Positions 1-64,000 of a stretch of DNA of 64,000 nucleotides are shown here, one piece after another. The stretch comes from a virus. The position numbers and the translations under genes are program-made. Where the stretch lies: the IMG/VR virus record IMGVR_UViG_3300034152_001291, positions 1-64,000 of that record; one strand, written 5' to 3'. Each line of letters starts with the position of its first letter. The stretch's first letter is position 1. A model generated the notes under the pieces. That model did no database searches and was not told where the DNA came from. It saw only the letters and a program-made list of their open reading frames with translations.

Positions 1-207
1 CTCGAACTTCGTTGCTCTGTCCCAGGCCGCGTTTTCCTCGCCGGTGAGTTCGCTGGGGAGCGGATTGCCTTCGTCGTCCGTCTCGACCTCCTCGACCCAG
101 ACCGCCTCATCGGGGGCGGGTCGGTCAGGGACGCAATCCAGTACGACGACAGGGCCGCCGACTCTCCTCGAGAAGACGATTTTCCTTTTTCGCAGATCTT
201 TCTCCAT
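1..207 (-). CDS. hypothetical protein, 3' end beyond window (MEKDLRKRKIV...)
   Basis: ATG at 207 downstream of groES; open for 69 codons to the window edge; read by hand. Confidence 0.55.
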   Translation of the reverse strand, partial: MEKDLRKRKIVFSRRVGGPVVVLDCVPDRPAPDEAVWVEEVETDDEGNPLPSELTGEENAAWDRATKFE

Positions 208-221
208 CGGTGTCGTCCTTC

Positions 222-560
222 CTATCGTTCCTCGACGGCCAGGATGTCCTCGTCCCTGAAGACCATGAGAACCTGGCCGTCCACCTCGATCTCCATCCCG
301 TGGTAGGAGGAGTAGTAGACGCGATCGCCCGGCTTGACCGACATAGGGGCGCGGATCTTCGAGGCGGTCGCCCGGTCCACGGGTACCTTGGCGTTGACCG
401 CGTGGGGCGTGAGGAGTTTGCCGGGCCCCACGGCCATGACCTCTCCCTTGCTGGTCTTCTTGCGGGCCGTGTCGGGGATGTGGATGCCGCCTTCGGTCTT
501 CGAGGGGCCCATGAGGGGCTGGACGATGACGTGGTCGTGCGTGGGTTTGGGAACCGTCAT
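222..560 (-). CDS. groES: GroES/Cpn10 co-chaperonin
   Basis: KPTHDHVIV, KTEGGIHIPD, GEVMAVGPG, VKPGDRVYY, EDILAV are Cpn10 motifs; AAAGGAG RBS. Confidence 0.92.
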   Translation of the reverse strand: MTVPKPTHDHVIVQPLMGPSKTEGGIHIPDTARKKTSKGEVMAVGPGKLLTPHAVNAKVPVDRATASKIRAPMSVKPGDRVYYSSYHGMEIEVDGQVLMVFRDEDILAVEER

Positions 561-593
561 TGAGCGCTCCTTTCAAGAACTCGATAGAAATCT

Positions 594-762
594 GAAGCGG
601 TAGGCAGGATTCTAACCTGCAATGGGAGACCCGCGCCGCAAGCTACCCCTGGCAGGCGTCGTGCGGGTCCCTCCTGCTTGCGTCCAGGGCGGCCACCACC
701 TCCGGGCCTATCGTCTCGATCTAAGATGATCGGCCGGGATCTTTAGCCGTCTGCTACCGCTC
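594..762 (-). ncRNA. tRNA-like structured RNA (~170 nt) with acceptor-like stem and T-arm, no canonical anticodon arm
   Basis: 5' GAGCGGUAG pairs with 3' CUACCGCUU, stacked on GCAGG-UUAGAAU-CCUGC; internal stems; fills an intergenic gap. Confidence 0.65.
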
Positions 763-767
763 TTTTC

Positions 768-1043
768 CTACAGGTCGCAACGGATGCTGATCTCGTCGAT
801 CCTGTTTATGAGATCCATGACCCGGAAGTGGAGGCCCACGAGACGCTCCGCCACGGGAGAGGACTCGGGCCCGGCACGCTCCTTTTCGTTTTCGGAGTTT
901 TTCGGCACATCCGGGCCCAGGATCGGCGCCAGCTTTTTCTCGAGGTTGTTGATCTTCTCTTGGAGGTGGGAGAGGTCGTTACACAGATTGCCGAACTGAG
1001 TCTCGATCTTGCCCTGTTGCGTGACTTCCTTTTCTTCGCCCAT
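768..1043 (-). CDS. hypothetical coiled-coil protein
   Basis: ORF track; start moved to MGEEK after a purine-rich RBS. Confidence 0.65.
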   Translation of the reverse strand: MGEEKEVTQQGKIETQFGNLCNDLSHLQEKINNLEKKLAPILGPDVPKNSENEKERAGPESSPVAERLVGLHFRVMDLINRIDEISIRCDL

Positions 1044-1078
1044 CCTTTTTCCTTTCAAACGACGATGCCTTCAGGTCT

Positions 1079-1114
1079 CGATCCTAATCCGCTCCGAGAA
1101 AGATTGCAAGCATG
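1079..1114 (-). promoter_or_regulatory. sigma70-like promoter TTGCAA-N17-TAGGAT
   Basis: Minus strand CATGCTTGCAA-N17-TAGGATCG; near-identical flanks at 19961-19996 (+). Confidence 0.55.
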
Positions 1115-1226
1115 CAAGCCTAAAAACGAGACGGTTGCGCGGCGAGGCCAGTCTCGTGCCTCGGGCTGTTCGGGGAGCCGCCCCTTGTTGATAAGATCTC
1201 GGGAATAACATTCCTCCTTTCGTCCT

Positions 1227-1235
1227 TCTTATGAC
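1227..1235 (-). promoter_or_regulatory. GTCATAAGA motif copy 1 (putative phage promoter)
   Basis: Exact 9-mer, one of 7 same-strand copies. Confidence 0.65.
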
Positions 1236-1236
1236 T

Positions 1237-1263
1237 AAAAAGAGGCCCCTTTTAGGGGGCCTC
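1237..1263 (-). terminator. Rho-independent terminator
   Basis: GAGGCCCC/GGGGCCTC hairpin followed by a U-run on the minus strand. Confidence 0.7.
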
Positions 1264-1281
1264 GGGTGGAGCGCCGGAGAG

Positions 1282-1443
1282 CTACCGACGCTCGCGGAGA
1301 AGGGAAAACTCCTTGATCCAGATCCGGCGCCGCTCTCGCGCCAGTCCCGGGTCGAGACTCCGGAGTTGCTTCAGGCGGTCGGTGATCAGTTGACGGGGAC
1401 GTTCCTTCTGGCGGGGGTACTCCCTGCTGAGGTTCTTCGACAT
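1282..1443 (-). CDS. small basic hypothetical protein (MSKNLSRE...)
   Basis: In frame with track ORF 1282..1665; AAGGAGAAGGA RBS. Confidence 0.5.
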   Translation of the reverse strand: MSKNLSREYPRQKERPRQLITDRLKQLRSLDPGLARERRRIWIKEFSLLRERR

Positions 1444-1475
1444 TCCTTCTCCTTTCCTTTGTCTTCGGGCTTGGT

Positions 1476-1835
1476 TCAGAAGCCCGGGTCCAAGATGATG
1501 TACATGACCCTGGAGATGGGATGGTCCATCTGGTGATCGCGGACGGCATTGTTCGTCAGCCATTCCTGGGCCGCGCGTCTCCAGTCCTCCTCCCCGTCCA
1601 TGATCCTCCTCGGAATCCTCACACCTTTCGTCATCCAATGCTTGTCGGAAAAGATGAAGAGGCACGGGACTTCGACCGTGGGATTGAACTCGTCGGGGAG
1701 ATCGGATCTGTCCTCGGCCTTGATCTCATAGACGCCGTCCGGAAAAGGCGTGATCTCGATCCATCGCCCGGCCTTGATCATCTTGCCCGCCGCGTTCAGA
1801 GCGGCGACCTTCTTGACTTTCGCGGTGATGTACAC
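1476..1835 (-). CDS. hypothetical protein
   Basis: ORF track; GAGGAG RBS; fits gene tiling. Confidence 0.6.
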   Translation of the reverse strand: MYITAKVKKVAALNAAGKMIKAGRWIEITPFPDGVYEIKAEDRSDLPDEFNPTVEVPCLFIFSDKHWMTKGVRIPRRIMDGEEDWRRAAQEWLTNNAVRDHQMDHPISRVMYIILDPGF

Positions 1836-1862
1836 GGCTCGTCATCTCCTCGTAGCATGTCC

Positions 1863-2072
1863 TCATGAAGGGCCTCCCCTGAGCATCGTCAGGATCGGGT
1901 AGGCCAACTTCCCGCACCTGGGGCATTCGGCGGCAGGGACCGTGCATCCGGGCTCTACTCGCAAATCGAGGTGCTTGATCTTGTAGAAGGCGTTCGGATC
2001 GAATTCGAAGATGCGGCGGCAGCTGTCGCAGACGGCCACCTCGTCAATGTTGACCACGACGAGTCTTCCCAT
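1863..2072 (-). CDS. hypothetical zinc-ribbon protein
   Basis: CDSC...CPRC. Confidence 0.55.
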   Translation of the reverse strand: MGRLVVVNIDEVAVCDSCRRIFEFDPNAFYKIKHLDLRVEPGCTVPAAECPRCGKLAYPILTMLRGGPS

Positions 2073-2152
2073 CTTTCGATCCTGGATGCGGAATTGGAAT
2101 GATCTCTGGTCGAAGAGGATTTTCAGGGCCTCGTACAGCGCCCCAGAAGTTC

Positions 2153-2533
2153 TCAGTCTTCATCCGGGGGCTCCCCCATGGATTCGTAGAACTCTCTTTC
2201 CTCCCGGCTGTACAGGTGCTCGTCCTCCAGGTACATGCAGTGGGAGAGGATCAGGCGCCGGGCCACGAAATCGGCCGTGACCGTTCCGGGAGGATCGAAC
2301 TGCTTCGTCAGGTCTTCCAGGATCTTTTCGCAGTCGATCCTCTCACCCTCCTCGAAGGCGTCCCCCAGGAGATTTCGCAGGCGGGTCGTTTCCATGATCT
2401 CCCGCATCTCGTCGGCTCCCGTATCGAAGACGTGCGCCGCGCATTTCGGGCAGAGGTTTTGTTTCCGGCAGGCGATGAGGCCAACCCAGTCCCAGCCTCC
2501 GCAGTCGTCGCACCTTCTCTTCTCGATGCTCAT
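2153..2533 (-). CDS. hypothetical CxxC protein
   Basis: CDDC, CPKC; GGAGG RBS. Confidence 0.6.
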   Translation of the reverse strand: MSIEKRRCDDCGGWDWVGLIACRKQNLCPKCAAHVFDTGADEMREIMETTRLRNLLGDAFEEGERIDCEKILEDLTKQFDPPGTVTADFVARRLILSHCMYLEDEHLYSREEREFYESMGEPPDED

Positions 2534-2641
2534 CGTGATCCTCCACGGTCAGGCTTGCGAGTCCCTTATCCCTCGAGGTCTTCCAGGAGGGCCTCGGCCG
2601 CCTTCTGGGCTTCTTCTTTCGTCATCATGGAGTCTGTCCTT

Positions 2642-3184
2642 TCAAAACCAGGACGCGAAGGTGGGTTCGCGCCCCACGGCGACCGCGGCGATGACCAGGG
2701 CGAGCGCCTGCTTGTAGCTCGCCATGTACCCCGTGTGGTAGCGGCGGCTGGCGATCGTCTTCTTGATCTGCTTGGTGGGGTTGCGGTCGTGGCAGGTGTA
2801 GACGTACTCGCACCAGTCCTGCTCGCCTTTCAGGTGGTGGAGCAGCGTGTGGGCCGCGGCCGAGGGCGTGTAGTACCCCAGGGACTCGGCGATCATGTGA
2901 GCCACGAGCGCCGGCCAGCGGGCCATGACGTACTCGGGCGAGAAGGATTCGATCGAACGGCGCCGGTGCTCTTTGCAGGGGGACTTGAGGATCTCGTGGC
3001 AGTCGGAGTCATTGATGGAGAAGACGCGCCCGCAAGCGGGGCAGTGGAAGGCTCCGCTCGGCTTGGACTCCTCCCACACGTGAGCGTGCAGAATCTCGCG
3101 GCGTTTGGTTCTCAGGATCTCCAGGCTTTCCTCGCTGTCGAACTTGACCTTCGGAAAGCCGTCCGGAACGACTCCCTCTTCCAT
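2642..3184 (-). CDS. hypothetical protein (HMIAESLGYYTP motif)
   Basis: ORF track; start overlaps upstream stop. Confidence 0.65.
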   Translation of the reverse strand: MEEGVVPDGFPKVKFDSEESLEILRTKRREILHAHVWEESKPSGAFHCPACGRVFSINDSDCHEILKSPCKEHRRRSIESFSPEYVMARWPALVAHMIAESLGYYTPSAAAHTLLHHLKGEQDWCEYVYTCHDRNPTKQIKKTIASRRYHTGYMASYKQALALVIAAVAVGREPTFASWF

Positions 3185-3510
3185 CAGTCTTCTTCCTCCT
3201 CTTCTTCCTCCTCGTCCTTCTTGTCGGGATCATAGACCCAGACCCACGCCTGGACGTAGCACCCGTCCTCGCACATGACGAGGCGCGCGTTCTCGTCGAT
3301 CTCCACCTCGCCCTCCGAGTTGTGGATCTCGTCCGCGAGTTCCTGGTAGCGCTTCTTCTTTTCCGGGGGCATGTCGTTCTTTTCGAACACGGCGATGACG
3401 GTTCCGCAATCGCACGCGAGCTGAAGGCGCCCATCCTCGCCCTTGATCACCTTCACCTTGTGGCCGACGCCGTGGTGCTGGTAGAGTTGGTCGACTTGGT
3501 CTTCCTTCAT
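3184..3510 (-). CDS. hypothetical protein, paralog of 9263..9472
   Basis: EID...EDGCYVQAWVWV shared with 9263..9472; acidic tail. Confidence 0.65.
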   Translation of the reverse strand: MKEDQVDQLYQHHGVGHKVKVIKGEDGRLQLACDCGTVIAVFEKNDMPPEKKKRYQELADEIHNSEGEVEIDENARLVMCEDGCYVQAWVWVYDPDKKDEEEEEEEED

Positions 3511-4097
3511 GGTTTCTCTTCCTCCTCGATTTCGACGCCCACGAGGACTTGCTTCTCCACGAGAATCGTCTCGGTTACGACCCGGTGAGTCTTGGCGTAC
3601 TCGATGTAGGCCTTGATAGCCCGCTCGCAAGTGGCGTCGAAGTCCTTGACGAGGTCGTACCGCTCCCGGACGTCATCGAGGCCCCATCCGTCCCTGCGCG
3701 AGAACTTTTCCGCCCCGGTGAAGTCTTCGTCCATATCGGTGCCCTTTCCGGGCATGGAGTAGGGCTGGTCGTCTCTCACCCCTCCCTGGTAGAGGACGAG
3801 GTAGCCGCCGGAGCGTCCGTTCGACCCGATCTGCCACCTGTATCTGTGGCGGGCATCGAACTCGCGCAGGATTTTATGAGGAGCCTCGAAGGCTTCCTCG
3901 AGCTGTAGGCAGTCGTACATCCTGTCGATCAGGGCGGAGCGCTCGTCGGGGGAGAGGTCTTTGGGGATGAACTCGTACAGGTCGCAGATCTTGACCCTGA
4001 AGGCGTAGCTCTTGCTTTGGTTCCAGGAGTTGGCGGTCCAGTACCGGAAGTGGTTCGAAAGGTACTCCATCATCTCTCTGCGAGTCGTCCGCGCCAC
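3507..4097 (-). CDS. hypothetical protein, paralog of 9462..10301
   Basis: EYLSNHFRYWTANSWN, NGRSGGYLVLY; GTG start with AGGAGG RBS. Confidence 0.75.
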   Translation of the reverse strand: MARTTRREMMEYLSNHFRYWTANSWNQSKSYAFRVKICDLYEFIPKDLSPDERSALIDRMYDCLQLEEAFEAPHKILREFDARHRYRWQIGSNGRSGGYLVLYQGGVRDDQPYSMPGKGTDMDEDFTGAEKFSRRDGWGLDDVRERYDLVKDFDATCERAIKAYIEYAKTHRVVTETILVEKQVLVGVEIEEEEKP

Positions 4098-4119
4098 GGG
4101 AACCTCCTAAAAACGGGCC

Positions 4120-4159
4120 AAAAGAAAAGTGCAGGTCCGGCGGTAAAGGACCTGCACTT
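4120..4159 (-). terminator. Rho-independent terminator
   Basis: 12-bp stem AAGTGCAGGTCC/GGACCTGCACTT followed by a U-rich tract on the minus strand. Confidence 0.7.
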
Positions 4160-4160
4160 C

Positions 4161-4169
4161 TCTTATGAC
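4161..4169 (-). promoter_or_regulatory. GTCATAAGA motif copy 2
   Basis: Exact 9-mer upstream of 3507..4097. Confidence 0.65.
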
Positions 4170-4191
4170 AGAAATCGGCCCTCCTCTTGGG

Positions 4192-4380
4192 CTACACGCG
4201 CTCCAGGAGGTAGTGCTCGTTGCAGTCCTTGCACCAGCACTTGTCGGAGTCCTTCTCGGGGCTGGCCTCGAAGTCCAGCTCGTACTTGTCCTTGTCGTCG
4301 ATATCGTTGGCATCGACCCACACGGGGAAGCTGAGTTGGACGTTCGATCCCCCGCAGACGCTGCACACGTACTTCTTCAT
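4192..4380 (-). CDS. small zinc-ribbon protein
   Basis: CSVCGGSNV...WCKDC. Confidence 0.6.
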   Translation of the reverse strand: MKKYVCSVCGGSNVQLSFPVWVDANDIDDKDKYELDFEASPEKDSDKCWCKDCNEHYLLERV

Positions 4381-4622
4381 TTGAACGGCTCCTTCTGGAG
4401 GTCGACGTACCGGGCGCTTCCAGGTCCCGACGTATAGGTAACCTGCGCGGGTTCGACCATCTTGACCTCGCACTCGATGGTGTACTGGGACATGCAGCCA
4501 GGGCACTGGCGGAACTCAGGCTCTTTCTGCTTCTTCCGGTGGACGGCTTCCACGATCTCCCGGCCGCAGCACCAGCACGCGAACTTGAGGACGGGCGTTC
4601 TCGGGTTGTCAGCCTCGCTCAT
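4377..4622 (-). CDS. small zinc-ribbon protein
   Basis: CWCC...CPGC. Confidence 0.55.
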   Translation of the reverse strand: MSEADNPRTPVLKFACWCCGREIVEAVHRKKQKEPEFRQCPGCMSQYTIECEVKMVEPAQVTYTSGPGSARYVDLQKEPFK

Positions 4623-5129
4623 CTATTCCTCCTCTTCCGATCTCTCCGGAGGCCCGGGCACCTGCGTGGCCTTCTTCAGCTCGGGGCTGACCTCTTCATG
4701 GATCTTCACGTTCGCGCAGAACGCAGCGAGAATCTCCAGGTTCGGGAAGATGAGCTGGGCCTCGATTTCGTCCTTGAGGACGCCGAGCTTCAGGCCCTTC
4801 GTGGCGGCCTCGAGCAGCCGGATCCTCTCCACGACGTTGCTCTCGAGCCTCTTCCAGTCGGCCTTGGCCAGGTTGGACAGGCTGCGGTGCGCTCGCTTAT
4901 TCAGGTTCTTGGCCGCGTCGTCGAAGGCCTTCTTGACGTCCTCACCCGAGTAGACGCCTTCCGCCTTGGCGCAGCGCTTGCACCAGGTGAACTTCTCGTT
5001 CTGGACCATGACCTCGGTCGCTTCCTCCAAGGAAACGGTGTCGTGGCAGTTCTCGCAGAACGCCTGGTTGTCGCCGGCCTTTCGAGCTTTTCGGATCTCG
5101 TCTCCGTCCATCAGGATGGTCCAGTCCAC
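4623..5129 (-). CDS. hypothetical protein with CxxC pairs
   Basis: CENC, CKRC; GAGGAGG RBS. Confidence 0.6.
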   Translation of the reverse strand: MDWTILMDGDEIRKARKAGDNQAFCENCHDTVSLEEATEVMVQNEKFTWCKRCAKAEGVYSGEDVKKAFDDAAKNLNKRAHRSLSNLAKADWKRLESNVVERIRLLEAATKGLKLGVLKDEIEAQLIFPNLEILAAFCANVKIHEEVSPELKKATQVPGPPERSEEEE

Positions 5130-5425
5130 GATCCCTCCTCGAAGAAAAGAAGCTGCTTGAAGATGGCTTGTGGCGATACGACGTATAGCCGGTCACGACC
5201 CCAGACGGACCGAAGAGTCTCCTCGTCGTATCCGTTGAGCCAGTACTTGTTCCGCGGATTGCCGGGAGCGCAGCACGTGATGTGGATGTGAGGAGGAGAC
5301 GCCGGCGGCTCGGCCATGTTGATCGTGTCGAGATAGCTGGCCCACGTGCAGCCGCGCGTGATGCTCAGGATCTCGTAGGGTCCGGTGTTGTAGTTGGTCC
5401 TGACGTACATTCCTGGTCGGATCAT
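5111..5425 (-). CDS. hypothetical protein
   Basis: ORF track; tiled with neighbours. Confidence 0.55.
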   Translation of the reverse strand: MIRPGMYVRTNYNTGPYEILSITRGCTWASYLDTINMAEPPASPPHIHITCCAPGNPRNKYWLNGYDEETLRSVWGRDRLYVVSPQAIFKQLLFFEEGSWTGPS

Positions 5426-5895
5426 GACTCCTCCTTGTCGATTCCGAAGTAGTCCAGGACCTCGTCCTTGTCCATCACCTCCATACCAGCCTTCTCAGCG
5501 GCTTCGGTGATGACCTCCTCGGCTGTCTTGCCCTCGGGAACCTCGATGTTGATGATGGCGGGGTTCACGACGCCCTCGCCCTCGTGTCCGTAGCCCACGT
5601 TGTGGGCCAGCCTGAATTCCTCCCCCCGGGAGTGACACTGCACCACCATCTGTGTAGCGGCCCCGGCCATGAAGCCCGTGATGCCTCCGGCCTCGATGTC
5701 GTGGTCGGCCTTGCAGATCAGCCCGTGGGGCGTCTGTAGGTCCGGGTGGTAGCCGTGATGGAGCGGACCGGCGTGCTCCTCCATGTCCAGGAGCTCCATG
5801 ACCCGGCGTGCGATGTCCACACAGCACTTGCTGTACGGGTCCTCGCTGTTGACGCGCACGTACTCGTCCCACTTTTCTTGGTCTGTGATTGGCAT
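5422..5895 (-). CDS. hypothetical protein (GITGFMAG...HSRGEEFR)
   Basis: ORF track; AAGGAGG RBS. Confidence 0.7.
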   Translation of the reverse strand: MPITDQEKWDEYVRVNSEDPYSKCCVDIARRVMELLDMEEHAGPLHHGYHPDLQTPHGLICKADHDIEAGGITGFMAGAATQMVVQCHSRGEEFRLAHNVGYGHEGEGVVNPAIINIEVPEGKTAEEVITEAAEKAGMEVMDKDEVLDYFGIDKEES

Positions 5896-6089
5896 CAGTC
5901 CTCCTTGTCGTAGACGACGATGTCGCCCTCCTGGGCCTTGCCCTCACCCACGAAGCCGAAGCCCACCCAGTTCATTCTCTTGCCCAGAATGTTGAAGCGT
6001 CGCTGGCAGTTGTCGATGTCGTGGGTGATGCAGGCGTGTTTCAGGGCCTGGAATTCGATTCTGTCGATGTTCTCCCAGTCAACTGCCAT
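5895..6089 (-). CDS. hypothetical protein (MAVDWEN...)
   Basis: C-terminal part of track ORF 5895..6389; GGAGAGGAG RBS. Confidence 0.55.
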   Translation of the reverse strand: MAVDWENIDRIEFQALKHACITHDIDNCQRRFNILGKRMNWVGFGFVGEGKAQEGDIVVYDKED

Positions 6090-6546
6090 CGGCATTCTCC
6101 TCTCCGGGTACGAATCGGTGGGAGCAGTTCTCACACACGAAGTGGAACGCGTCGGTCTGCCGACAGCCGCCAGAGTTGCACTGCGGGCAGACGGCGGTGG
6201 GGCGCCTCGAGTCGGCGTGGAAGTACCCCTCCTCGCCAGGAGGTGGGCTGTTGTGCTCCTCTTCGCCGTAAAAGTGGCCCTGGTCGGCCGAGTTCCGGCT
6301 CGCCTTCTCGAACTTGGTGGGCTTGCCCGCCTTCTCCCAGCAGATCTTGTGGAAGACCTGGGGCTCGCCGGCGAGATGGATGTCGGCATCCGCGATGCGG
6401 CCGTAGCCGTCGTAGGCGCCCATCAGCATCTCGCCGTTGGGCTTGAGGGCCACCGCGTCGTGCATCCAGGCGTTCTTGTCCTGGATGTTGAAGTGGCAGA
6501 TCAGCGGGTGGCCGCAGTGGTCGCAGTCCCACGAAAACATACCCAT
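6079..6546 (-). CDS. hypothetical Cys/His-rich protein (MGMFSWDC...YDGYG)
   Basis: ORF track; directly downstream of motif copy 3. Confidence 0.7.
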   Translation of the reverse strand: MGMFSWDCDHCGHPLICHFNIQDKNAWMHDAVALKPNGEMLMGAYDGYGRIADADIHLAGEPQVFHKICWEKAGKPTKFEKASRNSADQGHFYGEEEHNSPPPGEEGYFHADSRRPTAVCPQCNSGGCRQTDAFHFVCENCSHRFVPGEENADGS

Positions 6547-6560
6547 AGTTCACACACCTT

Positions 6561-6569
6561 TCTTATGAC
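6561..6569 (-). promoter_or_regulatory. GTCATAAGA motif copy 3
   Basis: Exact 9-mer 14 nt upstream of ATG 6546. Confidence 0.65.
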
Positions 6570-7246
6570 TGATCGTCGTCGGTTTCTGCGTCGGCGAAGA
6601 GGGCCCACAGAGAGGAGATGGGGCCCGACTCCGCCTCCTTGAAGTGCGGGTAGACGTCCACGGAGACACCCTCGTCGGTTCGGACCACGTACACGCTCAG
6701 ATTTCCCACAGTGATCCAGCAGGAGTTGTGGTCTTCCTTGAGGATGTAGTCGGCTCCGTCGCCGGCAGCCAGGTCAAGGATGAGGGCGCCTTTCTCGGCC
6801 GCTTCCTCGTAGACCTCTCGCCGGCAGCGTTCGACCTCGGCTCTGTCGTGGTCGGAAAGCTCGTTGTCGGCTTCAGCGTTGCGGAGCACCCCGTCCTTGA
6901 TGTTCTGCCACGCCGTGCTGGCTCGGCCGAAGAGGGTCATGATCTTTTCGCGGGGGAGGTCCATGGACTCCTCGATGGCCTGCCACTCGGCCTCCTTGAG
7001 CAGTTGCGGGACGCCGACGGCCGCGAGCTCGTCGAGGAGCCTCGGAAACTGAACGGCGTCGAGATTCCATCTCGATGGGACCTCTTCAGGCGTGTTCAGA
7101 GACCTCCGGACGCCCATCTCTCGATCCCACTGGTCCTTCATCCAGACCGTTCCGCACTCTCCTCGACAGTGAACTTCGTCCTCCTCGAGGCCGACGGTTC
7201 CGCTCCCGCACACGGGGCACTCCACTTCGTCGAACTTATCGGTCAT
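6563..7246 (-). CDS. hypothetical protein
   Basis: ORF track; N-terminal zinc ribbon; GGAGG RBS. Confidence 0.7.
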   Translation of the reverse strand: MTDKFDEVECPVCGSGTVGLEEDEVHCRGECGTVWMKDQWDREMGVRRSLNTPEEVPSRWNLDAVQFPRLLDELAAVGVPQLLKEAEWQAIEESMDLPREKIMTLFGRASTAWQNIKDGVLRNAEADNELSDHDRAEVERCRREVYEEAAEKGALILDLAAGDGADYILKEDHNSCWITVGNLSVYVVRTDEGVSVDVYPHFKEAESGPISSLWALFADAETDDDQS

Positions 7247-7452
7247 AGAGACTCCCTCCAGTTGACGACGAGAAGTTTCTCGTCACCGCGGTTGTTGAAG
7301 TAGTCGAATCGCCTGAGATCGATCCCGAGTCGTCCGAGTTTTCGGACAAGCCCGATCTCCGTGGCCTGCGGCTGGACGAGACACTCCCCGCTCAGCCGAT
7401 GAGCGGAGTGCTCCCCGGGTCGATGGACGGTGTAAAATGCCGTCGCCGCCAT
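7243..7452 (-). CDS. hypothetical protein
   Basis: MAATAFY start with GGAGG RBS; tiled. Confidence 0.5.
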   Translation of the reverse strand: MAATAFYTVHRPGEHSAHRLSGECLVQPQATEIGLVRKLGRLGIDLRRFDYFNNRGDEKLLVVNWRESL

Positions 7453-7691
7453 CAGAACACCTCCATGATCGAGTCGGACGTGCCGAAGATGACGATCGTC
7501 CCACTCCCGCCGTCGTTGAAGGAGAAGCATTCCCTGAGCTCCTCCTCGTGCTCCTTGAACCAACCCCGATACTTGGGGGAGATGACGAGGCCGCTCAAGA
7601 TCGTGCCCCGCACGTCGCTGGCCGTCCTGATGGCCAGCAAGGTCCCGTCGGCTTGAAGGCCAACGGCTCGAATCTCATTCGGGTACAGCAC
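7452..7691 (-). CDS. hypothetical protein
   Basis: ORF track; GGAGGAGG RBS. Confidence 0.55.
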   Translation of the reverse strand: MLYPNEIRAVGLQADGTLLAIRTASDVRGTILSGLVISPKYRGWFKEHEEELRECFSFNDGGSGTIVIFGTSDSIMEVF

Positions 7692-7968
7692 CGTCCTCCT
7701 CCTTCGGGGTCATGTCCTTGAGCCACCGCTCGAGCTCGCTGATGTGCGAGAACTCGAAGAGAGGGCTCTCCTTGGAAAAGATGGCACGAAGGAGGCGCTC
7801 GTCCTTTCCAGCGCCCTCCTTGTGCTCGCTCCAGTCGGCATCCACCAAGCCGCTGCCGTCAGCGAAGATCTTCAGGTGGATTTGCTGGATCCTCATGTTG
7901 TCCTTCACGCCCTGCACCATCCGCTTCTCGAGGATGTCGAGGCGCGACAGAATCTCGTTGAAGTCCAT
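7675..7968 (-). CDS. hypothetical protein, paralog of 11577..11849
   Basis: EKRM.GV.DN..IQ...FADGSG...ADWS...ERLL.AIF...LERWL shared. Confidence 0.7.
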   Translation of the reverse strand: MDFNEILSRLDILEKRMVQGVKDNMRIQQIHLKIFADGSGLVDADWSEHKEGAGKDERLLRAIFSKESPLFEFSHISELERWLKDMTPKEEDGAVPE

Positions 7969-8858
7969 TACCCCTCCGTGTACTCATCGCCTTGTTTCCT
8001 GTCTGAGAACGGACAGGTGACGTCCACGCAGTGGCCGTCAGAGTTCAGAGAAGACCCACACCTCTCGCACTTGGGACCGATCACGCCGTCCCACCAGCCG
8101 AGGTTTTCGGCTGTGTTGAGAAGGCAGTCTGTGAGCCAGCCTGACATGTTGAACCGGCCCGAATTGACGCGAATGCTTTCGCGCAGATTGCCGTCTGCGT
8201 GCCGCTCCGATGCGGCCTTCCAGTCCGCGAGCATCTCGATGAGGTCGAGGAGGTTCATCGAGTGAATCCCGCTCTCGAAGTGCTCCGGATGGTGACGGTT
8301 GTGCGTGTAGTGGTGGTCAAGGGCCGGCTTCATGGCAGCGAGGAAGCCCTTGTACTCCTCGCTCCCGTAGGTCGAGTGCTTGAGCTTCGGAATGAACTCG
8401 TCGAAGATCGCCTTCTCGGGATCCTTGAGCTTGCTTGCGTCGTGCTCGCGGCCACGATCAACCAGCTCGGCAGCCACCGTCCCTACGAGCTGGAACACGC
8501 GCTTTCGGTGCTCCATCGTGTCTTGGGTCGAGTCGTAGGGTGCCTCGTCCTTCTCATCCCTCTTGGTCATGAGGGTGCGGATGAGTGCCACGAGGTCCTC
8601 TTCCCGGGTGTCTGGATCGAGGTAGGTCAGGATCTCCTTGTTGTTCATGCCGCTGGCGATGAGTTCGGCGATCCACTCGTCGAAGCCCATCGCACCCTGC
8701 TGGTCGTGTTCGGGGATCACGGCCACGCACTTGGCGTCTCCTGGCTCTCCGAAAGGACACGGCTCGCACTGGCTGGAGTCGTGGATGTTCCACGCCCCGC
8801 AATCACGGTTCGGGAATCTCTTGTTGCACTCCTCCGCCTTGTTGCATTTCACCTTCAT
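7968..8858 (-). CDS. DUF5662-like (HD-type) domain protein
   Basis: RGREHDASKL, HHYTHNRHHPEHF, MNLLDLIEMLADW. Confidence 0.75.
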   Translation of the reverse strand: MKVKCNKAEECNKRFPNRDCGAWNIHDSSQCEPCPFGEPGDAKCVAVIPEHDQQGAMGFDEWIAELIASGMNNKEILTYLDPDTREEDLVALIRTLMTKRDEKDEAPYDSTQDTMEHRKRVFQLVGTVAAELVDRGREHDASKLKDPEKAIFDEFIPKLKHSTYGSEEYKGFLAAMKPALDHHYTHNRHHPEHFESGIHSMNLLDLIEMLADWKAASERHADGNLRESIRVNSGRFNMSGWLTDCLLNTAENLGWWDGVIGPKCERCGSSLNSDGHCVDVTCPFSDRKQGDEYTEG

Positions 8859-9273
8859 CCGGCTTCTCCTCCGATTGGATCATGCCCGTCATCACCATCA
8901 CATCGTGCTCGATGAACATGAAGCGGTGTTTCAAGGCGAACTCCACGATCTTCTCGTCGTCGAATAGGCGACGGAACGCCTCCTCTTTGAGGACGGCCCA
9001 GCCGCCGCTCCTCCACGGGTTGGGCCTCTTCTCCTTTTCCCAGCCTGGTTTGGACTTGGCGGCGTCGATGCCGATCATGATGATGCCCTGCTTCATCCAG
9101 TCGGCGCACTTCTGGCATGGCTCCATGTCGATGACCTTGCCGTCGAGCGGGGCCAGGTCCTTAGTCGGCTGCATGCCTTTCTTGGTCTGGTAGTAGTTCT
9201 TGGCCAGGAGGATGCGGTCGCCCTCCAGGCAGTAAAAGCACTTGGTCAGCGCTACGTGTTGTCTATCTCCCAT
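8803..9273 (-). CDS. hypothetical protein
   Basis: CFYC, EPCQKC, NPWRSG. Confidence 0.65.
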   Translation of the reverse strand: MGDRQHVALTKCFYCLEGDRILLAKNYYQTKKGMQPTKDLAPLDGKVIDMEPCQKCADWMKQGIIMIGIDAAKSKPGWEKEKRPNPWRSGGWAVLKEEAFRRLFDDEKIVEFALKHRFMFIEHDVMVMTGMIQSEEKPDEGEMQQGGGVQQEIPEP

Positions 9274-9472
9274 CGCCCTGCTCTCCTCCTTCCGTGTCTT
9301 CCGATCTCAACGGCACCAGGACCCACGCCTTCACCCAAACACCGTCTTCGCCGACGGAGTACTCGGTGGGGTCGTCGATCTCGAGCATGTCGTCGCTCTT
9401 GTGCGCGTACATCTTCCGCGCTTGCTCGAGGTAGTACCTCTTCTGTTCGTCGGTGAGTTCGTCACTCGCCAT
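9263..9472 (-). CDS. hypothetical protein, paralog of 3184..3510
   Basis: EIDD...EDGVWVKAWVLV. Confidence 0.65.
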   Translation of the reverse strand: MASDELTDEQKRYYLEQARKMYAHKSDDMLEIDDPTEYSVGEDGVWVKAWVLVPLRSEDTEGGEQGDGR

Positions 9473-10301
9473 CCTCTTCTCCTTTCGGCACGGCCACCTG
9501 GACGGTCTTCGGCACCATGATCTGCTTCTCTACCACCTTGTGGTTCTTCACGAAGTCGATGAAGGCCTTGACCACTCTCTCCACGGTCTTGTCGAAATCC
9601 CAGACCACGTTCACGCGCCACCTCAGCGAGTCGATGTCCCAGGACTCGAAGTCCTCCCCGTCGTCGTCCACGCCCTTGTAGGGGTACGTGAAGGTCTGCA
9701 TGTGGGTCTTCGTGAAGTCGTGGAGGGTTCCTTCGGCGTTGCAGCGACCGCATTTGTTGGAGCCCACCTTGCCGTTCTTCTCCACGTCCTTCTTGGCGCG
9801 CCTCACGATCTCCACCACCCGCTCGACGGAGAGACCGAGCTTCACGATCTCGGACTGTGTTGGATAGATGTCTGGGACCCAGTGGTCCTTATCGAGAACG
9901 TAGACGTAGCACGCCCACTCTGCGTCGGTCAGGTCCTCCGGTTTGGCCGGCACGTTCCTGCGGTAGTTGAGTTGACCGCAGTTGTGGCAGTAGCGCTTGT
10001 ACCCGGACGGCTTCATGCCGCCCGTGTACAGCACGAGGTAGCCGCTGGATCGCCCGTTGCTGAAGATCTGCCATTCGTACTTGTGACGCTCCTCGAACTG
10101 CCGAATGATGTCCTTGCCCTCCCTGAAGGCCTCTTCGGTCTGAAGGAAGTCGTAGCCGTCGAGGTCGTCGGACATGATCCGGTGGAGTTTTACGTTGGCG
10201 GCGTAGCTCGTGGACCGATTCCACGAGTTGCCAGTGTAGTAGCGAAAGTGGTTTTCCAGGTACTCAACCATCGCCTTCTTGGTTCTCGGCTTCCTGGCCA
10301 T
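9462..10301 (-). CDS. hypothetical protein, paralog of 3507..4097, with Cys-rich insertion
   Basis: EYLENHFRYYTGNSWN, NGRSSGYLVLY, YCHNCGQLNY; GGAGG RBS. Confidence 0.75.
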   Translation of the reverse strand: MARKPRTKKAMVEYLENHFRYYTGNSWNRSTSYAANVKLHRIMSDDLDGYDFLQTEEAFREGKDIIRQFEERHKYEWQIFSNGRSSGYLVLYTGGMKPSGYKRYCHNCGQLNYRRNVPAKPEDLTDAEWACYVYVLDKDHWVPDIYPTQSEIVKLGLSVERVVEIVRRAKKDVEKNGKVGSNKCGRCNAEGTLHDFTKTHMQTFTYPYKGVDDDGEDFESWDIDSLRWRVNVVWDFDKTVERVVKAFIDFVKNHKVVEKQIMVPKTVQVAVPKGEEDGE

Positions 10302-10462
10302 CACGTCCTCCGATTCGGGCAGCCGTGCTCGTGGCACGCCACGCCATTGATCACGATGGCTTCGCACTGGCTGCACCGCACAACCCACATGCCTTCCGAC
10401 CGGTCGTACTCGGACAGGTCGAATCCGCGGTCTCGCAAGTCTTGCGTCTTGCTCTTGGCCAT
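10301..10462 (-). CDS. small Cys-rich protein
   Basis: RCSQCEAIVINGVACHEHGCPN; AAGGAGG RBS. Confidence 0.65.
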   Translation of the reverse strand: MAKSKTQDLRDRGFDLSEYDRSEGMWVVRCSQCEAIVINGVACHEHGCPNRRT

Positions 10463-10941
10463 CACACCTCCTTGATCAGGTCTTGCATGAACCTCTCTTC
10501 GGGACCGCGAGGCTTGATCCCTCCGAGCCCACATCCTTCGGCCAGGGCGACCCACTTATGGCCTCGAGCGTCGAGGATGTGGACACCGTAGCCCTCGAGA
10601 GCTTCGAGGAGGTCCTCAGAAGCGATGCGGCCTGTGGCCGTGATGCAGGGGAACTTGAGACCGCGGAGTGCGCGGAGAAGGGAGAGCTCCTTTCCGACCT
10701 CGGGGTTCCAGTGGTCCTTCCGGTGACAGAGAGCCGACCCCCTCGCCGAGATGAACGGAGGGAGACCCTCGGGCGTCTCCTCGTTGATGAGCAGGCAGCT
10801 CATCATGAATCGGTGGCGTCCGGGGCCGCGCTTCGGGATGGGTGTGCGGTGGACGAAGAAGTGAACGGCGAGTTCCTTCTTCTTTACCTGGTTCATCAGG
10901 TGGGGGAGCAAAGACCCCACCTTCTTTTTGTCTTCTTTCAT
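10462..10941 (-). CDS. hypothetical protein
   Basis: G.ALCH.KD.WN.EVGKELSL.RAL; AGGAGG RBS. Confidence 0.65.
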   Translation of the reverse strand: MKEDKKKVGSLLPHLMNQVKKKELAVHFFVHRTPIPKRGPGRHRFMMSCLLINEETPEGLPPFISARGSALCHRKDHWNPEVGKELSLLRALRGLKFPCITATGRIASEDLLEALEGYGVHILDARGHKWVALAEGCGLGGIKPRGPEERFMQDLIKEV

Positions 10942-10957
10942 GCGGAAACCTCCTGGA

Positions 10958-11332
10958 TCAGGTTGAACCCTTCTTGATCATCACCATCCCGTTCGGCATG
11001 GGCCCCGCGCCCAGCGTGAAGTAGCCGTGCCAGGGACAGTGGAACACGTTCCAATGGTTCCCGTCCTGGCTGTTGGGCCGCGCCCCGCAGAGCGGACAGC
11101 TGGGCCAGTTGGCTGGGTCGTCGAATCGGTGTGGGTTGGACAAGTGAGAGAGGTCTTCTTCCTGCTTGACCTTCATGTCCAGATGGACATGTCCGTACCG
11201 AAGGTTCTCGATCAGCACGACGAAGTCATGGACCACCTCGTCCTTCTCGTAGTCCATGAGGTAGCTGACGATCTCCTCGCGTGTCTTGCCCTCGTCCATC
11301 CAGCGTTCCAGGTCTTCCAGGAAACCACTCAT
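10958..11332 (-). CDS. hypothetical protein with C-terminal zinc finger
   Basis: CPLC...CPWH. Confidence 0.6.
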   Translation of the reverse strand: MSGFLEDLERWMDEGKTREEIVSYLMDYEKDEVVHDFVVLIENLRYGHVHLDMKVKQEEDLSHLSNPHRFDDPANWPSCPLCGARPNSQDGNHWNVFHCPWHGYFTLGAGPMPNGMVMIKKGST

Positions 11333-11580
11333 TCCTCATCCTCCACATCGTTCCCATGCTCATCGAGCTGGAAGAACTCTGGATCCGAACCCTGCATGAT
11401 GAGCCGCTCGGCCATCTTCTTGCCGTCAATGATCTTGTGCTTGGTGATGTTGTAGTCGCCGGAGCAGTCGCCCTCTGTTATGGCATAGACGATTCCAGAG
11501 AGGCCCATAGCGCTGAGGTCCAGCTCGTCCTCGCTCAGCACCTCGATCCCGGCCACGTACTTCGCTTGTAGGCGTTTCAT
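11329..11580 (-). CDS. hypothetical protein (QGSDPEFF)
   Basis: In frame with track ORF; tiled. Confidence 0.6.
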   Translation of the reverse strand: MKRLQAKYVAGIEVLSEDELDLSAMGLSGIVYAITEGDCSGDYNITKHKIIDGKKMAERLIMQGSDPEFFQLDEHGNDVEDEE

Positions 11581-11849
11581 TCGTTCCCTTCCTTTTCCTC
11601 GAGCCACCTTTCCAAATCCTCGACCCTGTCGAAGGTGAAGATCGGACCATCCCGGGTGAAGATCGCGTTGAGGAGACGCTCCTCTTTGCACATGTCTTCC
11701 CGGTAGTTGCTCCAGTCCGCCTGAATCTCTCCGCTGCCGTCAGCGAAGAGGACCAGGCGTAGCATCTGGATCTTCAGGTTGTCGCGGACGCCTTTCAGCA
11801 TTCGCTTCTCGATGCTTTCCAACCTCTCGCAGAGAGTCCTCAGATTCAT
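11577..11849 (-). CDS. hypothetical protein, paralog of 7675..7968
   Basis: Shared FADGSG/ADWS/LERWL motifs. Confidence 0.7.
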   Translation of the reverse strand: MNLRTLCERLESIEKRMLKGVRDNLKIQMLRLVLFADGSGEIQADWSNYREDMCKEERLLNAIFTRDGPIFTFDRVEDLERWLEEKEGNE

Positions 11850-12493
11850 CAGACCTCTTCCTCCGGCCGCTCGGCCTCTTTGGCGGGATCGAGGGGACTG
11901 AAGATGTCGGGCAGGCCGGGCTCGTCCTTCGCCTCGATCTCGAACATGTCGTTCGGAAGGGGCGTGACCGAGAACCACTTGCTGCGGTGGATCAGCGCTT
12001 CCGTCACCTCGTGAGTAACGTGGCGCTTGACGATGACGGAGACTTTGGCGGGCTTAGATCCTACTCGGCAGGGTGTGCAGACTCCAAGGACGGTGGGGCC
12101 GCCGCACACTGCGCAACGAGGTTCTGGGGGATCCTTCTCGTCCGGAACGATTTCGATATCGCCGCCCGTCCTGGCGAGGATCTTCTCTTGCTCGCTGGCC
12201 GCGCTCTCGGCGATTCGAATCGACCTGCGCTTCATCTGTTCTCCTCCAATGAGTTTCGGGTCTTCTTCGCGAGTCCGCTTGCGGTACTCCCGTGTGATCG
12301 TGTCGATCACGCTCTTCAGCGTGTTTCCGGCCTTCAGGGGCCTGACGCAGAGAAGATTCTCGGCTTTGAATCTACCGACCTGCTTCACGAGTACGTCTCC
12401 ATTCTCGGCGAAACGGTCGATCTCGAAGGCTACGACGTAAGGAAACGGGTGGTGCTTGAAGAAGCCTATCAGCCGTGGTTGCATCGGCATCAC
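11849..12493 (-). CDS. hypothetical protein
   Basis: ORF track; AAAGGAG RBS. Confidence 0.55.
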   Translation of the reverse strand: MMPMQPRLIGFFKHHPFPYVVAFEIDRFAENGDVLVKQVGRFKAENLLCVRPLKAGNTLKSVIDTITREYRKRTREEDPKLIGGEQMKRRSIRIAESAASEQEKILARTGGDIEIVPDEKDPPEPRCAVCGGPTVLGVCTPCRVGSKPAKVSVIVKRHVTHEVTEALIHRSKWFSVTPLPNDMFEIEAKDEPGLPDIFSPLDPAKEAERPEEEV

Positions 12494-12520
12494 TCCTTTT
12501 CATCTGGTTGCTCGTGCGAC

Positions 12521-13060
12521 TCACTCCTCCTCTTCCACGGTCTCGCTCTTGGGGCAGTCGCACTCGCCGCTGCATCTGTAGGCGCAGTCGGGGGCGTGGG
12601 ACCTGTCGGGCCCCCAGCGGGTCTCGCCGGGCATGATGGCGCACAGCATGGTGCCGCAGGAGGTGCAGCGCCCCCCGTCCACGTCTTCCTGGCTGTGATG
12701 CTTTCCGCAGCCGGGACAGTGTTCGCCATCGTCGAGGACGATTTCCTCAACCCATGCCGTCCACGTATCAACGGTGGCCGGCGTATCACCCGTGAATCCG
12801 CCGAAGCCAGACGCCCGGATTGCGAGGTCCGCGAGCAGGTCCTTGAGTTCCGCGATATCGAGACCGCCAGGATTGTATTCCACCTCGATGACGAGGCGGA
12901 GCTTCCGCGGGCGAAACTTCTCATGGCAGTGGAGGCAAACGATGCCCGACTCCCCCTCGTTCGCCGAATCCGCGTTGTATGGGAGCCTGGAGAAGGGGAT
13001 GAAGGCACCGTCCTCGATCTCCAGTCCGCAGTGGTCACAATACCTTGGTTCCTGCGTCAT
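12521..13060 (-). CDS. Cys-rich hypothetical protein
   Basis: Multiple CxxC pairs. Confidence 0.6.
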   Translation of the reverse strand: MTQEPRYCDHCGLEIEDGAFIPFSRLPYNADSANEGESGIVCLHCHEKFRPRKLRLVIEVEYNPGGLDIAELKDLLADLAIRASGFGGFTGDTPATVDTWTAWVEEIVLDDGEHCPGCGKHHSQEDVDGGRCTSCGTMLCAIMPGETRWGPDRSHAPDCAYRCSGECDCPKSETVEEEE

Positions 13061-13064
13061 GACG

Positions 13065-13262
13065 TCACCATCCAATCTTCTTGGAGATTTCCGGACTGAA
13101 CCGGCCGATCTCCTGAAACCTCTTCTCGAAGTATTCGGCGATCTCCGTGCCGATCACGAAGTACGGGTGGCCTGCCGGGGCGAACCGCCACAGGCGGCAC
13201 ATATCCTCCCGGGTCATTGCGTCGATCTTGGCCTTGTGCTCGGCGATTTGTTCAGGTGTCAT
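13065..13262 (-). CDS. hypothetical protein (LWRFAPAGHPYF...FSPEISKKIGW)
   Basis: ORF track; AAAGGAG RBS. Confidence 0.7.
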   Translation of the reverse strand: MTPEQIAEHKAKIDAMTREDMCRLWRFAPAGHPYFVIGTEIAEYFEKRFQEIGRFSPEISKKIGW

Positions 13263-13272
13263 CAGGCTCCTT

Positions 13273-13533
13273 TCAGTGCTTCACGATACGACCGGTCGAG
13301 TTCGCCATTCGGTGTGCGGCCTCCGCGTCGCACCCGACTTCGCACGTCGACGACCAGGTGCTGGAGATTGACAGGGAGCCGTCGTGCTCGACAAAGACCA
13401 TTCCGGCGCTCTCCGGCTTCCGGCCTTTCGGGACGTGACTGACGTGGCTCTCCATGGTGTCGAAGAAGTCGAAGACGCCGTCGACCTCGACGAACTTGTA
13501 CGATTCGTTCCTTTCCAGGTTCTCGTGGTTCAT
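13273..13533 (-). CDS. hypothetical protein
   Basis: MNHENL start with GGAGG RBS. Confidence 0.55.
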   Translation of the reverse strand: MNHENLERNESYKFVEVDGVFDFFDTMESHVSHVPKGRKPESAGMVFVEHDGSLSISSTWSSTCEVGCDAEAAHRMANSTGRIVKH

Positions 13534-13888
13534 CGGTCTCCTCCGGCGAGGTTGGTGGGGAATCCAGGGTCGTAGGGGTCCTTCTCCTCCTCGGGAGGGT
13601 CGCCGCCCCTGGCGAAATACTCGTCGTGGGTGTTCCGTATCTCCAGGTTGTCCACTTCGATCCGGTCCGAGACTCGTTCGCACCACTCCTCGTGGGCGCC
13701 GTTCTCGGGATCGAAGTAGAGGTCGATAGCCTCGTCCATGTCTTCGGGGAAGCCGCCGCACTTTAGTGCGTGCGGAGTGTCACGAACTCGTAGACCTTCT
13801 TCCTGGCCTCCTCGTCCGTCGCGCCCAGGAAGACGTCCGTTCCGTGCCTGTGGTGGACGACGTAGCCGTGGATGATGGCGTAGTTCAT
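13530..13888 (-). pseudogene. hypothetical gene interrupted by a 35-bp insertion
   Basis: MNYAIIHGYVVHHRHG...KKVYEF stops inside the insert; deleting 13749-13783 joins it in frame to PEDMDEAIDLYF... Confidence 0.6.
13749..13783 (+). mobile_element. IS200/IS605-family right-end remnant (hairpin + TCAC)
   Basis: GAAGCCGCCGCAC-TTTA-GTGCGTGCGGAGTGTCAC resembles tnpB-element right ends; exact removal restores the host frame. Confidence 0.6.
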
Positions 13889-13897
13889 GGTCTCCTC

Positions 13898-14119
13898 CTA
13901 CGAGCCCATCCTCTTCTCGTATTCCCGGTCCTCGAGCTCCTGGTCGATGACGTCGGCGTTCCGCTCGATGTACTCCTGGACCAACGGCCACTCTTCGAGC
14001 CAGGTCTGGCCGCGGAGCCAGTCGAGGTAGGTCGCCGGGACGATCTTCATGGCCCGTCCCTTGTACTTCCCGAACGGCATGGGACTGGAATCGGTGAGTC
14101 TGGGTCGTCTCTCGGACAC
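13898..14119 (-). CDS. DUF3820-like small protein
   Basis: MPFGKYKG...VPATYLDWL. Confidence 0.75.
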   Translation of the reverse strand: MSERRPRLTDSSPMPFGKYKGRAMKIVPATYLDWLRGQTWLEEWPLVQEYIERNADVIDQELEDREYEKRMGS

Positions 14120-14225
14120 AGGTGCCTCCTTTCAGCTGATTTCGTAGACCACATAGGTTTTGCATTCCATGCCGTCGAACGGGCTGGACCGCAGGGCGTT
14201 GAAGACTTTTTCCGCGATCGCGGCA

Positions 14226-14678
14226 TCATGCCTCCTCTTCTGCGGCCTGCATGGAGTCCCGAAGACGCTCGGCGTCGCGCCAGACCGGCGCCTCGAATCC
14301 TCCCTGGTTCTTCTCCCATTCCAGGAGCCGGTTCAGGATGTCTACGACGGGATCGGGTTCGGGCGCCGTTCTCTCGGAGGGAGGGATCTTCTTGGCGATG
14401 ACCGGTCGCAGGGAAGCAATCGTCTCGGCCATGAGGTCAAGCTCCTTCCAGATCTCCTTCTCGATGTCTTCCGCGCTGAAGTCTTCGGGAAGATCATCGG
14501 AGTCCCAGATGTTGATGCCGCCGAACAGGATTCGGACGAAGCCGTCTGTCGTTTCCATAACGAGAGAGTAGGACATGCCCCCGCTGGCGTACTGTGCCTC
14601 GGAGATGTCGCTATCGATTCTGGACAAGATCCCCATGATCATGACGGCGAGCGTGTTCGTCGCTTCTCTGTCCATCAT
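14226..14678 (-). CDS. hypothetical protein
   Basis: MMDREAT start with AAAGGAG RBS. Confidence 0.6.
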   Translation of the reverse strand: MMDREATNTLAVMIMGILSRIDSDISEAQYASGGMSYSLVMETTDGFVRILFGGINIWDSDDLPEDFSAEDIEKEIWKELDLMAETIASLRPVIAKKIPPSERTAPEPDPVVDILNRLLEWEKNQGGFEAPVWRDAERLRDSMQAAEEEA

Positions 14679-14695
14679 TGGTTGATGCTCCTTTC

Positions 14696-15064
14696 TCAAA
14701 ATCCCATCCGTCGCGCGTAATCCATCTCTCGTTTGAATTCGGCGTCGGCCCGAATCTTCTCCCAGTACCGATCGAGCGCCTCCTTCTGGTCGTCGGAGAG
14801 ATTCTCTTCCTCGGGGACCAGCACGACTCGCCGGCCGTGGCAGACGGAGCACGGAACGTCGTACCAGCCTTTGTGGTATTGCTCTGCGAAGTCCGGATCC
14901 TCGGCGAAGTCCTCGGCCGTGATCCCGTCGGAGAATGCCTCGTGGTCGTGGACGCCGCGCCCCCGGCACCGCTCGCAGACTTCGTATCTGCCGGGCAGTT
15001 CCTCTTTGTGTTCGCAGCCCTCTTCGTCTTCCCATGTGAACTTGATTGTCATTGACCTTGACAT
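14696..15064 (-). CDS. DnaJ-type zinc-finger-like protein
   Basis: YEVCERCRGRG...YDVPCSVCHGRRV. Confidence 0.65.
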   Translation of the reverse strand: MSRSMTIKFTWEDEEGCEHKEELPGRYEVCERCRGRGVHDHEAFSDGITAEDFAEDPDFAEQYHKGWYDVPCSVCHGRRVVLVPEEENLSDDQKEALDRYWEKIRADAEFKREMDYARRMGF

Positions 15065-15078
15065 ATCTTGTCTCCGTT

Positions 15079-15384
15079 TCAAAGGAGTCGCTCCTTGTCG
15101 ATGTGGCCTCCTCGGAAACAGCCGCCGAATACGGCGAACAGGCTCATGGCGGTCCCGCCTTTCTCGAGATCGAACCACTCGTCGTAGCATTTCGCGCCTT
15201 CCATAACGACCCGGCTGCCGAGAGCCACCGCTTCTTCGTGATCCTTGAGCGGCTTGCTGAGGAGATGGACGTTCTTTCCCTTCACGATCACCTGGGGGCC
15301 GGCGCTGTCAGTGGCCGCGGTGATCTTGTTGCCTTGGGGGTCTTTTCCCAGGTCATCGAACCGGAGCCTCGTTTTTCTGGTCAT
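15079..15384 (-). CDS. hypothetical protein
   Basis: MTRKTRL start with GGAGG RBS. Confidence 0.55.
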   Translation of the reverse strand: MTRKTRLRFDDLGKDPQGNKITAATDSAGPQVIVKGKNVHLLSKPLKDHEEAVALGSRVVMEGAKCYDEWFDLEKGGTAMSLFAVFGGCFRGGHIDKERLL

Positions 15385-15397
15385 GAGCTGTCCTCCG

Positions 15398-15643
15398 CTA
15401 CTGGGGCACGATCGTGATTTCGGTCCTGACCTCCATCTCGAAGGGAACCATCTCGACCCGGAAGAGGTCGTATCTCTGGAGGATCTCGTCACGCGTCGCG
15501 AATCCGTTGCCGATCTCCTCCTCGATAACGCTTCCGATGACCTCCAGCGACCCGGCGACCAGGACGGTTTCAAAACTGTCGTCCTCGGCCATGACGTAGA
15601 GGCCCTCGTCTTTCTTTTTCTTCGCCTTCTTTTTCGTGGCCAT
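15398..15643 (-). CDS. hypothetical protein
   Basis: ORF track; AGGAGG RBS. Confidence 0.6.
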   Translation of the reverse strand: MATKKKAKKKKDEGLYVMAEDDSFETVLVAGSLEVIGSVIEEEIGNGFATRDEILQRYDLFRVEMVPFEMEVRTEITIVPQ

Positions 15644-15683
15644 GACTTTCCTCCTGGTTGGACCGGTTCCCCGGGTCCAAGTC

Positions 15684-16175
15684 TCATTTTTCGCTCAGCC
15701 ATTCGGGAGGATCCTTGGGGTCCCCAAACAGCACGTAGTCGTCCGTCTTCGCCATCTCTTCCGCGGGAAGACACCGGATGGGGACAGTCCAGTAGGGGGC
15801 GCGATCCAGGTACTTGTCGATGTTGGCGAGGAGTAGCGCTCTCTTCTGGCCGGACACGATCTTGACCAGGTCGATCCCCCGGACTACATGGACGTGCTTG
15901 AAGTTCTCGTAGGCGGATTCCATGGTCTCCAGGTAGCGCTGCTTCTTGCGCCGGCCCTTCTTCTGGGGCTTGGTGATCTTTCGCTTGAACCGGACGACCA
16001 CGAACTGCTTCCTCAGGGAGGCGAGGAGCTGGGTCGCGCGGAGCACCACCTGGTAGTGCTGCCAGGAGGAGGACTTGATCTCGTAGATGTCGCCTTCGGA
16101 GATGCCGAAGGCCTCGAGGCAGAATTCTTCCGCCAGGTTCCCGGCCTTCTTTATCCGTCTTGCTTTCGCGCCCAC
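15684..16175 (-). CDS. hypothetical protein, possibly a degenerate PD-(D/E)xK nuclease fold
   Basis: GNLAEEF...GDIYEIKS; weak motif only. Confidence 0.5.
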   Translation of the reverse strand: MGAKARRIKKAGNLAEEFCLEAFGISEGDIYEIKSSSWQHYQVVLRATQLLASLRKQFVVVRFKRKITKPQKKGRRKKQRYLETMESAYENFKHVHVVRGIDLVKIVSGQKRALLLANIDKYLDRAPYWTVPIRCLPAEEMAKTDDYVLFGDPKDPPEWLSEK

Positions 16176-16206
16176 CTCTCCTCCATCACCTTGTCGAGAG
16201 GATCCA

Positions 16207-16413
16207 TCAGATTCTTCCTCCTTCGAGAAGCGCGACGAAATCCGCCACCGACACGGTGGACATGCCCGTCTTCACGAGGTGACCGTACTTCTCCTCGTAA
16301 CTCCAGGTGTTCCAGTCATTCTTGGACTGGGCATAGGCGGCGATCACGGCCTCCCGCGGCGAGCAGCTGAACGTCTGCTCCTCTCCCGTCATCGTGTTCA
16401 AAACCGTGGTCAT
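16207..16413 (-). CDS. hypothetical protein (AVIAAYAQ..NDWNTW.Y)
   Basis: In frame with track ORF; tiled. Confidence 0.6.
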   Translation of the reverse strand: MTTVLNTMTGEEQTFSCSPREAVIAAYAQSKNDWNTWSYEEKYGHLVKTGMSTVSVADFVALLEGGRI

Positions 16414-17054
16414 GCCTGACCCTCCATGATTTCGGCGCGGACCTTCATGAGGATCTTGCCGAGGTGGTCTTCTCCGTTCCCTCGATGGACGCCCCAGAAC
16501 GTGTCGCCCCACCAGTTGGCGTGAATGATGCGGTGGGGGAACGTCTCGACCAGCCTCTCCCCCAGGTACTTGCTGCCGGTGAACTTGACCCGGACGATGT
16601 TCTCCATGATCTGGATCTTCACGTCTTCCCAGTCCGGACGAACCGAGATCTCGCGCCCGTCCCTCTTCGCCGATTTGGCGTCAGGAAGGGCGGCGATGGC
16701 CTCCCGGACCCTGGGATTGAGCGACTTGGCCGCCTGGTAGGCGTGCTCGGCCGAGGGGTAGTTGAGGCCCTCGTAGGGGACGAGGCAGGGGTAGAAGTTG
16801 GACAGGAAGAAGTGCTCGCCCCTGAAGATGTCGATGCTCATGGACTTGCTCTCCGAAACCGGGCGGGGATCTCTCATGGTCTGGCTCTCGTCGAGCTTCG
16901 TCCCGCAGAACATGCAGAACTTGGGCTGGACCAGGAGCGTCGCCCCCTCCCAGTCCTGGATGAAGTCGGCGAGCTCGACGGGCTCGGGGATTTCGGGGTC
17001 GACGTAGATGATTCCGACGTGGAACTTCGCCCTCATGTTGCAGCAATATGCCAT
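16410..17054 (-). CDS. NADAR (YbiA-like) domain protein with N-terminal Cys-rich extension
   Basis: FLSNFY, YPSAEHAYQAAK, DWEDVK, KF, DTFWG, GEDHLGKILMKVR. Confidence 0.88.
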   Translation of the reverse strand: MAYCCNMRAKFHVGIIYVDPEIPEPVELADFIQDWEGATLLVQPKFCMFCGTKLDESQTMRDPRPVSESKSMSIDIFRGEHFFLSNFYPCLVPYEGLNYPSAEHAYQAAKSLNPRVREAIAALPDAKSAKRDGREISVRPDWEDVKIQIMENIVRVKFTGSKYLGERLVETFPHRIIHANWWGDTFWGVHRGNGEDHLGKILMKVRAEIMEGQA

Positions 17055-17176
17055 CAGAGGTCCTCCTCTTCTTCCTCGGTGAAATCTTCCGGCCTGGTAA
17101 GGCGCAGGAGCAGCGCCGCGACGAGTGCCGGCCCGACGGTCAGGATGACGGCGGCCACGATTGAACAGGGCTCCAT
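17054..17176 (-). CDS. small membrane protein
   Basis: One hydrophobic segment plus acidic tail; GGAGG RBS. Confidence 0.5.
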   Translation of the reverse strand: MEPCSIVAAVILTVGPALVAALLLRLTRPEDFTEEEEEDL

Positions 17177-17556
17177 GATTTCTCCTCCAGGAGGCGACGA
17201 ATCACCTCTTCCTTGATGGCGTCGGCGTGGCAGGAGAGCGGCGCGCACCAGCACTCGAGCACGAGCCGGTCGTCCTGCTTGTAGATCTCGACGAGACGGG
17301 CGATCTCCTCGAGGAGCATCTTGTGGCGGGCCGTCTGGAGATTCGGGAGGAGCACCCGGGCCTCGGCCAGGTCCTTCCGGAACAGGTCGATCGCGCCCGT
17401 CCTTCCGTGGTTCTCGGGGTAGTGGGGGTTGCCCAGGCGGGACGGGCGCCCCACGTAGACCTTGAAGGGCTCGTCCTTGTAGAGGTTGTCCCGCGCGTTC
17501 ACGACGACGATGGTGTCGTTGAGGTACCGTTTCAGGGATTCTTTCTCGCCTTCCAT
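17140..17556 (-). CDS. DUF4326 domain protein
   Basis: VYVGRPSRLGNP...LECWCAPLSCHADAI. Confidence 0.8.
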   Translation of the reverse strand: MEGEKESLKRYLNDTIVVVNARDNLYKDEPFKVYVGRPSRLGNPHYPENHGRTGAIDLFRKDLAEARVLLPNLQTARHKMLLEEIARLVEIYKQDDRLVLECWCAPLSCHADAIKEEVIRRLLEEKSWSPVQSWPPSS

Positions 17557-18161
17557 GCCTCGTAGTTCCTCCTCTGGATCTCGGCCTCTTTCTCGCAGAG
17601 GGCCATCATCTCGTGGATGTCGTCCGGGAGGTGGACGAACAGGTTCTTGAGGACCCGGAGGGTCATGACGCAGTCGGCCTCGGTCCGGTGCGCCTCCTCT
17701 TCCGCCACGCCGAGCCGCTCCGCGACCTTCTCGAGCTTGTGGCGCCCCATTCCCTTCCAGTAGCGGCCGATCGAGTCGAACCGCACCACGGTCAGGGTGT
17801 CGAAGTGGGGCTTGGTCATGAGGACCCACTCCCACGCGTCGCCGATCTCTGCCGAGAGAAAGGAGGAGTCGAAGGGCCAATTGTAGGCCGTGAGCGTCGC
17901 GGCCCGGTTGGCGTAGTTGACGAAGTCTTCCGCGATGTCCTCGATCGAGGGGGCGTTCGCGACGTCGGCGTCGGTGATCCCGTGGATCTTCGACACCTCT
18001 TCGGGGATGTGGATGCCGGGGTTGATGAGGCGGCTGTGGCGCTTGACGATCTCCCCCTTGTAGAGGACGGCCACGCCGAGCTCGACGATCTTGTCCTCTC
18101 CCGGCGTGAGCCCCGTGGTCTCGACGTCGATCGCCATGATGGCTCTCTCTTTCCAGGTCAT
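17532..18161 (-). CDS. DEDDh 3'-5' exonuclease (DnaQ/epsilon-like)
   Basis: ExoI DVETTG, IHGIT, ExoII YNWPFD, ExoIII AHRTEADC. Confidence 0.9.
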   Translation of the reverse strand: MTWKERAIMAIDVETTGLTPGEDKIVELGVAVLYKGEIVKRHSRLINPGIHIPEEVSKIHGITDADVANAPSIEDIAEDFVNYANRAATLTAYNWPFDSSFLSAEIGDAWEWVLMTKPHFDTLTVVRFDSIGRYWKGMGRHKLEKVAERLGVAEEEAHRTEADCVMTLRVLKNLFVHLPDDIHEMMALCEKEAEIQRRNYEAWKARKNP

Positions 18162-18313
18162 GGGGTTCCTCCTTGACGGTGGTGATCTACTAAAAGAGAG
18201 GGATACGATCCCTCTCTCTCTCTCGTTTCAATCCTCCCTCCCGCCGACGACTTCTTTTTTTTTTTTCAGACAGCTCCGCTCAGGCCTATGTTACTCGATG
18301 ATCTGGGCCCCCT

Positions 18314-18514
18314 TCATCTCTTGGGCGCGCCGTGCGTGACCATGCGAGAGAACACGCGCTGCTCGCGGTCGGTCAGCGCCTTGCCTGCGGAGACCTTGGC
18401 CCGGATGCGGGCCTTCCTTCTCTTCTTTTTCGCCGTGGTTCTTCTTCCCGGGGCTCTCAGTCCGGAGCCCGTCCGCGGGCGGTCTTCCTTCTGGTTTGCG
18501 GGACGTATCGACAT
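18314..18514 (-). CDS. small basic protein
   Basis: AAAGGAG RBS; Lys/Arg rich; downstream of motif copy 4. Confidence 0.55.
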   Translation of the reverse strand: MSIRPANQKEDRPRTGSGLRAPGRRTTAKKKRRKARIRAKVSAGKALTDREQRVFSRMVTHGAPKR

Positions 18515-18600
18515 TTTCCGAGTCTCCTTTCGATCTCAAAAACCTCGATGACTTGGAAGGAGAACTGCACACAACGGGTGAGTCTCGCAGTTCTCACTTC

Positions 18601-18609
18601 TCTTATGAC
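18601..18609 (-). promoter_or_regulatory. GTCATAAGA motif copy 4
   Basis: Exact 9-mer; followed by hairpin 18560-18595. Confidence 0.65.
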
Positions 18610-18634
18610 CGATAAGGAAGGCTTTTTCGAGGCG

Positions 18635-18829
18635 TCAGTTCCGCTCCGGCCAGAGGTAGGGACAGAGCCCGTGGATGGGATCGCGGGAGTGGCAGAACGG
18701 CTTGTCGACGATGCAGCGGCACTGCTCGGGATCGAAGTCGGGGCAGATCCTTCTCGAGATCACCGTGTACCGCACGGTCCCGGGGCTTGCGATGACCAGC
18801 GTCTCCATTCTCTTCTTCAGCACGTCCAT
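18635..18829 (-). CDS. small Cys-rich protein
   Basis: ORF track; tiled. Confidence 0.5.
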   Translation of the reverse strand: MDVLKKRMETLVIASPGTVRYTVISRRICPDFDPEQCRCIVDKPFCHSRDPIHGLCPYLWPERN

Positions 18830-19530
18830 CAGTCAGGCAGGGGCACGAGGAGCCCCTTCTCGTTGTATCCGGTCTCCCGGATTCTCTTGCCGCCGCAGTC
18901 CTCCGTGTCCTTGAGATCACAGGTCTCGCAACGGTCGAGGCCCCAGATCTGGACCAGCCAGCACTCGTTGGAGAGACTCCTCTGTTTGATCGTTCTCGAC
19001 TGGACTCCCTCTCCCTGGCGCACGGTCCTTTTCTCCTCGAGCTGCGCCTTCGACCTGTGGAGGCCGGCGAGGATGTTCCCCTCGAGAAACTCCCTCCCGG
19101 TCGTTCCGATGCGGTTCACGACCCTGTCGAGGTAGCGGTCGACGGGGTCGTCAAAGTATGCGGGAGCCTCGGAGTCTCGCAAGCATTTCCTCTCGGCCGC
19201 CTTGAGGGTGGAAGCGAACCCTGTGGCGATCTGGATCGCCGTTCCGTGAAGGATCGCGCTCTCTACCCATACCTCGGAGTCCAGCTCGATCCCGGCCTCT
19301 TCGAGCCCCATGCAGGACACGACGCTCTTCTTCAGGTCCTCCGGGGCGATGGAGAGGTCGCAGACGAGAAGAAGATCCGCCACGACGTCGAACTTCTTGT
19401 TGCCGGTCATCTCCTCGATCTCGTCCTCTGCCATGTCCAGGCAGCTGACTCTGAGCGCCCACCAGTAGGGGTGCTCGCCGGCCTTTCTGATCCTCAGGAT
19501 CTCGTCGTCCCTAAGCGTTTTCCAGCTCAT
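18829..19530 (-). CDS. hypothetical protein
   Basis: ORF track; GAGGAGG RBS; C-terminal Cys cluster. Confidence 0.65.
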   Translation of the reverse strand: MSWKTLRDDEILRIRKAGEHPYWWALRVSCLDMAEDEIEEMTGNKKFDVVADLLLVCDLSIAPEDLKKSVVSCMGLEEAGIELDSEVWVESAILHGTAIQIATGFASTLKAAERKCLRDSEAPAYFDDPVDRYLDRVVNRIGTTGREFLEGNILAGLHRSKAQLEEKRTVRQGEGVQSRTIKQRSLSNECWLVQIWGLDRCETCDLKDTEDCGGKRIRETGYNEKGLLVPLPD

Positions 19531-19843
19531 CTGTCCTCCTCGCGGTCAGCTTCCCCGGGTAGTGCCCGATGATCACGGTGAGGCGTGTGTGCGCGATTGT
19601 CTCCGCGTCTTTCTTCGTGCGGGCTTGCACTCGGGTCTCGTTGCCCTCGTCGTCCGCCACCATCCAGTTGCGCATCCTGAGTCTCGACCGGACCTCTATG
19701 GGGCCGCGGATCGACCGCCCGCTGACGTTGCGGTGGGCCTTCCGCACCAGGTACTGCAACTCGTCCGAGATCAGGAAGATCTCGACTTCTTTCGGACTCA
19801 CTCCGAGGGATAGAACTGCGCTTTCGGGTAGCACAATCCTCAT
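19511..19843 (-). CDS. hypothetical protein, first gene of the leftward block
   Basis: GGAGG RBS; downstream of motif copy 5. Confidence 0.6.
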   Translation of the reverse strand: MRIVLPESAVLSLGVSPKEVEIFLISDELQYLVRKAHRNVSGRSIRGPIEVRSRLRMRNWMVADDEGNETRVQARTKKDAETIAHTRLTVIIGHYPGKLTARRTDELENA

Positions 19844-19901
19844 GGTGAGAGCCTCCAAAAACAAAATTTTAGTCCGGCAGCAAACCGGTTCCTTTCACTC
19901 A

Positions 19902-19910
19902 TCTTATGAC
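19902..19910 (-). promoter_or_regulatory. GTCATAAGA motif copy 5
   Basis: Exact 9-mer at the divergent strand switch. Confidence 0.7.
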
Positions 19911-19960
19911 ACCGGAGGGAAGGGTTTTGGACCGTTCCTCGCCGACCTAAAATAAGAAAA

Positions 19961-19996
19961 CATGCTTGCATGATTGCAGGCCCGAAAGTAGGATCG
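19961..19996 (+). promoter_or_regulatory. sigma70-like promoter TTGCAT-N17-TAGGAT
   Basis: CATGCTTGCAT-N17-TAGGATCG, twin of 1079-1114. Confidence 0.55.
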
Positions 19997-20023
19997 TTTC
20001 AGACCCTTTTCGAGGAAAGAGAT

Positions 20024-20425
20024 ATGAAATCGAAGATCCTCAACCTCGCGATCCTGATCTGGCTCACGGGCTGTTCCGCGGGCATCGTCCTCCTGGCGCT
20101 CGGCGTGAAGATTTTCGACGAGCCCACCGAGATGACCTTCGTCCGCCCGGAGGAGGGCCCCGACTTCATGCCCCTGGCCCGGACGATCGTCGCTGGGCGG
20201 GACAAGAGCATTCCCTGGGACGAGGTCGCAGCGGTCTGGCGCTATGAGACCCCCGTCGAGGTTGTCATACTCGCGAAGCACAAGAAGCTCATCTACCCCC
20301 TGATCATTTACGTGAAGAGGTACAACACGGGATGGCTGCCTACTTACGTGCAGACGGGGAAGTATCAGGACGAAGGATACTCGGTGAACCCTCTGTACGC
20401 GCTGACGATCGTGGAGGGAGACTGA
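20024..20425 (+). CDS. membrane-anchored hypothetical protein
   Basis: N-terminal hydrophobic helix; GAGG RBS. Confidence 0.6.
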   Translation: MKSKILNLAILIWLTGCSAGIVLLALGVKIFDEPTEMTFVRPEEGPDFMPLARTIVAGRDKSIPWDEVAAVWRYETPVEVVILAKHKKLIYPLIIYVKRYNTGWLPTYVQTGKYQDEGYSVNPLYALTIVEGD

Positions 20426-20682
20426 TGGAGAGAGTCTACGCCGGAGGGGGCGTGGAGGTGACGCCGTGGATGTGCGGGCCGCCTCCCGCGATCGGGCAAA
20501 AGCAGCAGTTCCCGAGGCGGTTCATCTACAACCTCAAGAAGAACTACCCTCTCGAGGACAAGAGAGTCCTGTCCATGTTCAGCGGAGCCTCGGACATCGG
20601 CGTGACCCTGGACTTCCGGTCCGAGACGCATGCCGACTTCAAGGAGAAGTTCGACCAGACTGGTTTGAGGGCGGAAGTGTGA
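20425..20682 (+). CDS. short protein resembling the N-terminal half of a SAM-dependent DNA methyltransferase
   Basis: RVLSMFSG (motif I-like)...LDFRSE; ends before any DPPY-like motif. Confidence 0.4.
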   Translation: MERVYAGGGVEVTPWMCGPPPAIGQKQQFPRRFIYNLKKNYPLEDKRVLSMFSGASDIGVTLDFRSETHADFKEKFDQTGLRAEV

Positions 20683-21155
20683 TCATTGCGAAGAGACATC
20701 TGACGAGTCCGAGGGACTTTGACGACTTTCTTCTCGCTCTGAATCGGGAGGGTCACTACCTGAGTCCGGGGAGTGAGGTTCCGAGGGGGTACCCCTGCGT
20801 GTGCACGGCCGTGGAATTTCCGTCCCCGCCGTTCACTGCCGCGGTCTACCTCACGTATCCCAACGACTTCTCTTCCAAGTTCAATTCTCTCTACGAGGAG
20901 AGGAACAGGATCGTGGCTCTCGTGGTCTTTCTTGCTCGGCGGCAGGGGTACAAGACCGGGTGCAAAAAGGACCCCGAGGACCCGGAGTACCCGATCGTGT
21001 TCATCGATCTTCCGTGCGGGCAGGTATCCTGGCGCGTTCACGGCTCCGACCTGCGGTACTTCCCGAGCCTCGGGCCATACCCGAAGGAGTGGGACAAGCA
21101 CACGAGCCGGGAGAAGTACGACCGCATCCTGCGCATGGTCAGGGGATTGCTCTGA
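20679..21155 (+). CDS. hypothetical phage protein (IDLPCGQVSW...WDKHT)
   Basis: GTGA overlap with upstream stop; WDGH-like motif. Confidence 0.65.
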   Translation: MIIAKRHLTSPRDFDDFLLALNREGHYLSPGSEVPRGYPCVCTAVEFPSPPFTAAVYLTYPNDFSSKFNSLYEERNRIVALVVFLARRQGYKTGCKKDPEDPEYPIVFIDLPCGQVSWRVHGSDLRYFPSLGPYPKEWDKHTSREKYDRILRMVRGLL

Positions 21156-21174
21156 GGCTCCATTTTTGTACACT
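21147..21174 (+). promoter_or_regulatory. sigma70-like promoter TTGCTC-N16-TACACT
   Basis: Upstream of 21205; same 16-nt spacing as three other sites. Confidence 0.5.
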
Positions 21175-21204
21175 CCTTACGGGAACAGTCCGTGAGGTGT
21201 GGCG

Positions 21205-21426
21205 ATGACTTCCAAGAGCAGATTCGACCAGGGATTCGAGGAGGAGCTGGAGAAGATCTCCATCTTCGGCCTTCCCGGTCGGGGAGGCGTGTCGCCCCGG
21301 AACGTGAAGGACATCGAGGTGAAGAAGCAGGGCGGTTCTTTCACCCTCGTCTATGTCATGACGGACGGGACCCGTCGGGAGATCAAAAACGCGCAGAACC
21401 TGGTATCAGGTTCCATGCAGGCCTGA
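21205..21426 (+). CDS. small putative virion protein with GFEEELEKIS leader
   Basis: GAGGTG RBS; shared leader motif. Confidence 0.65.
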   Translation: MTSKSRFDQGFEEELEKISIFGLPGRGGVSPRNVKDIEVKKQGGSFTLVYVMTDGTRREIKNAQNLVSGSMQA

Positions 21427-21446
21427 GACGCCAGTGTTCCCCTTCC

Positions 21447-21489
21447 GAAAAGGGCGCGCCAGTAGCGAGAGCGAAGACGCGCCCTTTTC
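21447..21489. terminator. hairpin, possible bidirectional terminator
   Basis: GAAAAGGGCGCG/CGCGCCCTTTTC inverted repeat. Confidence 0.45.
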
Positions 21490-21495
21490 TACAGG

Positions 21496-21523
21496 TTGGC
21501 TTCCCCGAAAAGGTCCGTATACT
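21496..21523 (+). promoter_or_regulatory. sigma70-like promoter TTGGCT-N16-TATACT
   Basis: Upstream of 21564. Confidence 0.55.
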
Positions 21524-21563
21524 ATTTGGAAAATCCGTGGTTCCCTGATTTCCAGGAGGACAG

Positions 21564-21974
21564 ATGTTCAACGAACGCATGGCCTTCTCCATGATGCGGG
21601 AGCTGGAGAAGATCGGGATGTGCGGGCCGGGGCACGTGTCAGGGAAGAAGAAGGAGATGGCCAAGAAGGCCTCCATCTTCGACACCGTCCTCGAGAAGAT
21701 CTCCGAGACCGAGACCTCCGAGATCGGGGGAAAGAAGATCAAGGAGAAGGAGGGGAAGCTGACCGAGGACCTCGGCAAGCCCCCATCCGAGGCCAGCGAG
21801 GAGGAGCTGAAGCGCTACATCGAGTCCGGCGGCACCGAGGAGGAGCGCCGCAAGCGCCTCGCTCGGGTCAACCTGGCCCGGGCCCACATGAAGGGCGTCA
21901 AGGCCCAGCACGGGCACGGCCCGAACATGCCGGACGTCGAGGGAGTGGACATCGAGAAGAGCAAAAAGGACTGA
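21564..21974 (+). CDS. putative virion protein with RELEKIG leader
   Basis: AGGAGG RBS; ELEKIG, AKKAS, LEKIS. Confidence 0.7.
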   Translation: MFNERMAFSMMRELEKIGMCGPGHVSGKKKEMAKKASIFDTVLEKISETETSEIGGKKIKEKEGKLTEDLGKPPSEASEEELKRYIESGGTEEERRKRLARVNLARAHMKGVKAQHGHGPNMPDVEGVDIEKSKKD

Positions 21975-21980
21975 CGCGGC

Positions 21981-22352
21981 ATGATCGAGCGCGCCCTCGA
22001 AACTTCCGGATTCAGCGAGGAGATGACCAAGATCTCCCGGTCGCTGAAGGGAAAGGCCAGGGCGGCCGTCATGAGGGCGCTCGCGTCTCTCAGGAAACGG
22101 AAGGGAGGAATCGCCGGGGCCGGGGCCTCCTATCTCGCCACGATGGGTCTGGCGCCTCTGCTGGGATACGGGGCCGGTTCTCTTCTGGCGCCCGGGTCCT
22201 TGCAGAAATCCCGGGAGGAGGTCAAGAAGCCCGAGAGCGTGATCCTTCACTCGATCATGCCCGGCTACAGCGAGTATCTCTACGGGCGAAAGGCCAGGGC
22301 CCGTGAGAAGCTGAGGGAGCACACTCGGAAACGAAACCCGGAGAAGAAGTGA
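21981..22352 (+). CDS. putative virion protein with GFSEEMTKIS leader and Gly-rich hydrophobic segment
   Basis: ORF track; shared leader. Confidence 0.7.
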   Translation: MIERALETSGFSEEMTKISRSLKGKARAAVMRALASLRKRKGGIAGAGASYLATMGLAPLLGYGAGSLLAPGSLQKSREEVKKPESVILHSIMPGYSEYLYGRKARAREKLREHTRKRNPEKK

Positions 22353-22918
22353 TGAAAGAGAAGATACTCGCTTTCTTCAAGAAGAATCCGAAGCCCAGCG
22401 ACGAGGAGTTTCATCGGTAGGCGCAGAGCCAGGGAATCGATCCCGAGAAGGCGGAGGAGGCCGCGTACAGTCTCCTGTCGAAGCGCGTCGGAAAGGAGCC
22501 CTCGAACATGGAAAAGAAAGCGACGGACCTGTTCTTCAGCTCATTCGCCTCCGAGCTGTCTTCCATCTTCAAGGAGGGCGCAACGGGCGCGGAGATCAAG
22601 GCGAAGATTCAGTCGTCGAAGGGCGACACGGGCCCTCCGGGGAAGGGGCTCGAAGATCCCCGGGTCGAGAAGAAGCAGCAGGCGCTCCAGAAGGCAGAAC
22701 GCTCGGTCGACCGGATGCCGGACCTGCCGGGAAAGGGCCTGAAGGATCCCCGCCCGGCCGCCATGCGCCAGGTCGTGAAAGGCGTCAAGACCGGCCTCTC
22801 GAAGACGAGTGAGGTCCGGAAAGAAGGGTCGGGTCTGAGAGGGCTCATGTCCAAGGCTTCGCCCAGGGCCCGGGATTTCATCAAGGCCCTGGCGGAGAAG
22901 ACGAAACGGAAAGTTTGA
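22352..22918 (+). pseudogene. putative virion protein gene with in-frame TAG at 22418-22420 (or a shorter CDS from 22508)
   Basis: ATG overlaps upstream TGA; MKEKILAFFKKNPKPSDEEFHR*AQSQGIDPEKAEEAAYSLL continues in frame into ORF 22508..22918. Confidence 0.6.
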
Positions 22919-22927
22919 GGAGGCCCG

Positions 22928-23191
22928 ATGAACTCTTTCGAGATGGGTTTCCTGAAGGGAGCCCTGGAACTGGAGAAGACGGCGGCGATGCCTCCGGCAG
23001 CCAAGAAGGCGGCGGAGGCGGCGAGAGCCGCAGCGACCAAAGCCGCCGGCGGAGCGGCCAAGGCCGGAGCGGGCGCCGCGAAGGCGGCACCCGAGGCCGT
23101 GAAGAAGCTCATCGAGATGGCCAAGAGACACCCGTTCCTCGCCGGGGGTCTGGGGGGCTATCTCCTCGGAAAATCGAGCTCGAACTCGTAG
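22928..23191 (+). CDS. Ala/Lys-rich small protein with ELEKTA leader and C-terminal glycine zipper
   Basis: GAGGAGG RBS; GFLKGALELEKTAA; LAGGLGGYLLG. Confidence 0.75.
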   Translation: MNSFEMGFLKGALELEKTAAMPPAAKKAAEAARAAATKAAGGAAKAGAGAAKAAPEAVKKLIEMAKRHPFLAGGLGGYLLGKSSSNS

Positions 23192-23218
23192 GAACCCAGC
23201 GTTGAAGGAGTCTCCACC

Positions 23219-24289
23219 ATGGAGAGCAGAAACGCCCTGTTGGACTTCTCGAACCTGGCCCTCAGCGGGTGCGAGGTTCTCTCCTATCTGGAGCCCGAGA
23301 CCGAGGGGATTCCCGCGGCGATCGGCACCAAACCCGATCCCTACGATCCCTTCGACGACGCGACGATCGACACCAGCAAGTGGGCGGTCACGGGCACGGT
23401 CACCGAGCAGGCATTCCTCGGCGTGGACGGCCTGACGATCACGGGTCCCGCCACGCCGGGGTACGATCAGGCCGGGGTGATCTACAAGCCCGCGATCACG
23501 GCGGCCGTCGGAAAGACCGTGCTGTCCCGGTACATCATGAGCCACCCCACGGAGTTCGCGGTCGCCCTCCAGGAGTACGCCTTCACGGTCGACAGCGTGG
23601 TCACGCCGACCACCTGGACCCTGAAGTACCTGACGGCGCCCCAGGACCTCCGGAATTCGATGGGCCTGATCTTCACCCTCTCGGGACTCTTCTTCTTCGA
23701 GGGAGGGGACGCTGGAAACAAGGAGCTCCTCCTGCGGGTCCCGTCCCGGGTGAGCAGGCTCGGCGAGATCAACCCTATCCAGGCGGCTTTCGTCTTCACG
23801 GCCTCCGGGTTCGACATCTACGTCCATCTCCCGGGGTACTGGGACCAGTTCCAGCTCGTGAAGAGCTACGCGCGCCCCGGAGGCTCCCACGCCTCGGACG
23901 GATACTCCCTCTGCGTCAACGCATGGACCGCCGACGACGATCTCCACTTCTACGACCCGGCGAGCTCCTTCAAGTCCAACACCGAGGTCCTGGGGGCCAG
24001 GATCCTGGCGGCCTCGGAGCAGGATCAGGTCGTGATCGGTTCCATGAGCGTCCTGAACGAGATCGGGACGCAGATCGGAGGCCTGGGGTCCGTGGGTGTC
24101 CGGATTCCGGACTACTCCTCGAGTCTTCTCACCCTCGAGGACCTCGCCCAGGTCACCGAGAAGCTGACCGGCAAGAACGTCTACGAGGTCGAGTTCGTCC
24201 TCACGGGAGACGCGGTCCTGAAGTACCCGGTTCGGGTCACGATCGAGGACCAGGCGCTGCCCCTTGAGACGGACGTGACACCTTCCTGA
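23219..24289 (+). CDS. putative structural protein (acidic, beta-rich)
   Basis: AAGGAG RBS; DPFDDATIDTSKW. Confidence 0.7.
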   Translation: MESRNALLDFSNLALSGCEVLSYLEPETEGIPAAIGTKPDPYDPFDDATIDTSKWAVTGTVTEQAFLGVDGLTITGPATPGYDQAGVIYKPAITAAVGKTVLSRYIMSHPTEFAVALQEYAFTVDSVVTPTTWTLKYLTAPQDLRNSMGLIFTLSGLFFFEGGDAGNKELLLRVPSRVSRLGEINPIQAAFVFTASGFDIYVHLPGYWDQFQLVKSYARPGGSHASDGYSLCVNAWTADDDLHFYDPASSFKSNTEVLGARILAASEQDQVVIGSMSVLNEIGTQIGGLGSVGVRIPDYSSSLLTLEDLAQVTEKLTGKNVYEVEFVLTGDAVLKYPVRVTIEDQALPLETDVTPS

Positions 24290-24296
24290 GGCTGCG

Positions 24297-24746
24297 ATGA
24301 AGCGGACAGTACCGAGAACGGGCACAGCAGGCCCTGAGGGGCCCAGAAAGCGGTTCGACGAGGCTTTCGTTCGGGAGCTCGCCAAGATCGGCGCAGGCGT
24401 GCACTGGAGCCCTCTATCGAAGGCCCAGAAGGCCTCGACGGTTAGAGCCGGGTTCAAGCCTGTTCCCAGGCGCACCGAGTCCGGTGTCCCTTTCATGAGC
24501 TCCAAGCCGGTCCATAGCGTCCCCTCCGAGGCTCAGGTCCAGCGGACGGCCCAGAAGATGAAACGCTTGCCCCAGATAGGCCCCAACCCTCTCCTCTCCA
24601 AGACGGGTGCCGAGAACAGGCGGGCGGGGATGTCCCGGGAGGAGATCGAGAAGGCCAGGAAGAGGGCCAAGTATGCCTCCATCGCCAAACGACGGAAGCT
24701 CCAGGAAATGCTCGGTCGCTTGGACCGGACCTCCGGGTCCAAATAG
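24297..24746 (+). CDS. basic putative virion protein with AFVRELAKIG motif
   Basis: ORF track; shared leader. Confidence 0.65.
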   Translation: MKRTVPRTGTAGPEGPRKRFDEAFVRELAKIGAGVHWSPLSKAQKASTVRAGFKPVPRRTESGVPFMSSKPVHSVPSEAQVQRTAQKMKRLPQIGPNPLLSKTGAENRRAGMSREEIEKARKRAKYASIAKRRKLQEMLGRLDRTSGSK

Positions 24747-24755
24747 GTTCGACGT

Positions 24756-25553
24756 GTGGACTCCAAAGACCCCATCGCCCGAGGATTCGAGGGAGAGCTG
24801 AGAAAGATCGCTCTCGACGTGGGGGCTATGGCTGGCCCCGCCAAGCGGATCCTCTCCAGTCCCGGAGTCCAGGCAGCGGCTGTCCCCGCGGTGGCCGGTG
24901 TCGGTTTGGGCGTCCTCAGTCTCTACGACCTCCTCAAGGCCCGTGGGCTGACCCGGGAGCCGATCACGAGCGAGGAACTCCAAGGGATCGGGCCGGGCCG
25001 GAAACAGGTGGACGCGGAGAAGTACATCAAGGAGATGGAGAAGGCTCACCCCACCGAGCGCCCCCTGGTGCCCGTGACGTCCTCCAGGGACGTTTCCAAG
25101 ATGGTCCGCGACCCCTCGGCCAAAAATCCACTCCTGAAGGTCGTCCTGAAGACGAAGGCCAAGAAGGTCCACAAGGACAAGTCGAACGCTTTCATGTTTC
25201 CCGGCAAGGAGAAGGACTACATCGTTGTCCCCGAGAAGGTCAACCCTCGGGTGGTGGAGCACGAGGTGGGTCACGCCTGGGACATCGAGGGGAAGCCCGA
25301 GAAGGGCCTTCTCCACCGCCTGCATCTGGCCCTCGGAAAGCTCTGGAAGCCGGCCTACCAGAAGACGAAGATGGAGCCCGAGGAGCGCGCTTGGGAGGCG
25401 GCCAAGAAGACGCCCAGCCGGGAGAGGGCGCTCAAGAGCTATGAGGCGGCCTTCCACAAGAGCCGGGGACGTCTGGCAGGCCGGATCGCCATACCTGTGG
25501 CCCTCAGGGCTCTCCTCGCCGGTCTCGGAGCAGGAATGGGGGCCTCGCCATGA
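24756..25553 (+). CDS. putative zincin metallopeptidase with GFEGELRKIA leader
   Basis: HEVGH (HExxH) plus downstream EPEERAW; hydrophobic N- and C-terminal segments. Confidence 0.65.
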   Translation: MDSKDPIARGFEGELRKIALDVGAMAGPAKRILSSPGVQAAAVPAVAGVGLGVLSLYDLLKARGLTREPITSEELQGIGPGRKQVDAEKYIKEMEKAHPTERPLVPVTSSRDVSKMVRDPSAKNPLLKVVLKTKAKKVHKDKSNAFMFPGKEKDYIVVPEKVNPRVVEHEVGHAWDIEGKPEKGLLHRLHLALGKLWKPAYQKTKMEPEERAWEAAKKTPSRERALKSYEAAFHKSRGRLAGRIAIPVALRALLAGLGAGMGASP

Positions 25554-26467
25554 GCAATCCCGGATTCGTGGACCTGGATGTCCGGTACGTCTCCTCGTCA
25601 CTGGGGGTGGGGCTCGCCGTCGACTCGATCGAGGGCGAGGTCTATAGCGCCGACGGAGCGCTCATCGACAAGATCGTTCCGGACCCGATCGTGGACTCGT
25701 TCGGAATCAAGTACGTCAAGTCCGACTACGACGTCCGCGACCTCTCCAAGTACGGGGGTCCTCCTTTCGTCACGGTCGTCTGGATCGCCAAGAGAGCCGG
25801 GGTGCTCCTGCCCGATTTCACCAAGCAATACTGGATCGAGCCTGCCGGCCGGGAGTACACCAACCAGACCGTCCTGATGTGGAAGCCCCCGGACCTCACC
25901 GACGGGCCCGTCATCTTCTACGAGGTCTATCGCCGGCGGGGCGAGGAGGATCCGATCTTCGCCGGAAGGAGCATCTACCCCCTCTTCATCGACGAGACGG
26001 TCTTCACGAACGAGTTCGAGGCGAGGTCATACAAGTATTACCTGAACCCGGCCGTTCACGTGGAGGGGGAGTTGCAGGCCGATGGGAGCGATTACGTCGT
26101 CAGGAACTCCCAGATCGTGCCGGACCAGATTTTCAGGACCGGGCTGCCCGTGTGCGTGATCGAGGGCTCCCTCCGGGACCTCTACGGGAGATCGGCCAGA
26201 CAGACCACCAGCCGGGGCGCCGACACCTACGTGGTGTTCAGACAGAACTGGCGTGACCGGTTCCAGCTGAGGGGGGACGTCTTCTTCGCCCCGGAAGACG
26301 TCTACGCATTCGTTCACGAGACCGACGGGAAGTTCGCCGCCCCTCTCGTCCAGGGGGTCGTGACCGAGATCGAGATCCTTTCGTGGAACTACCGGGGACG
26401 TTTCGTCGTGCCCGCTCTTCCGAGAATAGGATTGGGTTCCCTGGACGTTACACTACTCAGAGAATAG
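25550..26467 (+). CDS. putative structural protein with FN3-like segment
   Basis: LMWKPP...FYEVYRR...F.DE...YKYY pattern. Confidence 0.65.
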   Translation: MSNPGFVDLDVRYVSSSLGVGLAVDSIEGEVYSADGALIDKIVPDPIVDSFGIKYVKSDYDVRDLSKYGGPPFVTVVWIAKRAGVLLPDFTKQYWIEPAGREYTNQTVLMWKPPDLTDGPVIFYEVYRRRGEEDPIFAGRSIYPLFIDETVFTNEFEARSYKYYLNPAVHVEGELQADGSDYVVRNSQIVPDQIFRTGLPVCVIEGSLRDLYGRSARQTTSRGADTYVVFRQNWRDRFQLRGDVFFAPEDVYAFVHETDGKFAAPLVQGVVTEIEILSWNYRGRFVVPALPRIGLGSLDVTLLRE

Positions 26468-26482
26468 TCGGGGAGCGCAAGA

Positions 26483-29400
26483 ATGGGTTTCACTCCCAAC
26501 ATCAATCTCGAGACGCCGGCGAACGGCGACTACCTGGACACCTGGGATTCGCCGGTCAATCTCAACTGGGACAAGATCGACGCCTTGTTCGACGCCACCC
26601 GGTCGGACATGGGAGGCTCGGGGCACGTTCACGACGGGACCGCCGGGCAGGGCCCCCAGGTGGACCACGACGAGCTCCTGAACGCCGGCACGGTCAGCCA
26701 CGCCGATCTCGACTCCGAGATCACCCAGGTCCGCGTGACGAGCAACGACGGGACCGTGGACTACATCGGGACGAAGTTGCAGGCCGGCTCGGGGATAACC
26801 CTGACCGAACTCAACGACGGAGGGGACGAAAAGCTCGAGATCGCTTCGACCGGAGGGGCTCCGACGCTCGGGGACGTGAACGATCCGACAGGGCAGTACG
26901 GGTGGCGGACCATGCCCTCGAGCTCAGCGCCGGTCATCTACACCGACAACTTCAACTATCCCGCGAGCAAGACTCTTTCCGACTGCGACTACGCCACGGA
27001 CTCCTTTACGCCCACGGGGGCGCCGTTCGATTTCTACGCCACGGGGAGGTCGATGCGGGTCGACGTGGATCCCCAGCTCCTCGGGTCGGATCTCTACGGG
27101 CAGTACGCGGCTACCGTCGCCTGCCATATCCCGCACGGGCGCGCCCAACGATGCACGCTCTCCATCACGGACGCGGACTTCGAGGATCTCGAGGTCGGGG
27201 ACTCGTTCAACTTCGTCCTCGCGGTCCACTCGACGCATCAGCTCGGGCCCGCCCTTCCCAACCGGTACGGAGTCTTCCTCGAGATTCACCTGGTCCGAGT
27301 CGCGTCGAGCACCTCCGCCGACTTTCAGGTCACGCACCGCATCATCGTGGTCCCCGACGACACGACCCAGGTTCAGATCTTCGAGTGCCACAACCACACG
27401 AGTGGGGACGACATCAAGGGATGCTGGGAGATCAGCCTGGATGCCTGGGGGCACGTCTACCACTACTGGCGCCGGCGTCTGGTCTACAGCAGCCAGACCT
27501 CCCCGCCGAACACGCCGGGCCCGGTCTACTCCTACTTCGGGAATCTCTCGGCCTCGCTGCTGGCGATCTCGGACCCCAAATACGGCGCCATCGGATTCGG
27601 CAGCCAGTACGCTGTCTCGCCGCACGCGAAGTTCTTCATCGAGGCCTCCTGGCTCTCGATCGCGGCCGAGGGGGACATTTACGACGAGGTTCCGGGGTCC
27701 TGCCCGGGCTCGCTTCCTCCGATCGGGATTCCGACCGAGGTCGACATCCCGCTCGTTTTCTACACGGTTCCTCCAGGGGGTCACAATCCTCCCGGCAATC
27801 CGGGCGCCCAGTGCTGCCCGCCCCCGAACGCGGTCGACATCGGGGACGTCCTGGCCACGGATTCATTCGGAAACCCCACGGTGTGGGTCACGGGGTGCAA
27901 CGAACTCATTTCCGAGGAGGTTCCGGAGGGGAAGATCGACGGCTACACCACGAACATCTCGGCTCCCTGGTGCTTCCCCTGCGGCGCGCCCTCGGGGACG
28001 CCGACCTTCTACGACGTCCCGGACGACTGGCCCCAGGAGGGAACCGAGGGCGCCATCATCGTCCACGGCATCGAGCCGCTCCCTCCCTACATCGACGTGA
28101 TTCCGGACACCCCGGGATTCACGGTCGTGGATGCGGTGCCGCTCAACCTCAACGAGTTCCTTCTGAAGTACCAGATCGCCGACGGGTACGCAGGGACGAC
28201 GGTCGGCATCGACATCAACAACCCCTACACCGGGTCGACGCTCCTGACCGTTCCGTCCTTCGTCGAGATCGACGATGCGCCTCCGGTGATCGACACGATC
28301 AACTGGGTGGATCAATGGACGAAGAATCTGACGGTGGCGACGGCCGGCTATCCCTTCGACGTCACCATCAATGGGTCGGGTTTCGATCTGGGCTCGATTG
28401 TCAGTTCCCCCACGGCGGGCGTCACGGTCCTCTCCTACCTCTACGTGAGCCCCTCCCAGATGGTCGCGGAGATCGAGCTGGACTTCCTCACCACGCGGGG
28501 GCAGCTGATCACGATCGAGGTGTCGGACGGGGCAGCGACAGGATCGAAAGAGGTCCTCTCGAACTACCCCATCCCGATCGGGGCGTGGCTCGATATCTCG
28601 GCGACCACCCCGGGGATCGGAAGAACGGGAACGATCTACGGGAACCTCTTCCCGAGCAACGTCGAGGTGACGGCCGTGAACCCCGCGCTCGTCGCCAATC
28701 TCGTCCCGATCTGGGTCGACGAGAACACGGTCAACTTCACCATGGATATCATCGGCTTCGCGGGACAGGTGATCGAGTTCGAGGTGAAGGACCCCGACGG
28801 GGGAGGGACGATCACGATGCCCGTCTGCGAGATCGACGACGCCGCGCCTCCGAGTGTCTCGTCGGCCTCCACGATCCCCGTCAGCGTCTACGAGGCGGCG
28901 CGCGATAAGATCTATGAGGTGACGGCTTTCGGCTCCGGCTTCGGGCCGGCGTCCTACATCTTCATCAACAGCATCCCCGTGGGTCCGCTCTACGGAACCG
29001 AGGGGGACATCCACACCACGGTCCGGGCCCCGACGAGCGTGAAGGGAGAGTTCTGGGTGCCCTGCAGCACCGTCACGGGAGTGGACGTCAGCGTGTTCAA
29101 GCCGGGGGTCGGCTCCGACGCCCTTCCCGCGGCCTTCAACACCCTGGCCGTGCCCGCGACATCCATTACCGCCGGAACGGCGGTCTGGTCGGGCGGACTC
29201 CGTCCCGGCGCCTCGGGGACCGTCACGTTCCCCTTCACCGGGGGTCTCATCCATCTCACGGACATCCAGAGCGTGGTCGGCAGCGACCTCTCGATCGATC
29301 TCGGAACGAGGATCCAGAACCCGGCATCCCTGGACTACGACTACCAGGTGGCGGCCGGCGCCGTTCCCGCGACGACGGTCTCGGTCTTCTTCGCCAACGG

Positions 29401-30625
29401 GGCCTGCGACACCTCTCCCTCCCAGTACGACGTGGAGATCGACTATGACAACCCGGTCATCACTTCCGTGGACCTCGAGCTCTACGAGGACATGACGGGC
29501 GTGACCGGGAAGATCTACGGGTCGGGGTTCTACGACACTCCTCCCGGGACACTCGTCGTGGCCGGAACGGGAAACATCACGGTCGTCTCGAGCAACGTGA
29601 TCAGCGATACCGAGATCGAAGTGACCGTGGATAACGGGTCGCCGGGGGCGGCGGGCTTCTTCGTGACGAACTCGAACGGAGACACGTCCCCCACGTACGC
29701 CCTGACGATCCTCGCCGAGGAGGCGCCCGTCATCTACCACGCGGAACTGGTTCCTTCGGTCACGGGGACCTTCTCGACCCTCTACGTCTACGGAAGAAAC
29801 CTCTACCCGCCCGGAGCGGCTTACGTATTCACGGGATTCAGTTTGACGGCTACTAACAAGACCCTTCCGACCTATCTGGAATTCGAGGGCACCATCACGG
29901 CCGCAGCGGGCAACGACGTATTTCTCGACATCACCTCGACCTCTCACAGCTACCTCAACCTCTACCTCGACACGGCCACGGCTTCGCCCGGCGGGGACGT
30001 CCTCGTCCACGACATCGGGAACCCGAATCCCGTGGAAAACCAGACGAGCGTGCTCGTCACCATCAGCGGGGAGAATCTCGACCAGGTGGCAACGGTGGAG
30101 GCCGAGCCGTTCGACGCGGCCCGGCAGGCCCTGCGGTACGTTCCCGCGGGCGTCGTCGTCCCCGTCTCCGTCTCGATCGCGGAGATTCGCCCGGACAATC
30201 TCGTTCTCAGCGTCGATCTCGAAAAGGGCCTGACGCCCAACGACTACAACTTCCTCCTCTACGACGGGGGGATGTCCCTCTTGACGATCGCCCCGCAGGC
30301 GATCCACGTGGAGCCGTCCCTCAACGCCCCCGTGATCAGCGACCCCGTACGACTTCTTCTCGACGCGGCGATTCCCTCGGGAACCGGCCTGTCGTGGATG
30401 GTGGTCTTTGAGGTCTCCGGACCCACGCCGTGGATGTTCGGGGACCAGATCGTGGGCTACGGATTCACGGTGGACAGCTCGTCCTTCAATCCCTCGACCA
30501 ACGAGTGGACCGTGGAGGGCACGAACGGAGCGCCGGCCTCGGACTGGCAGCTCACGATCGAGCGTCCCGCGATCTCCGGAGTCGAGGAAGGCAACTACAG
30601 GATCCCCGGAGGAGTCGTCACCTAA
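26483..30625 (+). CDS. large tail fibre/surface protein with repeated Ig-like (IPT/TIG-like) domains
   Basis: Fibre-type N-terminus TPNINLETP...W...N.NWDKID; repeated P.I...(I/V).G.(G/N)(F/L) units. Confidence 0.75.
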   Translation: MGFTPNINLETPANGDYLDTWDSPVNLNWDKIDALFDATRSDMGGSGHVHDGTAGQGPQVDHDELLNAGTVSHADLDSEITQVRVTSNDGTVDYIGTKLQAGSGITLTELNDGGDEKLEIASTGGAPTLGDVNDPTGQYGWRTMPSSSAPVIYTDNFNYPASKTLSDCDYATDSFTPTGAPFDFYATGRSMRVDVDPQLLGSDLYGQYAATVACHIPHGRAQRCTLSITDADFEDLEVGDSFNFVLAVHSTHQLGPALPNRYGVFLEIHLVRVASSTSADFQVTHRIIVVPDDTTQVQIFECHNHTSGDDIKGCWEISLDAWGHVYHYWRRRLVYSSQTSPPNTPGPVYSYFGNLSASLLAISDPKYGAIGFGSQYAVSPHAKFFIEASWLSIAAEGDIYDEVPGSCPGSLPPIGIPTEVDIPLVFYTVPPGGHNPPGNPGAQCCPPPNAVDIGDVLATDSFGNPTVWVTGCNELISEEVPEGKIDGYTTNISAPWCFPCGAPSGTPTFYDVPDDWPQEGTEGAIIVHGIEPLPPYIDVIPDTPGFTVVDAVPLNLNEFLLKYQIADGYAGTTVGIDINNPYTGSTLLTVPSFVEIDDAPPVIDTINWVDQWTKNLTVATAGYPFDVTINGSGFDLGSIVSSPTAGVTVLSYLYVSPSQMVAEIELDFLTTRGQLITIEVSDGAATGSKEVLSNYPIPIGAWLDISATTPGIGRTGTIYGNLFPSNVEVTAVNPALVANLVPIWVDENTVNFTMDIIGFAGQVIEFEVKDPDGGGTITMPVCEIDDAAPPSVSSASTIPVSVYEAARDKIYEVTAFGSGFGPASYIFINSIPVGPLYGTEGDIHTTVRAPTSVKGEFWVPCSTVTGVDVSVFKPGVGSDALPAAFNTLAVPATSITAGTAVWSGGLRPGASGTVTFPFTGGLIHLTDIQSVVGSDLSIDLGTRIQNPASLDYDYQVAAGAVPATTVSVFFANGACDTSPSQYDVEIDYDNPVITSVDLELYEDMTGVTGKIYGSGFYDTPPGTLVVAGTGNITVVSSNVISDTEIEVTVDNGSPGAAGFFVTNSNGDTSPTYALTILAEEAPVIYHAELVPSVTGTFSTLYVYGRNLYPPGAAYVFTGFSLTATNKTLPTYLEFEGTITAAAGNDVFLDITSTSHSYLNLYLDTATASPGGDVLVHDIGNPNPVENQTSVLVTISGENLDQVATVEAEPFDAARQALRYVPAGVVVPVSVSIAEIRPDNLVLSVDLEKGLTPNDYNFLLYDGGMSLLTIAPQAIHVEPSLNAPVISDPVRLLLDAAIPSGTGLSWMVVFEVSGPTPWMFGDQIVGYGFTVDSSSFNPSTNEWTVEGTNGAPASDWQLTIERPAISGVEEGNYRIPGGVVT

Positions 30626-30649
30626 AGCCACGCTCAGTCTTCTGAGTGG

Positions 30650-30688
30650 GGACCCGAGAGGACTCGTTCCTCCGGGTCCTTTTTTTTT
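30650..30688 (+). terminator. Rho-independent terminator
   Basis: GGACCCG...CGGGTCC stem + T9. Confidence 0.8.
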
Positions 30689-30691
30689 CAT

Positions 30692-30723
30692 AAAAAAAAA
30701 CCGGGCAGCGCCGACTGCCCGGT
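30692..30723 (-). terminator. Rho-independent terminator (convergent)
   Basis: CCGGGCAG/CTGCCCGG stem preceded by A9 on the plus strand. Confidence 0.8.
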
Positions 30724-30757
30724 ATTCCCGCCACGCCGGGGCGGGTTTGGAGAGGGA

Positions 30758-31243
30758 TCAGCTCTTCTCCTTCTCCTCCTCGAAGACGACCTCCTCGGCG
30801 TCCTCGTCCTCGTCGCCGTCGTCGTTGATGGTGACGAGGATTCTCAGGTCCTTCTCCTTGAAGAAGTCCTCGAAGGACCTCTTCGAGGACCGGTAGAGGA
30901 AGCCCTCCATCCCCTCCCAGGCGTCCAGGACCTCCAACATCTCTGCCGGGGTCATTTCGACGCCGATCTCCTTGAGCAAGGCCAGCCACATCTGAGCCTG
31001 CTGGCTTTTGCTTCTTGCTGCGGAGAGGATGGCGCCCTGGATGTAGGAGACGATCTCGTTCTGGTATCGCCTCTTGATGTCCAGGGCCTTGAGGATCTTC
31101 TCGATCCTGGAGTTGAACCGCCGGACCGGTTCCGACGGTTTCGGGACCTCCAACGAGGGGATCCCGGCTGCGGCGAGGAGGCTCAGTCCCCGCTGCAACC
31201 CCTGGAGGTGGAACCTCCAGTACATCTTGTTCTTCTTCTCCAT
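30758..31243 (-). CDS. hypothetical helical protein with acidic tail
   Basis: AAAGGAG RBS before MEKKNK; downstream of motif copy 6. Confidence 0.7.
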   Translation of the reverse strand: MEKKNKMYWRFHLQGLQRGLSLLAAAGIPSLEVPKPSEPVRRFNSRIEKILKALDIKRRYQNEIVSYIQGAILSAARSKSQQAQMWLALLKEIGVEMTPAEMLEVLDAWEGMEGFLYRSSKRSFEDFFKEKDLRILVTINDDGDEDEDAEEVVFEEEKEKS

Positions 31244-31276
31244 TGGGTCTCCTTTCAAAGAGCTGTCTCTCATCTT

Positions 31277-31285
31277 TCTTATGAC
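31277..31285 (-). promoter_or_regulatory. GTCATAAGA motif copy 6
   Basis: Exact 9-mer. Confidence 0.7.
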
Positions 31286-31295
31286 GCAGAGATCT

Positions 31296-31325
31296 AAAAA
31301 ATTGGGACCCACGAAGGGTCCCAAT
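31296..31325 (-). terminator. Rho-independent terminator
   Basis: ATTGGGACCC/GGGTCCCAAT 10-bp stem with adjacent A-run. Confidence 0.7.
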
Positions 31326-31433
31326 CGAAAGGAGGCCCAGGAGGCTCGCCTCCAAGGCAGTCCCGGGAAGCATCCCGGGTTGGCCGTGGAGTGGCCTACT
31401 CCACGGCGTCCGACCTATCGGACGATCCTCATG

Positions 31434-31535
31434 CTACTTCTTTCGAAGCATCTTCCGGAGCTTCCTGCCCAGGCGTCGCCCGAGAAAGAAAGAGTCCTGG
31501 AAGAGCATGAGGAAGCTGTGGTAATTCTTACGCAC
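31434..31535 (-). CDS. 33-aa basic peptide MRKNYHSFLMLFQDSFFLGRRLGRKLRKMLRKK
   Basis: AAAGGAGG RBS 5 nt before GTG; lies between motif copy 7 and a terminator; below the ORF-track cutoff. Confidence 0.5.
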   Translation of the reverse strand: MRKNYHSFLMLFQDSFFLGRRLGRKLRKMLRKK

Positions 31536-31560
31536 AGCTGCCTCCTTTCTGCCACGGTTC

Positions 31561-31588
31561 TTGATCGCCTCCATGAAGTGTTTACACT
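31561..31588 (+). promoter_or_regulatory. sigma70-like promoter TTGATC-N16-TACACT
   Basis: Upstream of 31651. Confidence 0.55.
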
Positions 31589-31619
31589 ACAGGAGAGCGA
31601 AAAGGCTCCGTGGCATTGT

Positions 31620-31628
31620 TCTTATGAC
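31620..31628 (-). promoter_or_regulatory. GTCATAAGA motif copy 7
   Basis: Exact 9-mer. Confidence 0.6.
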
Positions 31629-31650
31629 AGAATTCGGGAGGTTCTTGGCG

Positions 31651-32235
31651 ATGAGCCGACTCTTGGACCGGATTCAGGGATTCCATCGCAACCTGATCAA
31701 GACGGCTGCGGAGGAATCGGATTCCTACGTCGTCAAGGTAGCCATGGGAATGGGCGAGGGCGGCCTCGAGGCCTTCCTCTCGAATCTCTTGCAGGAAAGC
31801 CCTCCCGCCAACATCCAGGAGATCCGGGACACGGCGGGCGAGCTGCTCCTCCGGAGGATCGAGCGTATGCTCTCCGAGGAGGAGCAGAGGATGACGAGCG
31901 AGCCCCTCGAGGGACAGATCAAGCAGCTCGAGAACCTGTCCGCTCTCCTGTCGAAGAGAATCCAGATCTCGGAACTCCAGAAGAAGTTCATGGAGAAGCA
32001 GAGGGAGATGGGTCTCCTCTCGCCCCCGGCGGGAATGCTTCCCCAGGGGGCTCCGCCGATGCCCATGCCGGCCCCTCCGGCCGGACCGATGCCGGCGCCC
32101 GTGCCGGGAGCCGCGCCCCTGCCGGGAGCAGCGTCCCCGGCGGCACCCGCGCCGCCTCCGCCGCCCCCGCCCTCGCCGGGTCCCGGAGTTCCCGAAAGTC
32201 CCATGGAGGCGGCGTCGCCTCCTCGAAGAATGTAG
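31651..32235 (+). CDS. putative head protein, coiled coil plus Pro-rich tail
   Basis: GGAGG RBS; LIKTAA, VVKVA. Confidence 0.7.
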   Translation: MSRLLDRIQGFHRNLIKTAAEESDSYVVKVAMGMGEGGLEAFLSNLLQESPPANIQEIRDTAGELLLRRIERMLSEEEQRMTSEPLEGQIKQLENLSALLSKRIQISELQKKFMEKQREMGLLSPPAGMLPQGAPPMPMPAPPAGPMPAPVPGAAPLPGAASPAAPAPPPPPPPSPGPGVPESPMEAASPPRRM

Positions 32236-32266
32236 GTTTGGACCCGCACGACGGGACCAAACGGAG

Positions 32267-33436
32267 GTGAGCATGATGTTCAAGATGGCAGGAGCCGTCG
32301 TCGACTTCTACGACGACCCCGACTTCCATTCCTCGTCCCGAGCCCAGGAGTTGATGAAGGAAGGGATGGTCACGCCCGTAGAGGACCTCGATTCCCTTCG
32401 GGACAAGGACTTCGCGGTCAAGATCATCACCAAGGTCGGCCAGCACCGGAAGTTCCCGATCAACACGCCGGCCGCAGCGGCTCTCTCCGGGAGGTACTTC
32501 GAGGAGATCGAGTCCCGCCTTCCTGAAGGAATCCGGAAGGTGGCGGGGTTCTTCCTGAAGAGAGCTCACGACCTCTACGGTCTCGACTTCCCCCCGTCCC
32601 TCCTCGAGCCCTTCGAGCCCGTGCCTCACAACGAGGCCGAGATGGAGCCGGCCGTCCCGCCCCTCCACGCCTCGTCGGACGGAGTGGCCAAGCTCGCTCA
32701 GCACGGTTTCGTCTCGCGGGCGAGGAGCACGCCTCCCCTGGAGAAGGTGGCGAGGGCCCGGGAGGTCGCCCAGATTCTCCAGAAGGTCGGCGAGCCCCTG
32801 ACCGAGCAGGAGGTCTGGGACTACGTCCCGAAGTACGAGTACGGGCCCCATGCCGAGGAGATGCTTCGACAGAGGGTCTCCCTGGCGAAGAACGCGGGCC
32901 TCTCGAAGCAGGCGGCACTGAAGGGAATCCTCAAGGAGGCGGCCAAGATGTCACCCCTGGAGGCTCCCTTCCTGATCCACCAGTACGACAAGACCGCGGG
33001 GCTCGATCTCCGCTACGGGATGGGCGGGGTCGTCGATCCCTTCTTCGGGGCCTGGGGAGGCTTCCCGCTCCCGAAGGCCGCTGGCGTCAAGGAGGACCTC
33101 CTGAAGTACAAGCTGGAGACGATCGCGATCTACGATCAGCTTCTCCGCCGGAACTTCGGGGAGCCCTTCGTCACGAAGTTCACGCAGGACCCCAAGGGAA
33201 CCTACGAGACGGCTGACGAGGCCCACAAGAAGGTTCTCGACTACTTGATGGAGAACATCCCGACCAAGCGCAGCGAGGACGACCAGGACCCCGAGAAGGC
33301 GGGGCGGCAGCACGACAAGATCGAGGGGAGCGTCACCAAGGCCCTCGAGAAGGAGCAGGCGAGGCCGTCCGAGAAACCCCGCGGGAGCGTCTGGAACGCC
33401 AGCAGTCTGTTAGGGGCCACGAATGACGGTCTCTGA
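32267..33436 (+). CDS. putative head/internal protein with many K-x-A motifs
   Basis: FKMAG, IRKVAG, VAKLA, LEKVA, LSKQA, YDKTAG; start may be a few codons downstream. Confidence 0.75.
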   Translation: MSMMFKMAGAVVDFYDDPDFHSSSRAQELMKEGMVTPVEDLDSLRDKDFAVKIITKVGQHRKFPINTPAAAALSGRYFEEIESRLPEGIRKVAGFFLKRAHDLYGLDFPPSLLEPFEPVPHNEAEMEPAVPPLHASSDGVAKLAQHGFVSRARSTPPLEKVARAREVAQILQKVGEPLTEQEVWDYVPKYEYGPHAEEMLRQRVSLAKNAGLSKQAALKGILKEAAKMSPLEAPFLIHQYDKTAGLDLRYGMGGVVDPFFGAWGGFPLPKAAGVKEDLLKYKLETIAIYDQLLRRNFGEPFVTKFTQDPKGTYETADEAHKKVLDYLMENIPTKRSEDDQDPEKAGRQHDKIEGSVTKALEKEQARPSEKPRGSVWNASSLLGATNDGL

Positions 33437-34049
33437 GGTCATTCTTCACGAGGAGGTCCTGCCGAGGACCCTGAAGTCCCTTCTCGACGCGAGGTTTCCG
33501 GAGTGGCACAAGTGGGAGCCGGAGACGCTCGAGACGGAGCTTCGTGACCTCATCGGGGCCCCGGTCCTTCCGGAAGTATTCGAAAGGATCATGGCCCTCC
33601 AGACCTTCCTCAACACGGAGCTGTTCTGGGACGACGTTCTCGTCTTCGAGAACATCTGCCTGGCGTTCAACGGTTCTCACGTGGACCCCGACCTCATCCA
33701 GGGGGCGTCGCCGCGAGAGATCGCCTTCGGCGTCATGGCGGCGAATCAGGTGCGAAAGCATGACAACTACGTCTCCGACATCCTGGAGTACATCCGGCAG
33801 TCTCACAAGACCCACGGGGTGCTCGTCTACCACCCGATCCTCCGGTTCGCGCAGCCCCATTACGACGGCTTCCGCGAGCAGATCGCCAGGTTCGTGAAGA
33901 ACCGGGTTCGGAAGAGCGAGCCTCCCCCGGAAGAGATCGACCAGAAGAGCCCAATCGAAGTCCAGTACATGAAGACCTTCGATTGCATCGCCTACGTCCG
34001 GGAAAAGATGGAACTCGGTGAGCAGGTAGAGCGGCAAACAGGCCGATGA
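33423..34049 (+). CDS. hypothetical virion-module protein (WEPETL)
   Basis: ORF track; tiled. Confidence 0.7.
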   Translation: MTVSEVILHEEVLPRTLKSLLDARFPEWHKWEPETLETELRDLIGAPVLPEVFERIMALQTFLNTELFWDDVLVFENICLAFNGSHVDPDLIQGASPREIAFGVMAANQVRKHDNYVSDILEYIRQSHKTHGVLVYHPILRFAQPHYDGFREQIARFVKNRVRKSEPPPEEIDQKSPIEVQYMKTFDCIAYVREKMELGEQVERQTGR

Positions 34050-34059
34050 GGAGTAAGTC

Positions 34060-35937
34060 TTGTCCACCGCCGATATTCGAGGACAGGTGAGCGATCGCGC
34101 CTACCCGGCGCCGAACTACCGTAGACTCGGTCTGGACATCTACCCGAGTCCGTATTTCGACCCTTCCAGCTGGTACATGCCCCCGACCATCAAGGAGCTG
34201 TTCCGCTGGTGCCTGTTCTTCTACCTGACCAACTCCACGATCGGTCCGATCATCCGGAAGAAGGCCTCCTACCTGATCACGGACCTGATCTACAGCACCA
34301 TGTCCTCGCGGACGAAGGACATCTGGAAGAACCTTCTCGAGAAGAGCCTCAAGATCAAGGAGTTCGAGTTCATCCTGATGATCGACTTCGAGGTGTTCGG
34401 GAACGCCTACGCCTCGATCATCTACCCCTTCGACCGCTTCCTGGTCTGCAAGAGCTGCGGCTTCGAGAACCTCATCGGGTCTTCCAAGTGGGAATACGAC
34501 GGGGCCAACTTCATCGTCAAGTGCAAGGAGTGCCACACGAAGCAGACGGCGAAGGTCAAGGACGTCCCCGTCAGGAACCGGAACCGGGTCCGCCTCCACA
34601 GGTGGTTCCCGATGTACATCGATCCCAAGAAAAACCCGATCACGGGGAAGACCCGGTACATCTACCGGATTCCGGGCTGGATCAAGAACAAGGTCAAGGA
34701 CCAGAAGATCAACAAGATCTACGTGGAGGACACGCCGCTCGAATTCCTCGAGGCGATCAAGAAGAACCAGGTGATCGAGCTGGACCCCGACAACCTCTAC
34801 CACTTCAAGCACGAGTCCGTCTCCATGGACGACGACTCGCTGGGGATTCCGCAGCTCCTCAACGTCATGAAGGACGCCTGGCTCTACTCCACCTACAACA
34901 AGTCCCAGGAGGCGGTGGCACTCGAGCACGTCCTTCCCCTCGACCTCATCTCGCCGGCGCCGGCGGCGGGGGCTCCCGCTCCGCACATGAGCACGGACCT
35001 CGGGACGTGGCGGGGCAGGATACAGAACATCATTTCCAACTGGCGCCGCGACCCCAACGCCCTGTTTCCCGTTCCCTTCCCGGTACAGGTGTCCCGTGTT
35101 CGCGGCGACGCGCAGGCCCTGACGCTTCACAACGACCTCCAGATGGTCCGGCAGCAGATCGCCGGCGGCCTCGACGTCCCTCCGGACTTCGTCTACGGGA
35201 ACATGACCTGGAGCGGAGGAAACGTCACGCTTCGGGTCCTCGAGAACCTCCTGATCAACCGCCTGTCCCGTCTCGAGTTCTTCGTTTCGGAATGGGTCGT
35301 TCCGCGGATGCGGAGATTCTTCCTTCTCCCTGCATGCGAGATCCGCCACCAGGAATTCAAGATGGCGGACGACGTGCAGCAGAAGCGGATCGCCATGGAG
35401 CTGCGCGCGACGAATACCGTGTCCGACAAGACCGTCCTCGAGGAGCTCGGCTTCGACCCGCACAAGGAGGAGGTCCGGAAGAACAAGGAGATGGAGCAGC
35501 GCCTGGCCGACATGAGGAAGCAGCAGATCGCCCAGGCCGAGATCGAGGCCGAGGTCAACATCATCCGGGCGAAGGCGGAGGCCGAGATCAGGAAGGTTCA
35601 GCAGGAGAGCATGGGGCAGCCCGGAATGGAGGGGCAGATGCCCGCGGAGCAGATTCCCACGGAGGTGCAGCCCGCGCAGGCTCCCGCGCCTCAGGCGCCT
35701 GCGCGTCCTCAAGCGCCCCCGCCGGAGGTTCTTGAAGCTCAGGTCATGAACTTCATGAAAAGCGTGCCTCCGGAGCAGCAGGAGTACCAGCTGAACGTGC
35801 TTGCCCAGCAAGATCCCATGTTGGCGAGGGCGATCCGCAGTCACCTGCTCCGGATTCAGAAGGGAAACCGGGAAGCATTTCGACCTCTTCCGGAACAGAA
35901 GCCCCCGGCAAGAGGGCCCGAGACGGCTCTTGTATAA
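34060..35937 (+). CDS. probable portal protein with zinc-ribbon insertion
   Basis: D..VFGNAY, LYHFK...GIP, QIAGGLDVPPDFVYG...WSG, C-terminal coiled coil; size and context fit a portal. Confidence 0.6.
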   Translation: MSTADIRGQVSDRAYPAPNYRRLGLDIYPSPYFDPSSWYMPPTIKELFRWCLFFYLTNSTIGPIIRKKASYLITDLIYSTMSSRTKDIWKNLLEKSLKIKEFEFILMIDFEVFGNAYASIIYPFDRFLVCKSCGFENLIGSSKWEYDGANFIVKCKECHTKQTAKVKDVPVRNRNRVRLHRWFPMYIDPKKNPITGKTRYIYRIPGWIKNKVKDQKINKIYVEDTPLEFLEAIKKNQVIELDPDNLYHFKHESVSMDDDSLGIPQLLNVMKDAWLYSTYNKSQEAVALEHVLPLDLISPAPAAGAPAPHMSTDLGTWRGRIQNIISNWRRDPNALFPVPFPVQVSRVRGDAQALTLHNDLQMVRQQIAGGLDVPPDFVYGNMTWSGGNVTLRVLENLLINRLSRLEFFVSEWVVPRMRRFFLLPACEIRHQEFKMADDVQQKRIAMELRATNTVSDKTVLEELGFDPHKEEVRKNKEMEQRLADMRKQQIAQAEIEAEVNIIRAKAEAEIRKVQQESMGQPGMEGQMPAEQIPTEVQPAQAPAPQAPARPQAPPPEVLEAQVMNFMKSVPPEQQEYQLNVLAQQDPMLARAIRSHLLRIQKGNREAFRPLPEQKPPARGPETALV

Positions 35938-35949
35938 AGGAGAAGCACG

Positions 35950-36078
35950 ATGGGATTCGAGGAGACTTTCGTCCTGAGCCGCGGAACCGTCGTAGGCACC
36001 CGGGGCCTCAAAGGGGCCCTGAAGGGGGCACTCTATGGCGGGGCCGGGGGATTCCTTCTCCGGAAGAAGAGAGACTGA
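35950..36078 (+). CDS. 42-aa Gly-rich peptide (MGFEETF...GALYGGAGGFLLRKKRD)
   Basis: AAAGGAG RBS; read by hand. Confidence 0.45.
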   Translation: MGFEETFVLSRGTVVGTRGLKGALKGALYGGAGGFLLRKKRD

Positions 36079-36084
36079 CGAGCG

Positions 36085-36822
36085 ATGCCGAAACCCACAA
36101 CGGAAAATTTCGACATCCCGAAAGAGATCTTCGGGACGGGAATCGCCGACGCCGAGACCTACAACGACGCTATGGACCGGATCGATGACATCCTTCTCCG
36201 TGGCAAAAATTGGAAGGAGCCCGTCGCGACAATCCTGGATCTCCCTTTATCAGGCAACGATGACGGTGACACTCGCGTGGTCCTGGCCGACGCCGAGATC
36301 TACGTCTGGGTGACCGCCCTCGGCGGCTGGCAATCCTCGACGGTGGGCGGCGATTCGCACTGGAAAGCTCCCGTTACGTCTCCGCTGGCTCTGCCCACCA
36401 CCGGCAACAGCCCTGGCGATGTCCGGGTGGTTCTGAGCGATCTAGCGGCCTACGTCTGGAGCGGTACGGGTTGGCAGTACCTGGTGGCCCTGGACAAGAC
36501 CCACGAGACCTACCCGTTCGCCCGGGCCGCGATTCTGACGAACGGCTTCACCAATGTGGTGGACGCGGTGCCGTCCAACTTGATCGGGTACCCCCAGCGG
36601 ACCAACGGCCTGCTCATTGCCGTGACGGCGGCCTTCTTCCTCCCATCCACCTGCACGGTGAGGATCTGGAACAAGGGCGTGGCCGTGTTGGATTCCCTGA
36701 ACGTGGTGAACACCACCTTCGCCACGAAGGTCAGCAGCGTGGCCATCACGCAGGGAATGGAGTTGTCCTGCGACGTGGTGGGGACGGCGAACGGAATCGT
36801 GGCAACGGCGATCGTGGAGTGA
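36085..36822 (+). CDS. putative fibre/decoration protein
   Basis: Two WK.PV....LP..GN..GD.RVVL repeats. Confidence 0.7.
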   Translation: MPKPTTENFDIPKEIFGTGIADAETYNDAMDRIDDILLRGKNWKEPVATILDLPLSGNDDGDTRVVLADAEIYVWVTALGGWQSSTVGGDSHWKAPVTSPLALPTTGNSPGDVRVVLSDLAAYVWSGTGWQYLVALDKTHETYPFARAAILTNGFTNVVDAVPSNLIGYPQRTNGLLIAVTAAFFLPSTCTVRIWNKGVAVLDSLNVVNTTFATKVSSVAITQGMELSCDVVGTANGIVATAIVE

Positions 36823-36826
36823 TCCA

Positions 36827-38176
36827 ATGGCGCGATCTGTCATCTTCGTGAACAACAGCGGCACCGACTGGGATCTTCCCGGTCTCGGGGGCCGTATCGT
36901 CCCGGCCGCCGGCACTCTCGACGTCACCAACGAGATCACCGACGACGAATTGATCGCCGCGCTCCAGAACCCGCTCGCCGGGATCGTGTTCGCGGCCGAT
37001 CGCTTCCTGCGCGTCAACGGCGTGGACTGGACACAGGCGCAGTCCGAGAACTACGGGAACCAGGCCGACCCTACGGCCACTCCGGCGGCGAACCACGCGC
37101 TGGGGGGCACTCAGCACGAGACCGACACGCTTGCCAACCTCAACGCCAAGATCAGCGACGACGATGTCCAAGGCACCTCTCAGAAAGGAGCGGCGAACGG
37201 TTACGCTTCTCTGGGTGCAGCCGCGGAGGTTCCTAACATCGAACTTCCGGGCCACCCTGACTTCCACGAGGCCGGAGGAAAGGGCGAGATCAGCATCTCT
37301 GGATTGGCGGGCGTGGCTGGAGATCCGCAGGTTCCTCAGGCCCACGCCCCCAATCATGAAGGTGGATCCGACCCCATCTCTCCCGCAGGAATAGGAGCCG
37401 AGTCGGCGTTCTCCAAGAATACGGCCTTCAACAAGAACTTCGGGTCAGGCGCGGGAACGGTGTGTGAAGGGGATGACGCCCGGCTTTCCGACGCTCGCGA
37501 TCCCACGGCTCACCCGCTCGCTTCCGGTGCGGGGCCGCACACGGGCGATCTCCCCTGGAGCGAACTCAACAAGACTGGCTCCAGCCTCGCCGATCTCGCC
37601 ACCCGAGCGCACGCGAACCTCACGGGGGTCGGCGCGGACGATCACCACAACCGGCAGCACGCCCTGGACAGCGGCTCGGATCACACAGGCGCGATTACGG
37701 ATGCCCAGCATGGCTCTCGTGGCGGGAGCGCCCTTCACTCCGCCGCCACTCCGAGCGTCAACGGGTTCATGTCCTCGGCGGACAAGACGAAACTGGACGC
37801 TTTTGGGACGCCCCAGCAGGCCAGCGCCACGAGCAATGCTACCACGTCCAGCGGCGGGGACGTGCTGATGGCCGGGATGACCCTGACGCCCGGCGCGGGC
37901 AACTACATCGTCAACTTCAGCACGTCGCTGAACATCAATGCCAGCAACCAGACCGGGTTCATCTCGGTGTATGTCAACGGCGTTCAGGTGACCCACACGG
38001 AGCGTAGATATGCCAGCCCGGGTTTCGTCGGAGCCCAGCTGATCATCCCGATCTCCGTCTGCGCCTACATCACCGGAGTCGGCGCGGGACAGGCCGTGGA
38101 GATTCGGTGGCGCAGCACCGGCGGCGCGACTCTCACGGTGCCCCAGAGGACCCTCGTTCTTCAGAAGGTGATGTAA
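36827..38176 (+). CDS. tail fibre-like protein
   Basis: KGAANGYASL, GTVCEGDDARLSDAR, GFMSSADKTKLD and His-rich repeats typical of phage fibres. Confidence 0.75.
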   Translation: MARSVIFVNNSGTDWDLPGLGGRIVPAAGTLDVTNEITDDELIAALQNPLAGIVFAADRFLRVNGVDWTQAQSENYGNQADPTATPAANHALGGTQHETDTLANLNAKISDDDVQGTSQKGAANGYASLGAAAEVPNIELPGHPDFHEAGGKGEISISGLAGVAGDPQVPQAHAPNHEGGSDPISPAGIGAESAFSKNTAFNKNFGSGAGTVCEGDDARLSDARDPTAHPLASGAGPHTGDLPWSELNKTGSSLADLATRAHANLTGVGADDHHNRQHALDSGSDHTGAITDAQHGSRGGSALHSAATPSVNGFMSSADKTKLDAFGTPQQASATSNATTSSGGDVLMAGMTLTPGAGNYIVNFSTSLNINASNQTGFISVYVNGVQVTHTERRYASPGFVGAQLIIPISVCAYITGVGAGQAVEIRWRSTGGATLTVPQRTLVLQKVM

Positions 38177-39102
38177 TGACCCTGACCAAGTATGAATACG
38201 CGTACTCGGCCTTCACGGGGCTCACTCCCCCGCACACGAAGCCGAATTCTGGCCGCTTGAAGGACGACATCCGGAAGAGCACGATCGTCACGGCCGAAGA
38301 CTACATCGACACCGATGACGGCACCCAGGCCTGCGACATTTGGTTCAAGGACGCTTTGAGCCAGGATGACCAGACTACGCTGGACGCGGTCGTGGCGGCC
38401 CACAGTGGGATCCCGATGACTCCGGCGCTTCCTGTTCAGCCGGTCAAGGAGATCGACGTTGCCGATCTCGACTCCAACTACGCCAGGACCAAGGTGCAGG
38501 GCGTCAATTTTAGCGCCGATCCCGGGATGTGGACCAAGAAGGTCGAGTCTTGGCCTTATTCCGTCGACATCCTGAACGGGGAGGGATACGCCGGATTTGC
38601 TGATGACGGCGACAAGTCTGCCTTCCGGATTGTGCCCACGTTGGTAGGCGTGGCGGTGGCCCCGGCTTCGCAGGACGCCACACAGATCGTGGTCGACGAT
38701 GGGATCAAGGCTCTGTTTGTCAACAAGACGATCTTTCCGGGCATGTACCTCAAGTTCGAGCGCGGCGGAGACCCCCAGGATCCTCAGGGTCCCGATAATC
38801 CAGATCCGGAGACCGACGAATACGAGATCGTGTCTTTCGATCCCGATACGAACACCGTGACGCTGGGAACCGGGCTGTCGACCGGAATCAGCGCGATGGA
38901 TCTCGTCTACCTGGTGATCTACTACGGGGAGTCGATCGAGCTCCAGCAGGGGGAGAACGTGGATGTCGGGGGGAGGGCCGCCGGTGCCGCTCCGGTTCCT
39001 GCCGATACCGAATTCGAGATCTGGTACTACAACGTCGGAGCGTCACAGAAGAGGGCTCGGCTGCGGCTGAACTACAAGTACGGGCCTTTGAAGGAGGAGT
39101 AG
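38176..39102 (+). CDS. putative structural protein
   Basis: Start MTLTKY overlaps upstream stop; LDAVVAAH.G.P. Confidence 0.7.
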   Translation: MTLTKYEYAYSAFTGLTPPHTKPNSGRLKDDIRKSTIVTAEDYIDTDDGTQACDIWFKDALSQDDQTTLDAVVAAHSGIPMTPALPVQPVKEIDVADLDSNYARTKVQGVNFSADPGMWTKKVESWPYSVDILNGEGYAGFADDGDKSAFRIVPTLVGVAVAPASQDATQIVVDDGIKALFVNKTIFPGMYLKFERGGDPQDPQGPDNPDPETDEYEIVSFDPDTNTVTLGTGLSTGISAMDLVYLVIYYGESIELQQGENVDVGGRAAGAAPVPADTEFEIWYYNVGASQKRARLRLNYKYGPLKEE

Positions 39103-39104
39103 GT

Positions 39105-40160
39105 ATGGGAATCAGTGATCGAGTCAGATTCCCGCAGGCCTTCCCTACGGGTCTGGTCGTGGGGGACGAGTTTTCCGAATTTTCCGAGTCTCTGCTGAGA
39201 TTTCTCAGTCTTTTCGTGAACATGGGCGCATACGTCGTGCACCCTTCGGGGGAGGGGGGTTCGATCGAGACGTTCGCCAAGGTGATGGCCCAGGCTCGAG
39301 AGGTGCCTGAGGGCTGGCCGGTCATCATCAACCTCGTTCCCAACACTGAGTACACCGAAGACCTGGTGGTCCCCCAAGAACTCGCCGAGACTCACGACTT
39401 CTACGTGATGAATCCCTTCGAGGATTACACGGAGTCCGAGCACACCATCAACTTCACCGGCGATATCATCCTTCCCGAGATCCATACCTGGCCGACGCGC
39501 CGCAAGATGTTCAACCTTTTCGGGATTCAGACCCAGAACATCGAGTTCCAGACCGACAGCGGGTGGGACTGCAATGTGCGCCGCGGTCAGCACAGCAATA
39601 TGACGGTCAAGCGCCGCCACCAGGCCGAGGGCTCCAAGATGTGGTTCCACGACTGCATCCTCGACGGGAACTTCACAATGGAGGATCTCGACAACGGGAC
39701 AGCCGGCTCCCACCTCTACATCAGCCACTGCTCGATGATCAATTCGGACAATCCCGAGGCTGCATTCAAACTCCGTGGGAGCTACACCTTCCAGATCATC
39801 GAGAGCTACGTCCAGTGGTTCTTCAGTACCGGAGGCGGGCTGTTCAATTTCAACAGTGGGGCTTTTTTCACCGGCTACGTCAAGCTCACCGGCAACAGCT
39901 TCATCTGCTGGATGTCGGGATCTCCTCTTCTGTTCCGGAACGGGATCAACACCAACATCGAATGGGAAGGCAACAACACCATCCAAAAGAGATCCGGCGG
40001 TGCGTCCTCCTTCGATTTTGGTGCCGTACAGAAGAACACCGGATGGCCCGATTGCCGTCTTGAAGGAATCCTTCCCACGAACCCTCCGAATGGTTGCCGA
40101 GCTTCGGACGACAAGAGCGACTACAAGGACAAGGTCTGGAACGGCACCGCTTGGGGATAG
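39105..40160 (+). CDS. putative beta-rich fibre/spike-associated protein
   Basis: AGGAGG RBS; Asn/Gly/Phe-rich C-terminal half. Confidence 0.65.
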   Translation: MGISDRVRFPQAFPTGLVVGDEFSEFSESLLRFLSLFVNMGAYVVHPSGEGGSIETFAKVMAQAREVPEGWPVIINLVPNTEYTEDLVVPQELAETHDFYVMNPFEDYTESEHTINFTGDIILPEIHTWPTRRKMFNLFGIQTQNIEFQTDSGWDCNVRRGQHSNMTVKRRHQAEGSKMWFHDCILDGNFTMEDLDNGTAGSHLYISHCSMINSDNPEAAFKLRGSYTFQIIESYVQWFFSTGGGLFNFNSGAFFTGYVKLTGNSFICWMSGSPLLFRNGINTNIEWEGNNTIQKRSGGASSFDFGAVQKNTGWPDCRLEGILPTNPPNGCRASDDKSDYKDKVWNGTAWG

Positions 40161-40169
40161 GAGGCCGAG

Positions 40170-40358
40170 ATGCTCACGTACAGGTACCAGGATTTCTGGG
40201 ATGCCGTGGACGGCGGCGTCCTCACGGGCGGCGAGCCTGACGATCTCAAGACCGCGGCCGAGAACGGTACGGTAGCAGTGCTGCTTGCTGACTGGGCCCA
40301 AAACCATGCGGATGAGGATTTCAGGGCCGTCTGCGAGGCCACTCTGGGTCTGTTGTAG
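40170..40358 (+). CDS. small hypothetical protein
   Basis: GGAGG RBS. Confidence 0.55.
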   Translation: MLTYRYQDFWDAVDGGVLTGGEPDDLKTAAENGTVAVLLADWAQNHADEDFRAVCEATLGLL

Positions 40359-40492
40359 GAGCAATGTTGCGGGAGGCCGAACAATGGAATCCGAAGAGCT
40401 GCCGATCGAGAAAATCAGGGAGGACTGTCCGAGCGCGGCGGCCAGTCTGGAGATTGCGAACTCCATTATTCTCAAACTGGAGGAGTTTCTCG

Positions 40493-41047
40493 ATGGCGGG
40501 AGAAACGGACGCAATGTGGGAGGGGTTCGAGCGTCGACTGGCACGGATCGAGCAGCTCGTGACCCAATTACTGGACCGTTTGAGTTCGACTCAAGCAAAC
40601 GTGTCCTCCGTCGAGCGGACCGTCACTGCGGTCCAGAAGGATCTGGTTGACCTTCGGGCCAGGATTCCGAGGGAATGCGAGGACCACAGAAGGAAAGTCA
40701 TCGAGGACATTCACGGGCAGATGGTTTCGTTGGAAAAGAGGATTCTCAGGGAGGTCGAGGACGTCGAGGAAAATTTGTCCGTCACCAAGGACGGGTTGAA
40801 CGGAAAAATGGAGAGAGAAGTCGGAAAAACCGTCGGGTACAAGGTCAGCGGCATCGAGTCGAGGATGAACAACCTGGCGGATGCTTTCGGGAATCTCGTG
40901 ACCAGGATCAAGTATCTCGAGGAGAATCCCCGCATTCCGGTGAAAGAAGAGAAGAAGATCGAGGTGGTTTCTCTTCTTTCTCTCCTGGTGTCCGTGGGAG
41001 TGGCCGTGGCCGCAATCATCTTCGGGATTCTGAACTCGACAGGATGA
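40493..41047 (+). CDS. coiled-coil protein with C-terminal transmembrane helix (holin/XhlA-like architecture)
   Basis: GGAGG RBS; heptads; C-terminal VVSLLSLLVSVGVAVAAIIFGIL. Confidence 0.6.
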   Translation: MAGETDAMWEGFERRLARIEQLVTQLLDRLSSTQANVSSVERTVTAVQKDLVDLRARIPRECEDHRRKVIEDIHGQMVSLEKRILREVEDVEENLSVTKDGLNGKMEREVGKTVGYKVSGIESRMNNLADAFGNLVTRIKYLEENPRIPVKEEKKIEVVSLLSLLVSVGVAVAAIIFGILNSTG

Positions 41048-41051
41048 GAGC

Positions 41052-41285
41052 ATGAATGCCATCGAGCGAGCCTTCCGGGGAGAATTGGCCAAGATCGCCA
41101 AGATGGAGATCGAGGACCTTCGTCCTCCGATTGTGAAGTCCCGCCCCAAGGACCAGGATATCAAACCTCCCAAGAGGAAGGGCCCCGTCGCTCTGATCAT
41201 GGGCCCGAAAGGAGGATCAGAGGCGACGAAGAGCATGGGCAAGGCGATGGCGGCGATGGGCAAGCGCCCGGTGAGGTTCGTATGA
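41052..41285 (+). CDS. small basic protein with AFRGELAKIA leader
   Basis: ORF track; shared leader. Confidence 0.7.
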   Translation: MNAIERAFRGELAKIAKMEIEDLRPPIVKSRPKDQDIKPPKRKGPVALIMGPKGGSEATKSMGKAMAAMGKRPVRFV

Positions 41286-41437
41286 CGGCGCTGGAGAGAG
41301 CGTTCCGGGAAGAGATGGCCAAGATCGCCCGGAAAGAGATTCCGAAGAACAGGGGGGCCGTGAAGACCGACGATGTTCCGGCCAAGACTAAGAAGGGTTT
41401 CGACTTCCTGTACGTCCATAGGAAGACTCGAGAATGA
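41282..41437 (+). CDS. 51-aa basic protein with AFREEMAKIA leader
   Basis: ATGA overlaps at both ends; MTALERAFREEMAKIARK...; not in ORF track. Confidence 0.7.
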   Translation: MTALERAFREEMAKIARKEIPKNRGAVKTDDVPAKTKKGFDFLYVHRKTRE

Positions 41438-42063
41438 ACAAGATCCACTTCGTCTTCACGAGAAACGACGAGTCCTTCGTGAGCCGGGCCATCATGTGGT
41501 TCGAGCAGCGGCGGACCGATAAGGAGCGGCGGACGTCTCACGGCCTGATGAAGTTCTGGCCCGGGGGTCCTGTGTTTTCGGCCCTCCCCGTGTCCTTCGA
41601 GGCCGCGGAGCGCGGAGTCTGGATGGATCTCTACCACAAGTCGATCGGCAAGCAGACGATCGTGGCCGAGTTCGAGCTTCTCCTCGACGACGACTATTCC
41701 CTCTGGGCGGTCCAGGAGTCGCTGCGCCGCTACTCGGACTGGTACTACGACTTCGAGGGCGTGGCGCAGAATGCGGTCTGGATCCTCATGAAGAAGTGGT
41801 TCGGCACGATTCTGAGGTGGACCAAGTTCGTGTGGAAGTTCGAGACGGACGAGAAGTCGCTCTTCTGCACGGGCCTTCTCTACGAAATCGCGAAGCTGGC
41901 CGAGACCGCTTCTCCCGATCCGGGATGGGTCGGCCCCATCGAGAGCGCTCGAGAAGCCACGCCCCGAAAACTCATCGATGTTTGCTACGCGAACCCCAAC
42001 GTGTATAAATTGATAAGGGAGAATGTGGCTCCCGGTTCACCGGAACACCCGTCGACGAAGTAG
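41434..42063 (+). CDS. permuted papain-like NlpC/P60 (YiiX-like) enzyme
   Basis: FVSRAIMW...SHG...FEA...YDF...LFCTGL, His before Cys. Confidence 0.65.
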   Translation: MNKIHFVFTRNDESFVSRAIMWFEQRRTDKERRTSHGLMKFWPGGPVFSALPVSFEAAERGVWMDLYHKSIGKQTIVAEFELLLDDDYSLWAVQESLRRYSDWYYDFEGVAQNAVWILMKKWFGTILRWTKFVWKFETDEKSLFCTGLLYEIAKLAETASPDPGWVGPIESAREATPRKLIDVCYANPNVYKLIRENVAPGSPEHPSTK

Positions 42064-42068
42064 CAGCC

Positions 42069-42521
42069 ATGAAGAACAACCGAAGCTTGGTGAGTTCCGC
42101 CGAGACCCAGACGCTTCTCAGAAATCTCGGGGAGCCCGCCCTCATCGCGGGTAGGATCGATCCCCTCGAGGAAGAAGGGCAGGCTACGATCGTCGAGCTG
42201 GTCCCCTCCATTCCCGAGCACAGGGCGGCGTACGAGGAGATCCACAACAACCCGGACAAGTTCGAGGTCGTGCATGAGACGGACTTCGGAGGGCGGGGCA
42301 AGTGCCACGTGCTGGTGAGATTCGTGAGGAAGGGTCCATGGGACATCAATCTTCCTTCGCCTTCCGGGGATTCGCCGAAGAGATCCAGAAGATCGCCGAC
42401 TGGAGGGAAGAAGTCCTCGGTGATGGGGTTCGGAGCGACGCCCAAGAAGTCCTCCCCGAAGAAGGAGGCGCCCAAGAAAAAATCGCCCGCAAAAAGAAAA
42501 AGGAAGAAGACGGGGCGCTGA
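42069..42521 (+). CDS. hypothetical protein; basic tail overlaps next gene
   Basis: ORF track. Confidence 0.5.
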   Translation: MKNNRSLVSSAETQTLLRNLGEPALIAGRIDPLEEEGQATIVELVPSIPEHRAAYEEIHNNPDKFEVVHETDFGGRGKCHVLVRFVRKGPWDINLPSPSGDSPKRSRRSPTGGKKSSVMGFGATPKKSSPKKEAPKKKSPAKRKRKKTGR

Positions 42522-42790
42522 CGCTCGGCGCGGCGGGCGCCGGGCTGGGGATCGGCGGGGGGCTTGCCTCCCATCTCAGGAAGTACCGGGCTCAGAAGAA
42601 GGAGTGGCTCGCAGGACGGGCCAGTCCTCCCATCCACCCCAAGAGCGTCAAGGTCTGGGATTACCTCAGGCGTCCTTCCATGATCACGCCGAGCCTGGCC
42701 CGTCGCATCATGGGCGGGGCCGCCGCCGGGGCCGGGACCGCTCTCGCCTTGAATGAGATCCTCAAGCGTCTAAAGAAGCGCAAGAAATGA
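42338..42790 (+). CDS. putative virion protein with GFAEEIQKIA leader and two glycine-zipper segments
   Basis: GAGG RBS; LGAAGAGLGIGGGLA, GGAAAGAGTALA; stop overlaps the RNAP start. Confidence 0.7.
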   Translation: MGHQSSFAFRGFAEEIQKIADWREEVLGDGVRSDAQEVLPEEGGAQEKIARKKKKEEDGALTLGAAGAGLGIGGGLASHLRKYRAQKKEWLAGRASPPIHPKSVKVWDYLRRPSMITPSLARRIMGGAAAGAGTALALNEILKRLKKRKK

Positions 42791-45700
42791 TCAACGCCGA
42801 CCAGCAGTTTCCGGAGATGATGAAGCGGGTGGAGAACGCGATCTCCCGCGCTTTTCCCATCGAGTCCAAGCGGCACGTCATGGACGTCCGGAACCTGCGT
42901 TGGAAGAACTTCGGGCCTTCGATCCGGGACAACATCCGGCTTCAGAAAGAGTTCAAGAACAAGGACAAGACCCTCTCCGCCGACCTGGTCGGGGACGTGA
43001 GGATCCGGTCGAGAGCGGGGAGGGTGGTCGACACCAAGCCCGGCATGGTGCTCGTCACCCTCCCTCACATTACCAACCGGGCCTCCTACATCGTCAACGG
43101 CCACGAGGTGCAGACGGTGAACCAGCTCCGGCTGCGCCCGGGCCCCTACTCGAGGTTCACCTCCGACGACAACACGGAGACCTTCATCAATGCGGCGGGC
43201 GGAGGTTATAAGATCATCTTCAACCGCCAGACGGGCGTGCTCCGCTTGAAGTCCGGCTCCTCATTCTTCTACCTCTACCCGATCCTGAAGAGCCTCGGCG
43301 TCACGGACGCGCAAATGAAGTCGGCGTGGGGTGGCGATATCTTCACCGCTAACAAGGCGCACGACAAGAGCGATCAGGTTACGCGCCTCTACCGGAACAT
43401 GCGTCCTTACGCCGAGATCCCGGAGGATCCGGAGGAGCTGTCCACCGCCGTCGACACCTTCTTTCGTTCGAAGCAGCTCGACCCGAAGATCTCCAAGATC
43501 ACGATGGGGAAGGAATACGATCGGATCTCTCCCGACCTTCTTCTCCGGTCCAGCGGGAAGGCGATCGACCTGGCCAAGGGCAGCGTGGAGATGGACGACA
43601 CCGAGTCGCTCGCTTTCAAGTCCATCCACAGCGTCGAGGATTTCATCCCCGAGAGAATCGAGAAGGCCATCCCGAGCGTGAAGCGCGCGATCCAGTTCAA
43701 GATGGACAGGGCCCCCAAGATCTCGAGCCTTCTCTCTCCCGCGTCCTTCTCCAATCCCGTGATCGATTGGTTCATCACGAGCGAGTTCACCCGCTACTCG
43801 GACCAGCAGAATCCCGTGGACATGGCGTCGACGAGCCAGCTAACGACCACCATGGGAGAGGGAGGAATTCGAAGCGCCCACGCCGTGACCGACCAGGTGC
43901 GCATGGTTCACCCCTCCCAGATGGGTTTCTTGGATCCCATTCACAGCCCGGAGGGTGGTCGGATCGGTGTGACGGGGCACCTCACGATCGGAGCGGAGAA
44001 GAAGGGCGACAGCCTCTACACCAAGGTCATCGACGCGAAGACCGGCCGCCAGGTCTCGAAGAGCGCTCAGGACCTCGAGAACGCGGTCATCGCCTTCAAT
44101 GACCAGTACGACCTGACTGGGGACCGGCCACGTCCCTTGAAGCCGAGGGTGGAGGTCCGGGCAAAGGGGAAAATTCAGATTGTTCCAGCGTCGCAGGTCG
44201 AGTACGTCTTCAGGGATCCCAGGTCGTTCTTCTCGGTCACGTCGAACGCGATTCCCTTCCTCCACAACAACAACCCCAACCGCGGGCAGATGGCGGACCG
44301 CCACATCGAGCAGACCGTCCCCCTGACCGATCCGGACAGTCCCGTGGTTCAATCCAAGTTTCAAGGCAAGGAGGGCTTCGACGACTTCTTCGGCCGGAAC
44401 GTGAGCATCCAGTCCCCGGTGGATGGGACGGTCACCCTGGTTCGGAACGACCGGCTCAAGATCCGGGGAGACGACGGAAAGATGTACCTGGCCTACCTTC
44501 ACTACCAGTACCCCCTGAACGGAGGTTCGTTCCTCACGGACAGGCCGACCGTGAAGGCGGGGGACCGCGTCAAGAAAGGGCAGGTCATCGCGGAGAACAA
44601 CTTCTCGAAGGGAGGGGCGCTGGCTCTCGGCAAGACGCTCAGGACAGCTTACGTTCCTTACAAGGGCTACAACTTCGAGGACGGGGTGGTCATCTCCCAG
44701 GCCGCCGCGAGGAAGCTGACTTCCGAGCACCAGTATCAGCTCAGGCTCGACATCGACAGGAACACCAGGGTGGGGCTCGACATCTTCCTCGCGCACTTCC
44801 CGGACGAGATCGTGAACATCGATCGGGCCAAGTACGATCGGGACGGGATAGTCAGGAAGGGAAGCCGGGTCACCAAGGATGAGATCCTGGTCCCGGCCGT
44901 GTCCCAGACCGAGGTCAGCGAAGAATTCGACTACGCCCGTCTTCACAAGTCGCTGAAGAAGCCGTGGCGCAACGCCTCCATCGTGTGGGAGAGCGACTTT
45001 CCGGGTGAGGTCGTGGACGTCGTGAAGACCTCGAAATTCATCAAGGTGTTTCTTCGAACGGAGGAAGCTGCGCAGGTGGGCGACAAGGTCTCCCAGCGAT
45101 CAGGCGGGAAGGGAATCATCGTCAACATACTCCCGGATAATGAGATGCTCCAAGGAGAGGACGGGAAGCCGGTGGATGTCCTCTTCAATCCCGGGGGCGT
45201 CACGGGGCGCGTGAATCCGGGACAGCTCTACGAAGCGAGCATGGGGAAGGTCTCGAGGAAGACCGGCGAGAAGTACCTGGTGGAGAACTTCTCTCCGGAG
45301 TCGTCTCTCGACCGCGTTCAGGCGGAGATGCGAAAAGCGGGCGTCAAGGATACCGAGACGCTCACGGATCCCGGCACGGGGAACAAGATCAACGATATTT
45401 TTACGGGCGACATTCACTTCCTGAAGCTCCAGCATCAGGTTCGGAACAAGTTCAAGGCGAGAGGCCTCGGCAGTTACACGACGGACGAGCAGCCGAGCAA
45501 GGTCGGGAAGGAGTCGGCACAGAACATCGGATCTGGGGAGCTCTACGCTCTTCTCGCCTCGGGAGCCATGCACTTCCTGAAAGACACGACGACACTGAAG
45601 TCGCAGTCGAATCCTGAATACTGGCGCGCCCTTCAGACCGGCCTCCCCACGCCGCCCCCGCAGCAGCCTTTCATTCTCGACAAGTTCGTCACGAGTCTGG

Positions 45701-48700
45701 AGGGGGCCGGCGTCAACCTGGCCCGCGAAGGATCGAAGGTGAAGGCCCTCCCCATGACGGACAAGGACGTGGAGTCCCGGTCCAGGGGAGAGATCAAGAA
45801 CTTCACCGTGGTCCGGGCGTCAGACTTGAAGCCGGAGGCCGGAGGGCTCTTCGACAAGGGGATCACGGGAGGCTACGACGGGGTCCACTGGGCCCATATC
45901 GATCTCGAGACCCCCATGCCGAGCCCGCTCATGGAGAAGGCCCTGATCGCGGTCGCGGGCCTGAAGCCCGCCGAGTACAAGTCGATCATGCGAGGCACGC
46001 TCTTCGTGACGAGGGACGGGCACTTGACGACGGACTCGAAGAAGGGGGCGCCGGCGGGAGAAGGCCTGAAGATTCTCCTCGATAAGGTCAATGTGGAGAG
46101 GGATCTCGAGGATACGATTTCCCAGATCCGGATCGCCCGGGGCAGCAGGCTGGACGACCTGAACAAGAAGCGTCGCTACCTCCAGGCCCTGAAATCGTCG
46201 AAGCTCACGCCCTCCGAGGCCTACATCACAAGCAAGGTCCCCGTGATCCCGCCCAAGTTCAGGCCGGTCTACCCCCTGCCGGACGGGTCTCTGAACGTGG
46301 CCGACCCTAATCACGGGTATCGTGAAGTCCTGATGATCAACAATCAGCTGAAGGCGCTGAGGAATCAGGGTGTCGACAACAGGAATCTCGCTTCCATGCG
46401 GGCGGATCTCTACGGGGCTCTCCAGGGGTTGACGGGCATGACGGAGCCTCTCACCAGGGCCAAGAACTTCAGGGGCTTCGTCTCGACCATCAAGGGGAGG
46501 TCGAACAAGAGAGGGCTGTTCCAGGGAAAGGTGGTGAAGAGGCCCCAGGACCTCTCCGGGCGCTCTACGGTGATCCCCGATCCGAATCTCGGAATCGACG
46601 AGGTGGGTCTTCCGGCCGACATGGCGCTGACCATCTACAAGCCGTTTTTGGTGCGCCGTCTCGTGGGCATGGGCTACAAGCCCACCGAGGCCATGGATCT
46701 CGTCGACAAGAAAGATCCGAAGGTTTTGGACATCCTGAAGGACGAGGCGGCGGAGCGCCCGGTCTGGATGAATCGCGCGCCGAGCCTTCACAAATTCAGC
46801 ATGCTTCCCTTCAGGCCGAGGATCGCTCCCGGCAAGGCGATCCAGGTCAATCCCCTCATCGTGAAGGGGTTCAACATGGACTTCAACGGGGATTCCTGCT
46901 CGCCCGATACCGTCGTTTACGTTCGGCGTGTCTCCGATAGAACATTATTCGTGGGGTCTTTCGATGAATTTGTGAAGAACGAGCTCTTGCCTGGAATCGA
47001 TGACGCCGGTTTGGAGGAGATAGCCGGGGGCGTCACTGGAATTCTTGAGTTCGCTGATTCAGCTTATGAGGTCCTGGGACTTTTCGAGGGGAAAATTGCG
47101 TGGCAGCCTTTGAACCAGATAACGATACACACATCTCACGGGCCATGCTTTGAAGTCTCGTTCAAATCCGGTGACACTTTGATCTGTTCCGAGCACCACA
47201 ATCTATTCGGGGTGGATCCAGATACCCTCGATCTTTTCACTTTCAAAACCGAAAAGCATGAGGAGTATCCCGACGTTGTCGTCCCTATCGTCTCATTGTG
47301 GGATTCCGAACCGGTCGGCAACGCAAGGATTCCGGCCCTGGACTCGGGCAGGCGGCTGGATACTGTCCCTGTCGATGACGATTTGGCCTGGTGGACGGGA
47401 GTCTATGTTGGGGAGGGAAGCCTGACCGGACGGAATGATATCGTATCCTGTTCGTCTTCCGATCCGGAGATGCTTGGCCAGATCAAGATCGCTATGGAAC
47501 GCATTGGGCCCGTGTGGGAAACAGATAACCAGGTGAGGATAACAAGTAAAGATCTCTTCAAGGCTTTTGAGAGTGCTTTCGGAAAGGGAAGCCAGAACAA
47601 GAAGTTTCCGGATTTCGTCTTCGAGATGCCTCCGGCGCTTCGGTTGCAGGCCGTTGTCGGTTTCCTCGACGCGGAAGCACAGGCCGCATTTGATATCAAC
47701 GGTCGTCCATTCTTGACGGTAGAATTGACGAGTCTCCAGGCTCTCCGGCAAGTATCCATGTTGATGAGAAGCGTAGGCATCCGGAGCTCCATAAGAGAAG
47801 GTCGACCGGAAAAAACCGGAAGGAAGAAGACCTGGATTCTTTACGTTGAGAAATCCGGATTCGGGCTTCTTCCAAACTTTCGATCAAAATCGAAAAAAGA
47901 ATGGCAGGCTAAAGTTCGAAACTTTTCTGAAATCTCCAGAAGTCGGATGGATATGGTTCCAATGTTCGATTCGGTCTTCTCGGCTCTCACGAAGAAAGGC
48001 CTGGAGAATAGGACAGAGGATAAAAAGACGCGGGCCGAACGCAGAGCGTGGGCGAAAGAGTATGCTTCCAGCCATGGAGTTCCTTTCGGGCCTGTATCGA
48101 AAAGCGATCTTGTCGGGCATTCTTTGATAACACGTCGAGCCGCGTTCAGAATTGCGGCCTGGTACGGTCCATTCGAGAAGGATTCTCTTCTCGACAAGTG
48201 GAGATCCCTGGTGGAGAACACTTCCGTATCGTACACGGAGATTTCTTGCCGAGAAATCGACCGGCTCCCGATCCTTTACGATTTCAGCGTTCCTCCGAAT
48301 GAAGCCTTTGTTGTCAACTCTGGAATCGTGACGCACAACACCGTCGGCATCCATGTCCCCGTCAGCGAGGAGGCCCGGCAGGAGGCTTTCCAGAAGCTTC
48401 CGTCCAAGCAGCTGCTCTCGGTCCGGGAGCAGTCGGCGGTCCACACTCCGTCGAAGGAATATGTCCTCGGTCTCTACCTCATGACGCATCCCAAAGGAAA
48501 GACTGTCACGGCGAAGTCTCGTACCGACATGATGGCCCAGTATCAGGCCAAGAAGATCAAGGTGAACACGCCCGTGAAGATAGGGTCGGATATCTGGACG
48601 CCGGGCCAGGCTCTGGTCGACGATGTCTTTCCCGTAGGGCTGAAGCCCGGCAACAGGGTGATGGACAAGAGGACGGTGGAGACCCTTCTCTTCGAGGTCG

Positions 48701-50247
48701 CCAGAAAGGAGCCCAACAAGGCCGGTGACGTCATCAGCAGGATCAAGGACCTCGGCGCTCATTTCGTGACCGAGATCGGCTACTCCTTCGGGCTCGAGGA
48801 CCTCAAGTTCGACTACAAGAAACGCGAGCAGATCCTGGATGAGGCCGAGAAGAAAACGCCCAAGATCGGTTTCGAGAAGGCCTACGGGCAGGCTCTTGAC
48901 AAGATGAACAGCGAGATTCGGAAGACGAAAGGGAATCGGGTCGTCGAAGGCAGCATCACTTCGGGAGCTTTCGGCAAGGCCGACATGGTCACGCAGATGA
49001 TTGCCACGCCCGTGGCGGTCCGGGACCACAAGAATGAGATCATCCCGGTCCCTATCAAACGATCGTTTGCGGAAGGGCACGGAATTTCGAGCTACTGGGC
49101 AACGGCGCCGGGGGCTCGCAAGGGTCTGATCGAGAAGGGCCTCGGCACGGCGGAGACGGGAGCGCTGAGCAAGCGCCTGATCAACACCACCGTCACGCAG
49201 ACAATCAGCATGAAGGACTGCGGCACGACCGAGGGAACTCTGATGCCGATCGAGTCCCGCGACGCGCTGGACCACTTCGTCGCCGACGGCCCGTTCAAGA
49301 AGGAGGCGATCACGTCCGAGCTCGTGACACAGATGAAGCGACGCGGCCTGAAGCAGGTGCTCGTTCGGTCTCCGCTGAAGTGCGAGGCTCCCCAGGGAGT
49401 CTGCGCGATGTGCTTCGGCCTGCTGGAAAACGGGAAGGTCCCGCCGATCGGCTACAACGTGGGCGTCCTTTCGGGCCAGGCCGTCTCGGAACCCATGACC
49501 CAGCTCACTCTGAGGGCCTTCCATACGGGCGGAGCAATGGCGCAGAAGGCGGTCGGCTTCGACCGGATCAAACAGATTTTCGAACTCCCGGAGAATCTCC
49601 CTGGACGCGCCCCGCTCGCTCAGACCACGGGCAAGGTCGAATCGATCGACCCGGCTCCCGGCGGGGGTTGGATCGTGGTCATCGGGGGTGTGGACCATTT
49701 CGTGCCTCAGGAGCGCGGGCTCGGGGTGAAGAGAGGCGACAGGGTCTTGGCGGGTCAGCAGATCTCCAAGACCGGGGTCATTCGCCCTCAGGAACTACTC
49801 GCAGCCACGAACGACATCGATAAGGTTCGTGGCCAGATGGTGAAGGATCTCAACAAGGAGTTCGGGACGGGTGGTGTCCATATTCAGCGAAAGCTCCTCG
49901 AGACCGTCGTGCGCCCGATGACTGATCGAGCTGAGGTGACGGACGCCGGCGACGGAGAAAAGAAGGGCTACTTCAAGGGGGACGTCGTCGCCATAAACAA
50001 GCTCGAGAAGACGAACAAGGAGATCCGTAAGGCCGGCGGGAAACCGATCGAATATCAGCCCACTCTTTTGTCCATCCGCGTCGCCCCGTATCATAGCGGC
50101 GACTTCATCGGGAAGCTGATGTTCGAGCGTCCTCACGAGACGATCTCGGCCGCCCCGAGGATCGGCGCCGAGGCGGATGTGGTGAAGGGACACCCGATCA
50201 CGCGCCACACGTTCGGTCGCTACTTTGGAGCTCGGAATAAGAAATGA
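42787..50247 (+). CDS. single-chain DNA-directed RNA polymerase, fused beta + beta' subunits, intein-containing
   Basis: beta: SPEG, IPFL.N...NR, GYNFEDG, GDK...GGKG, NP.GV.GR.N.GQ, KL.H.V; beta': PVIPP.FRP, DLSGRS, NRAPSLH, NMDFNGD, GARKGL, DCGT/RSPLKC/CAMC, EPMTQLTLRAFHTGG. Confidence 0.95.
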   Translation: MINADQQFPEMMKRVENAISRAFPIESKRHVMDVRNLRWKNFGPSIRDNIRLQKEFKNKDKTLSADLVGDVRIRSRAGRVVDTKPGMVLVTLPHITNRASYIVNGHEVQTVNQLRLRPGPYSRFTSDDNTETFINAAGGGYKIIFNRQTGVLRLKSGSSFFYLYPILKSLGVTDAQMKSAWGGDIFTANKAHDKSDQVTRLYRNMRPYAEIPEDPEELSTAVDTFFRSKQLDPKISKITMGKEYDRISPDLLLRSSGKAIDLAKGSVEMDDTESLAFKSIHSVEDFIPERIEKAIPSVKRAIQFKMDRAPKISSLLSPASFSNPVIDWFITSEFTRYSDQQNPVDMASTSQLTTTMGEGGIRSAHAVTDQVRMVHPSQMGFLDPIHSPEGGRIGVTGHLTIGAEKKGDSLYTKVIDAKTGRQVSKSAQDLENAVIAFNDQYDLTGDRPRPLKPRVEVRAKGKIQIVPASQVEYVFRDPRSFFSVTSNAIPFLHNNNPNRGQMADRHIEQTVPLTDPDSPVVQSKFQGKEGFDDFFGRNVSIQSPVDGTVTLVRNDRLKIRGDDGKMYLAYLHYQYPLNGGSFLTDRPTVKAGDRVKKGQVIAENNFSKGGALALGKTLRTAYVPYKGYNFEDGVVISQAAARKLTSEHQYQLRLDIDRNTRVGLDIFLAHFPDEIVNIDRAKYDRDGIVRKGSRVTKDEILVPAVSQTEVSEEFDYARLHKSLKKPWRNASIVWESDFPGEVVDVVKTSKFIKVFLRTEEAAQVGDKVSQRSGGKGIIVNILPDNEMLQGEDGKPVDVLFNPGGVTGRVNPGQLYEASMGKVSRKTGEKYLVENFSPESSLDRVQAEMRKAGVKDTETLTDPGTGNKINDIFTGDIHFLKLQHQVRNKFKARGLGSYTTDEQPSKVGKESAQNIGSGELYALLASGAMHFLKDTTTLKSQSNPEYWRALQTGLPTPPPQQPFILDKFVTSLEGAGVNLAREGSKVKALPMTDKDVESRSRGEIKNFTVVRASDLKPEAGGLFDKGITGGYDGVHWAHIDLETPMPSPLMEKALIAVAGLKPAEYKSIMRGTLFVTRDGHLTTDSKKGAPAGEGLKILLDKVNVERDLEDTISQIRIARGSRLDDLNKKRRYLQALKSSKLTPSEAYITSKVPVIPPKFRPVYPLPDGSLNVADPNHGYREVLMINNQLKALRNQGVDNRNLASMRADLYGALQGLTGMTEPLTRAKNFRGFVSTIKGRSNKRGLFQGKVVKRPQDLSGRSTVIPDPNLGIDEVGLPADMALTIYKPFLVRRLVGMGYKPTEAMDLVDKKDPKVLDILKDEAAERPVWMNRAPSLHKFSMLPFRPRIAPGKAIQVNPLIVKGFNMDFNGDSCSPDTVVYVRRVSDRTLFVGSFDEFVKNELLPGIDDAGLEEIAGGVTGILEFADSAYEVLGLFEGKIAWQPLNQITIHTSHGPCFEVSFKSGDTLICSEHHNLFGVDPDTLDLFTFKTEKHEEYPDVVVPIVSLWDSEPVGNARIPALDSGRRLDTVPVDDDLAWWTGVYVGEGSLTGRNDIVSCSSSDPEMLGQIKIAMERIGPVWETDNQVRITSKDLFKAFESAFGKGSQNKKFPDFVFEMPPALRLQAVVGFLDAEAQAAFDINGRPFLTVELTSLQALRQVSMLMRSVGIRSSIREGRPEKTGRKKTWILYVEKSGFGLLPNFRSKSKKEWQAKVRNFSEISRSRMDMVPMFDSVFSALTKKGLENRTEDKKTRAERRAWAKEYASSHGVPFGPVSKSDLVGHSLITRRAAFRIAAWYGPFEKDSLLDKWRSLVENTSVSYTEISCREIDRLPILYDFSVPPNEAFVVNSGIVTHNTVGIHVPVSEEARQEAFQKLPSKQLLSVREQSAVHTPSKEYVLGLYLMTHPKGKTVTAKSRTDMMAQYQAKKIKVNTPVKIGSDIWTPGQALVDDVFPVGLKPGNRVMDKRTVETLLFEVARKEPNKAGDVISRIKDLGAHFVTEIGYSFGLEDLKFDYKKREQILDEAEKKTPKIGFEKAYGQALDKMNSEIRKTKGNRVVEGSITSGAFGKADMVTQMIATPVAVRDHKNEIIPVPIKRSFAEGHGISSYWATAPGARKGLIEKGLGTAETGALSKRLINTTVTQTISMKDCGTTEGTLMPIESRDALDHFVADGPFKKEAITSELVTQMKRRGLKQVLVRSPLKCEAPQGVCAMCFGLLENGKVPPIGYNVGVLSGQAVSEPMTQLTLRAFHTGGAMAQKAVGFDRIKQIFELPENLPGRAPLAQTTGKVESIDPAPGGGWIVVIGGVDHFVPQERGLGVKRGDRVLAGQQISKTGVIRPQELLAATNDIDKVRGQMVKDLNKEFGTGGVHIQRKLLETVVRPMTDRAEVTDAGDGEKKGYFKGDVVAINKLEKTNKEIRKAGGKPIEYQPTLLSIRVAPYHSGDFIGKLMFERPHETISAAPRIGAEADVVKGHPITRHTFGRYFGARNKK
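46894..48339 (+). mobile_element. intein with LAGLIDADG homing endonuclease (482 aa) in RNAP
   Basis: Starts SCSPDTVV, block B CSEHH, WTGVYVGEG and VVGFLDAEA, ends LYDFSV...IVTHN followed by Thr; visibly lower GC. Confidence 0.92.
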
Positions 50248-51545
50248 TCTCTGTGGGAGAGGTTACGCAGCCCGTCCCCAGCAAGAGAGCCTACCTTGTC
50301 AGCTTCTACAACGGGACCGAGCAGCTCTGCCAGACGGGAAATTTCGGGATCGAGGTCACCTATGATGTAGGAGACCAGGTCGTCTGCGTGACCCCCACCT
50401 CGGGCGTGCGGCAGGGTCCCATCATCCTCTGCCGGATAAATCCGCCCGCCATCCCCAACAAAGACAAGGAGAACCTGGGCAAGAGCGTCTTGCAGCTCCT
50501 CGCCGAGGAGGAAGAGAATCTCATCGCAAACGCCGTTCAGGGGTACCAACCGGACGGCATCCCCGACTGGGGGCGGGTCGAGGACAGGAACCCCCTCTCG
50601 ATCGGTGATATCCAGACGAGGAGCCGGACGTCGGAGGCCTTCAGCCAGATCACACCGGACGGGTCCATCATCAACTTCGTGAACGAGCTCCTACACCTCG
50701 TCCTGGCTTCCAGGAAGAGCGCCGCGATCCTCCGGATGAAAGAGCTGTTCATGGATGTGATCCCGGGCTTCCGCCTGAACGTCGGCGAGGTCTCGGATCC
50801 CGAGATTCAGAAGCCGGACGCCCCCAAGAGGATCGAAGACAAGAAGGTGAGGCTGGAATCTTTCCTGGCTTCGGATCCGGAGGAGCCCAATACGCTGGAT
50901 TTCGGCGCGCTTCTGGGGGCCTTGAATCCGAATGACGACCCCAAGTTCGGGCAGAGTCAGGCCACTCGGGGAAAGAGGTTCAAGAGAGGAGGCAGGATCC
51001 GTCTCGGCGATCTCGGGGTTTTCGAGGTGGACCTGGACCAGAACGAGATCCGCTTCACCCTGAGCCGCAGCGATGCCCCCGGTCTTTACCAGATACGCCT
51101 GAACAAGGAGGAGGCTGTCTTCTCCTGGGGGAGCCAGTTCGTGTCGTTCAGAGACGAGGGCCTTCTGATCAAGGCCGACATGATCGGCCTCGCGGGCCCA
51201 TGGGGGATGTGGTCACCCGAGACCGTGGCCGGCTTCACACACGATGTTCAGCCGGACGAACAGACCTTCCAGCCGATCGCCGAGTGGAAGACTTCGGCGG
51301 GGGAGAGCGGCATCAAGTTCAGCCGGAGCGTATACTTCGGTAGTAAAGAGGAGCCGGCGATCCTGGAGGGATACATTGACACGTTCTTGAAGCCCCAGCT
51401 GGAACTGTTGGGCGCCCACACGCACAATGTGACGGCTGTCGGGGCCCCCACGGGGCCCATGCTGCCGCCGATAACGGTGCTGAACTCCTTGATCCAGGAA
51501 CCGACGGTTGACACGTACCTCAGCCTGGTGAAAATCGCTCTGTAG
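50244..51545 (+). CDS. probable baseplate central spike (gpV/gp138-like)
   Basis: N-terminal OB-fold-like VGDQVVC...PIIL; C-terminal AHTH...GAPTGP apex motif. Confidence 0.55.
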   Translation: MISVGEVTQPVPSKRAYLVSFYNGTEQLCQTGNFGIEVTYDVGDQVVCVTPTSGVRQGPIILCRINPPAIPNKDKENLGKSVLQLLAEEEENLIANAVQGYQPDGIPDWGRVEDRNPLSIGDIQTRSRTSEAFSQITPDGSIINFVNELLHLVLASRKSAAILRMKELFMDVIPGFRLNVGEVSDPEIQKPDAPKRIEDKKVRLESFLASDPEEPNTLDFGALLGALNPNDDPKFGQSQATRGKRFKRGGRIRLGDLGVFEVDLDQNEIRFTLSRSDAPGLYQIRLNKEEAVFSWGSQFVSFRDEGLLIKADMIGLAGPWGMWSPETVAGFTHDVQPDEQTFQPIAEWKTSAGESGIKFSRSVYFGSKEEPAILEGYIDTFLKPQLELLGAHTHNVTAVGAPTGPMLPPITVLNSLIQEPTVDTYLSLVKIAL

Positions 51546-51555
51546 GAGGCATTCG

Positions 51556-53319
51556 ATGACGACGAGTATCGACGGAAAGCCCCTCTTCATCACGAAAGAC
51601 GCCATCGCCGGCGACTTCGAGAAGACGGCGATGTACCGTTTGAGCCGCGACCCCTCCCAGTGGGAGAGGGAGATTCTGACCTTCCTGCACGAGCAGCAGC
51701 CCTTCCTCCAGGACTACGACGTGCGCGTTCACATGAACAAGACCGATCCTGATACTGGGGCCGGGGTGGGCCAAGTCGTCATCGAGGACAAGGTCGCCGT
51801 CCCCGTCATCATCGAGAACTTCAAGCTCTACCCTCTCGACATCTTCTGGCACGAGGACAAGCTGAAGCCCATGACCAAGCCGTCGATCATGTCGGCGCTC
51901 CAGACGATCTCCATCGGCAAGTCGGTGGAGCCGGGGCGGGGCGAGATCAGCGACATGAGCATCTACAACCTGACCCGTGCCCCCTTCTCGGGGAAGTACA
52001 GCTTCGCCGAGGGGCTCACGTACTCGCTCGACGATCTCCAGAGGATGGTCGAGACCCTCGGGGACGAGGGCTTCGAGTACGCGATGCGGTCCAACTTGAT
52101 GTTCAAGGAGGCCTTCGTCTCCTACGTCACGGGGGCGCAGGAAGGTCCCATCGAGAAGACCGCCCAGGACGAGAAGGGAGACGTCAGGGAGGTGGATTTC
52201 ACGCCCTACTACCCCGTCCAGTCAGCGGGCCTCCACGCGGTGGTCCGCGGCGGCCTCGACAAGGCGGCGGCCTTCGTCTTCGACCAGGTCATGGACTGGG
52301 ACGGAAATCTCGAGGAAGGTCGGAAGATGGCTCTCTGCCTGGACGACGGGTCGTACGCGATCCAGGAGTCCTTCGCCGGGCTCCCCATCGAGTCCGATGG
52401 GCTCGAGAAGAACGCGGAGGCCATGGATCCCTCCCGTCCGAGAAAGGGGGATGTGGGATTTTTCTGGCGCGTCAAGGAGGGCAGCGCCGTGGCTATGCGC
52501 CCGGCGGCGGTTCTCTATTCGGGAAGCGGGGAGGACTACGTGCCCTACGTCAAGGTGGCTGCATTGGGGTTCGATGGGAAGGAGAGAAGCATCTACCAGG
52601 GAGAGGCCTACCGGGACGCACTCGTCGTGGGTGAGGGGGTTTTCCTCTCCTCCGACTGGAACTGGACCAAGCTGGGGCGGGCCCGCACGCTCTCCGACCC
52701 TGCGGAGGCCAACCGGTTCGAGTGGCCGGATGGGGTTGCGAGCATTCACCGCCAGGGCTCCGGTCTCCGGGTCGAGGGTCTCGACGGATTTCCCAAGTAC
52801 GCCGAGAGCGAGAAGGTGGTGAAGGGAAAGCTCGAGAAGATCATGGCCCCGGAGATTCTCGGCACACTCCTCAAGAAGGCCAAGGGCGGCGGGAGCGTCT
52901 ACTTCGTCTTCACCAAGAGAGGGGTGGTCAAGGAGGCGTCCGAGCGTAAGCGCGACGCCCTGGTCAAGGTGGCCGGCACCCGGCTTGGACCCGTGAACCT
53001 GGTCCAAGCGGCAGCTCACCTGAAGCCGGCCCGCTATGACTTCTTCAAGCTGGCGGTCGACTTCGACGAGGAGAAGACCAAGAAGACCATCGACTCGGTC
53101 CTGAGCCTGAACTTCATCAATGATGACAACCTCTACAAATTCGTGGAGAATACATCGGATCTGGAGGAGGCAGTCGATGCCCTGGCGAAACTCCTGATCG
53201 GGGCGCGCCTCGGTCTCGACATCGAGGACTCTCCCATTCGGACCGCCCTCTTCTCGATGGACGAGGTGGTCAGGCAGCTGAAGCACTTGGGGTCCCAGGT
53301 GTATGGCGAAGAAAGCTAA
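51556..53319 (+). CDS. putative head/internal protein with many K-x-A motifs
   Basis: AGGAGG RBS; FEKTA, IEKTA, LDKAA, LEKNA, VKEAS, LVKVA, FFKLA. Confidence 0.75.
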   Translation: MTTSIDGKPLFITKDAIAGDFEKTAMYRLSRDPSQWEREILTFLHEQQPFLQDYDVRVHMNKTDPDTGAGVGQVVIEDKVAVPVIIENFKLYPLDIFWHEDKLKPMTKPSIMSALQTISIGKSVEPGRGEISDMSIYNLTRAPFSGKYSFAEGLTYSLDDLQRMVETLGDEGFEYAMRSNLMFKEAFVSYVTGAQEGPIEKTAQDEKGDVREVDFTPYYPVQSAGLHAVVRGGLDKAAAFVFDQVMDWDGNLEEGRKMALCLDDGSYAIQESFAGLPIESDGLEKNAEAMDPSRPRKGDVGFFWRVKEGSAVAMRPAAVLYSGSGEDYVPYVKVAALGFDGKERSIYQGEAYRDALVVGEGVFLSSDWNWTKLGRARTLSDPAEANRFEWPDGVASIHRQGSGLRVEGLDGFPKYAESEKVVKGKLEKIMAPEILGTLLKKAKGGGSVYFVFTKRGVVKEASERKRDALVKVAGTRLGPVNLVQAAAHLKPARYDFFKLAVDFDEEKTKKTIDSVLSLNFINDDNLYKFVENTSDLEEAVDALAKLLIGARLGLDIEDSPIRTALFSMDEVVRQLKHLGSQVYGEES

Positions 53320-54373
53320 GCGAGAAGAACTGTCCAGGGTACGGATTCTGACCAAGTACGACTTGAGTTCGGTATCGCTGGATGTTCTGGAGGGGATGGG
53401 CCTCCTCAAGGGAGACTTCGAGTACAAGAGGGGCAAGGCGTACCTCGAGGTAACCAAGGAGGACGACTTCACGCTTCGCTGCGCCAGGAACGACCTCAGG
53501 AGCTTTCCCGGGACGACACTTCCCTTCCACCGCTTTCTCTGTCTCCGTTTCATCAACACGTCCATCGAGGAGATCCAGGAGGAAATCTTCAGGCTCGATC
53601 TCCTTCCGTCCAGAAAGGTCTTCACGATCGCCGCGCTGAAGAAGATCAAGGCGGAGTTCATGAAGCGGCTTCCCAAGGAGCTGTCGGATCTGGTCAAGAA
53701 AGGGAGAGAGCCCAAAAACAAGACGGAGACTGCGAGGCTCGATCATTTCCTGACGGTCCTCGGGGTGTCCGCCTACTACGCCCGTCCCGACCTCCTGGAG
53801 GATCTGCGGTCCCTCATGCCTCTCAAGAGTACGGTCGATCCATTCCTGACCACGGCCTGCCTCGACCATGAAGTCTCGGAGGCGTTGAGCAAGATCGTCG
53901 GGGAGAAGGTCCCCGATATCGCGGTCTCTTCCTACCGGATCGTCTTTCACGCTGTTGGGGAGATGAACGATCAGGCCTTCGAGAAATACCTGACCTTCGT
54001 CGAGCCTACGAGGGCTCGGATGTTTCGGGAGGCGCGCCGCCTGACGTTCCAGGAGTTCGCCGCGAAGAGGGGCCTCGACGTCGTCGAATATCAGGAAGTC
54101 CTGAAGCGCTTGATGATGGAGAAGCAGAAGCTGATTCTCAACGCCGGGCGTTTCAAGAGCGCGGAAATGGTGCAAGCCCATCGCGCGGCCGTGGACGCCT
54201 ACCTGAAGATCTACAAGGTCCTCGAGGACGCCGGTTCGGTCGGGAAGGAAAGTCGCAAGAAGATCTCGGACATCTTCGGCAAGTTCATTGTGAAGAAAGT
54301 CTCCGGGCAGGGAGACGTCCCTCTCAGGAGGATCACCGACCTCGAGGGGGAAGCGGAAGCTGACGTCGGCTGA
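53303..54373 (+). CDS. hypothetical protein, candidate terminase small subunit
   Basis: Helical; directly upstream of terL; function inferred from position only. Confidence 0.55.
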   Translation: MAKKAKREELSRVRILTKYDLSSVSLDVLEGMGLLKGDFEYKRGKAYLEVTKEDDFTLRCARNDLRSFPGTTLPFHRFLCLRFINTSIEEIQEEIFRLDLLPSRKVFTIAALKKIKAEFMKRLPKELSDLVKKGREPKNKTETARLDHFLTVLGVSAYYARPDLLEDLRSLMPLKSTVDPFLTTACLDHEVSEALSKIVGEKVPDIAVSSYRIVFHAVGEMNDQAFEKYLTFVEPTRARMFREARRLTFQEFAAKRGLDVVEYQEVLKRLMMEKQKLILNAGRFKSAEMVQAHRAAVDAYLKIYKVLEDAGSVGKESRKKISDIFGKFIVKKVSGQGDVPLRRITDLEGEAEADVG

Positions 54374-54378
54374 GGTTC

Positions 54379-56184
54379 ATGAAAATCTCCTACGAAGATC
54401 CCGTCTCCAGCGGAATCCGCCGCGCGATCAATCCGGACAAGTTCCGGGTATGGGACACCCCTTCCTGTTCGGGAGACCTGGTCCAGGAGGGGGTGGTCGA
54501 TGTCGCCAAGGATTTCGAGTTCGAGCAGGCCTTCGAGGATAATGAGATCCTCCTCGAGGGGAAATACTCGGACTTCGCCCAGCACCTCGTGACGATCAAC
54601 CGGAAGCCCTTGTCTCTCGAGGGGCGGGAATACCTGAAGCCGATCTACGACCAGTACGAGGAGTTTCCCCGGGGATCGAAAGACATCGTCCTTGTCGCGG
54701 GAAGGCAGGTCGAGAAGTCCAGCTCGATGGCGTCCATTGCCATCACGCGCTGCTGTGTGATCCCCTCCCATACCGTGCTGGTCATCCAGCCCCGGGACGC
54801 CCAGACCAAGATCTTCAGCCAGCAGCGCTTCGACCCGATGGCCACCGACTCCGAGGTCCTTCAGGAGCTTTTCCTCGGGACCAAGAACGTGTGGCAGGTC
54901 GGCGCCAAGATCTTCAACAACGGTTCGGTCGCCAACTTCAAGTCCTGCTTCTATTCGGCGGACCCCATCCGGGGCATCACGTCGGGCGATCTCTTCATCG
55001 ACGAGTTGCAGGACGTGATATCGGACAACATCCCCGTTCTCGAGGAGTGCCAGTCCCACATCTTCCCCGAGGACCGGTTCAACCTCTACGCCGGGACGCC
55101 GAAGACGACCTCCAACACCCTGAACCTCCACTACAAGGAGACATGCCAGTTCGAGTGGATGGTGAAGTGCCAGGGCTGCAAGCACTACAACTTTCTCGAT
55201 GCGAAGGTCATCGGGAAGCACCACTACATCTGCTCGAGGTGCGGGAAGCAGATCTATCCTCTCCTGCACGGGGAGTGGGTCGCGATGCGCCCGAGCAAGA
55301 TCGACGATCGGTGGGGATTTCGCGTGTCGCAGATCATGGTCCCCTTCATGCGTCACAGCGAGGTCCTCAACAAGATGGAGAACCCGAACATCCCGACACG
55401 GGTTTTCCACAACGAGGTCCTCGGCCTCTCTTACGACGTGGGGCAGCTTCTCCTGACGGAGGGGGACATCCTCCGTCGTTGCGAGCCCAGGGTCCCCGAC
55501 ACGCACGAGACGATTCACAAGAGGAGGGATGTCTTCCTCTGCGCCGGGGTGGATCACGGGACCGGGGACTTCGCGGCAGGGGGCATGACGGATCTGGGTG
55601 TGGCCCGGAAGGCCTCCACCCGCCCCTCGTTCACTGCGATAGCGCTCGGCGGTTTCTGCTCCGACAACAAGTTCAGGATCTTCCGGCTGATCAAGTTCAC
55701 GGGGGAGATGGCGAATCTCGCCCGGCAGCCCGAGTTCATCGACGAGGTCATCCGATCCTATGGGGCGAAGTGGATCATGTCCGACCACGGTTTCGGCGCC
55801 CATACGAACGCCAGACTGGTGTCGGACCATGGCTGGACCCGCGTGGAGGACGAGCTGAATCCCCTTCTCATGGAGTGCGAATACTCGGGGATCCAGAAGA
55901 TTCCCGTGAAGTGGCACTCCCGAGCCTACCGCTACATCGTCCAGCGGAACTTCGCGATCGAGCACACCGTGGACGGGATCAAGAAGGGCGAGATCCTCTT
56001 CTTCAACGAGGGGGAGATGAAGCCCTACCTGGACGACTTCACGACCATGTTCACGGAGTACGATTTCAGGAGCAAGTCGGTTCGTTACGACCACGTCCTG
56101 CCGGACGACTGTTTCCAGGCCGTGGTCTACTGTTATCTGGCCGCCTTGCAGCGGCGGGGGAGGCTCACCCCCAGCTACGGTTAG
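54379..56184 (+). CDS. terL: terminase large subunit
   Basis: Walker A variant AGRQVEKSS, Walker B LFIDE, AGTP, CxxC pairs, nuclease AGVDHG and PDDCFQA. Confidence 0.88.
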   Translation: MKISYEDPVSSGIRRAINPDKFRVWDTPSCSGDLVQEGVVDVAKDFEFEQAFEDNEILLEGKYSDFAQHLVTINRKPLSLEGREYLKPIYDQYEEFPRGSKDIVLVAGRQVEKSSSMASIAITRCCVIPSHTVLVIQPRDAQTKIFSQQRFDPMATDSEVLQELFLGTKNVWQVGAKIFNNGSVANFKSCFYSADPIRGITSGDLFIDELQDVISDNIPVLEECQSHIFPEDRFNLYAGTPKTTSNTLNLHYKETCQFEWMVKCQGCKHYNFLDAKVIGKHHYICSRCGKQIYPLLHGEWVAMRPSKIDDRWGFRVSQIMVPFMRHSEVLNKMENPNIPTRVFHNEVLGLSYDVGQLLLTEGDILRRCEPRVPDTHETIHKRRDVFLCAGVDHGTGDFAAGGMTDLGVARKASTRPSFTAIALGGFCSDNKFRIFRLIKFTGEMANLARQPEFIDEVIRSYGAKWIMSDHGFGAHTNARLVSDHGWTRVEDELNPLLMECEYSGIQKIPVKWHSRAYRYIVQRNFAIEHTVDGIKKGEILFFNEGEMKPYLDDFTTMFTEYDFRSKSVRYDHVLPDDCFQAVVYCYLAALQRRGRLTPSYG

Positions 56185-56186
56185 GA

Positions 56187-56214
56187 TTGACACGGGCGGA
56201 TCGGGGCGTACCCT
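56187..56214 (+). promoter_or_regulatory. sigma70-like promoter TTGACA-N16-TACCCT
   Basis: Perfect -35; intergenic, upstream of 56239. Confidence 0.6.
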
Positions 56215-56238
56215 TTTGATGCTACGAGGAGAAACGCC

Positions 56239-57360
56239 ATGAACATCGATCCCATGAAGCTGGCCGACCTGGCCAAGATCGCGAGCGAGCGGTACCTCTC
56301 GGAAGGGAAGCCCCTGAAGGAGGTGGTCGCCGCCCTGGCGGAGGAGCACGAGCTCTCCCCCATGCAGATTCGCAGGGTCGCGGAGTTCGCCAACCACGAG
56401 ACCAACCTGGCGCTCCTGAAACGCTCCGAGGACAAGAATTACACCTTCGATCTGGCCGATCCCGACCAGATCATCCAGGAGGTCCAGTCGGGGACCGTCA
56501 AGACGGCCTCCGTCACGGAGATGGACCTCCTCTCCGTCCTCGACATCTTCCGTCCCTCCCAGGACATGACGAAGGTCGCCGAGGAGATCGAGGGCGTCCG
56601 GAACGACGCCCCGTGGAACAAGGAGGCCTGTGAGCGGCAGGTCGAAATGCTTCTCGAGGACCTCCTCCGGGAGACCGTGTCCCTCAAGAAGGAGGGGGAG
56701 GCGCGGGGTTTCCAGATCCGTGCGGAGATGGAGGTCTGCTTCGAGAAGATCGCTGGGATGGCGCGGGAGCACCTTCAGCAGAATCGTGGAAAGCTGTCCG
56801 ACCTCCTGAAGTTCGCCTGCTCTTACGATCCCGAGAGTTCGGAGGTCTGGAAAGCGCTCTTCGGAGGGCTGAAGGACGAGCTGATGAAGCTGGGCTCCCC
56901 CGTGGACGCCAGGCTCATCGCCGACGACCTGGAGATTCCGGACGGTACGCTTGAGATCGTGAACGGCGAGCACACGCTCGCCATCCAGCTGGACACCCTG
57001 AAGAACAAGATCAGCGACGAGGACCGCTGCAAGAGGAAGACCGCCGTTCTCGGCACCTTTGGCAACGCGGTCATCGACCAGATGGAAATCCTGAAGACGC
57101 CGGAGGACGTGGACCGGAACATGGCCGAGTCCCTGGAGTACCTCTCGAAGAAGGCTTCCGAGGGGTTCGACGCGTTCACGGACTTCCTCCTGAAGGAATC
57201 GAAGCTTCTCGGTCCCACCGGGAAGATTCTTCTCCTCCTCGGCGGCGCCGGCGCCGTGAAGACGCTCGGCGACATCGAGAAGGAGACGGTGAAGGGAACG
57301 ATCAAGGGCACGGCCCGGGAACGGGACGAGCGTCGGAGGCTCCGCGAACTCACCCGATAG
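56239..57360 (+). CDS. putative head/internal protein with K-x-A motifs
   Basis: GAGGAG RBS; LAKIAS, VKTAS, MTKVA, FEKIA, SKKAS; QIRRVAEFAN. Confidence 0.75.
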   Translation: MNIDPMKLADLAKIASERYLSEGKPLKEVVAALAEEHELSPMQIRRVAEFANHETNLALLKRSEDKNYTFDLADPDQIIQEVQSGTVKTASVTEMDLLSVLDIFRPSQDMTKVAEEIEGVRNDAPWNKEACERQVEMLLEDLLRETVSLKKEGEARGFQIRAEMEVCFEKIAGMAREHLQQNRGKLSDLLKFACSYDPESSEVWKALFGGLKDELMKLGSPVDARLIADDLEIPDGTLEIVNGEHTLAIQLDTLKNKISDEDRCKRKTAVLGTFGNAVIDQMEILKTPEDVDRNMAESLEYLSKKASEGFDAFTDFLLKESKLLGPTGKILLLLGGAGAVKTLGDIEKETVKGTIKGTARERDERRRLRELTR

Positions 57361-57391
57361 CTCGATGGTTCTGCTCGTGAGGAGATGCTGG

Positions 57392-58066
57392 ATGTCTCTT
57401 CTGAAGAAATACTCCTGCCTGTACGGCGATCTCGACTTCACCCCCGAAGAGGAGGCGGATCTCGGGGCGTTCGCCGCGCGCCTGATCAAGGTGGCCGTGG
57501 ACGGAAATCCGGAGGCGCTCGAAGAGTTCTTCCGGAGGGAGTTCGAGGGGGAAATGGACAAGGTGGCGTGCGAGCGCGTCCTGGACTACGGGAACTGGAT
57601 CGTCGAGTTCGACAAGACGGCCGCGCCGCTGGGAGCCGTGATGTCCACCCTCGGGAAGGCATTGGCTCCGCTTTCGCTCGCGCTTGCCGCTGCGCCCCTC
57701 GTTGGACACGGCGTGAAGGCGCTCGGCCGCAAGGGGGGCCTGGAGAAGTCCCTGGAGCAGATCTACAAGCAGAAGCCCCACCTTCGCCAGGACCCCCACA
57801 CGAAGGACTACTTCGAGTCGATCGCATCGTTTGCCCCCGAGGTCGCGAGGAGTCCGCTTCTGGCGGGGAACGTGATCGACCAAATGCACCGGGTCGGTCC
57901 GTCCTACGTGACGCCCCAGCTGATCCGGGAACTGGTGGGGCTCCAGACCCAGACCCAGATGCAGGGTCCGATGGCGACGCCGACGGGGGCGGCGGCCGGC
58001 ATGGCCAAGCCCACCATGGACCTCGCCCAATTTCTCTCGCAGCAGTACGGCAAGGGAGGTCGGTAG
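57392..58066 (+). CDS. putative internal virion protein with K-x-A-rich N-terminus and hydrophobic segment
   Basis: LIKVA, MDKVA, FDKTAA then LGAVMSTLGKALAPLSLALAAAPLV. Confidence 0.7.
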   Translation: MSLLKKYSCLYGDLDFTPEEEADLGAFAARLIKVAVDGNPEALEEFFRREFEGEMDKVACERVLDYGNWIVEFDKTAAPLGAVMSTLGKALAPLSLALAAAPLVGHGVKALGRKGGLEKSLEQIYKQKPHLRQDPHTKDYFESIASFAPEVARSPLLAGNVIDQMHRVGPSYVTPQLIRELVGLQTQTQMQGPMATPTGAAAGMAKPTMDLAQFLSQQYGKGGR

Positions 58067-61000
58067 ATGGGCTACTACCAGGGCCCCCAGATGTACGTGC
58101 TTCCCCGCGAAGAATTGAACCGCCTCTACGACAGGGTCGGCGTGAAAGGGAATCCCCCGTCCAAGGCCGCCCCCGACGTGGAGGATCTGAAGAAGACCGC
58201 GTCGGATCGGTTCGCCAGTTCCTTCGCCGCGCGCCAGATGGGAATGCTGGTGAAGAAGGCCCAGACGCCGGGACGTATTGGGCCGTTGTCGAGAAGAGGG
58301 CTGCCGAAGATGACGCCTGAGTCTCGTGAGGCAGCCCGGAAACGTCTCGCGGAACGAGAACGTCCACCGCGCGGCACCCTTCCCGGCGGCCGCACCCAAG
58401 GTACCAACCCCTTTTCCGAGTGGCCGTCGCCGGGACCTGAGCCGGGGTCGGAACCCGGCGGGAGGACCACGCCTCAACTTGCGCAGCGTGAGGCTGCCCG
58501 AAAGCGTCGTGCGACAAGAATAGGGCGGGAGAAGATCGAAGAGGCCAGGGCGAAGGTCTCGAGGCCGTCCGTGGCGAAAGAGCCCCCGCTTGAGCTTCCC
58601 AGGGCAGCGTTGAAAGGTGTGGGGCGTGGAGTTCGCGCACTCGGAAAAGGGGTTGGTACCTTGGGTGCGGCCGCCGGGAAGGGTGCCGCACGGTACGCCA
58701 AGGGGGTAGCCGGGAAGGGCCTGCCGGCAATGGTCGCGGGTGCGGCTCCCATCGCCCTGGCTCCTTTCAGAGCGGCTTCGTCCGGACTGGCAGCCGTATC
58801 TCCCGGCTACAAGGAGCATATCTACAAGACCGTGCAAAAAGAGAAGGCCGGTCTTCACCCCGGGGTCAGCGGCGTTTTTCAGAGGAGAAGCGCCGAGGGT
58901 CTTCCCGAGAAGATGAAACCCGAGCCCGAAACGATCCCGAAGAAACCTCCGACCACTATGGAATTCGGAGGGAAGAAGGTCACCTACGAGAGGACGCCGG
59001 AGGGCGAACTCCGTCCGGCCAAGCCTCTCCCCGAGCCCGGTCGTCTCGGACGGGTGTTTCAGAAGGTTCCAGGAATGCGCCCCCTCGCGCGCCCCGAGCA
59101 GGCCGAGGCCTACCCGGAGCGTCAGACAAGAGCTCTCCGGGCGGAGAAGGCCGTGAAGGCTCCTTTCGCGGCTATCAGAAGAGTGGTCGGGCGTGGACCC
59201 GAGCGCGCCGCCTGGGGAGAGCTTACGAAAGCATTCGAAGCCCTCCCGGAAAAGGAAAAAGGGAAGGTCCTCGGTCTTCCAGAAAAGGAGCAGCTCGAGT
59301 ATATCAGGAAGAAGATCTCCAAAAAACCAGAGGAACAGCTCCTGAAGGGAAGAATGGGAAAGACGCCCGAAGTGCAGCAGCGCATTCTCGAGGCGGTGGA
59401 GGAGCAGCGCAGGCGCGAGCAGATTCCCCTCCCGGAGAGGGCCAGGGGCATCGCCGAGCGGAAAGAGATCGTGTTTCCCGAGGTCAAGGGGAAAAAGACT
59501 TTTGAGCGCCCCGCGACGGAGGAGGAAGTCCGCCGGTATCTCGAGACCAGAAAGCTCCCGGAGGGCGCAGAGTACAGGGGAAAGCTCAAGGAGATCAAGG
59601 ACATCGAGAAAGCCGTGGCGACCGGTCAGCCCCCGGAGTGGATCAGATCTCGAAAAGGTAAGGTCACCATCACTCCTCCTGGAACGCCTGCCGAGGAGGC
59701 GGCCAAGCAGCGGCTACAGGGAGTCCAGAAGACCAGGGCGGAAGAGCGGCGCCGCGCCAGGATGACGGCGGGCTATCCCGAGGAAAGGGAAGGTCTCGAG
59801 GGACTCCGCCCCGGGAAGGAGAAGGCTCCTCCCGTCGAGAAGCCCGAAGCCAAGAAGCCGGCCGGTGAGCCGAAGCCTCCGCCGCCATCCGGGGCCCCGA
59901 AGGAGGCTCCCGCAGGAGAGAGGCCGACCACCACTGAAGGATTGCGCCGGTGGGCCAACCAGGGGACGCTACATCAGATTCCCAAAGCCGAGATCCAGGC
60001 GATCGTGGCGAAGGAAGGCCTCACCAATCCGGAGGGAATCACGCAGAGTCTCCTGGCCCAGAGCAACCGGATGCGCGAAGCGGGGGCGGCGCAGCGAGGC
60101 CGGCCGCAGGCTGCTCAAGCCGCTCCCAGCGCCGAGGAGATGGCCCAACTGGGGAGGCGGGCGGCGGAGACTTCCCGACCAGGCGACGCCCTCGATCCTG
60201 CTGCTTATATGCTCAACAGGGCGGCAGAGATTCGAGAAATGACACCGAAGGAGATGCAGCCTCTCATCGACCTGGCGAGGAAAATGAGAAACACTCCTCC
60301 GAGGAAGCAGGGCGAAGTTCTTTCCGAGTTCCTCTCCAAAGCTCCCGAAGACAAAAGGGGGTTTTACAGAAGCCTCCTCGAGGAGTACGGGACCGCCTCC
60401 CAGACATCCGGGCGCGTCCGGGTGATGACGGAGGAGGCGGCCCGGGGGAGACTTCCCGAGGTCCAGTTCCGGCCCACGGGATCGCAAGCACAGATGAACG
60501 AGCAGGTCAGCAAGTACAACAAGTGGGCCGAAGAGATGAAGCGCGAGATCCCCGACTTCGATCCGAAAAGGGCGGAGGATGTCGCGGCGGCCCGGCAGCA
60601 CTTCCCGGAGCTTTTCCCCAAGGGTCTCGAGGAAGCGCTCCATGTGACCGAACCGGCCGCGCCTCAGATGCGCCAGGTCGTAGTGGAGTCGGCCCCCCTG
60701 TCTTCCCAGATCACGGCTCCGCAGGCCGAGGCCCGCCAGGCCGCCACGCAGCGCCTGATGGAAAGCGGCTGGACCCCGGAGCAGGCTCAGCAGATGACCG
60801 CGTTCATGGAGGGTCTGGGAGCCTTCCGGTCCACCGGAGTTCCGACCACACCGGCCCAGGGCCCTCCCGCCCCGGGAACTGCGCCCCCGGCCACCGGGGC
60901 CCCCGCTCCGGGGCAGATTCCCGTCGAGGAACTTGGGCAGCTGATCGGAGGGGGAGTGCCTCCCGGGCTTCAGCAGGCATTCGAGCAGGCCGGGGTCCGC

Positions 61001-61270
61001 CAACCCTCGGGGATAATGCGGACCGTTCTCGATATCGCTCCCTACATCGGTCTCCCGATGGCGGCTTCCATGCTCGGGCTGGAGGGAATCGTTCCCCAGC
61101 TCGGAGCCTTCGCGCTCGCTCCCTACGCCGGAGGCCGGCTCCAGTCCATGATGGGGTACGACCCGGCGATGGCGGAGCAGGTCAGGCAGCAGTATGCTCA
61201 ACAGCTCCTTCAGGGATTTCAGCAGGGGATGGGAAGGCAACGGACACTTCCCCCTCCTTCCATGAGTTAG
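58067..61270 (+). CDS. large low-complexity putative internal/ejection protein
   Basis: GGAGG RBS; LKKTAS, LVKKAQ near N-terminus; hydrophobic Gly/Ala segments. Confidence 0.7.
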   Translation: MGYYQGPQMYVLPREELNRLYDRVGVKGNPPSKAAPDVEDLKKTASDRFASSFAARQMGMLVKKAQTPGRIGPLSRRGLPKMTPESREAARKRLAERERPPRGTLPGGRTQGTNPFSEWPSPGPEPGSEPGGRTTPQLAQREAARKRRATRIGREKIEEARAKVSRPSVAKEPPLELPRAALKGVGRGVRALGKGVGTLGAAAGKGAARYAKGVAGKGLPAMVAGAAPIALAPFRAASSGLAAVSPGYKEHIYKTVQKEKAGLHPGVSGVFQRRSAEGLPEKMKPEPETIPKKPPTTMEFGGKKVTYERTPEGELRPAKPLPEPGRLGRVFQKVPGMRPLARPEQAEAYPERQTRALRAEKAVKAPFAAIRRVVGRGPERAAWGELTKAFEALPEKEKGKVLGLPEKEQLEYIRKKISKKPEEQLLKGRMGKTPEVQQRILEAVEEQRRREQIPLPERARGIAERKEIVFPEVKGKKTFERPATEEEVRRYLETRKLPEGAEYRGKLKEIKDIEKAVATGQPPEWIRSRKGKVTITPPGTPAEEAAKQRLQGVQKTRAEERRRARMTAGYPEEREGLEGLRPGKEKAPPVEKPEAKKPAGEPKPPPPSGAPKEAPAGERPTTTEGLRRWANQGTLHQIPKAEIQAIVAKEGLTNPEGITQSLLAQSNRMREAGAAQRGRPQAAQAAPSAEEMAQLGRRAAETSRPGDALDPAAYMLNRAAEIREMTPKEMQPLIDLARKMRNTPPRKQGEVLSEFLSKAPEDKRGFYRSLLEEYGTASQTSGRVRVMTEEAARGRLPEVQFRPTGSQAQMNEQVSKYNKWAEEMKREIPDFDPKRAEDVAAARQHFPELFPKGLEEALHVTEPAAPQMRQVVVESAPLSSQITAPQAEARQAATQRLMESGWTPEQAQQMTAFMEGLGAFRSTGVPTTPAQGPPAPGTAPPATGAPAPGQIPVEELGQLIGGGVPPGLQQAFEQAGVRQPSGIMRTVLDIAPYIGLPMAASMLGLEGIVPQLGAFALAPYAGGRLQSMMGYDPAMAEQVRQQYAQQLLQGFQQGMGRQRTLPPPSMS
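58371..58689. repeat. perfect 52-bp inverted repeat (58371-58422 and 58638-58689)
   Basis: GCGGCACCCTTCCCGGCGGCCGCACCCAAGGTACCAACCCCTTTTCCGAGTG and its exact reverse complement 215 bp apart. Confidence 0.9.
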
Positions 61271-61277
61271 AGGGAAA

Positions 61278-63890
61278 ATGATCACCGACGAAGGTCTTCT
61301 GATCACGCCTCTGGGGATGGACGTTCCCGAGTGGGGCCCGACGGCCATCCCGCTCCACCCCCGCGCCATGGAGAAGATCGCGTCGGGCATCTACATCCCG
61401 GATCGTCTCCTGGAGTTCATGGACCAGGTTCGGCCGAGGGATGACGGCCGCTACGTTCTTTTGCACGCGATCGGGGCGGGAGAGTATTGGGGATGTTTTC
61501 TGCCGGGCTCCCCTGTATTGACGGAAAGCGGTAGGTACCTTCCCATCGAAAAGATCTCTAAGGGGATGCGGGTGATGGGCCGCAGCGGCCTTTTCAGGGA
61601 AGTCCTCACTACATGGGAATACCGTCATCACCGTAGCGGTGTCCGGATCTCGGTGGAAGGTCTTGTCGATGATATAGGAACAACCCCAAACCACGAATTT
61701 CTCTCCCTCTCACATGAGGAGATTCTGTGCGCAAGAGATCGGACTGCGAGGTGTATTCCGGAGACGCAGGGCGCTCAAGGTATCTGCAAACGCCCCCAGT
61801 CGGTCGCTTGCGCCAAGAAGCCCAGGATCCTGACCGGGAAGTGGAGGCGTGCCGATAGCCTTGCCTTGAAGGATTTTCTGCTGTGCTCCATTCCGAAGCA
61901 CGACGCGCCTGCAATCTTCACCGAGGCGGAGGCTCGAGTAGTCGGTCTCTGGGTTGCTGACGGCAATTTCGTGTCGAATGGTGGTAGTGTCGACCTGGAG
62001 TTCTCAGTCTCCGATTCCGAGGCCTATCTGATCGACGACCTTCGGGCTCTCGGGTCTCCCCAGGTTTATAGAGGGCATGGGGCTTGTAAGTCTGTCCGGT
62101 TGAGGAACCACGAATTAGTGTCCAGAATCTATCGGCTGTTCGGCGAGTATTCTCATGGTAAACGGATTCCCGGAGACTTCGCCCGTCAGCCGGAGAACGT
62201 CATACTGGCTTTCCTTTCCGGCTACTTCGACGGCGATGGTTCTCAAAATCTGAAGGATGGCAGCGCCTACGCCCACACTGTCTCGAAGGATCTGGCTCTC
62301 GGAGTTCAGAGGCTTCTTTGGTCCGTCAGGATTCCGTCCACTGTCTGTCCCGCTCCGAAGGCCTATCATGTTCATTTCTCGCTCAGTAGAGGTAGAAGTC
62401 TGGCCGAGAAGTGTCGGAAATTCCGGAGGCACGCTCCGAAAGGACGGCCGCGTTACAGGCAGTTTTTCATCGATGACTACGTTTGTCTTCCGATTCGAAA
62501 GATGGAGAGATTCGAGATCGACGGCCCGGTCTACGATCTCGAAGTGGAAGAAGAGCACACTTATAACGTGGCTCAAGTCGTCTGTCACAACAGCAACAAA
62601 AATTCGGACTACTTCCCCGAGTGGAGTCTGAAGGGCGAGGAGATGCCTCCGGATGTGAAGGAGTACATCCGGGAGCACCGTCTGCCGATTCCGATCGAGT
62701 ACGGGCACAAGACGTTCGAGAGGTACGGGTATCCTTACTTCCATCACAACAACCACGACCCGATCCATTCGATCGGCGAGCGAGTCTGCTGCTCGGCCTA
62801 CAACGACAGGATGCACCGGGTCGAGCTGATCGTTTTCATCCTGAAGAGAAAGGCCCCAGATGTGATTCGAAGGATCGACCGGGGCGAGCCGGTTCCCTGG
62901 TCAATGGGGGCCAAGTTGCCTTTCGACGTGTGCGTGGTTTGCCGCCACCCGGCCCGGAAGAGGAGCGACTACTGTGAGCACCTTCGAAGCATGCTGGGGA
63001 GGATTCTTCCTGACGGTCAGAGGGTTTTCTCCCTGAACTACTTCCCCAGGTTCTTCGACATCAGCGTGGTGAGCGTTCCGGCGGACCGCAGTGCCTACTC
63101 CTTGAAGAAGGTCGCCTCCTATCTCCAGGAAGGGAAGGCCAGGGTGGTCTGGACCCCGGGCATGGACCACGCGTCGGTAGAGCCGGTCCCCGTGGGAGGT
63201 TCAGAAGAGATGGAAAAGTTCGCCGGCATGCTCGACTACCTGGCGAGCGGAGGGGAGAAGTCCGCGGACATCGAGAAAGAGGTTCCGGCCCAGGAGCCCG
63301 CCAAGGACCTCGGAGAGAGTCCGATCCACCCTGATCTCTGGAAGGTCCTCTACGACATGGCGGCCAAGGATCGCGCCGGGACCCCCGAGATGGAGGGCGG
63401 TCTCCTCTCCAGCCTGAGGAGCGAACCCCTGAGAAAGGCCCTGACCGCCCTCACCTCCCTGGGGATCATGTTGAAGCCCAGGGAGGCTGACAGCCTGATC
63501 GGGGATCAGGAAATGCCAGACGGACTTGACGAAGAGGAACCTTCCTCTAAACTGTTAGATGAGTTGACGGGGCTGGTTCCGGAGCGATCCATGGTCGAGC
63601 CTCATTTCTCGATCAGGATCATCCGGATTCGACGTCCGGATTCGTCCCCTTCGGACATCGTCAAGGAAGGGGGCGCCTACGACAGGTACCTGAAGTGGCT
63701 GAGATCGATCGACCTCGAGAAGTTCGCGGAACTGGCGGAGCGTCCCGAGGTCGAGGCCGCGATGGCCGGGAAGGCGCTGAAAGAGAAAAGCCTGAACTTC
63801 CTGGACAAGACGGCCGGAAGGGACTTCGGTCCTTTCCTTCCTTTCGTCGCAGCCATGATGGTCGAGTCGGATCTCCGACCAACCCCGTAG
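61278..63890 (+). CDS. probable prohead (capsid maturation) protease, intein-containing
   Basis: After splicing: EYWG-SNKNSDYF, FHHNN.DP..IG, WSMG, C..C...CEHL, FFDISVVSVPAD. Confidence 0.75.
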   Translation: MITDEGLLITPLGMDVPEWGPTAIPLHPRAMEKIASGIYIPDRLLEFMDQVRPRDDGRYVLLHAIGAGEYWGCFLPGSPVLTESGRYLPIEKISKGMRVMGRSGLFREVLTTWEYRHHRSGVRISVEGLVDDIGTTPNHEFLSLSHEEILCARDRTARCIPETQGAQGICKRPQSVACAKKPRILTGKWRRADSLALKDFLLCSIPKHDAPAIFTEAEARVVGLWVADGNFVSNGGSVDLEFSVSDSEAYLIDDLRALGSPQVYRGHGACKSVRLRNHELVSRIYRLFGEYSHGKRIPGDFARQPENVILAFLSGYFDGDGSQNLKDGSAYAHTVSKDLALGVQRLLWSVRIPSTVCPAPKAYHVHFSLSRGRSLAEKCRKFRRHAPKGRPRYRQFFIDDYVCLPIRKMERFEIDGPVYDLEVEEEHTYNVAQVVCHNSNKNSDYFPEWSLKGEEMPPDVKEYIREHRLPIPIEYGHKTFERYGYPYFHHNNHDPIHSIGERVCCSAYNDRMHRVELIVFILKRKAPDVIRRIDRGEPVPWSMGAKLPFDVCVVCRHPARKRSDYCEHLRSMLGRILPDGQRVFSLNYFPRFFDISVVSVPADRSAYSLKKVASYLQEGKARVVWTPGMDHASVEPVPVGGSEEMEKFAGMLDYLASGGEKSADIEKEVPAQEPAKDLGESPIHPDLWKVLYDMAAKDRAGTPEMEGGLLSSLRSEPLRKALTALTSLGIMLKPREADSLIGDQEMPDGLDEEEPSSKLLDELTGLVPERSMVEPHFSIRIIRIRRPDSSPSDIVKEGGAYDRYLKWLRSIDLEKFAELAERPEVEAAMAGKALKEKSLNFLDKTAGRDFGPFLPFVAAMMVESDLRPTP
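61494..62591 (+). mobile_element. intein with LAGLIDADG homing endonuclease (366 aa) in protease
   Basis: Starts CFLPGSPV, TPNHEF, GLWVADG and FLSGYFDGDG, ends VYDLEV...VCHN followed by Ser. Confidence 0.92.
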
Positions 63891-63930
63891 AACGGAGGTG
63901 AGAAGGTCTCAACCTTCACAAGGAGGACCC

Positions 63931-64000
63931 ATGAAACTGGACTTCGAAAAGCTGATGACCGAGATCAGGACCAAAGGCCTCGACAAGAAGGCCGAGGCCC
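63931..64000 (+). CDS. start of next head gene (scaffold-like position), truncated by window
   Basis: AAGGAGG RBS; MKLDFEKLMTEIRTKGLDKKAEA. Confidence 0.6.
   Translation, partial: MKLDFEKLMTEIRTKGLDKKAEA

Follow-up and report, generated by a model that had tools for sequence, protein, structure and literature searches.

A strand-specific, probable sigma-type promoter motif at the head of non-structural genes in a phage that encodes a single-chain RNA polymerase and sigma factors

The window analyzed here, a stretch of 64,000 nucleotides, belongs to a viral contig of 124,703 bp whose non-structural genes all lie on the minus strand, while portal, RNA polymerase and capsid homologues occupy plus-strand blocks. 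The portal protein homologue (34087..35937, plus strand) shares 27% identity over 529 aa with the portal gp204 region of Salmonella phage Arash (OQ632216.1) and places the RNA polymerase (RNAP) gene within a virion-gene module. This gene (42787..50247, plus strand) encodes a single-chain beta-beta' RNAP of 2486 aa with an intein and a LAGLIDADG insert; its Pfam matches were Rpb2_6 (3e-52), Rpb1_5, Rpb1_2, Rpb2_3, LAGLIDADG_3 and Intein_splicing. The chain contains NMDFNGD where 88 of 120 relatives have N[AM]DFDGD, which may reflect an impaired enzyme in this record or an assembly error in the base. Two sigma70-family genes were found on the contig. One of them (contig 121121-121819) encodes a group-3-like factor that matched the Arash gp10 region (E 2.9e-16) and, among known families, SigB/F/G and FliA/WhiG best. 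The structure predicted for it (pLDDT 82.5) was that of a full-length sigma, and Foldseek matched it to sigmaS, sigmaA, sigmaB and sigma28 from initiation complexes. Orthologues were present in the phage records G003, G001, G006, G022 and G030, as Arash gp10, and in Vibrio phage D69.

The plus strand of the window contains seven copies of the 9-mer TCTTATGAC, at 1227, 4161, 6561, 18601, 19902, 31277 and 31620, and no copy of its complement, in agreement with the first-pass annotation. The word occurred on average 0.12 times, and at most twice, in 100 dinucleotide shuffles, none of which reached seven copies. The genome-wide count that the same annotation had proposed gave nine copies on the full contig, the two beyond the window being at 110857 and 123465; all nine were in the plus-strand orientation and at gene boundaries, as defined by the gene calls made in this analysis. 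Eight copies were fully intergenic (intergenic DNA amounts to 8,583 of 124,703 bp, 6.9%), and the copy at 6561 overlapped the 3' end of the upstream gene by 7 nt. As had also been noted from the letters alone, each copy was followed by a purine-rich stretch (rARrTG) and had a minus-strand gene downstream, at 14 to 90 nt from copy to start codon. Read in the direction of these genes, the motif occurred nine times on the minus strand and not at all in the plus-strand blocks, because the non-structural genes are on the former and the virion genes on the latter. The four copies at 19902, 31620, 110857 and 123465 lay between divergent genes, where leftward blocks begin. The word, GTCATAAGA in the sense orientation, was the top-ranked 9-mer of intergenic DNA, and a 43-nt weight matrix scored the nine sites at 35-50 bits, compared with 12.6 for the next best site and 16.2 for the best of 20 shuffles. 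The shortness of the word is the sole point in favor of a chance or functionless repeat. This reading was refuted by the shuffles, the weight-matrix separation and the pooled-site columns given below, and strand, position and flanks were non-random and the word was conserved in relatives, so that its probability is negligible.

The seven window sites are all on the minus strand. Copy 1 (1221..1255; A-tract 1250-1253, 9-mer 1227-1235, predicted +1 at 1221) has C-G in place of T-G at the predicted start, and sits right behind an intrinsic-terminator-like hairpin (1242..1263, minus strand) whose T-tail extends into the 9-mer and which marks a transcription-unit boundary; a 46-aa ORF (1211-1071) and the gene 768-1043 follow. 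Copy 2 (4155..4189; A-tract region 4184-4187, AAGA; 9-mer 4161-4169; predicted +1 G 4155) precedes the gene 3507-4097. Copy 3 (6555..6589; 9-mer 6561-6569, predicted +1 G 6555) overlaps the stop of the gene 6563-7246 and heads the gene 6079-6546, with a leader of just 9 nt. Copy 4 (18595..18629; A-tract 18624-18627, 9-mer 18601-18609, predicted +1 G 18595) lies upstream of the gene 18314-18514. Copy 5 (19896..19930), within the divergent region 19844-20023, forms the head of a leftward block of small genes of about 20 kb (1-19843). Copy 6 (31271..31305) is placed ahead of the gene 30758-31243 and behind a second intrinsic-terminator-like hairpin on the minus strand (31300..31326), which is immediately upstream of it, and copy 7 (31614..31648) is in the divergent region 31575-31650 ahead of the small gene 31434-31574.

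All nine contig sites read GTCATAAG, and conservation extended beyond the reported 9-mer to an A-tract 18 nt upstream and a T-G 5-6 nt downstream. Counting from the G of the core, A was found at -18 in 9/9 sites and at the three positions that follow in 7/9 each, T at -3 in 8/9, T at +13 in 8/9 and G at +14 in 9/9. The first-pass annotation had seen no consistent -35 box, a view that the A at -18 in every site and the conserved A-tract contradict. The same columns emerged from 47 intergenic GTCATAA sites pooled from five phage genomes, in which the A-tract positions were A in 36, 35, 39 and 32 sites and the remaining conserved positions were T in 33, T in 37 and G in 34. Numbered from the predicted start, the sense strand would carry C-C-A-A-A-A at about -34 to -29 and a T-rich spacer end, followed by G(-14)-T-CATAAG(-12 to -7)-A, four mostly purine bases, T(-1) and G(+1). 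By its letters, the signal thus reads as a -35-like CCAAAA, an extended -10 G-T-CATAAG and a G at +1. CCAAAA ends 16 bp before CATAAG, within the 16-18 bp that separate the two boxes of sigma70-family promoters, although its sequence is not TTGACA. GTCATAAGA probably serves as the -10-like core of a bipartite promoter of the sigma type, with a predicted start point.

A T at -7 is nearly universal among sigma70-family -10 elements. The sites on the contig had A(-11) in 9/9, yet G at -7 in 9/9, and in the related record G006 this base was T or G. Either the sigma pocket has been re-specified, or the proposed register is off. No motif site passed a sigma70 consensus scan, and window positions 1-20000 contained no sigma70-type site against 2.7 expected, which argues against its being a host sigma70 promoter. 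Bipartite sigma70-family promoters in general, and those of group-3 sigmas (SigF/SigG, sigma28/FliA) in particular, are among the nearest known systems: shared features are a pair of boxes spaced by about 16-17 bp, G at the extended -10 position, A at -11 and a start about 7 nt past the hexamer (predicted in our case), and the putative cognate sigma matches SigB/F/G and FliA/WhiG best. In contrast to them, the motif class has G or T rather than T at -7, its -35 element is an A-tract and neither TTGACA nor a known group-3 box, and the presumed core enzyme is the phage single-chain beta-beta'. The sigma28/FliA consensus is TAAA, about 15 nt and then GCCGATAA. The A-tract and ATAA are similarly spaced here, but ATAA is preceded by GTC and not by GCCG, and a sigma28/FliA-type assignment was rejected. 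The motif could also be read wholly by host machinery, with an alternative sigma of this kind on the host core, as the A-rich -35 and the long -10 ending in ATAA might indicate. This is very improbable: besides the negative sigma70 scan, the GTC, GGT and GTT found before ATAAG in this phage and its cultured relatives differ from the sigma28 -10 at these positions, and the co-occurrence of the motif with a phage RNAP, reported below, is far above plausible background.

A strong hairpin starting exactly at the predicted +1 G was found at 3/9 sites; like the conserved T-G, it lends indirect support to a putative start 6-8 nt past the hexamer. At copy 2 it comprises an 8-bp stem followed by a U-run (4131..4155, minus strand; z -2.70, 0/200 shuffles as good) and could be a 5'-terminal stabilizer or a leader terminator; at copy 4 it has a 10-bp outer stem (18560..18595, minus strand; z -2.88, 3/200 shuffles as good). 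A terminator-like hairpin and U-run straight after +1 should abort transcripts from the copy at 4161, and this counts against a promoter. The gene-boundary placement, the Shine-Dalgarno-like purines that follow, and the overlap of the copy at 6561 with a stop codon would fit a phage-regulator binding site or a signal that acts at gene junctions in RNA processing or translation. Against this, the motif is no palindrome, always points in the direction of the gene that follows, and keeps a fixed distance to an A-tract that would be superfluous in RNA. Four copies lie in divergent regions, where they would not be expected to be part of any upstream transcript, and the varying distance to the start codon speaks against a role in translation. 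Overall this reading has a low probability. The phage-regulator site that the first-pass annotation had offered as its alternative is unlikely because the motif is asymmetric, strictly co-oriented and at a fixed distance from the start-like T-G dinucleotide.

The motif was retained in relatives. In L010, whose homologue of a 1380-aa protein is 50% identical, one strand bore five copies; L011 (44% identical in the same protein) had a single copy. It was kept at orthologous divergent regions even though the flanking proteins are only 30-51% identical, and a three-way alignment revealed little conservation outside the CA-AAA, TGTCATAAG and A-TG blocks. The site orthologous to copy 6 was at 18758 in L010, and those orthologous to copy 7 adjoined the homologue of 31651-32235 in both L010 (19456) and L011 (8992). 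IMG/VR was scanned in an unbiased manner with a version of the extended pattern that specified 16 bases. As a result, 38 stretches on 37 contigs were obtained, and 36 records were searchable. Nine of these 36 encoded an RNAP of this fused beta-beta' family (35-66% identical), a co-occurrence of the kind that the first-pass annotation had proposed to test. In G006, with an RNAP 35% identical, 23 of 26 GTCATAA copies were on one strand, and all 20 intergenic copies had a same-strand gene downstream. The core was not enriched in the RNAP-encoding records G040, G038 and G039, which are 22-40% complete. It was kept across phages of 47-61% G+C and 35% RNAP identity that probably infect different hosts.

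Two cultured phages carry variants of the motif at the head of minus-strand non-structural genes, GGTATAAGT in Arash and GTTATAAGA in D69; the exact 9-mer was not enriched in either. All 21 copies of TATAAGT in Arash were on the minus strand, in the short intervals that separate minus-strand genes there; G-G precedes them and G-T-R follows at the same distance as here. GTTATAAGA occurred nine times on the minus and once on the plus strand of D69 with flanks as here. Read on the strand that carries the non-structural genes, the signal is tGG-TATAAG-TAAAG-T-R in Arash and ttct-GTTATAAG-A...T-G in D69. The bacterial-type RNAPs of Arash and the Vibrio phages D69, D148 and D181 are 29-30% identical to that of the contig, the portal-to-RNAP-to-capsid module of the Arash/D69 lineage is collinear with it, and the lineage has a gp10-type sigma orthologous to 121121-121819. 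The systems differ in that Arash encodes beta and beta' separately (gp206, gp216), whereas the contig RNAP is one chain with an intein; in that GGT and GTT precede ATAAG where the contig has GTC; and in that Arash lacks a clear A-tract. We define an ATAAG-type promoter class by the core G-N-Y-ATAAG followed by T-purine at 5-6 nt, in phages of the Arash/D69 lineage with a bacterial-type RNAP and a gp10-type sigma. The core is present here, in Arash and in D69; on the contig it also precedes non-structural genes in their own orientation and does not occur on the strand of the virion genes, and both a member of the RNAP family and a gp10-type sigma are encoded there. No description of such a class was found in any paper of the literature searched. 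The Arash paper (PMC10585845) does not contain the word "promoter", so the signal is undescribed there; it reports beta, beta' and the sigma gp10 in Arash virions.

Taken together, position, orientation, a fixed three-part architecture, orthologous intergenic conservation and co-occurrence with the fused RNAP strongly support the motif as a promoter. The first-pass proposal, a promoter of the phage-encoded fused RNAP, is thereby supported in part: the promoter stands firmly, and the link to the RNAP, which co-occurrence supports, is putative. Three features had gone unnoticed in that annotation, namely the two sigma70-family factors of the contig, the sigma-type layout with its -35-like A-tract, and the presence of the class in cultured phages. 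The sigma factor and single-chain RNAP of the phage itself are the most likely readers of the motif, with 42787..50247 as the candidate RNAP; there is a good probability that this holoenzyme drives the non-structural genes whose transcription units the promoter would head. The sigma partner would most likely be the group-3-like factor at 121121-121819. This choice is supported by G006 (89% complete) and G030 (100% complete), which bear the motif and lack the RpoD-like sigma; an orthologue of 121121-121819 was not found in the motif-bearing G011 (68% complete). If the enzyme behaves as in Arash, it would enter with the DNA and these promoters would be used first. The earlier assignment of the sites to an early regulon is plausible by this analogy: non-structural genes follow the sites, and Arash virions contain the homologous sigma and RNAP.

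Sigma appropriation is exemplified by T4 gp55 and SPO1 gp28/gp34. A host core RNAP carrying the phage sigma, with the phage RNAP serving other promoters or none, would give an identical sequence picture, and 121121-121819 is a normal three-domain sigma70-family factor by sequence and fold and could therefore in principle bind a bacterial core. Large phages without an RNAP use their own sigmas on the host core, according to two reviews (PMC7824862, PMC13282480). Nevertheless, this arrangement is unlikely for the motif: the near-complete genomes examined that have this sigma family all carry the RNAP family as well (G001, G006, G030, Arash, D69), sigma and RNAP homologues occur on contigs of more than 100 kb and equal size (103,756; 135,982), the Arash virion contains both proteins (PMC10585845), and the core persists across the range of G+C, RNAP identity and probable hosts given above.

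Phage-specific promoters for a cellular-type phage RNAP, and a virion-carried enzyme that serves early genes, are likenesses to the jumbo phages phiKZ and AR9. Their RNAPs consist of 4-5 polypeptides with no sigma homologue, as stated in the same reviews (PMC7824862, PMC13282480), whereas the present phage has one chain and true sigma70-family factors; a split, sigma-less system of this type was ruled out by the one-chain enzyme and the two sigma70-family genes. Thermus phage P23-45, in which the minimal two-barrel RNAPs gp96 and gp64 have their own promoters (PMC10770324), also combines a virion RNAP with a conserved motif ahead of early genes. Unlike these two-barrel enzymes, the contig RNAP matches the full Rpb2/Rpb1 domain set, and no sequence match to Thermus phages was found.

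Large sigma-bearing phages are considered to borrow the host core (PMC7824862, PMC13282480). By combining a bacterial-type core, true sigmas and a private promoter that is deeply conserved, this lineage would follow a third strategy and possess a portable transcription system of the bacterial kind, reduced to core and sigma with neither alpha nor omega. The promoter sequence could be used to annotate transcription units of such phages in metagenomes and as a defined template for reconstituting the enzyme, and is directly testable in cultured Arash or D69, whose promoters are undescribed in the literature searched. It also provides a naturally occurring example in which a sigma appears to accept G at -7. 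If the holoenzyme reading is true, infection would start independently of host RNA polymerase, the promoter-sigma-core triad would be kept across a large, mostly uncultured lineage that extends to cultured Salmonella and Vibrio phages, and the RpoD-like phage sigma would switch the same core to TATACT-type virion-gene promoters. This full account, with the motif as the early promoter of a virion-carried, all-phage holoenzyme of a single-chain beta-beta' core lacking alpha and omega and a group-3-like sigma accepting G(-7), is tentative and has somewhat less than an even chance of being right in all its parts.

The window covers the initial 64 kb of a linear IMG/VR viral contig of 124,703 bp with a G+C content of 61%, estimated by CheckV to be ~63% complete. 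The first-pass annotation had reported seven plus-strand copies of TCTTATGAC in the window, all at gene boundaries ahead of leftward genes. All seven were found, and in 100 dinucleotide shuffles the word occurred 0.12 times on average and never reached seven copies. Counting over the whole contig added copies at 110857 and 123465, giving nine in one orientation and none in the other. The reported placement was borne out as well, with a minus-strand gene downstream of every one of the nine copies. According to our own gene calls, eight copies were intergenic and one overlapped a gene by its final 7 nt, for a contig whose intergenic share is 6.9%; four of the nine lay in divergent intergenic regions heading leftward blocks. 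Among all 9-mers of the contig, TCTTATGAC had the highest intergenic enrichment. This measure, also applied to the cultured Salmonella phage Arash, took the place of the maximal-order Markov k-mer statistic, which was uninformative because sub-words carry the signal.

Two genes of the leftward, early-looking block had Pfam matches: one (222-560, minus strand) encodes a GroES/Cpn10 homologue (9e-24), the other (17532-18161, minus strand) an RNase T/DnaQ-like exonuclease (RNase_T, 5e-25). The other eight of the ten motif-proximal proteins tested had no Pfam match, and a PHROGs search with ten proteins returned none. Ahead of the exonuclease gene, the intergenic region 18162-18313 contains, on the minus strand at 18215-18260, 12 consecutive A and a (GA)n tract. 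At the contig end, outside the window, a GGAGAA hexamer repeat in an open frame occupies 124640-124703, where the record is cut.

Alignment of the nine sites on the minus strand showed that the conserved element was longer than the 9-mer. An A was found 18 nt ahead of the G of GTCATAAGA in all nine sites, followed by three positions that were each A in seven of nine, and C-C usually preceded this A-tract. A T stood 3 nt ahead of the same G in eight sites, and the 9-mer was followed by four mostly purine bases, a T (8/9) and a G (9/9). The word itself stood as first proposed, but not as the full extent of the motif, to which the upstream A-tract and the downstream T-G also belong. With a 43-nt weight matrix the nine sites scored 35-50 bits and the rest of the contig 12.6 or less; the sites are a discrete class. 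The one-mismatch variants at 41278, 43205, 55429, 77883 and 115057 lay within genes, lacked the flanks and were dismissed as chance occurrences. The element is a DNA signal of three parts with a fixed orientation, and it heads the non-structural transcription units.

Reading CATAAG as the -10 hexamer (positions -12 to -7) puts the G of GTC at the extended -10 position (-14), the A-tract between -32 and -29, the T at -1 and the invariant G at +1. A G at -7, as this register gives, is uncommon in the sigma70 family. None of the sites resembled a sigma70 consensus promoter, and a scan of positions 1-20000 returned no promoter of that type, against 2.7 expected. In three of the nine sites (4161, 18601 and 110857) a strong hairpin started exactly at the predicted +1 G (z of -2.7 to -3.3), and the sites at 1227 and 31277 came directly after terminator-like hairpins. 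Predicted leaders, measured up to the nearest plausible start codon, were 9-85 nt long. At 4161 the terminator-like hairpin just after +1 speaks against a promoter; it is a 10-bp stem with a U-run (4120-4155, minus strand) between this second promoter copy and its gene. Its placement implies either that the terminator of the upstream unit sits 3' of the start of the next promoter, or that it is a leader attenuator.

No close relative was found in the phage collection by megablast, tblastn or an RNA polymerase (RNAP) search of viral contigs. In IMG/VR, a 1380-aa protein encoded at 26483-30625 matched only loci of 28% identity, and those records lacked the 9-mer. Its homologues led to two metagenome loci, L010 (50% identity; 24 kb read) and L011 (44%; 17 kb read). 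The exact 9-mer occurred five times in L010, always on the strand opposite the homologue gene, and once in L011. The L011 copy and all but one of those in L010 kept the A at the -35-like position; one L010 copy lay within a 1375-aa gene and lacked the flanks. Orthologous sites could be paired across loci and IMG/VR records: 31277 with 18758 of L010; 31620 with 19456 of L010 and 8992 of L011; 110857 with 81585 of record G003 and 175249 of record G001; and 123465 with 94689 of G003. The proteins flanking these sites were 30-51% identical. When one divergent region was aligned three ways, its leftward half was conserved in little besides the CA-AAA, T-TGTCATAAG and A-TG blocks. The signal is conserved under strong selection.

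The ORF at 42787-50247 encodes a single-chain beta-beta' RNAP that carries an intein and belongs to a family of fused metagenomic enzymes of ~2000 aa that numbers 383 or more members at E<=1e-10. Its catalytic loop (46873-46893) reads NMDFNGD in the record of this contig only, against N[AM]DFDGD in relatives: of 120 listed family members, 53 had NADFDGD, 35 NMDFDGD and 2 NADFNGD, and 29 were unmatched by the pattern. The NMDFNGD loop is genuine or else an artefact of assembly. A first lead, a Thermus P23-45-like phage (PMC10770324), was abandoned, as the RNAP contains every domain of the Rpb2/Rpb1 set and no phage record was matched by megablast or tblastn.

All of IMG/VR was then scanned with AAAA-N11-T-NN-GTCATAAGA-N4-TG, a pattern of 16 specified bases that three of the nine contig sites match. 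As a result, 38 stretches were identified on 37 contigs, and 36 records could be searched whole. The proposed co-occurrence with this RNAP family in relatives was seen in nine of the 36, which encoded members of 35-66% identity (G003, G004, G006, G010, G011, G020, G021, G022 and G030). Exact 9-mers were strand-pure in four of these records, with forward/reverse counts of 8/0 in G011, 0/4 in G003, 4/0 in G006 and 0/3 in G004. Two AT-rich records lacking the RNAP, G008 and G026, had three to four strand-pure copies; these were attributed to chance, being off gene starts, and the local G+C at their sites was 27-37%. The 7-base core GTCATAA was strongly strand-biased, with forward/reverse counts of 1/10 in G000, 23/3 in G006, 9/2 in G011, 0/9 in G020, 11/2 in G022 and 6/0 in G001; the reversed word as control gave 4/0, 1/2, 2/2, 2/3, 4/2 and 3/5, respectively. 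In G006, 20 of the 26 copies were intergenic, and all 20 had a same-strand gene downstream. G011 also contained GTCAYRAGA variants with the flanks of the main motif, and the G001 form was GTCATAAGT. No enrichment of GTCATAA was seen in three RNAP-encoding records that are 22-40% complete (G038, G039 and G040), which counts against the reading. At 151-158 kb, G006 carries a dense array of short units in each of which a GC-rich hairpin precedes cTAAAAA-N14-ttag-GTCATAATA; the arrangement resembles a cassette array of strong promoters close to one end of the genome.

Two sigma70-family proteins are encoded by the contig, both beyond the window. The RpoD/RpoS-like sigma (76024-76875, minus strand) contains regions 2, 3 and 4. 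Its orthologues were found only in G003, G011 and G001, with a weak match at Arash gp196, and it was absent from the motif-bearing G006 (89% complete) and G030 (100% complete). The second sigma (121121-121819, plus strand) had its best family matches among SigB/F/G and FliA/WhiG; a profile of 30 homologues matched SigF best, and residues 4-221 aligned to RpoS. Its AlphaFold model (pLDDT 82.5) matched full-length sigmas in initiation complexes. A Pfam scan found no region 4 in its C-terminal 83 aa, which profile and fold searches nevertheless aligned to full-length sigmas. Orthologues occurred in G003 (64% identity), G001 (41%), G006, G022 and G030 (24-29%), and, among cultured phages, in Arash (27%, the gp10 gene) and Vibrio phage D69. 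None was found in G011 (68% complete), which counts against this protein. Of the two, the 121121 sigma is the better candidate for reading the motif, should a phage sigma do so, because its orthologues span Arash and D69 and the RpoD-like sigma is missing from G006 and G030. The signal is tied to genomes encoding the RNAP family and a gp10-type sigma.

A hexamer TATACT was located 37-41 nt upstream of three plus-strand genes, at 21518-21523 (gene 21564), 110906 (gene 110953) and 113773 (gene 113816). The first was called as TTGGCT-16-TATACT (21496-21523), and the TATACT opposite the 110857 promoter was conserved in G003. The sigma70 consensus scan showed no enrichment for this class. Tentatively, it may represent a second promoter class for virion genes, perhaps via the RpoD-like sigma. 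An inverted-repeat hairpin, TTGGACCnG-(4-5 nt)-CnGGGTCCAA, was present in nine copies on both strands, some in genes and some at gene ends: ~1446-1493, 15633-15680 and 24695-24742 (plus), 32245 and 52992 (minus), and four outside the window. It could be a terminator lacking a T-run, a protein-dimer site or a mini mobile element.

The RNAP shared 29-30% identity with its counterparts in Arash and in Vibrio phages D69, D148 and D181, and the homologues of portal, RNAP, capsid and tail-region proteins were collinear with the Arash virion module. Neither Arash nor D69 was enriched in the exact 9-mer. A blind intergenic k-mer search in Arash returned TGGTATAAGTAA as the top word. All 21 copies of TATAAGT in Arash were on the minus strand; G-G stood upstream (19/21 and 17/21 copies), and G (13/21), T (15/21) and a purine (20/21) followed at the spacing of the contig motif. 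These copies occupied 20-40-bp gaps between the minus-strand genes gp49c to gp132c or preceded minus-strand islands within the virion module. In D69, GTTATAAGA occurred nine times on the minus and once on the plus strand, and GNYATAAG counted 19/51 versus 27/24 for the control; ttct preceded the element, and T-G and then a Shine-Dalgarno sequence came after it.

According to two reviews, the multisubunit RNAPs known from phages have no sigma, and large phages with sigmas have no RNAP (PMC7824862, PMC13282480). A less likely reader of the motif is the host core enzyme carrying the phage sigma. The words "sigma" and "promoter" are both missing from the available portion of the text on RNAP-encoding Caudovirales (PMC7481178). 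Full-text searches of the main articles for the 9-mer and for virion RNAP with sigma and early promoters found no description of this promoter class, which as far as searched is not in print. In the paper on Arash, mass spectrometry places beta gp206, beta' gp216 and sigma gp10 among the virion proteins, and the term "promoter" is absent from the available text (PMC10585845).

The motif is a genuine feature under functional constraint. We infer that it serves a private phage transcription system as a sigma-type promoter. Sigma region 2/3 would read G-T-CATAAG, the A-tract would be read by region 4 or through DNA shape, and transcription would start from the G that lies 7 nt past the hexamer, with the phage's own RNAP as the core enzyme. 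By analogy with Arash, the RNAP and the 121121 sigma may be carried in the virion and be the first to act, and the one-strand pattern of the motif would reflect the genome layout, with non-structural genes running leftward and virion genes rightward.

Follow-up and report, generated by a model that had tools for sequence, protein, structure and literature searches.

A common N-terminal helix and a short lysine-centred motif as a probable head-loading and cutting signal in a large uncultured phage

The leader helix and the short Lys-Ala code described here probably constitute a new, T4-like head-loading and cutting signal, since one helix is found on about ten unrelated proteins and its Lys-Ala form recurs on head proteins and on the protease. 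Both come from IMG/VR record IMGVR_UViG_3300034152_001291, a large uncultured phage. The window, i.e., the whole stretch of 64,000 nucleotides under analysis, covers positions 1-64,000 of this 124.7-kb record, on which our own crude caller (GC3 plus Shine-Dalgarno) placed 163 ORFs, including some spurious ones. The explanation that we favor is that the right arm holds the virion module of a myovirus of roughly 200 kb, a distant relative of Salmonella phage Arash, that its prohead protease reads a Lys motif, and that the leader loads basic cargo and is then removed. We assign this explanation as a whole, with its parts taken jointly, a probability of about 0.6.

Occurrence of the long leader

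On eight plus-strand ORFs, F-x-x-E-[LMI]-x-K-I-[AGS] lies 8-24 residues from the start; a ninth ORF (22928) bears a gapped copy, and the ORFs at 22508 and 31651 bear variants. All nine leaders quoted in a sequence-only reading of this DNA are present at the respective ORF starts (that of 22928 in gapped form), and a Shine-Dalgarno-like purine run precedes each of these nine ORFs.

21205-21426, plus strand: leader protein, 73 aa, pI 9.2, leader ending at residue 19 (..GFEEELEKIS)
21564-21974, plus strand: leader protein, 136 aa, pI 8.6 (..SMMRELEKIG), with Phi-x-K-x-[AS] also at residues 32 and 43
21981-22352, plus strand: leader protein, 123 aa, pI 10.5 (..GFSEEMTKIS), with a Gly/Ala-rich hydrophobic stretch past the leader
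22508-22918, plus strand: variant-leader protein, 136 aa, M-E-K-K-A at the start, then F-A-S-E-L...F-K-E-G
22928-23191, plus strand: leader protein, 87 aa, Ala-rich, gapped leader GFLKGALELEKTA; this ORF call is less sure because the Ala-rich stretch is open on both strands
24297-24746, plus strand: leader protein, 149 aa, pI 11.6, leader ending at residue 32 (..AFVRELAKIG)
24756-25553, plus strand: leader protein, 265 aa, GTG start, pI 9.9 (..GFEGELRKIA)
31651-32235, plus strand: variant-leader protein, 194 aa (..GFHRNLIKTA, Asn in place of Glu)
41052-41285, plus strand: leader protein, 77 aa, pI 10.6, MNAIERAFRGELAKIA
41282-41437, plus strand: leader protein, 51 aa, pI 10.1, MTALERAFREEMAKIA, its body unlike that of its neighbour 41052
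42338-42790, plus strand: leader protein, 150 aa, pI 10.2 (..GFAEEIQKIA), with a second Q-E-K-I-A further in; the gene overlaps the start of the RNA polymerase gene

What follows the leader is small, basic (pI 8.6-11.6) and mutually unrelated, the best similarity between two bodies (E 6e-4) lying within a low-complexity stretch. Several bodies contain Gly/Ala-rich hydrophobic stretches; that of 24756 contains the string HEVGH, and a family search with this protein gave no match. An N-terminal leader common to unrelated bodies recalls a T4-type targeting sequence, whose carriers are head-internal, as the leader proteins may be. Its last residues match the short motif that head proteins and the protease flanks carry.

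A strict regular expression, [FMWYL]xx[ED][LMI]xK[ITVF][AGS], run in six frames over the whole 124.7-kb record, returned 12 matches: one runs across a stop, eight are the N-terminal leaders, one is internal to the protein at 57392, and the remaining two lie on the minus strand, apparently by chance. Together with a gene-by-gene motif listing, this agrees with the earlier observation that the long leader is not seen in left-arm genes, fibre-like genes or the terminase. A profile built from 13 leaders (eight of this genome, five of a relative), which recovers its own seeds by construction, gave no match of at least 6 bits in any of five shuffles of 4196 six-frame segments. When the N-terminal 9-mers of 145 ORFs were compared without supervision, the leader set formed the best-connected cluster. 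The leader genes are located in the virion arm, adjoining head, portal and polymerase genes.

The short motif in head proteins

Besides the leader genes, the following genes bear on the argument:

32273-33436, plus strand: multi-site protein, 387 aa, 12 Phi-x-K-x-[AGS] sites against 1.9 expected
34087-35937, plus strand: portal homologue, matching the annotated portal of Arash, gp204, at 27% identity over 481 aa (E 5e-59)
42787-50247, plus strand: fused beta-beta' RNA polymerase with an intein, a context gene
51556-53319, plus strand: multi-site protein, 587 aa, 13 sites against 2.8 expected
54379-56184, plus strand: large terminase (phrog_675, E 8.5e-57), one short-motif site
56239-57360, plus strand: acidic protein, 373 aa, nine sites where 1.6 are expected, starting with L-A-K-I-A at residue 11
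57392-58066, plus strand: 224-aa protein, leader-like F-x-x-x-L-x-K-[IV]-A at residues ~27-35 and a second motif, F-E-G-E-M-D-K-V-A
58067-61270, plus strand: basic protein, 1067 aa, three sites in total, one at residue 41 (L-K-K-T-A)
61278-63890, plus strand: predicted prohead protease, 870 aa, identified by fold match, intein-split, seven short-motif sites
63931-64000 (on to 64338, past the window), plus strand: start of a 135-aa acidic protein, three sites

The head module is ordered terminase, three proteins, protease, five small acidic proteins (pI 4.2-4.8, the first being that at 63931), a 170-aa protein and the major capsid protein, whose gene lies past the window end at record positions 66286-67464; the protease gene thus sits in the head module, adjoining scaffold-like and capsid genes. 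The proteins at 58067 and 51556 were considered as portal and rejected; the portal homologue at 34087-35937 has just two short-motif sites, which is no enrichment.

In 11 head-module proteins, Phi-x-K-x-[AGS] is seen 34 times against 13.3±3.3 in shuffles (z 6.3), and in 17 other right-arm proteins 56 times against 29.3±5.2. Outside the virion arm, 34 left-arm proteins have 13 sites (13.6 in shuffles) and the 59 remaining proteins have 39 (45.7 in shuffles), with z = -0.2 and -1.1 for [LIMVF]-x-K-x-[AGS]. Enrichment over shuffled and left-arm proteins, a check that had been set beforehand, was thus found, and it is confined to proteins of the right, virion arm; reversed, Arg and Glu versions of the motif showed none in the same protein sets. 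Within the first 40 residues, Phi-x-K-[ILVTM]-[AGS] occurs in 19 of the 163 called ORFs (5.4±2.3 in shuffles), 18 of which are on the plus strand within 21205-71200. When the surroundings of every Lys in the head proteins of three genomes were profiled without bias, L/I/M came out about twofold enriched at -2 and Ala about threefold at +2.

Larger proteins had also been said to carry the motif repeatedly, and those at 32273, 51556 and 56239 do so far above expectation. The 32273 orthologue of a distant relative (G002) has seven sites against 1.2 expected. For 51556, the orthologues of a close relative (G001) and of G002 have 15 against 2.6 and 10 against 2.3, and the site at residues ~21-25 is kept in all three genomes. 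The 56239 protein is a candidate scaffold or core protein, and its orthologues are likewise motif-enriched (G001, G002, gp220 of Arash and 0268 of D69, the latter two phages being cultured relatives). Its N-terminal site is altered to L-A-K-E-V-S in G004 and G005 and to M-A-R-S-A in G002, so conservation does not extend to every site. The leader-like motif of 57392 is kept in four of five aligned orthologues, and the major capsid protein has L-x-K-x-[AG] at residues ~22-29 in this genome, G001, G004, G005, G002, Arash and D69.

The predicted protease

The 61278 protein is divided into an N-extein (residues 1-72), a Hint/LAGLIDADG intein of 366 aa (73-438; window 61494-62591) and a C-extein (439-870), in line with the spliced protease of the sequence-only reading. 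Pfam matched the intein domains alone and no protease, PHROGs returned a single weak family of unknown function and no protease family, none of 120 homologues among the matches listed has a precomputed protease domain, and a PDB sequence search gave no match.

We used an AlphaFold2 model of an intein-free orthologue, made with 54 homologues, in which pLDDT exceeds 90 over residues 41-245. Its best structural matches are T4 gp21 (5jbl; Z 9.6, rmsd 3.0, 130 aligned) and VZV protease (Z 8.9), and unrelated structures reach Z 6.4 or less; Foldseek matches were weak (E 0.13 or worse) and mostly to herpesvirus proteases and gp21. Judged by this model, 61278 has the characteristic catalytic-domain fold of a prohead protease, as had been proposed. 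H125 and S177, invariant in 54/54 homologues, are the candidate catalytic His and Ser.

Among the Lys-motif sites of the protease itself are M-E-K-I-A (residue 31) and L-K-K-V-A (residue 609), and the K-x-A flanks of its catalytic domain are invariant or nearly so among the 54 homologues. In the N-terminal stretch, where model confidence is low, K34 is kept in 54/54 and A36 in 52/54; at the end of the protease domain, L244 in 50/54, K246 in 52/54 and A248 in 51/54; in a disordered linker, K286, [AGS]288 and K292 in 54/54 each. Conserved flanks of this kind are the pattern expected of self-cleavage sites. However, L-x-K-V-A at 244-248 lies in the last strand of the modelled fold, and conservation there could therefore be structural.

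Distribution in relatives

Five leader ORFs are present in G001, whose major capsid protein is 84% identical, and one in a third lineage (L036). Between this genome and G001, the leader proteins gave no BLASTP match at E 1e-3, whereas 70 of the 163 ORFs match; thus, the leader persists although the cargo behind it is exchanged. In G002, L032, Arash and D69, which are more distant relatives, the long leader is missing; the protease system can therefore do without it.

A pattern scan found the leader in 118 IMG/VR loci, with 122 in-frame matches, of which 113 are not Walker-B-like. A, S or G precedes the F, a position that the scan pattern leaves unspecified, in 84 of these 113; in 74 of the 84 a start codon also lies close by, and these are followed by 67 different sequences. 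Two complete genomes of ~200 kb have 9-10 leader copies apiece. The protease family is encoded on nine of ten leader contigs tested, as against no strong match in four control contigs.

Arash and D69 carry the short code alone. In Arash, seven ORFs were flagged as significantly enriched in the short motif, and all six named ones appear in the part of the published virion proteome used here (PMC10585845). The same source lists beta and beta' RNA polymerase subunits as abundant in virions, and its virion table gives sequence coverage of 100% for gp221, gp223 and gp224 and 96% for gp220. Taken from these excerpts, such coverage does not suggest that large parts of gp220, gp221, gp223 and gp224 are removed from the particles. 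Since 116 of 252 Arash proteins were detected, the virion preparation may not have been clean. Cut fragments of Arash head proteins could remain inside the particles.

Proposed mechanism and alternatives

The sequence-only reading had proposed a Lys-based equivalent of the T4/phiKZ system. This is supported in part, by the fold, the motif enrichment, the conserved protease flanks and the fast-evolving small basic leader proteins; its loading and removal steps stay conditional. The 61278 protease, with its T4 gp21/herpesvirus assemblin fold, would be matured by intein splicing and would recognise the linear motif [LIMVF]-x-K-x-[AGS], which marks, besides the flanks of the protease, several head proteins with multiple sites and, at the N-terminus, the major capsid protein. 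The longer form, [AG]-F-x-x-E-[LMI]-x-K-I-[AGS], would fold into an amphipathic helix at the N-terminus of about ten proteins that are small and basic and diversify rapidly. We infer that this helix docks the leader proteins to the scaffold or the inner shell during prohead assembly and that the protease then cuts it off at its K-I-A end, after either K or A. The basic cargo would stay in the head with the DNA and be injected into the host, like the internal proteins of T4.

It is unlikely, in our estimate, that the motif is a protease site alone, with propeptides that keep proteins inactive or soluble until maturation and head entry set by other parts of the proteins. The presence of the short motif in all relatives and of the long helix in part of the group would fit this, as would the invariant sites flanking the protease domain. 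But the F and E upstream of the K-I-A core are kept on unrelated bodies across many genomes; the short code does not need them, which suggests an additional role in binding.

We give a similarly low probability to the leader being an uncut docking helix for a common partner (scaffold, inner capsid surface, C-terminal domain of the protease, packaged polymerase or DNA), its likeness to the short motif reflecting a shared binding preference. F, L, I and A fall on a single helix face when read from the sequence, several N-terminal motifs start with Met1 itself, so that a cut would take off next to nothing, and peptide coverage in Arash is high. Against this, the core lies in disordered linkers on both sides of the protease domain with its gp21 fold, and in T4-like and SPN3US systems the protease as a rule cleaves itself there, according to the part of PMC10052503 used here.

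It is quite improbable that the leader acts outside the virion, for example in membrane association, as a tag for a host protease or unfoldase, or in directing proteins to another compartment of the infected cell. This reading could draw on the Gly/Ala-rich stretches and on the 9/122 scan matches that read F-[IL]-D-E-[IL]-D-K-I in the Walker-B region of AAA+ proteins, but the leader genes have head, portal and polymerase genes as neighbours, and the core motif, which is enriched in virion proteins only, co-occurs with the prohead protease family. We think it very improbable that the leader proteins are simply paralogues of one another, or that the repeat is conserved as DNA for recombination or regulation: the adjacent 41052 and 41282 are 85% identical over 33 leader bases, yet the median DNA identity among leaders is just 61%, both variable positions use six different codons, and the bodies resemble neither one another nor any across genomes.

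If the helix is indeed a loading signal that is cut off, a wider reading, which we hold tentatively and at somewhat below even odds, is that F-x-[DE]-E-L-x-K-I-A serves a large clade of ~200-kb phages, hardly any of them cultured, as a universal portable tag for head loading, each genome encoding 5-10 fast-changing small basic injected proteins, presumably counter-defence or take-over factors. If true, a scan for the tag alone would show which proteins any such phage injects, and tag and protease could be used for loading foreign proteins into capsids.

Comparison with known systems

Encapsulin cargo-loading peptides are portable short peptides that send unrelated cargo inside an HK97-fold shell. 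Compared by description, they differ from the leader in being usually C-terminal, not removed and unrelated in sequence. Herpesvirus assemblin shares the fold of the 61278 protease (VZV protease, Z 8.9), and its cleavage rule (Ser after a small P1 residue) is similar to the K-V-A-[SG] of the sites in the 61278 protease; however, it belongs to a eukaryotic virus and is not known to have a leader system for diverse cargo.

In HK97, the known capsid-protein cut by the gp4 maturation protease follows a Lys (K103/S104), as excerpted from PMC10275583, so that a cut directly after K is plausible here. HK97 differs in that it is not known to have separate cargo with a shared leader, and Pfam and PDB sequence searches gave no match between gp4 and the 61278 protease.

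SPN3US gp245 removes N-terminal propeptides by cutting after A-x-E, and, in the part of PMC10052503 used here, many head and ejection proteins of the phiKZ gp175/SPN3US gp245 systems lose such propeptides, in which the motif may be repeated. The protease also cleaves itself, and a long leader helix shared among substrates is not described in that part for these proteases. Their virions contain an RNA polymerase, like those of Arash. The difference is that those enzymes cut after A-x-E or (S/A/G)-x-E.

In T4, a capsid targeting sequence is found on the diverse internal proteins IPI-III, alongside the prohead protease gp21 (PMC3012670, in part); as here, a short N-terminal leader is the sole part common to diverse, fast-evolving, small basic proteins, which in T4 are head-internal. 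The 61278 protease has the gp21 fold (5jbl, Z 9.6), and small acidic proteins adjoin its gene. The T4 gp21 motif is centred on Glu, whereas the motif here is centred on Lys-x-Ala, and the leader of ~16-32 residues has a distinct F-x-x-E-L-x-K-I-A helix. The protease also differs in lacking a Pfam match and in having a Cys/His insert, a long helical C-terminal domain and an intein, and the phage belongs to another group, with a packaged multisubunit RNA polymerase in its relative Arash. With the T4 leader compared by description, the system is probably a new, Lys-based variant of the targeting-sequence and protease system of T4.

A leader shared by otherwise dissimilar proteins

The sequence-only reading had quoted nine small proteins of G000, the genome under study, that begin with the same helix, F-x-x-E-[LMI]-x-K-I-[AGS], and all nine leaders were found at the starts of open reading frames (ORFs), each with a purine-rich, ribosome-binding-like sequence ahead of it. 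In the six frames of the whole record, the strict pattern [FMWYL]xx[ED][LMI]xK[ITVF][AGS] matched 12 times. Eight matches are N-terminal leaders; one is internal to the 57392 protein (ORFs are named by start coordinate on the + strand), one runs across a stop codon, and two lie on the minus strand and look like chance. Variants of the leader occur in ORFs 22508 and 31651 and, lengthened by two residues, in 22928. With a profile built from 13 leaders, no score in any of five shuffles reached 6 bits, and an unsupervised comparison of N termini recovered the leader set.

The further claim that these proteins are otherwise dissimilar also stood: with the leader removed, the 11 bodies had no mutual similarity in BLASTP at its most permissive settings, the best E value (6e-4) falling in an Ala/Gly-rich stretch. 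In length these proteins range from 51 to 265 aa; all are basic, with pI values of 8.6-11.6, and none has a credible family in Pfam or PHROGs. The leader is conserved at the protein level; conservation of its DNA is rejected on the basis of a median identity of 61% over 33 bases and by the use of six codons at each of two variable positions. That the leader proteins are simple paralogues is likewise rejected on the basis of their bodies, which lack similarity to one another and show no match between G000 and its relative G001. One body (24756-25553) holds H-E-V-G-H, a string typical of zinc metallopeptidases, and because no family was matched, the string is no more than a hint that an enzyme is packaged.

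A short Lys-centred code in the virion arm

The IMG/VR virus record is 124.7 kb long, the window being its first 64 kb, and is about 63% complete with a G+C content of 60%; its genes run leftward to ~19.9 kb and rightward beyond.

Landmark features of G000
34087-35937, right arm: portal homologue (E 5e-59 against the annotated portal of Arash, gp204)
42787-50247, right arm: fused beta-beta' RNA polymerase with intein (Pfam)
54379-56184, right arm: large terminase (phrog_675, E 8.5e-57)
Record 66286-67464, past the window end: major capsid protein (Atlas features 0.98; TM 0.77-0.83 against phage capsid clusters)
Past the window end: sheath, weak match

Most head proteins are without a credible Pfam or PHROG family. 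For the 51556 protein, an Atlas search yielded no usable match and a homologue search returned six proteins only, all without a name. This ORF and 58067 were dropped as candidates for the portal, because homology to gp204 of the cultured Salmonella phage Arash places it at 34087-35937. The RNA polymerase is one ORF of 2486 aa in which RpoB-type and RpoC-type domains are joined, with a LAGLIDADG intein inside (Pfam); since the separate beta and beta' subunits of Arash rank among its most abundant virion proteins (PMC10585845), the fused enzyme of G000 is probably packaged by analogy. Between the protease and capsid genes, mostly past the window (record 63931-65655), lie five small acidic proteins (pI 4.2-4.8, 70-135 aa, 1-3 Lys-Ala sites apiece), which are candidate scaffold or core proteins.

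The core of the leader, Phi-x-K-x-[AGS], recurs as a short code. Its occurrences in proteins predicted by a simple custom gene caller were compared with within-protein shuffles, and the enrichment that had been proposed for the right arm over the left was borne out: the motif was above shuffles in the right arm and not in the left. It occurs 34 times in the 11 proteins of the head module (13.3+-3.3 shuffled, z 6.3), 56 times in 17 other right-arm proteins (29.3+-5.2, z 5.2) and 10 times in tail proteins (5.5), as against 13 times in 34 left-arm proteins (13.6) and 39 times in the remaining 59 (45.7). The reversed motif and its Arg and Glu versions were flat in every group. Conspicuous for their sites are 32273 (12, 1.9 expected), 51556 (13, 2.8 expected) and 56239 (9, 1.6 expected), the orthologues of which are independently enriched in two other genomes. 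No more than two sites were counted in any fibre-like, sheath or terminase protein. A motif-free profile of all Lys residues in head proteins has L/I/M about twofold enriched at -2 and Ala about threefold at +2, alike in three genomes. Within the first 40 residues, the motif is found in 19 ORFs (5.4+-2.3 shuffled), 18 of them in the virion arm.

A predicted prohead protease split by an intein

Gene 61278 had been read as a spliced prohead protease, and both parts of this assignment gained support. Residues 73-438 of its 870-aa product are a Hint/LAGLIDADG intein (Pfam), and these 366 aa (61494-62591) sit exactly where intein-free orthologues run continuous, between the conserved segments E-Y-W-G and x-N-x-N-x-D. 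No curated protease family was matched in Pfam or PHROGs, and a PDB sequence search with the C-terminal part was also empty. For the intein-free orthologue (489 aa) of G004, another relative, 184 homologues were found, and among the matches listed none is annotated as a protease. In a model of this orthologue, built with 54 of the homologues, residues 41-245 have pLDDT values above 90. An all-against-all structural search with this model ranked T4 gp21 highest (Z 9.6, rmsd 3.0, 130/165 aligned), followed by VZV protease (Z 8.9); the scores of unrelated rows were at most 6.4, and Foldseek alone gave weak matches. H125, N127, S177 and D229-I-S231 are invariant among the 54 homologues, in which the protease itself carries three conserved sites of the code.

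Conserved Lys-Ala sites of the protease (counts of 54)
Site 1, N-terminal stretch, poorly ordered in the model: [MLF]-[ED]-K(54)-x-A(52)-[SG]
Site 2, end of the catalytic domain: L(50)-x-K(52)-V-A(51)-[SG]
Site 3, disordered linker ahead of the helical C-terminal domain: K(54)-x-[AGS](54)-[ED]-I-x-K(54)

Conserved sites on both sides of the catalytic domain are a trait shared with self-processing proteases such as SPN3US gp245 (PMC10052503). A complex of the intein-free protease with a leader of 33 residues was predicted from alignments of 54 and 14 rows, respectively; it gave no verdict (score 0.00), which speaks neither for nor against binding.

Distribution in uncultured and cultured phages

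G001 is syntenic with G000, from which it differs little in the capsid protein (84% identity) and more in the terminase (64%), and it has five leader ORFs; in a third lineage, L036, a leader ORF with a different body occupies the same position. The protease orthologue of G001 is 1622 aa long and thus probably holds more than one intein, and its large terminase (L003:9992-11821) is split into two ORFs of 422 and 170 aa, as against the single 601-aa ORF of G000, which could reflect a frameshift, a fault in the assembly or some intervening element. The complete 193-kb genome G002, whose capsid protein is 51% identical and whose protease is intein-free, and L032 keep the short code and lack the long leader. 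No match to the leader profile turned up in G002, G004-G006, L032 or L033, and no alternative leader emerged from an unsupervised N-terminal comparison in G002.

IMG/VR was scanned for F-x-[DE]-E-Phi-x-K-I-[AGS] by means of a degenerate DNA pattern written in G+C-rich codons, and at least 118 loci matched. Among the matches listed, 122 are in frame, and nine of these (L048, L054, L064, L075, L085, L087, L119, L131 and L151) are Walker-B regions of AAA+ proteins with the string F-[IL]-D-E-[IVF]-D-K-I, a likeness that is probably coincidental and a source of false positives for leader scans. Ala, Ser or Gly precedes the Phe, at a position left free by the pattern, in 84 of the other 113, and a start codon lies close upstream in 82; both traits are combined in 74, with 67 distinct downstream sequences. 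Among the first 80 loci, ten leader contigs were hand-picked, of which eight have several matches and two are ~200 kb long. Members of the protease family are encoded by nine of the ten, at E values of 1e-16 to 1e-102, and all six contigs that are at least 90% complete belong to these nine. Four control contigs with an internal match had no strong protease match; one, the 363-kb record G017, has a weak partial match to the Cys/His-insert region of the profile (93441-93611, E 4e-11, 57 positions), possibly a more distant family member. Two complete genomes of 198 and 202 kb have 9 and 10 leader-profile matches, almost all on the same strand.

Megablast with 40000-64000 as query gave zero DNA-level matches to cultured phages. 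With the protease, tBLASTn reached the Vibrio phages D69, D181 and D148 (32% identity over 84% of the query), Arash (44% over the catalytic domain), Bacillus phage G and, more weakly, cluster-C-like mycobacteriophages. The homologues in Arash (gp222, OQ632216.1 146737-148212, labelled only 'structural protein') and D69 (VPHD69_0270) are annotated as structural or hypothetical proteins only. The strict leader is absent from the whole Arash and D69 records by degenerate pattern, and the profile found nothing in 130 of the 181 kb of Arash. In the same 130 kb, the short code is enriched in gp220 (10 observed, 1.7 expected), gp223 (8, 1.4), gp225 (6, 1.0), gp242 (8, 1.7), gp4 (12, 4.7) and gp222 (7, 2.3), and in D69 it is enriched in 0268 (10, 1.7), 0271 (9, 1.3) and 0273 (5, 0.8). 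At residues 25-29, the capsid proteins of the two phages (Arash gp226, D69 0275) both read L-x-K-E-A. The six Arash proteins just named all appear in the published virion proteome, the table of which lists 116 of 252 proteins (PMC10585845). The accessible portion of that paper mentions protease or cleavage zero times, and its very high coverage of gp220-gp224 does not suggest large propeptide loss.

Proposed mechanism and relation to known systems

We put the full reading, targeting plus cleavage by a Lys-Ala leader, at a probability of roughly 0.6. On its simplest form, the protease would recognise the Lys-Ala pentapeptide, and in the long leader an additional Phe and an additional Glu would make of such a site an amphipathic helix able to dock on the assembling core, where small basic cargo would then be trapped and trimmed.

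The principle of leader-directed head loading and cleavage is already known, and to our knowledge the loading of injected proteins has been well worked out mainly for T4. In the literature searched, six leader strings were absent save for one unrelated Leishmania match, and a search by concept returned work on T4, SPN3US, P1 and HK97 only; the accessible part of Hua et al. 2017 (PMC5646251) has no cleavage-site data. The leader, its Lys-based code, the protease family and their spread over many uncultured ~200-kb phages were not found there. If the reading is true, this is a second tag, unrelated to that of T4 and with a different, Lys-based protease code, distributed over many large phages that are uncultured and linked to a protease family missed by curated libraries. 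It would allow virion-internal and probably injected proteins of metagenomic phages to be recognised by a rule of sequence, and it would put right the annotations of phages related to Arash and D69. In two cultured phages, the short code is directly testable.

As to the scissile bond, we see about even odds for a cut right after Lys and a cut after Ala. The latter would parallel the rule of herpesvirus proteases, and the Ala at the protease's own sites often precedes Ser or Gly. The former would match the hydrophobic-x-charged cleavage rule of T4-like enzymes, and it would also parallel HK97, which is cleaved at K103/S104 (PMC10275583).

What the first reader, a model, noticed from the sequence alone, without database searches (positions are those of the whole stretch)
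42787..50247. Single-polypeptide bacterial-type beta-beta' RNA polymerase embedded in the virion operon
Seen: all major RpoB motifs followed by RpoC motifs in one ORF, about 2004 aa after intein removal, much shorter than cellular beta plus beta'. It overlaps (ATGA) a leader-bearing gene upstream and a spike-like gene downstream. No alpha or sigma gene is visible in the window. Known: phiKZ-type RNAPs are split into several subunits, crAss-type virion RNAPs are highly diverged, and N4 vRNAP is T7-like. Inference: a minimised, still clearly bacterial-like fused enzyme that is packaged and injected to transcribe early genes.
Basis: partly seen in the sequence, partly recalled or inferred. Interest (0 to 1): 0.82.

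Follow-up and report, generated by a model that had tools for sequence, protein, structure and literature searches.

The report
Single-chain phage RNA polymerase with intein
A large uncultured phage encodes both big subunits of a bacterial-type RNA polymerase as one protein, interrupted by a self-splicing intein; it belongs to a widespread, little-studied phage family that has its own sigma factor and probably carries the enzyme inside the virus particle.

Summary
ORF 42787-50247 (+) encodes 2486 aa: a complete RpoB-like module joined directly to an RpoC-like module. A 482-aa LAGLIDADG intein (nt 46894-48339) sits right after the catalytic loop, so the mature enzyme has 2004 aa.

It is not a one-off. 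At least 485 IMG/VR stretches encode relatives. In 78 of 79 fetched loci the whole enzyme lies in one frame, between the portal gene and the terminase gene.

The closest cultured relatives are Salmonella phage Arash and Vibrio phages D69/D148/D181 (about 30% identity, enzyme in two chains). The published Arash virion proteome detects the polymerase more than any other protein.

The genome has two sigma-70-family genes. One of them is conserved in 5 of 5 complete relatives and is virion-detected in Arash. Alpha and omega are absent.

A conserved promoter-like 9-mer, GTCATAAGA, precedes all non-structural transcription units.

My reading is a virion-delivered, sigma-dependent, single-chain holoenzyme. 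Packaging is inferred, not shown.

One oddity: the catalytic loop reads DFNGD. Asp-to-Asn loops occur only in intein-bearing alleles.

This scan has already reported the same kind of enzyme in at least 8 other genomes.

The parts
42787..50247 (+). Single ORF of 2486 aa: the precursor of the fused beta-beta' RNA polymerase, including its intein
42787..45741 (+). Beta (RpoB-like) module, about aa 1-985. The core is complete but lacks the E. coli lineage insertions SI1 and SI2. The rifampicin-pocket residues are changed.
   Evidence: PDB beta chains align to aa 54-994. Family profile against E. coli beta. Rif cluster I alignment.
45742..46893 (+). Beta' N-terminal part, about aa 986-1369, joined to beta with essentially no linker. 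The zinc-binding domain is missing and the clamp helices are retained.
46873..46893 (+). Catalytic Mg loop, reading NMDFNGD. The middle Asp is Asn (codon AAC at 46885).
46894..48339 (+). Intein of 482 aa: Ser1, C-terminal His-Asn, +1 Thr. The LAGLIDADG homing-endonuclease domain is at nt 47659-47847. GC is 51.4% against 60.9% in the exteins.
48340..50247 (+). Beta' C-terminal part (635 aa plus the stop codon): bridge helix and trigger-loop region, with the second Zn site Cys2145/2199/2206/2209. It lacks SI3 and the E. coli C-terminal tail.
42338..42790 (+). Small upstream gene of about 150 aa with Gly/Ala-rich hydrophobic stretches. Its stop overlaps the polymerase start (ATGA).
50244..51545 (+). 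Downstream gene of 433 aa whose start overlaps the polymerase stop (ATGA). There is a weak lead to baseplate protein V or a central spike.
   Evidence: no PHROG or Pfam match
51556..53319 (+). Conserved downstream partner gene of 587 aa, a homologue of the Arash virion protein gp218
   Evidence: Present downstream on the same strand in 62 of 79 loci. Profile hit to Arash gp218, E 2e-10. Fold not identified.
34087..35937 (+). Portal protein gene
   Evidence: tblastn to Arash gp204, E 7e-63. Upstream on the same strand in 63 of 79 loci.
54379..56184 (+). Large terminase subunit gene
   Evidence: phrog_675, E 8.5e-57. PF05876, E 5.7e-12. Downstream in 46 of 79 loci.
1227..31628 (-). Seven exact copies of the promoter-like 9-mer GTCATAAGA, starting at 1227, 4161, 6561, 18601, 19902, 31277 and 31620. 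All are intergenic and lie ahead of minus-strand genes.
   Evidence: 7 found against 0.15 expected. Two more copies lie outside the window. Relatives show the same strand rule.

Best explanation
Shown: the gene encodes the phage's only multisubunit-type RNA polymerase as one chain. A full RpoB-like module runs straight into an RpoC-like module. The precursor is interrupted by a Ser1 LAGLIDADG intein right behind the catalytic Mg loop, so the active site can only form after protein splicing. The mature enzyme has 2004 aa.

The enzyme keeps the universal catalytic core and the beta' clamp helices. It has lost the beta' zinc-binding domain, the lineage-specific insertions and the beta' C-terminal tail. 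The genome and its complete relatives show no alpha or omega gene.

Inferred: the single chain replaces alpha-assisted assembly. The core works with a phage sigma-70-family factor. The conserved 232-aa sigma at 121121-121819 is the likely partner, giving a two-protein holoenzyme.

Inferred: the gene is made late, together with portal, terminase and capsid proteins. The enzyme and the sigma are then packaged in the head and injected with the DNA. There they would start transcription of the minus-strand (early and replication) units from the phage-specific promoter GTCATAAGA, without needing the host polymerase. A second, RpoD-like sigma is encoded on the minus strand at 76024-76875. It may then redirect the core to the plus-strand late genes.
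For: Identity of the enzyme:
- Pfam, NCBIfam and PDB matches cover nearly all of beta and beta'.
- Intein borders come from intein-free homologues.
- Domain losses and retained clamp helices come from a family profile aligned to E. coli.

One enzyme, no alpha or omega:
- There is one Rpb2_6 match in this genome and exactly one in each of 5 of 5 complete relatives.
- Alpha is found in 0 of 5 and omega in 0 of 5 complete relatives.

Sigma:
- Two sigma genes are present.
- The 232-aa sigma is found in 5 of 5 complete relatives.
- Its model (pLDDT 85.8) matches sigma A, S, 28 and 32 chains over its whole length.
- Its Arash orthologue is gp10.

Late or virion context:
- Both junctions are ATGA overlaps.
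- Portal lies upstream in 63 of 79 loci. The gp218-like gene lies downstream in 62 of 79 and terminase in 46 of 79. All are on the same strand.
- The neighbours match Arash virion proteins gp218, gp220, gp221, gp222 and the capsid protein.

Virion presence in a relative:
- In the Arash paper (passages seen) Gp206 is the most detected protein, with 128 unique peptides and 3516 spectra.
- Gp216 has 1210 spectra, sigma Gp10 has 467 and the portal has 877.

Promoter:
- There are 9 exact copies of the 9-mer in the genome. All are on the minus strand, intergenic and ahead of minus-strand genes.
- Seven lie in the window against 0.15 expected.
- In 3 relatives all 14 copies lie on the strand opposite the polymerase gene.
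- No sigma-70-consensus promoter was found in 1-20000, against 2.7 expected.
Against: - There are no expression, proteome or activity data for this phage. No sequencing run could be listed.
- The Arash proteome lists 116 proteins, including ribonucleotide reductases and ligases. It came from sucrose-gradient material. Its authors themselves allow carry-over of abundant infection proteins.
- No capsid-targeting signal was identified on the enzyme.
- The catalytic loop reads DFNGD, not DFDGD, which raises doubt about full activity.
- The record is only about 63% complete. A second polymerase or an alpha gene could lie in the missing part, although complete relatives have none.
- The RpoD-like second sigma is a separate gene in only 2 of 5 complete relatives.
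- A more distant phage, Cobetia phage Carin-5, keeps sigma, beta and beta' as separate genes among replication genes. Virion linkage is therefore not universal.
- The pairing of sigma with the promoter is pure inference.
Confidence: 0.55

Rival explanations
1. The enzyme is a non-virion polymerase. It is real and sigma-dependent, but it is made during infection only to transcribe middle or late genes. Host RNA polymerase starts the infection. Detection in Arash particles would then be carry-over of a very abundant protein.
For: - The Arash list of 116 'virion' proteins contains many metabolic enzymes, and the particles were purified by sucrose gradient only.
- No packaging signal was found.
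- In Carin-5 the sigma, beta and beta' genes lie in the replication module.
Against: - The position between portal and terminase is conserved in most of the 79 loci.
- The enzyme is the top-ranked protein in the Arash proteome. The spectra per residue that I worked out from the published counts are similar for both polymerase chains and sigma Gp10, and higher than for the portal.
- The conserved sigma lies in the plus-strand late block.
- No sigma-70-consensus promoters precede the early genes, whereas a phage-specific motif does.
Confidence: 0.28
2. The protein is catalytically impaired or dead. The Asp-to-Asn change in the Mg-binding triad, DFNGD, makes this copy a pseudo-enzyme or a decaying gene.
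For: - The middle Asp is Asn here, while all 134 distinct intein-free loops read DxDGD.
Against: - The 2486-codon frame is intact and every other conserved block is kept.
- It is the only polymerase gene found.
- The same DFNGD plus Ser1...THN intein combination recurs in alleles whose extein flanks are only 35-39% identical to this one. It has therefore been maintained over long divergence.
Confidence: 0.07
3. The gene is a recent capture of host rpoB-rpoC that was fused and is decaying.
For: - The order beta then beta' is the same as in bacterial operons and in the cellular fused forms.
Against: - Identity to bacterial enzymes is only about 27%.
- Scores are far below the NCBIfam equivalog cut-offs: 362 against 896 bits.
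- Hundreds of relatives share 36-86% identity.
- The family plus Arash and D69 is separated from three bacteria by long, supported branches.
- The extein GC equals the genome GC.
Confidence: 0.02

Closest known systems
RNA polymerase of Salmonella phage Arash (gp206 + gp216, with sigma gp10; OQ632216, PMC10585845) and of Vibrio phages D69, D148 and D181
   Same: - It is a homologous enzyme: about 29-30% identity, E = 0.
- The portal lies just upstream and the virion proteins gp218, gp220, gp221 and gp222 lie downstream.
- The sigma is orthologous.
- In my tree they group with the family.
   Different: - Arash and D69 have two chains. Beta plus the front of beta' forms one protein of about 1525 aa. 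The rest of beta' is a separate protein of about 606 aa, and other genes lie between them. The split corresponds to residue 1933/1934 here.
- The enzyme here is one chain and carries a catalytic-loop intein.
mReC, the multimeric-RNAP-encoding Caudovirales (Weinheimer and Aylward 2020, PMC7481178)
   Same: - These are IMG/VR and metagenome phage contigs that encode bacterial-like beta and beta', which branch apart from cellular enzymes (Results section read).
   Different: - In the text I read the paper does not mention a fused chain, sigma, inteins or virion location for mReC.
- Its capsid and terminase proteins matched PF07068 and PF03237. Here the capsid protein has no Pfam match and the terminase matches PF05876.
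- The contig lists are in supplements that I could not open.
phiKZ and AR9 virion and non-virion RNA polymerases
   Same: - They are phage-encoded multisubunit-type enzymes. A virion copy transcribes early genes independently of the host (reviews PMC7598289 in search listing and abstract only, and PMC13282480, passages).
   Different: - Those enzymes are split into four or five polypeptides, exist as two sets per genome and have no sigma-70 homologue (PMC13282480 passages).
- Here there is one chain, one copy and sigma-70-family partners.
crAss-like phage single-chain virion RNA polymerase (gp66 type), and the P23-45 RNA polymerase fused to the tape-measure protein (PMC10770324)
   Same: - Both double-psi beta-barrel modules lie on one polypeptide that is delivered by the virion. 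The crAss fusion is as described in PMC7481178 passages. For P23-45 I saw the abstract.
   Different: - Those enzymes are so diverged that RpoB and RpoC profiles do not detect them (PMC7481178 passage).
- This one matches Pfam and NCBIfam RpoB and RpoC models strongly.
Cellular fused beta-beta' (NCBIfam NF007172 and NF011417; recalled as the Helicobacter and Wolbachia types)
   Same: - The fusion has the same order, beta then beta', in one polypeptide.
   Different: - The cellular forms have about 2840-2890 aa and work with alpha and omega (recalled).
- This protein scores 347 bits against a cut-off of 5372 and 324 bits against 4632.
- It has 2004 aa and the phage has no alpha or omega gene.
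Cobetia phage Carin-5 sigma, beta and beta' genes
   Same: - It is a phage bacterial-like polymerase of almost the same total size (1083 + 927 aa), with an adjacent sigma gene.
   Different: - The subunits are separate, the genes lie among replication genes rather than next to the portal, and the branch in my tree is very long.

Membership tests
Bacterial-type multisubunit RNA polymerase catalytic core (RpoB + RpoC) | Beta and beta' domain sets are detected by curated profiles | tested here: met
   Rpb2_6 scores 178 bits, Rpb2_3 45.5, Rpb1_2 74.8 and Rpb1_5 84.8, all above the Pfam cut-offs. Rpb1_1 and Rpb1_3 fall below them. Bacterial rpoB models score higher than archaeal ones, 362 against 117 bits.
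Bacterial-type multisubunit RNA polymerase catalytic core (RpoB + RpoC) | Invariant NADFDGD triad of three Asp residues (the motif is named in PMC7481178; its role is recalled) | tested here: not met
   The loop reads NMDFNGD, with the middle Asp replaced by Asn. The closest intein-free homologue reads NADFDGD.
Bacterial-type multisubunit RNA polymerase catalytic core (RpoB + RpoC) | Orthology to cellular rpoB and rpoC (NCBIfam equivalog cut-offs) | tested here: not met
   362 bits against a cut-off of 896 for rpoB. 302.6 and 167.6 bits against 963.5 for rpoC.
Bacterial-type multisubunit RNA polymerase catalytic core (RpoB + RpoC) | Alpha dimer and omega as assembly partners | tested here: not met
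   PF01000 has no match in this record or in 5 of 5 complete relatives. PF01192 has no match in those 5. Very diverged versions could be missed.
Portal-linked phage RNA polymerase family (Arash type) | Sequence homology along the whole enzyme | tested here: met
   tblastn to Arash covers aa 18-1372, 1851-1933 and 1934-2481. Grouping in the tree has SH-aLRT 99.
Portal-linked phage RNA polymerase family (Arash type) | The gene lies between the portal and a gp218-like virion gene, on the same strand | tested here: met
Portal-linked phage RNA polymerase family (Arash type) | A gp10-type sigma factor co-occurs | tested here: met
   The sigma at 121121-121819 matches Arash gp10 with E 6e-15. It is present in 5 of 5 complete relatives.
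Portal-linked phage RNA polymerase family (Arash type) | The protein is present in purified virions | not testable with these tools
   Known only for Arash itself (PMC10585845).
mReC clade (PMC7481178) | Placement inside the mReC RNAP clade in the authors' tree, or being one of their 97 contigs | not testable with these tools
   The contig list and sequences are in supplementary datasets, which were closed.
mReC clade (PMC7481178) | Capsid protein of family PF07068 and terminase of family PF03237 (reported for those mReC in which they were detected) | tested here: not met
   The capsid homologue at 66286-67464 has no Pfam match. The terminase matches PF05876.
Class 1 intein with LAGLIDADG homing endonuclease | N-terminal Ser or Cys, C-terminal His-Asn, +1 Ser, Thr or Cys, and exteins that rejoin in register | tested here: met
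   Ser1370 starts the intein, which ends at His-Asn1851, and Thr1852 follows. Removing the intein restores exactly the spacing of intein-free homologues.
Class 1 intein with LAGLIDADG homing endonuclease | Endonuclease and splicing domains are detected by profile | tested here: inconclusive
   LAGLIDADG_3 scores 31.7 bits, above its cut-off of 22.5. Intein_splicing scores 19.3 bits, below its cut-off of 35.8. Splicing itself is untested.
Cellular fused beta-beta' (NF007172, NF011417) | Score above the equivalog cut-off | tested here: not met
   346.6 bits against 5372, and 324.2 bits against 4632.

The most novel reading that the evidence does not exclude
This family is the simplest natural bacterial-type transcription machine: one fused beta-beta' chain plus one conserved sigma, with no alpha or omega. 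It would be packed into the capsid and injected, and it would run the whole early programme from a conserved GTCATAAGA promoter. The single-chain design would be an adaptation for being threaded through the tail and refolding without subunit assembly. In intein-bearing alleles such as this one, the catalytic-loop intein and its linked Asp-to-Asn change would act as a maturation lock that keeps the enzyme silent until splicing.
Probability: 0.3. Interest if true: 0.8.

Novelty: new variant of a known kind. Interest (0 to 1): 0.58.

Why it matters
Current reviews describe phage multisubunit RNA polymerases as split into many pieces and lacking sigma homologues (PMC13282480 passages). This family shows the opposite design: one chain, a sigma-70-type partner, and no alpha or omega.

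It is common. I found 485 IMG/VR stretches, and complete relatives have genomes of about 190 kb.

If packaging and activity are confirmed, three things follow:
- It would be a compact two-protein bacterial-type holoenzyme suitable for structural and synthetic work.
- It would show how a bacterial-type core can assemble without alpha.
- It would be a new case of host-independent early transcription.

The catalytic loop is also a hot spot for several intein types. The strict link between Asp-to-Asn loops and inteins is an unexplained piece of intein and active-site biology.

Tried and rejected
Searches and tests that gave nothing:
- PHROG and Pfam scans of 20 neighbouring genes gave almost nothing beyond the terminase. 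Of ten genes outside the window only DNA polymerase A matched.
- The fold of the conserved partner gene 51556-53319 stayed unknown. The model reached pLDDT 75. The Atlas gave no usable hit. A profile search against PDB sequences gave nothing credible.
- Gene 118252-121134 against the Arash cell-wall hydrolase gp8 gave three colinear but insignificant matches, best E 0.035. This is a lead only.
- A possible plus-strand promoter, TATACT, has only 3 intergenic copies. That is too few to claim.
- The extein codons beside the intein show no clear compositional trace of co-conversion. Only the -1 codon, GAT, is AT-ending.
- No excess of sigma-70-type promoters or of terminators was found around the gene.
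- Sequencing runs: none was listed and no RNA holder was listed.

Literature searches for a description of the single-chain, sigma-linked, portal-adjacent enzyme were. I found mReC, Arash, reviews of phiKZ, AR9 and crAss, and P23-45. I found no paper on this architecture, nor on inteins at the NADFDGD loop. Subscription journals and supplements were not searchable.

Readings rejected: recent host capture, and a second polymerase set of the phiKZ kind.

Full report
THE OBSERVATION. The ORF list shows one ATG-started frame at 42787-50247 (+) of 2486 aa. Its translation has no internal stop.

Pfam finds RpoB-type domains first: Rpb2_3 at aa 337-403 and Rpb2_6 at aa 565-899 (E 3e-52). RpoC-type domains follow: Rpb1_1, Rpb1_2, Rpb1_3 and Rpb1_5. 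A LAGLIDADG_3 domain lies at aa 1625-1687, and an Intein_splicing match ends at aa 1851.

PHROGs gives two large 'unknown function' families (E 1e-99 and 6e-77) plus phage 'RNA polymerase beta subunit' families.

Solved bacterial beta chains align to aa 54-994. Beta' chains align to aa 1053-1369 and to nearly all of the part after the intein.

THE INTEIN AND THE MATURE ENZYME. The closest homologue, P0002 (86% identity, 1998 aa), has no insertion and reads ...GFNADFDGDTMGLHVPV. Here the loop reads ...GFNMDFNGD, then 482 residues, then TVGIHVPV.

The intein is therefore aa 1370-1851 (nt 46894-48339). It starts with Ser (SCSPDT), ends in His-Asn and is followed by Thr. Removing it restores the homologues' spacing exactly and gives 2004 aa.

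The intein has 51.4% GC (GC3 58%). The two exteins have 60.9% GC (GC3 81-85%) and the genome has 61.1%. The intein therefore looks like a later arrival.

WHAT IS KEPT AND WHAT IS LOST. I built a profile from every third of 75 intein-free family members and aligned E. coli beta and beta' to it. The names and roles of the E. coli regions below are recalled.
- Beta is covered from about residue 50 to 1338. The gaps are E. coli 230-419 (which holds SI1), 933-1047 (SI2) and 1128-1178.
- Beta' residues 29-63 align. Residues 64-149, which hold the four-Cys zinc-binding domain, are replaced by 29 profile positions.
- Beta' residues 150-948 and 1135-1346 align. SI3 and the last 60 residues have no counterpart.
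- The beta' clamp-helix region (E. coli about 262-309) aligns without gaps.
- Four Cys residues, 2145, 2199, 2206 and 2209, are invariant in my 13-sequence alignment. I take them to be the second zinc site.
- Beta runs into beta' with essentially no linker, near aa 980-995.
- In rifampicin cluster I, the positions of E. coli H526, R529, S531 and Q513 are T349, L352, T354 and R336, while D516 is kept. That these are resistance hot spots is recalled. Rifampicin insensitivity is an inference.

THE GENOME AND THE NEIGHBOURS. The window is the first 64 kb of a 124,703-bp IMG/VR virus record. The record is linear, with a CheckV completeness estimate of 63%.

My codon-usage-based gene calls give four blocks:
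- a minus-strand block of small genes at 1-19.8 kb;
- a long plus-strand block at 20-76 kb;
- a minus-strand replication block at 76-110.8 kb, which includes an intein-bearing DNA polymerase A;
- a further plus-strand block at 111-122 kb.

tblastn against the whole Arash genome identifies these genes:
- the portal at 34087-35937 (E 7e-63);
- the large terminase at 54379-56184;
- the major capsid protein at 66286-67464;
- several tail or baseplate proteins.

The terminase is also supported by phrog_675 and PF05876.

Profiles built from family loci link further genes to Arash proteins (61278-63890 to gp222 by tblastn):
- 51556-53319 to gp218;
- 53303-54373 to gp219;
- 56239-57360 to gp220;
- 57392-58066 to gp221;
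- 61278-63890 to gp222.

All of these except gp219 are listed in the Arash virion proteome. The polymerase gene overlaps both neighbours by ATGA. 'Embedded in the virion operon' is therefore correct.

THE FAMILY. A search of the 5.8-billion-protein collection with aa 1-1385 returned 444 proteins at E <= 1e-10 among the 8000 candidates scored. All 120 listed carry both Rpb2 and Rpb1 domains. They are 1549-3285 aa long, and most are close to 2000 aa.

In IMG/VR, 485 stretches encode a relative, and 79 loci were kept. In 78 of these 79 the whole beta-beta' match lies in one stop-free frame. Ten of those frames are cut by a contig end, and one locus (L046) is in two frames near the C-terminus.

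Within 10 kb, always on the same strand and in the same order:
- the portal homologue is upstream in 63 of 79 loci;
- the gp218-like gene is downstream in 62 of 79;
- terminase is downstream in 46 of 79.

Five relatives have complete genomes (CheckV 100%, 187-202 kb, three with terminal repeats). In these:
- each has exactly one Rpb2_6 match, in an open frame of 2056-2393 aa;
- none has an alpha match (0 of 5);
- none has an omega match (0 of 5).

No cultured phage in the August 2025 collection has the single-chain form. The nearest are Vibrio phages D69, D181 and D148 and Salmonella phage Arash. In these, beta plus the front part of beta' is one protein of about 1525 aa, and the rest of beta' is a separate protein of about 606 aa. 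The break corresponds to residue 1933/1934 here.

IT IS NOT A RECENT HOST CAPTURE. Identity to bacterial enzymes is about 27%. NCBIfam bacterial equivalogs score far below their cut-offs, 362 against 896 bits.

I built a quick maximum-likelihood tree of 18 rows with 1992 columns under LG+G4. It places the 12 family members with Arash and D69 on one side (SH-aLRT 99) and three bacteria on the other (SH-aLRT 100). Carin-5 sits on a very long branch. With only three bacteria this is a coarse test. The published mReC study made the same point with full sampling (PMC7481178, Results section read).

SIGMA FACTORS. The genome has two Sigma70_r2 matches.

The 283-aa protein at 76024-76875 (-) has regions 2, 3 and 4 and resembles RpoD and RpoS (E 3e-34, far below their cut-offs).

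The 232-aa protein at 121121-121819 (+) shows regions 2 and 3 by Pfam.
- Its family consensus has a region-4-like helix-turn-helix at the C-terminus.
- An AlphaFold model from 27 sequences reached pLDDT 85.8.
- That model matches sigma A, S, 28 and 32 chains over 226-280 columns with probability 1.00 and best E 2e-8.
- It is the orthologue of Arash gp10, E 6e-15.
- It is present in 5 of 5 complete relatives, E 4e-17 to 9e-59.

The RpoD-like sigma is a separate gene in only 2 of those 5. With the clamp helices retained, the enzyme most likely works as core plus phage sigma.

VIRION LOCATION. This rests on a relative. The Arash paper (passages and table rows seen) reports these counts:

| Protein | Unique peptides | Spectra |
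|---|---|---|
| Gp206 (polymerase; most detected protein, 100% coverage) | 128 | 3516 |
| Gp216 (polymerase) | 40 | 1210 |
| Gp10 (sigma) | 24 | 467 |
| Gp218 | not noted | 1149 |
| Portal | not noted | 877 |
| Capsid protein | not noted | 1333 |

I divided spectra by protein length myself. The two polymerase chains and the sigma give about 2.0-2.3 per residue, the portal about 1.5 and the capsid protein about 4.3. This is a rough indication of at least portal-level abundance.

Against this, 116 proteins were called virion proteins, including ribonucleotide reductases and RNA ligases. The particles came from a sucrose gradient plus pelleting. The authors themselves allow carry-over. Packaging is therefore plausible but not shown, and nothing is known for this phage.

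A PHAGE-SPECIFIC PROMOTER CANDIDATE. I followed a note from another first-stage reader. GTCATAAGA occurs 9 times exactly in the genome. All copies are on the minus strand and intergenic, 23-192 bases ahead of a minus-strand gene. Seven lie in the window against 0.15 expected, and 0 of 100 shuffles reached 7.

The copies share an A-rich element about 18 bases upstream and an RTG a few bases downstream. They precede all the non-structural transcription units. These are the early block, the small minus-strand island at 30.7-31.6 kb, the replication block (copy at 110857) and the last minus-strand unit (copy at 123465).

In three relatives whose polymerases are about 50% identical, the same 9-mer occurs 8, 4 and 2 times. 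All 14 copies lie on the strand opposite the polymerase gene, and reversed-pattern controls gave 0-1 per strand. Two more distant complete genomes have none.

No sigma-70-consensus promoter is found in 1-20000, against 2.7 expected. This fits a conserved phage factor that reads a conserved phage promoter. Which sigma reads it is inference.

PROPOSED MECHANISM. Steps marked [shown] have evidence above. Steps marked [inferred] do not.
1. [shown] Late expression produces the precursor together with head proteins, as the gene order indicates.
2. [inferred] The intein splices out and completes the active site.
3. [inferred, from Arash] The core and the 232-aa sigma are packaged and injected.
4. [inferred] The holoenzyme fires the GTCATAAGA promoters.
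5. [speculative] The minus-strand RpoD-like sigma then switches the core to the plus-strand late genes.
6. [speculative] Fusion into one chain would replace alpha-assisted assembly and would ease passage through the tail.

THE DFNGD ODDITY. I surveyed 199 sequences, the 120 proteins plus the 79 loci. They gave 161 distinct loops that my pattern recognised:

| Loop | State | Distinct loops | Intein features |
|---|---|---|---|
| DxDGD | no insertion | 134 | none |
| DxDGD | insertion directly after the loop | 17 | several intein types |
| DFDGN | insertion | 5 | always a Cys1 intein ending in Asp |
| DFNGD | insertion | 5 | always a Ser1 intein ending in Thr-His-Asn where the end was found |

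Among the 19 sequences my pattern missed, one more (L022) reads DYDGN plus an insertion. No intein-free loop has Asn.

This intein is only 29-30% identical to the other DFNGD-linked inteins, and the extein flanks are 35-39% identical. The combination is therefore old and maintained. It is not a sequencing slip or decay.

I cannot explain it. Possible explanations are hitch-hiking of the codon with the homing intein, selection for clean splicing next to an acidic loop, and later conversion of Asn-Gly to Asp. All three are untested.

COMPARISON AND NOVELTY. The enzyme works like a virion RNA polymerase of the phiKZ, N4 or crAss kind. In ancestry and partner it is a bacterial-type core with a sigma-70-family factor. 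It belongs with the Arash and D69 enzymes.

Membership of the published mReC set cannot be tested, because the supplements were closed. The reported mReC capsid and terminase families are not matched here.

My literature searches found no description of the single-chain, sigma-linked, portal-adjacent architecture, nor of inteins at this loop. A 2026 review still states that phage multisubunit polymerases lack sigma homologues.

The sequences themselves are public, and some are already labelled beta/beta' by JGI. This scan has reported the same kind of enzyme in at least 8 other genomes with the same reading.

I therefore rate it a new variant of a known kind, of moderate to good interest. This window is a typical member. 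What it adds are the DFNGD and Ser1-intein allele and a clear promoter motif.

Noticed in passing
window 46873-46893 and family-wide (P and L ids): Asp-to-Asn changes in the catalytic triad occur only in alleles with an intein right after the loop. DFNGD goes with Ser1...THN inteins and DFDGN with Cys1 inteins that end in Asp. That is 10 of 27 distinct insert-bearing loops against 0 of 134 intein-free loops. At least four intein types use this one site.
   Followed up: partly
window 61278-63890 (+): The 870-aa homologue of Arash virion protein gp222 carries a second intein: LAGLIDADG_3 at E 2e-10, plus Intein_splicing and Hint_2 matches.
   Followed up: no
genome 89817-93200 (-), outside the window (L091:5817-9200): The family A DNA polymerase also carries a LAGLIDADG insertion. 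This phage therefore has at least three intein-like insertions in essential genes.
   Followed up: no
window 1227, 4161, 6561, 18601, 19902, 31277, 31620 (minus strand); genome 110857, 123465: The exact 9-mer GTCATAAGA precedes every minus-strand transcription unit, with an A-rich element upstream and RTG downstream. The same strand rule holds in three relatives. It is a probable promoter for the phage's own holoenzyme.
   Followed up: yes
window 21517; genome 110906, 113772 (+): A TATACT-like hexamer precedes three plus-strand units. It might be a late promoter, but there are too few copies to judge.
   Followed up: partly
window 42338-42790 (+): The small protein just upstream of the polymerase has an N-terminal FAEEIQKIA-type helix, a Lys-rich stretch and two Gly/Ala-rich hydrophobic segments. 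In Arash a small ORF, gp205, holds the same position between portal and polymerase.
   Followed up: no
Arash OQ632216, gp217 (L008:41261-42679): In Arash a 'DNA helicase' directly follows the polymerase and gives as many spectra per residue as the polymerase in the virion proteome. No homologue was found in this record at tblastn E 1e-4.
   Followed up: partly
Cobetia phage Carin-5 PV155638 (L104:1133-7958): Sigma, beta (1083 aa) and beta' (927 aa) are adjacent, separate genes next to topoisomerase and DNA polymerase genes. The total size is almost the same as the fused enzyme here.
   Followed up: partly
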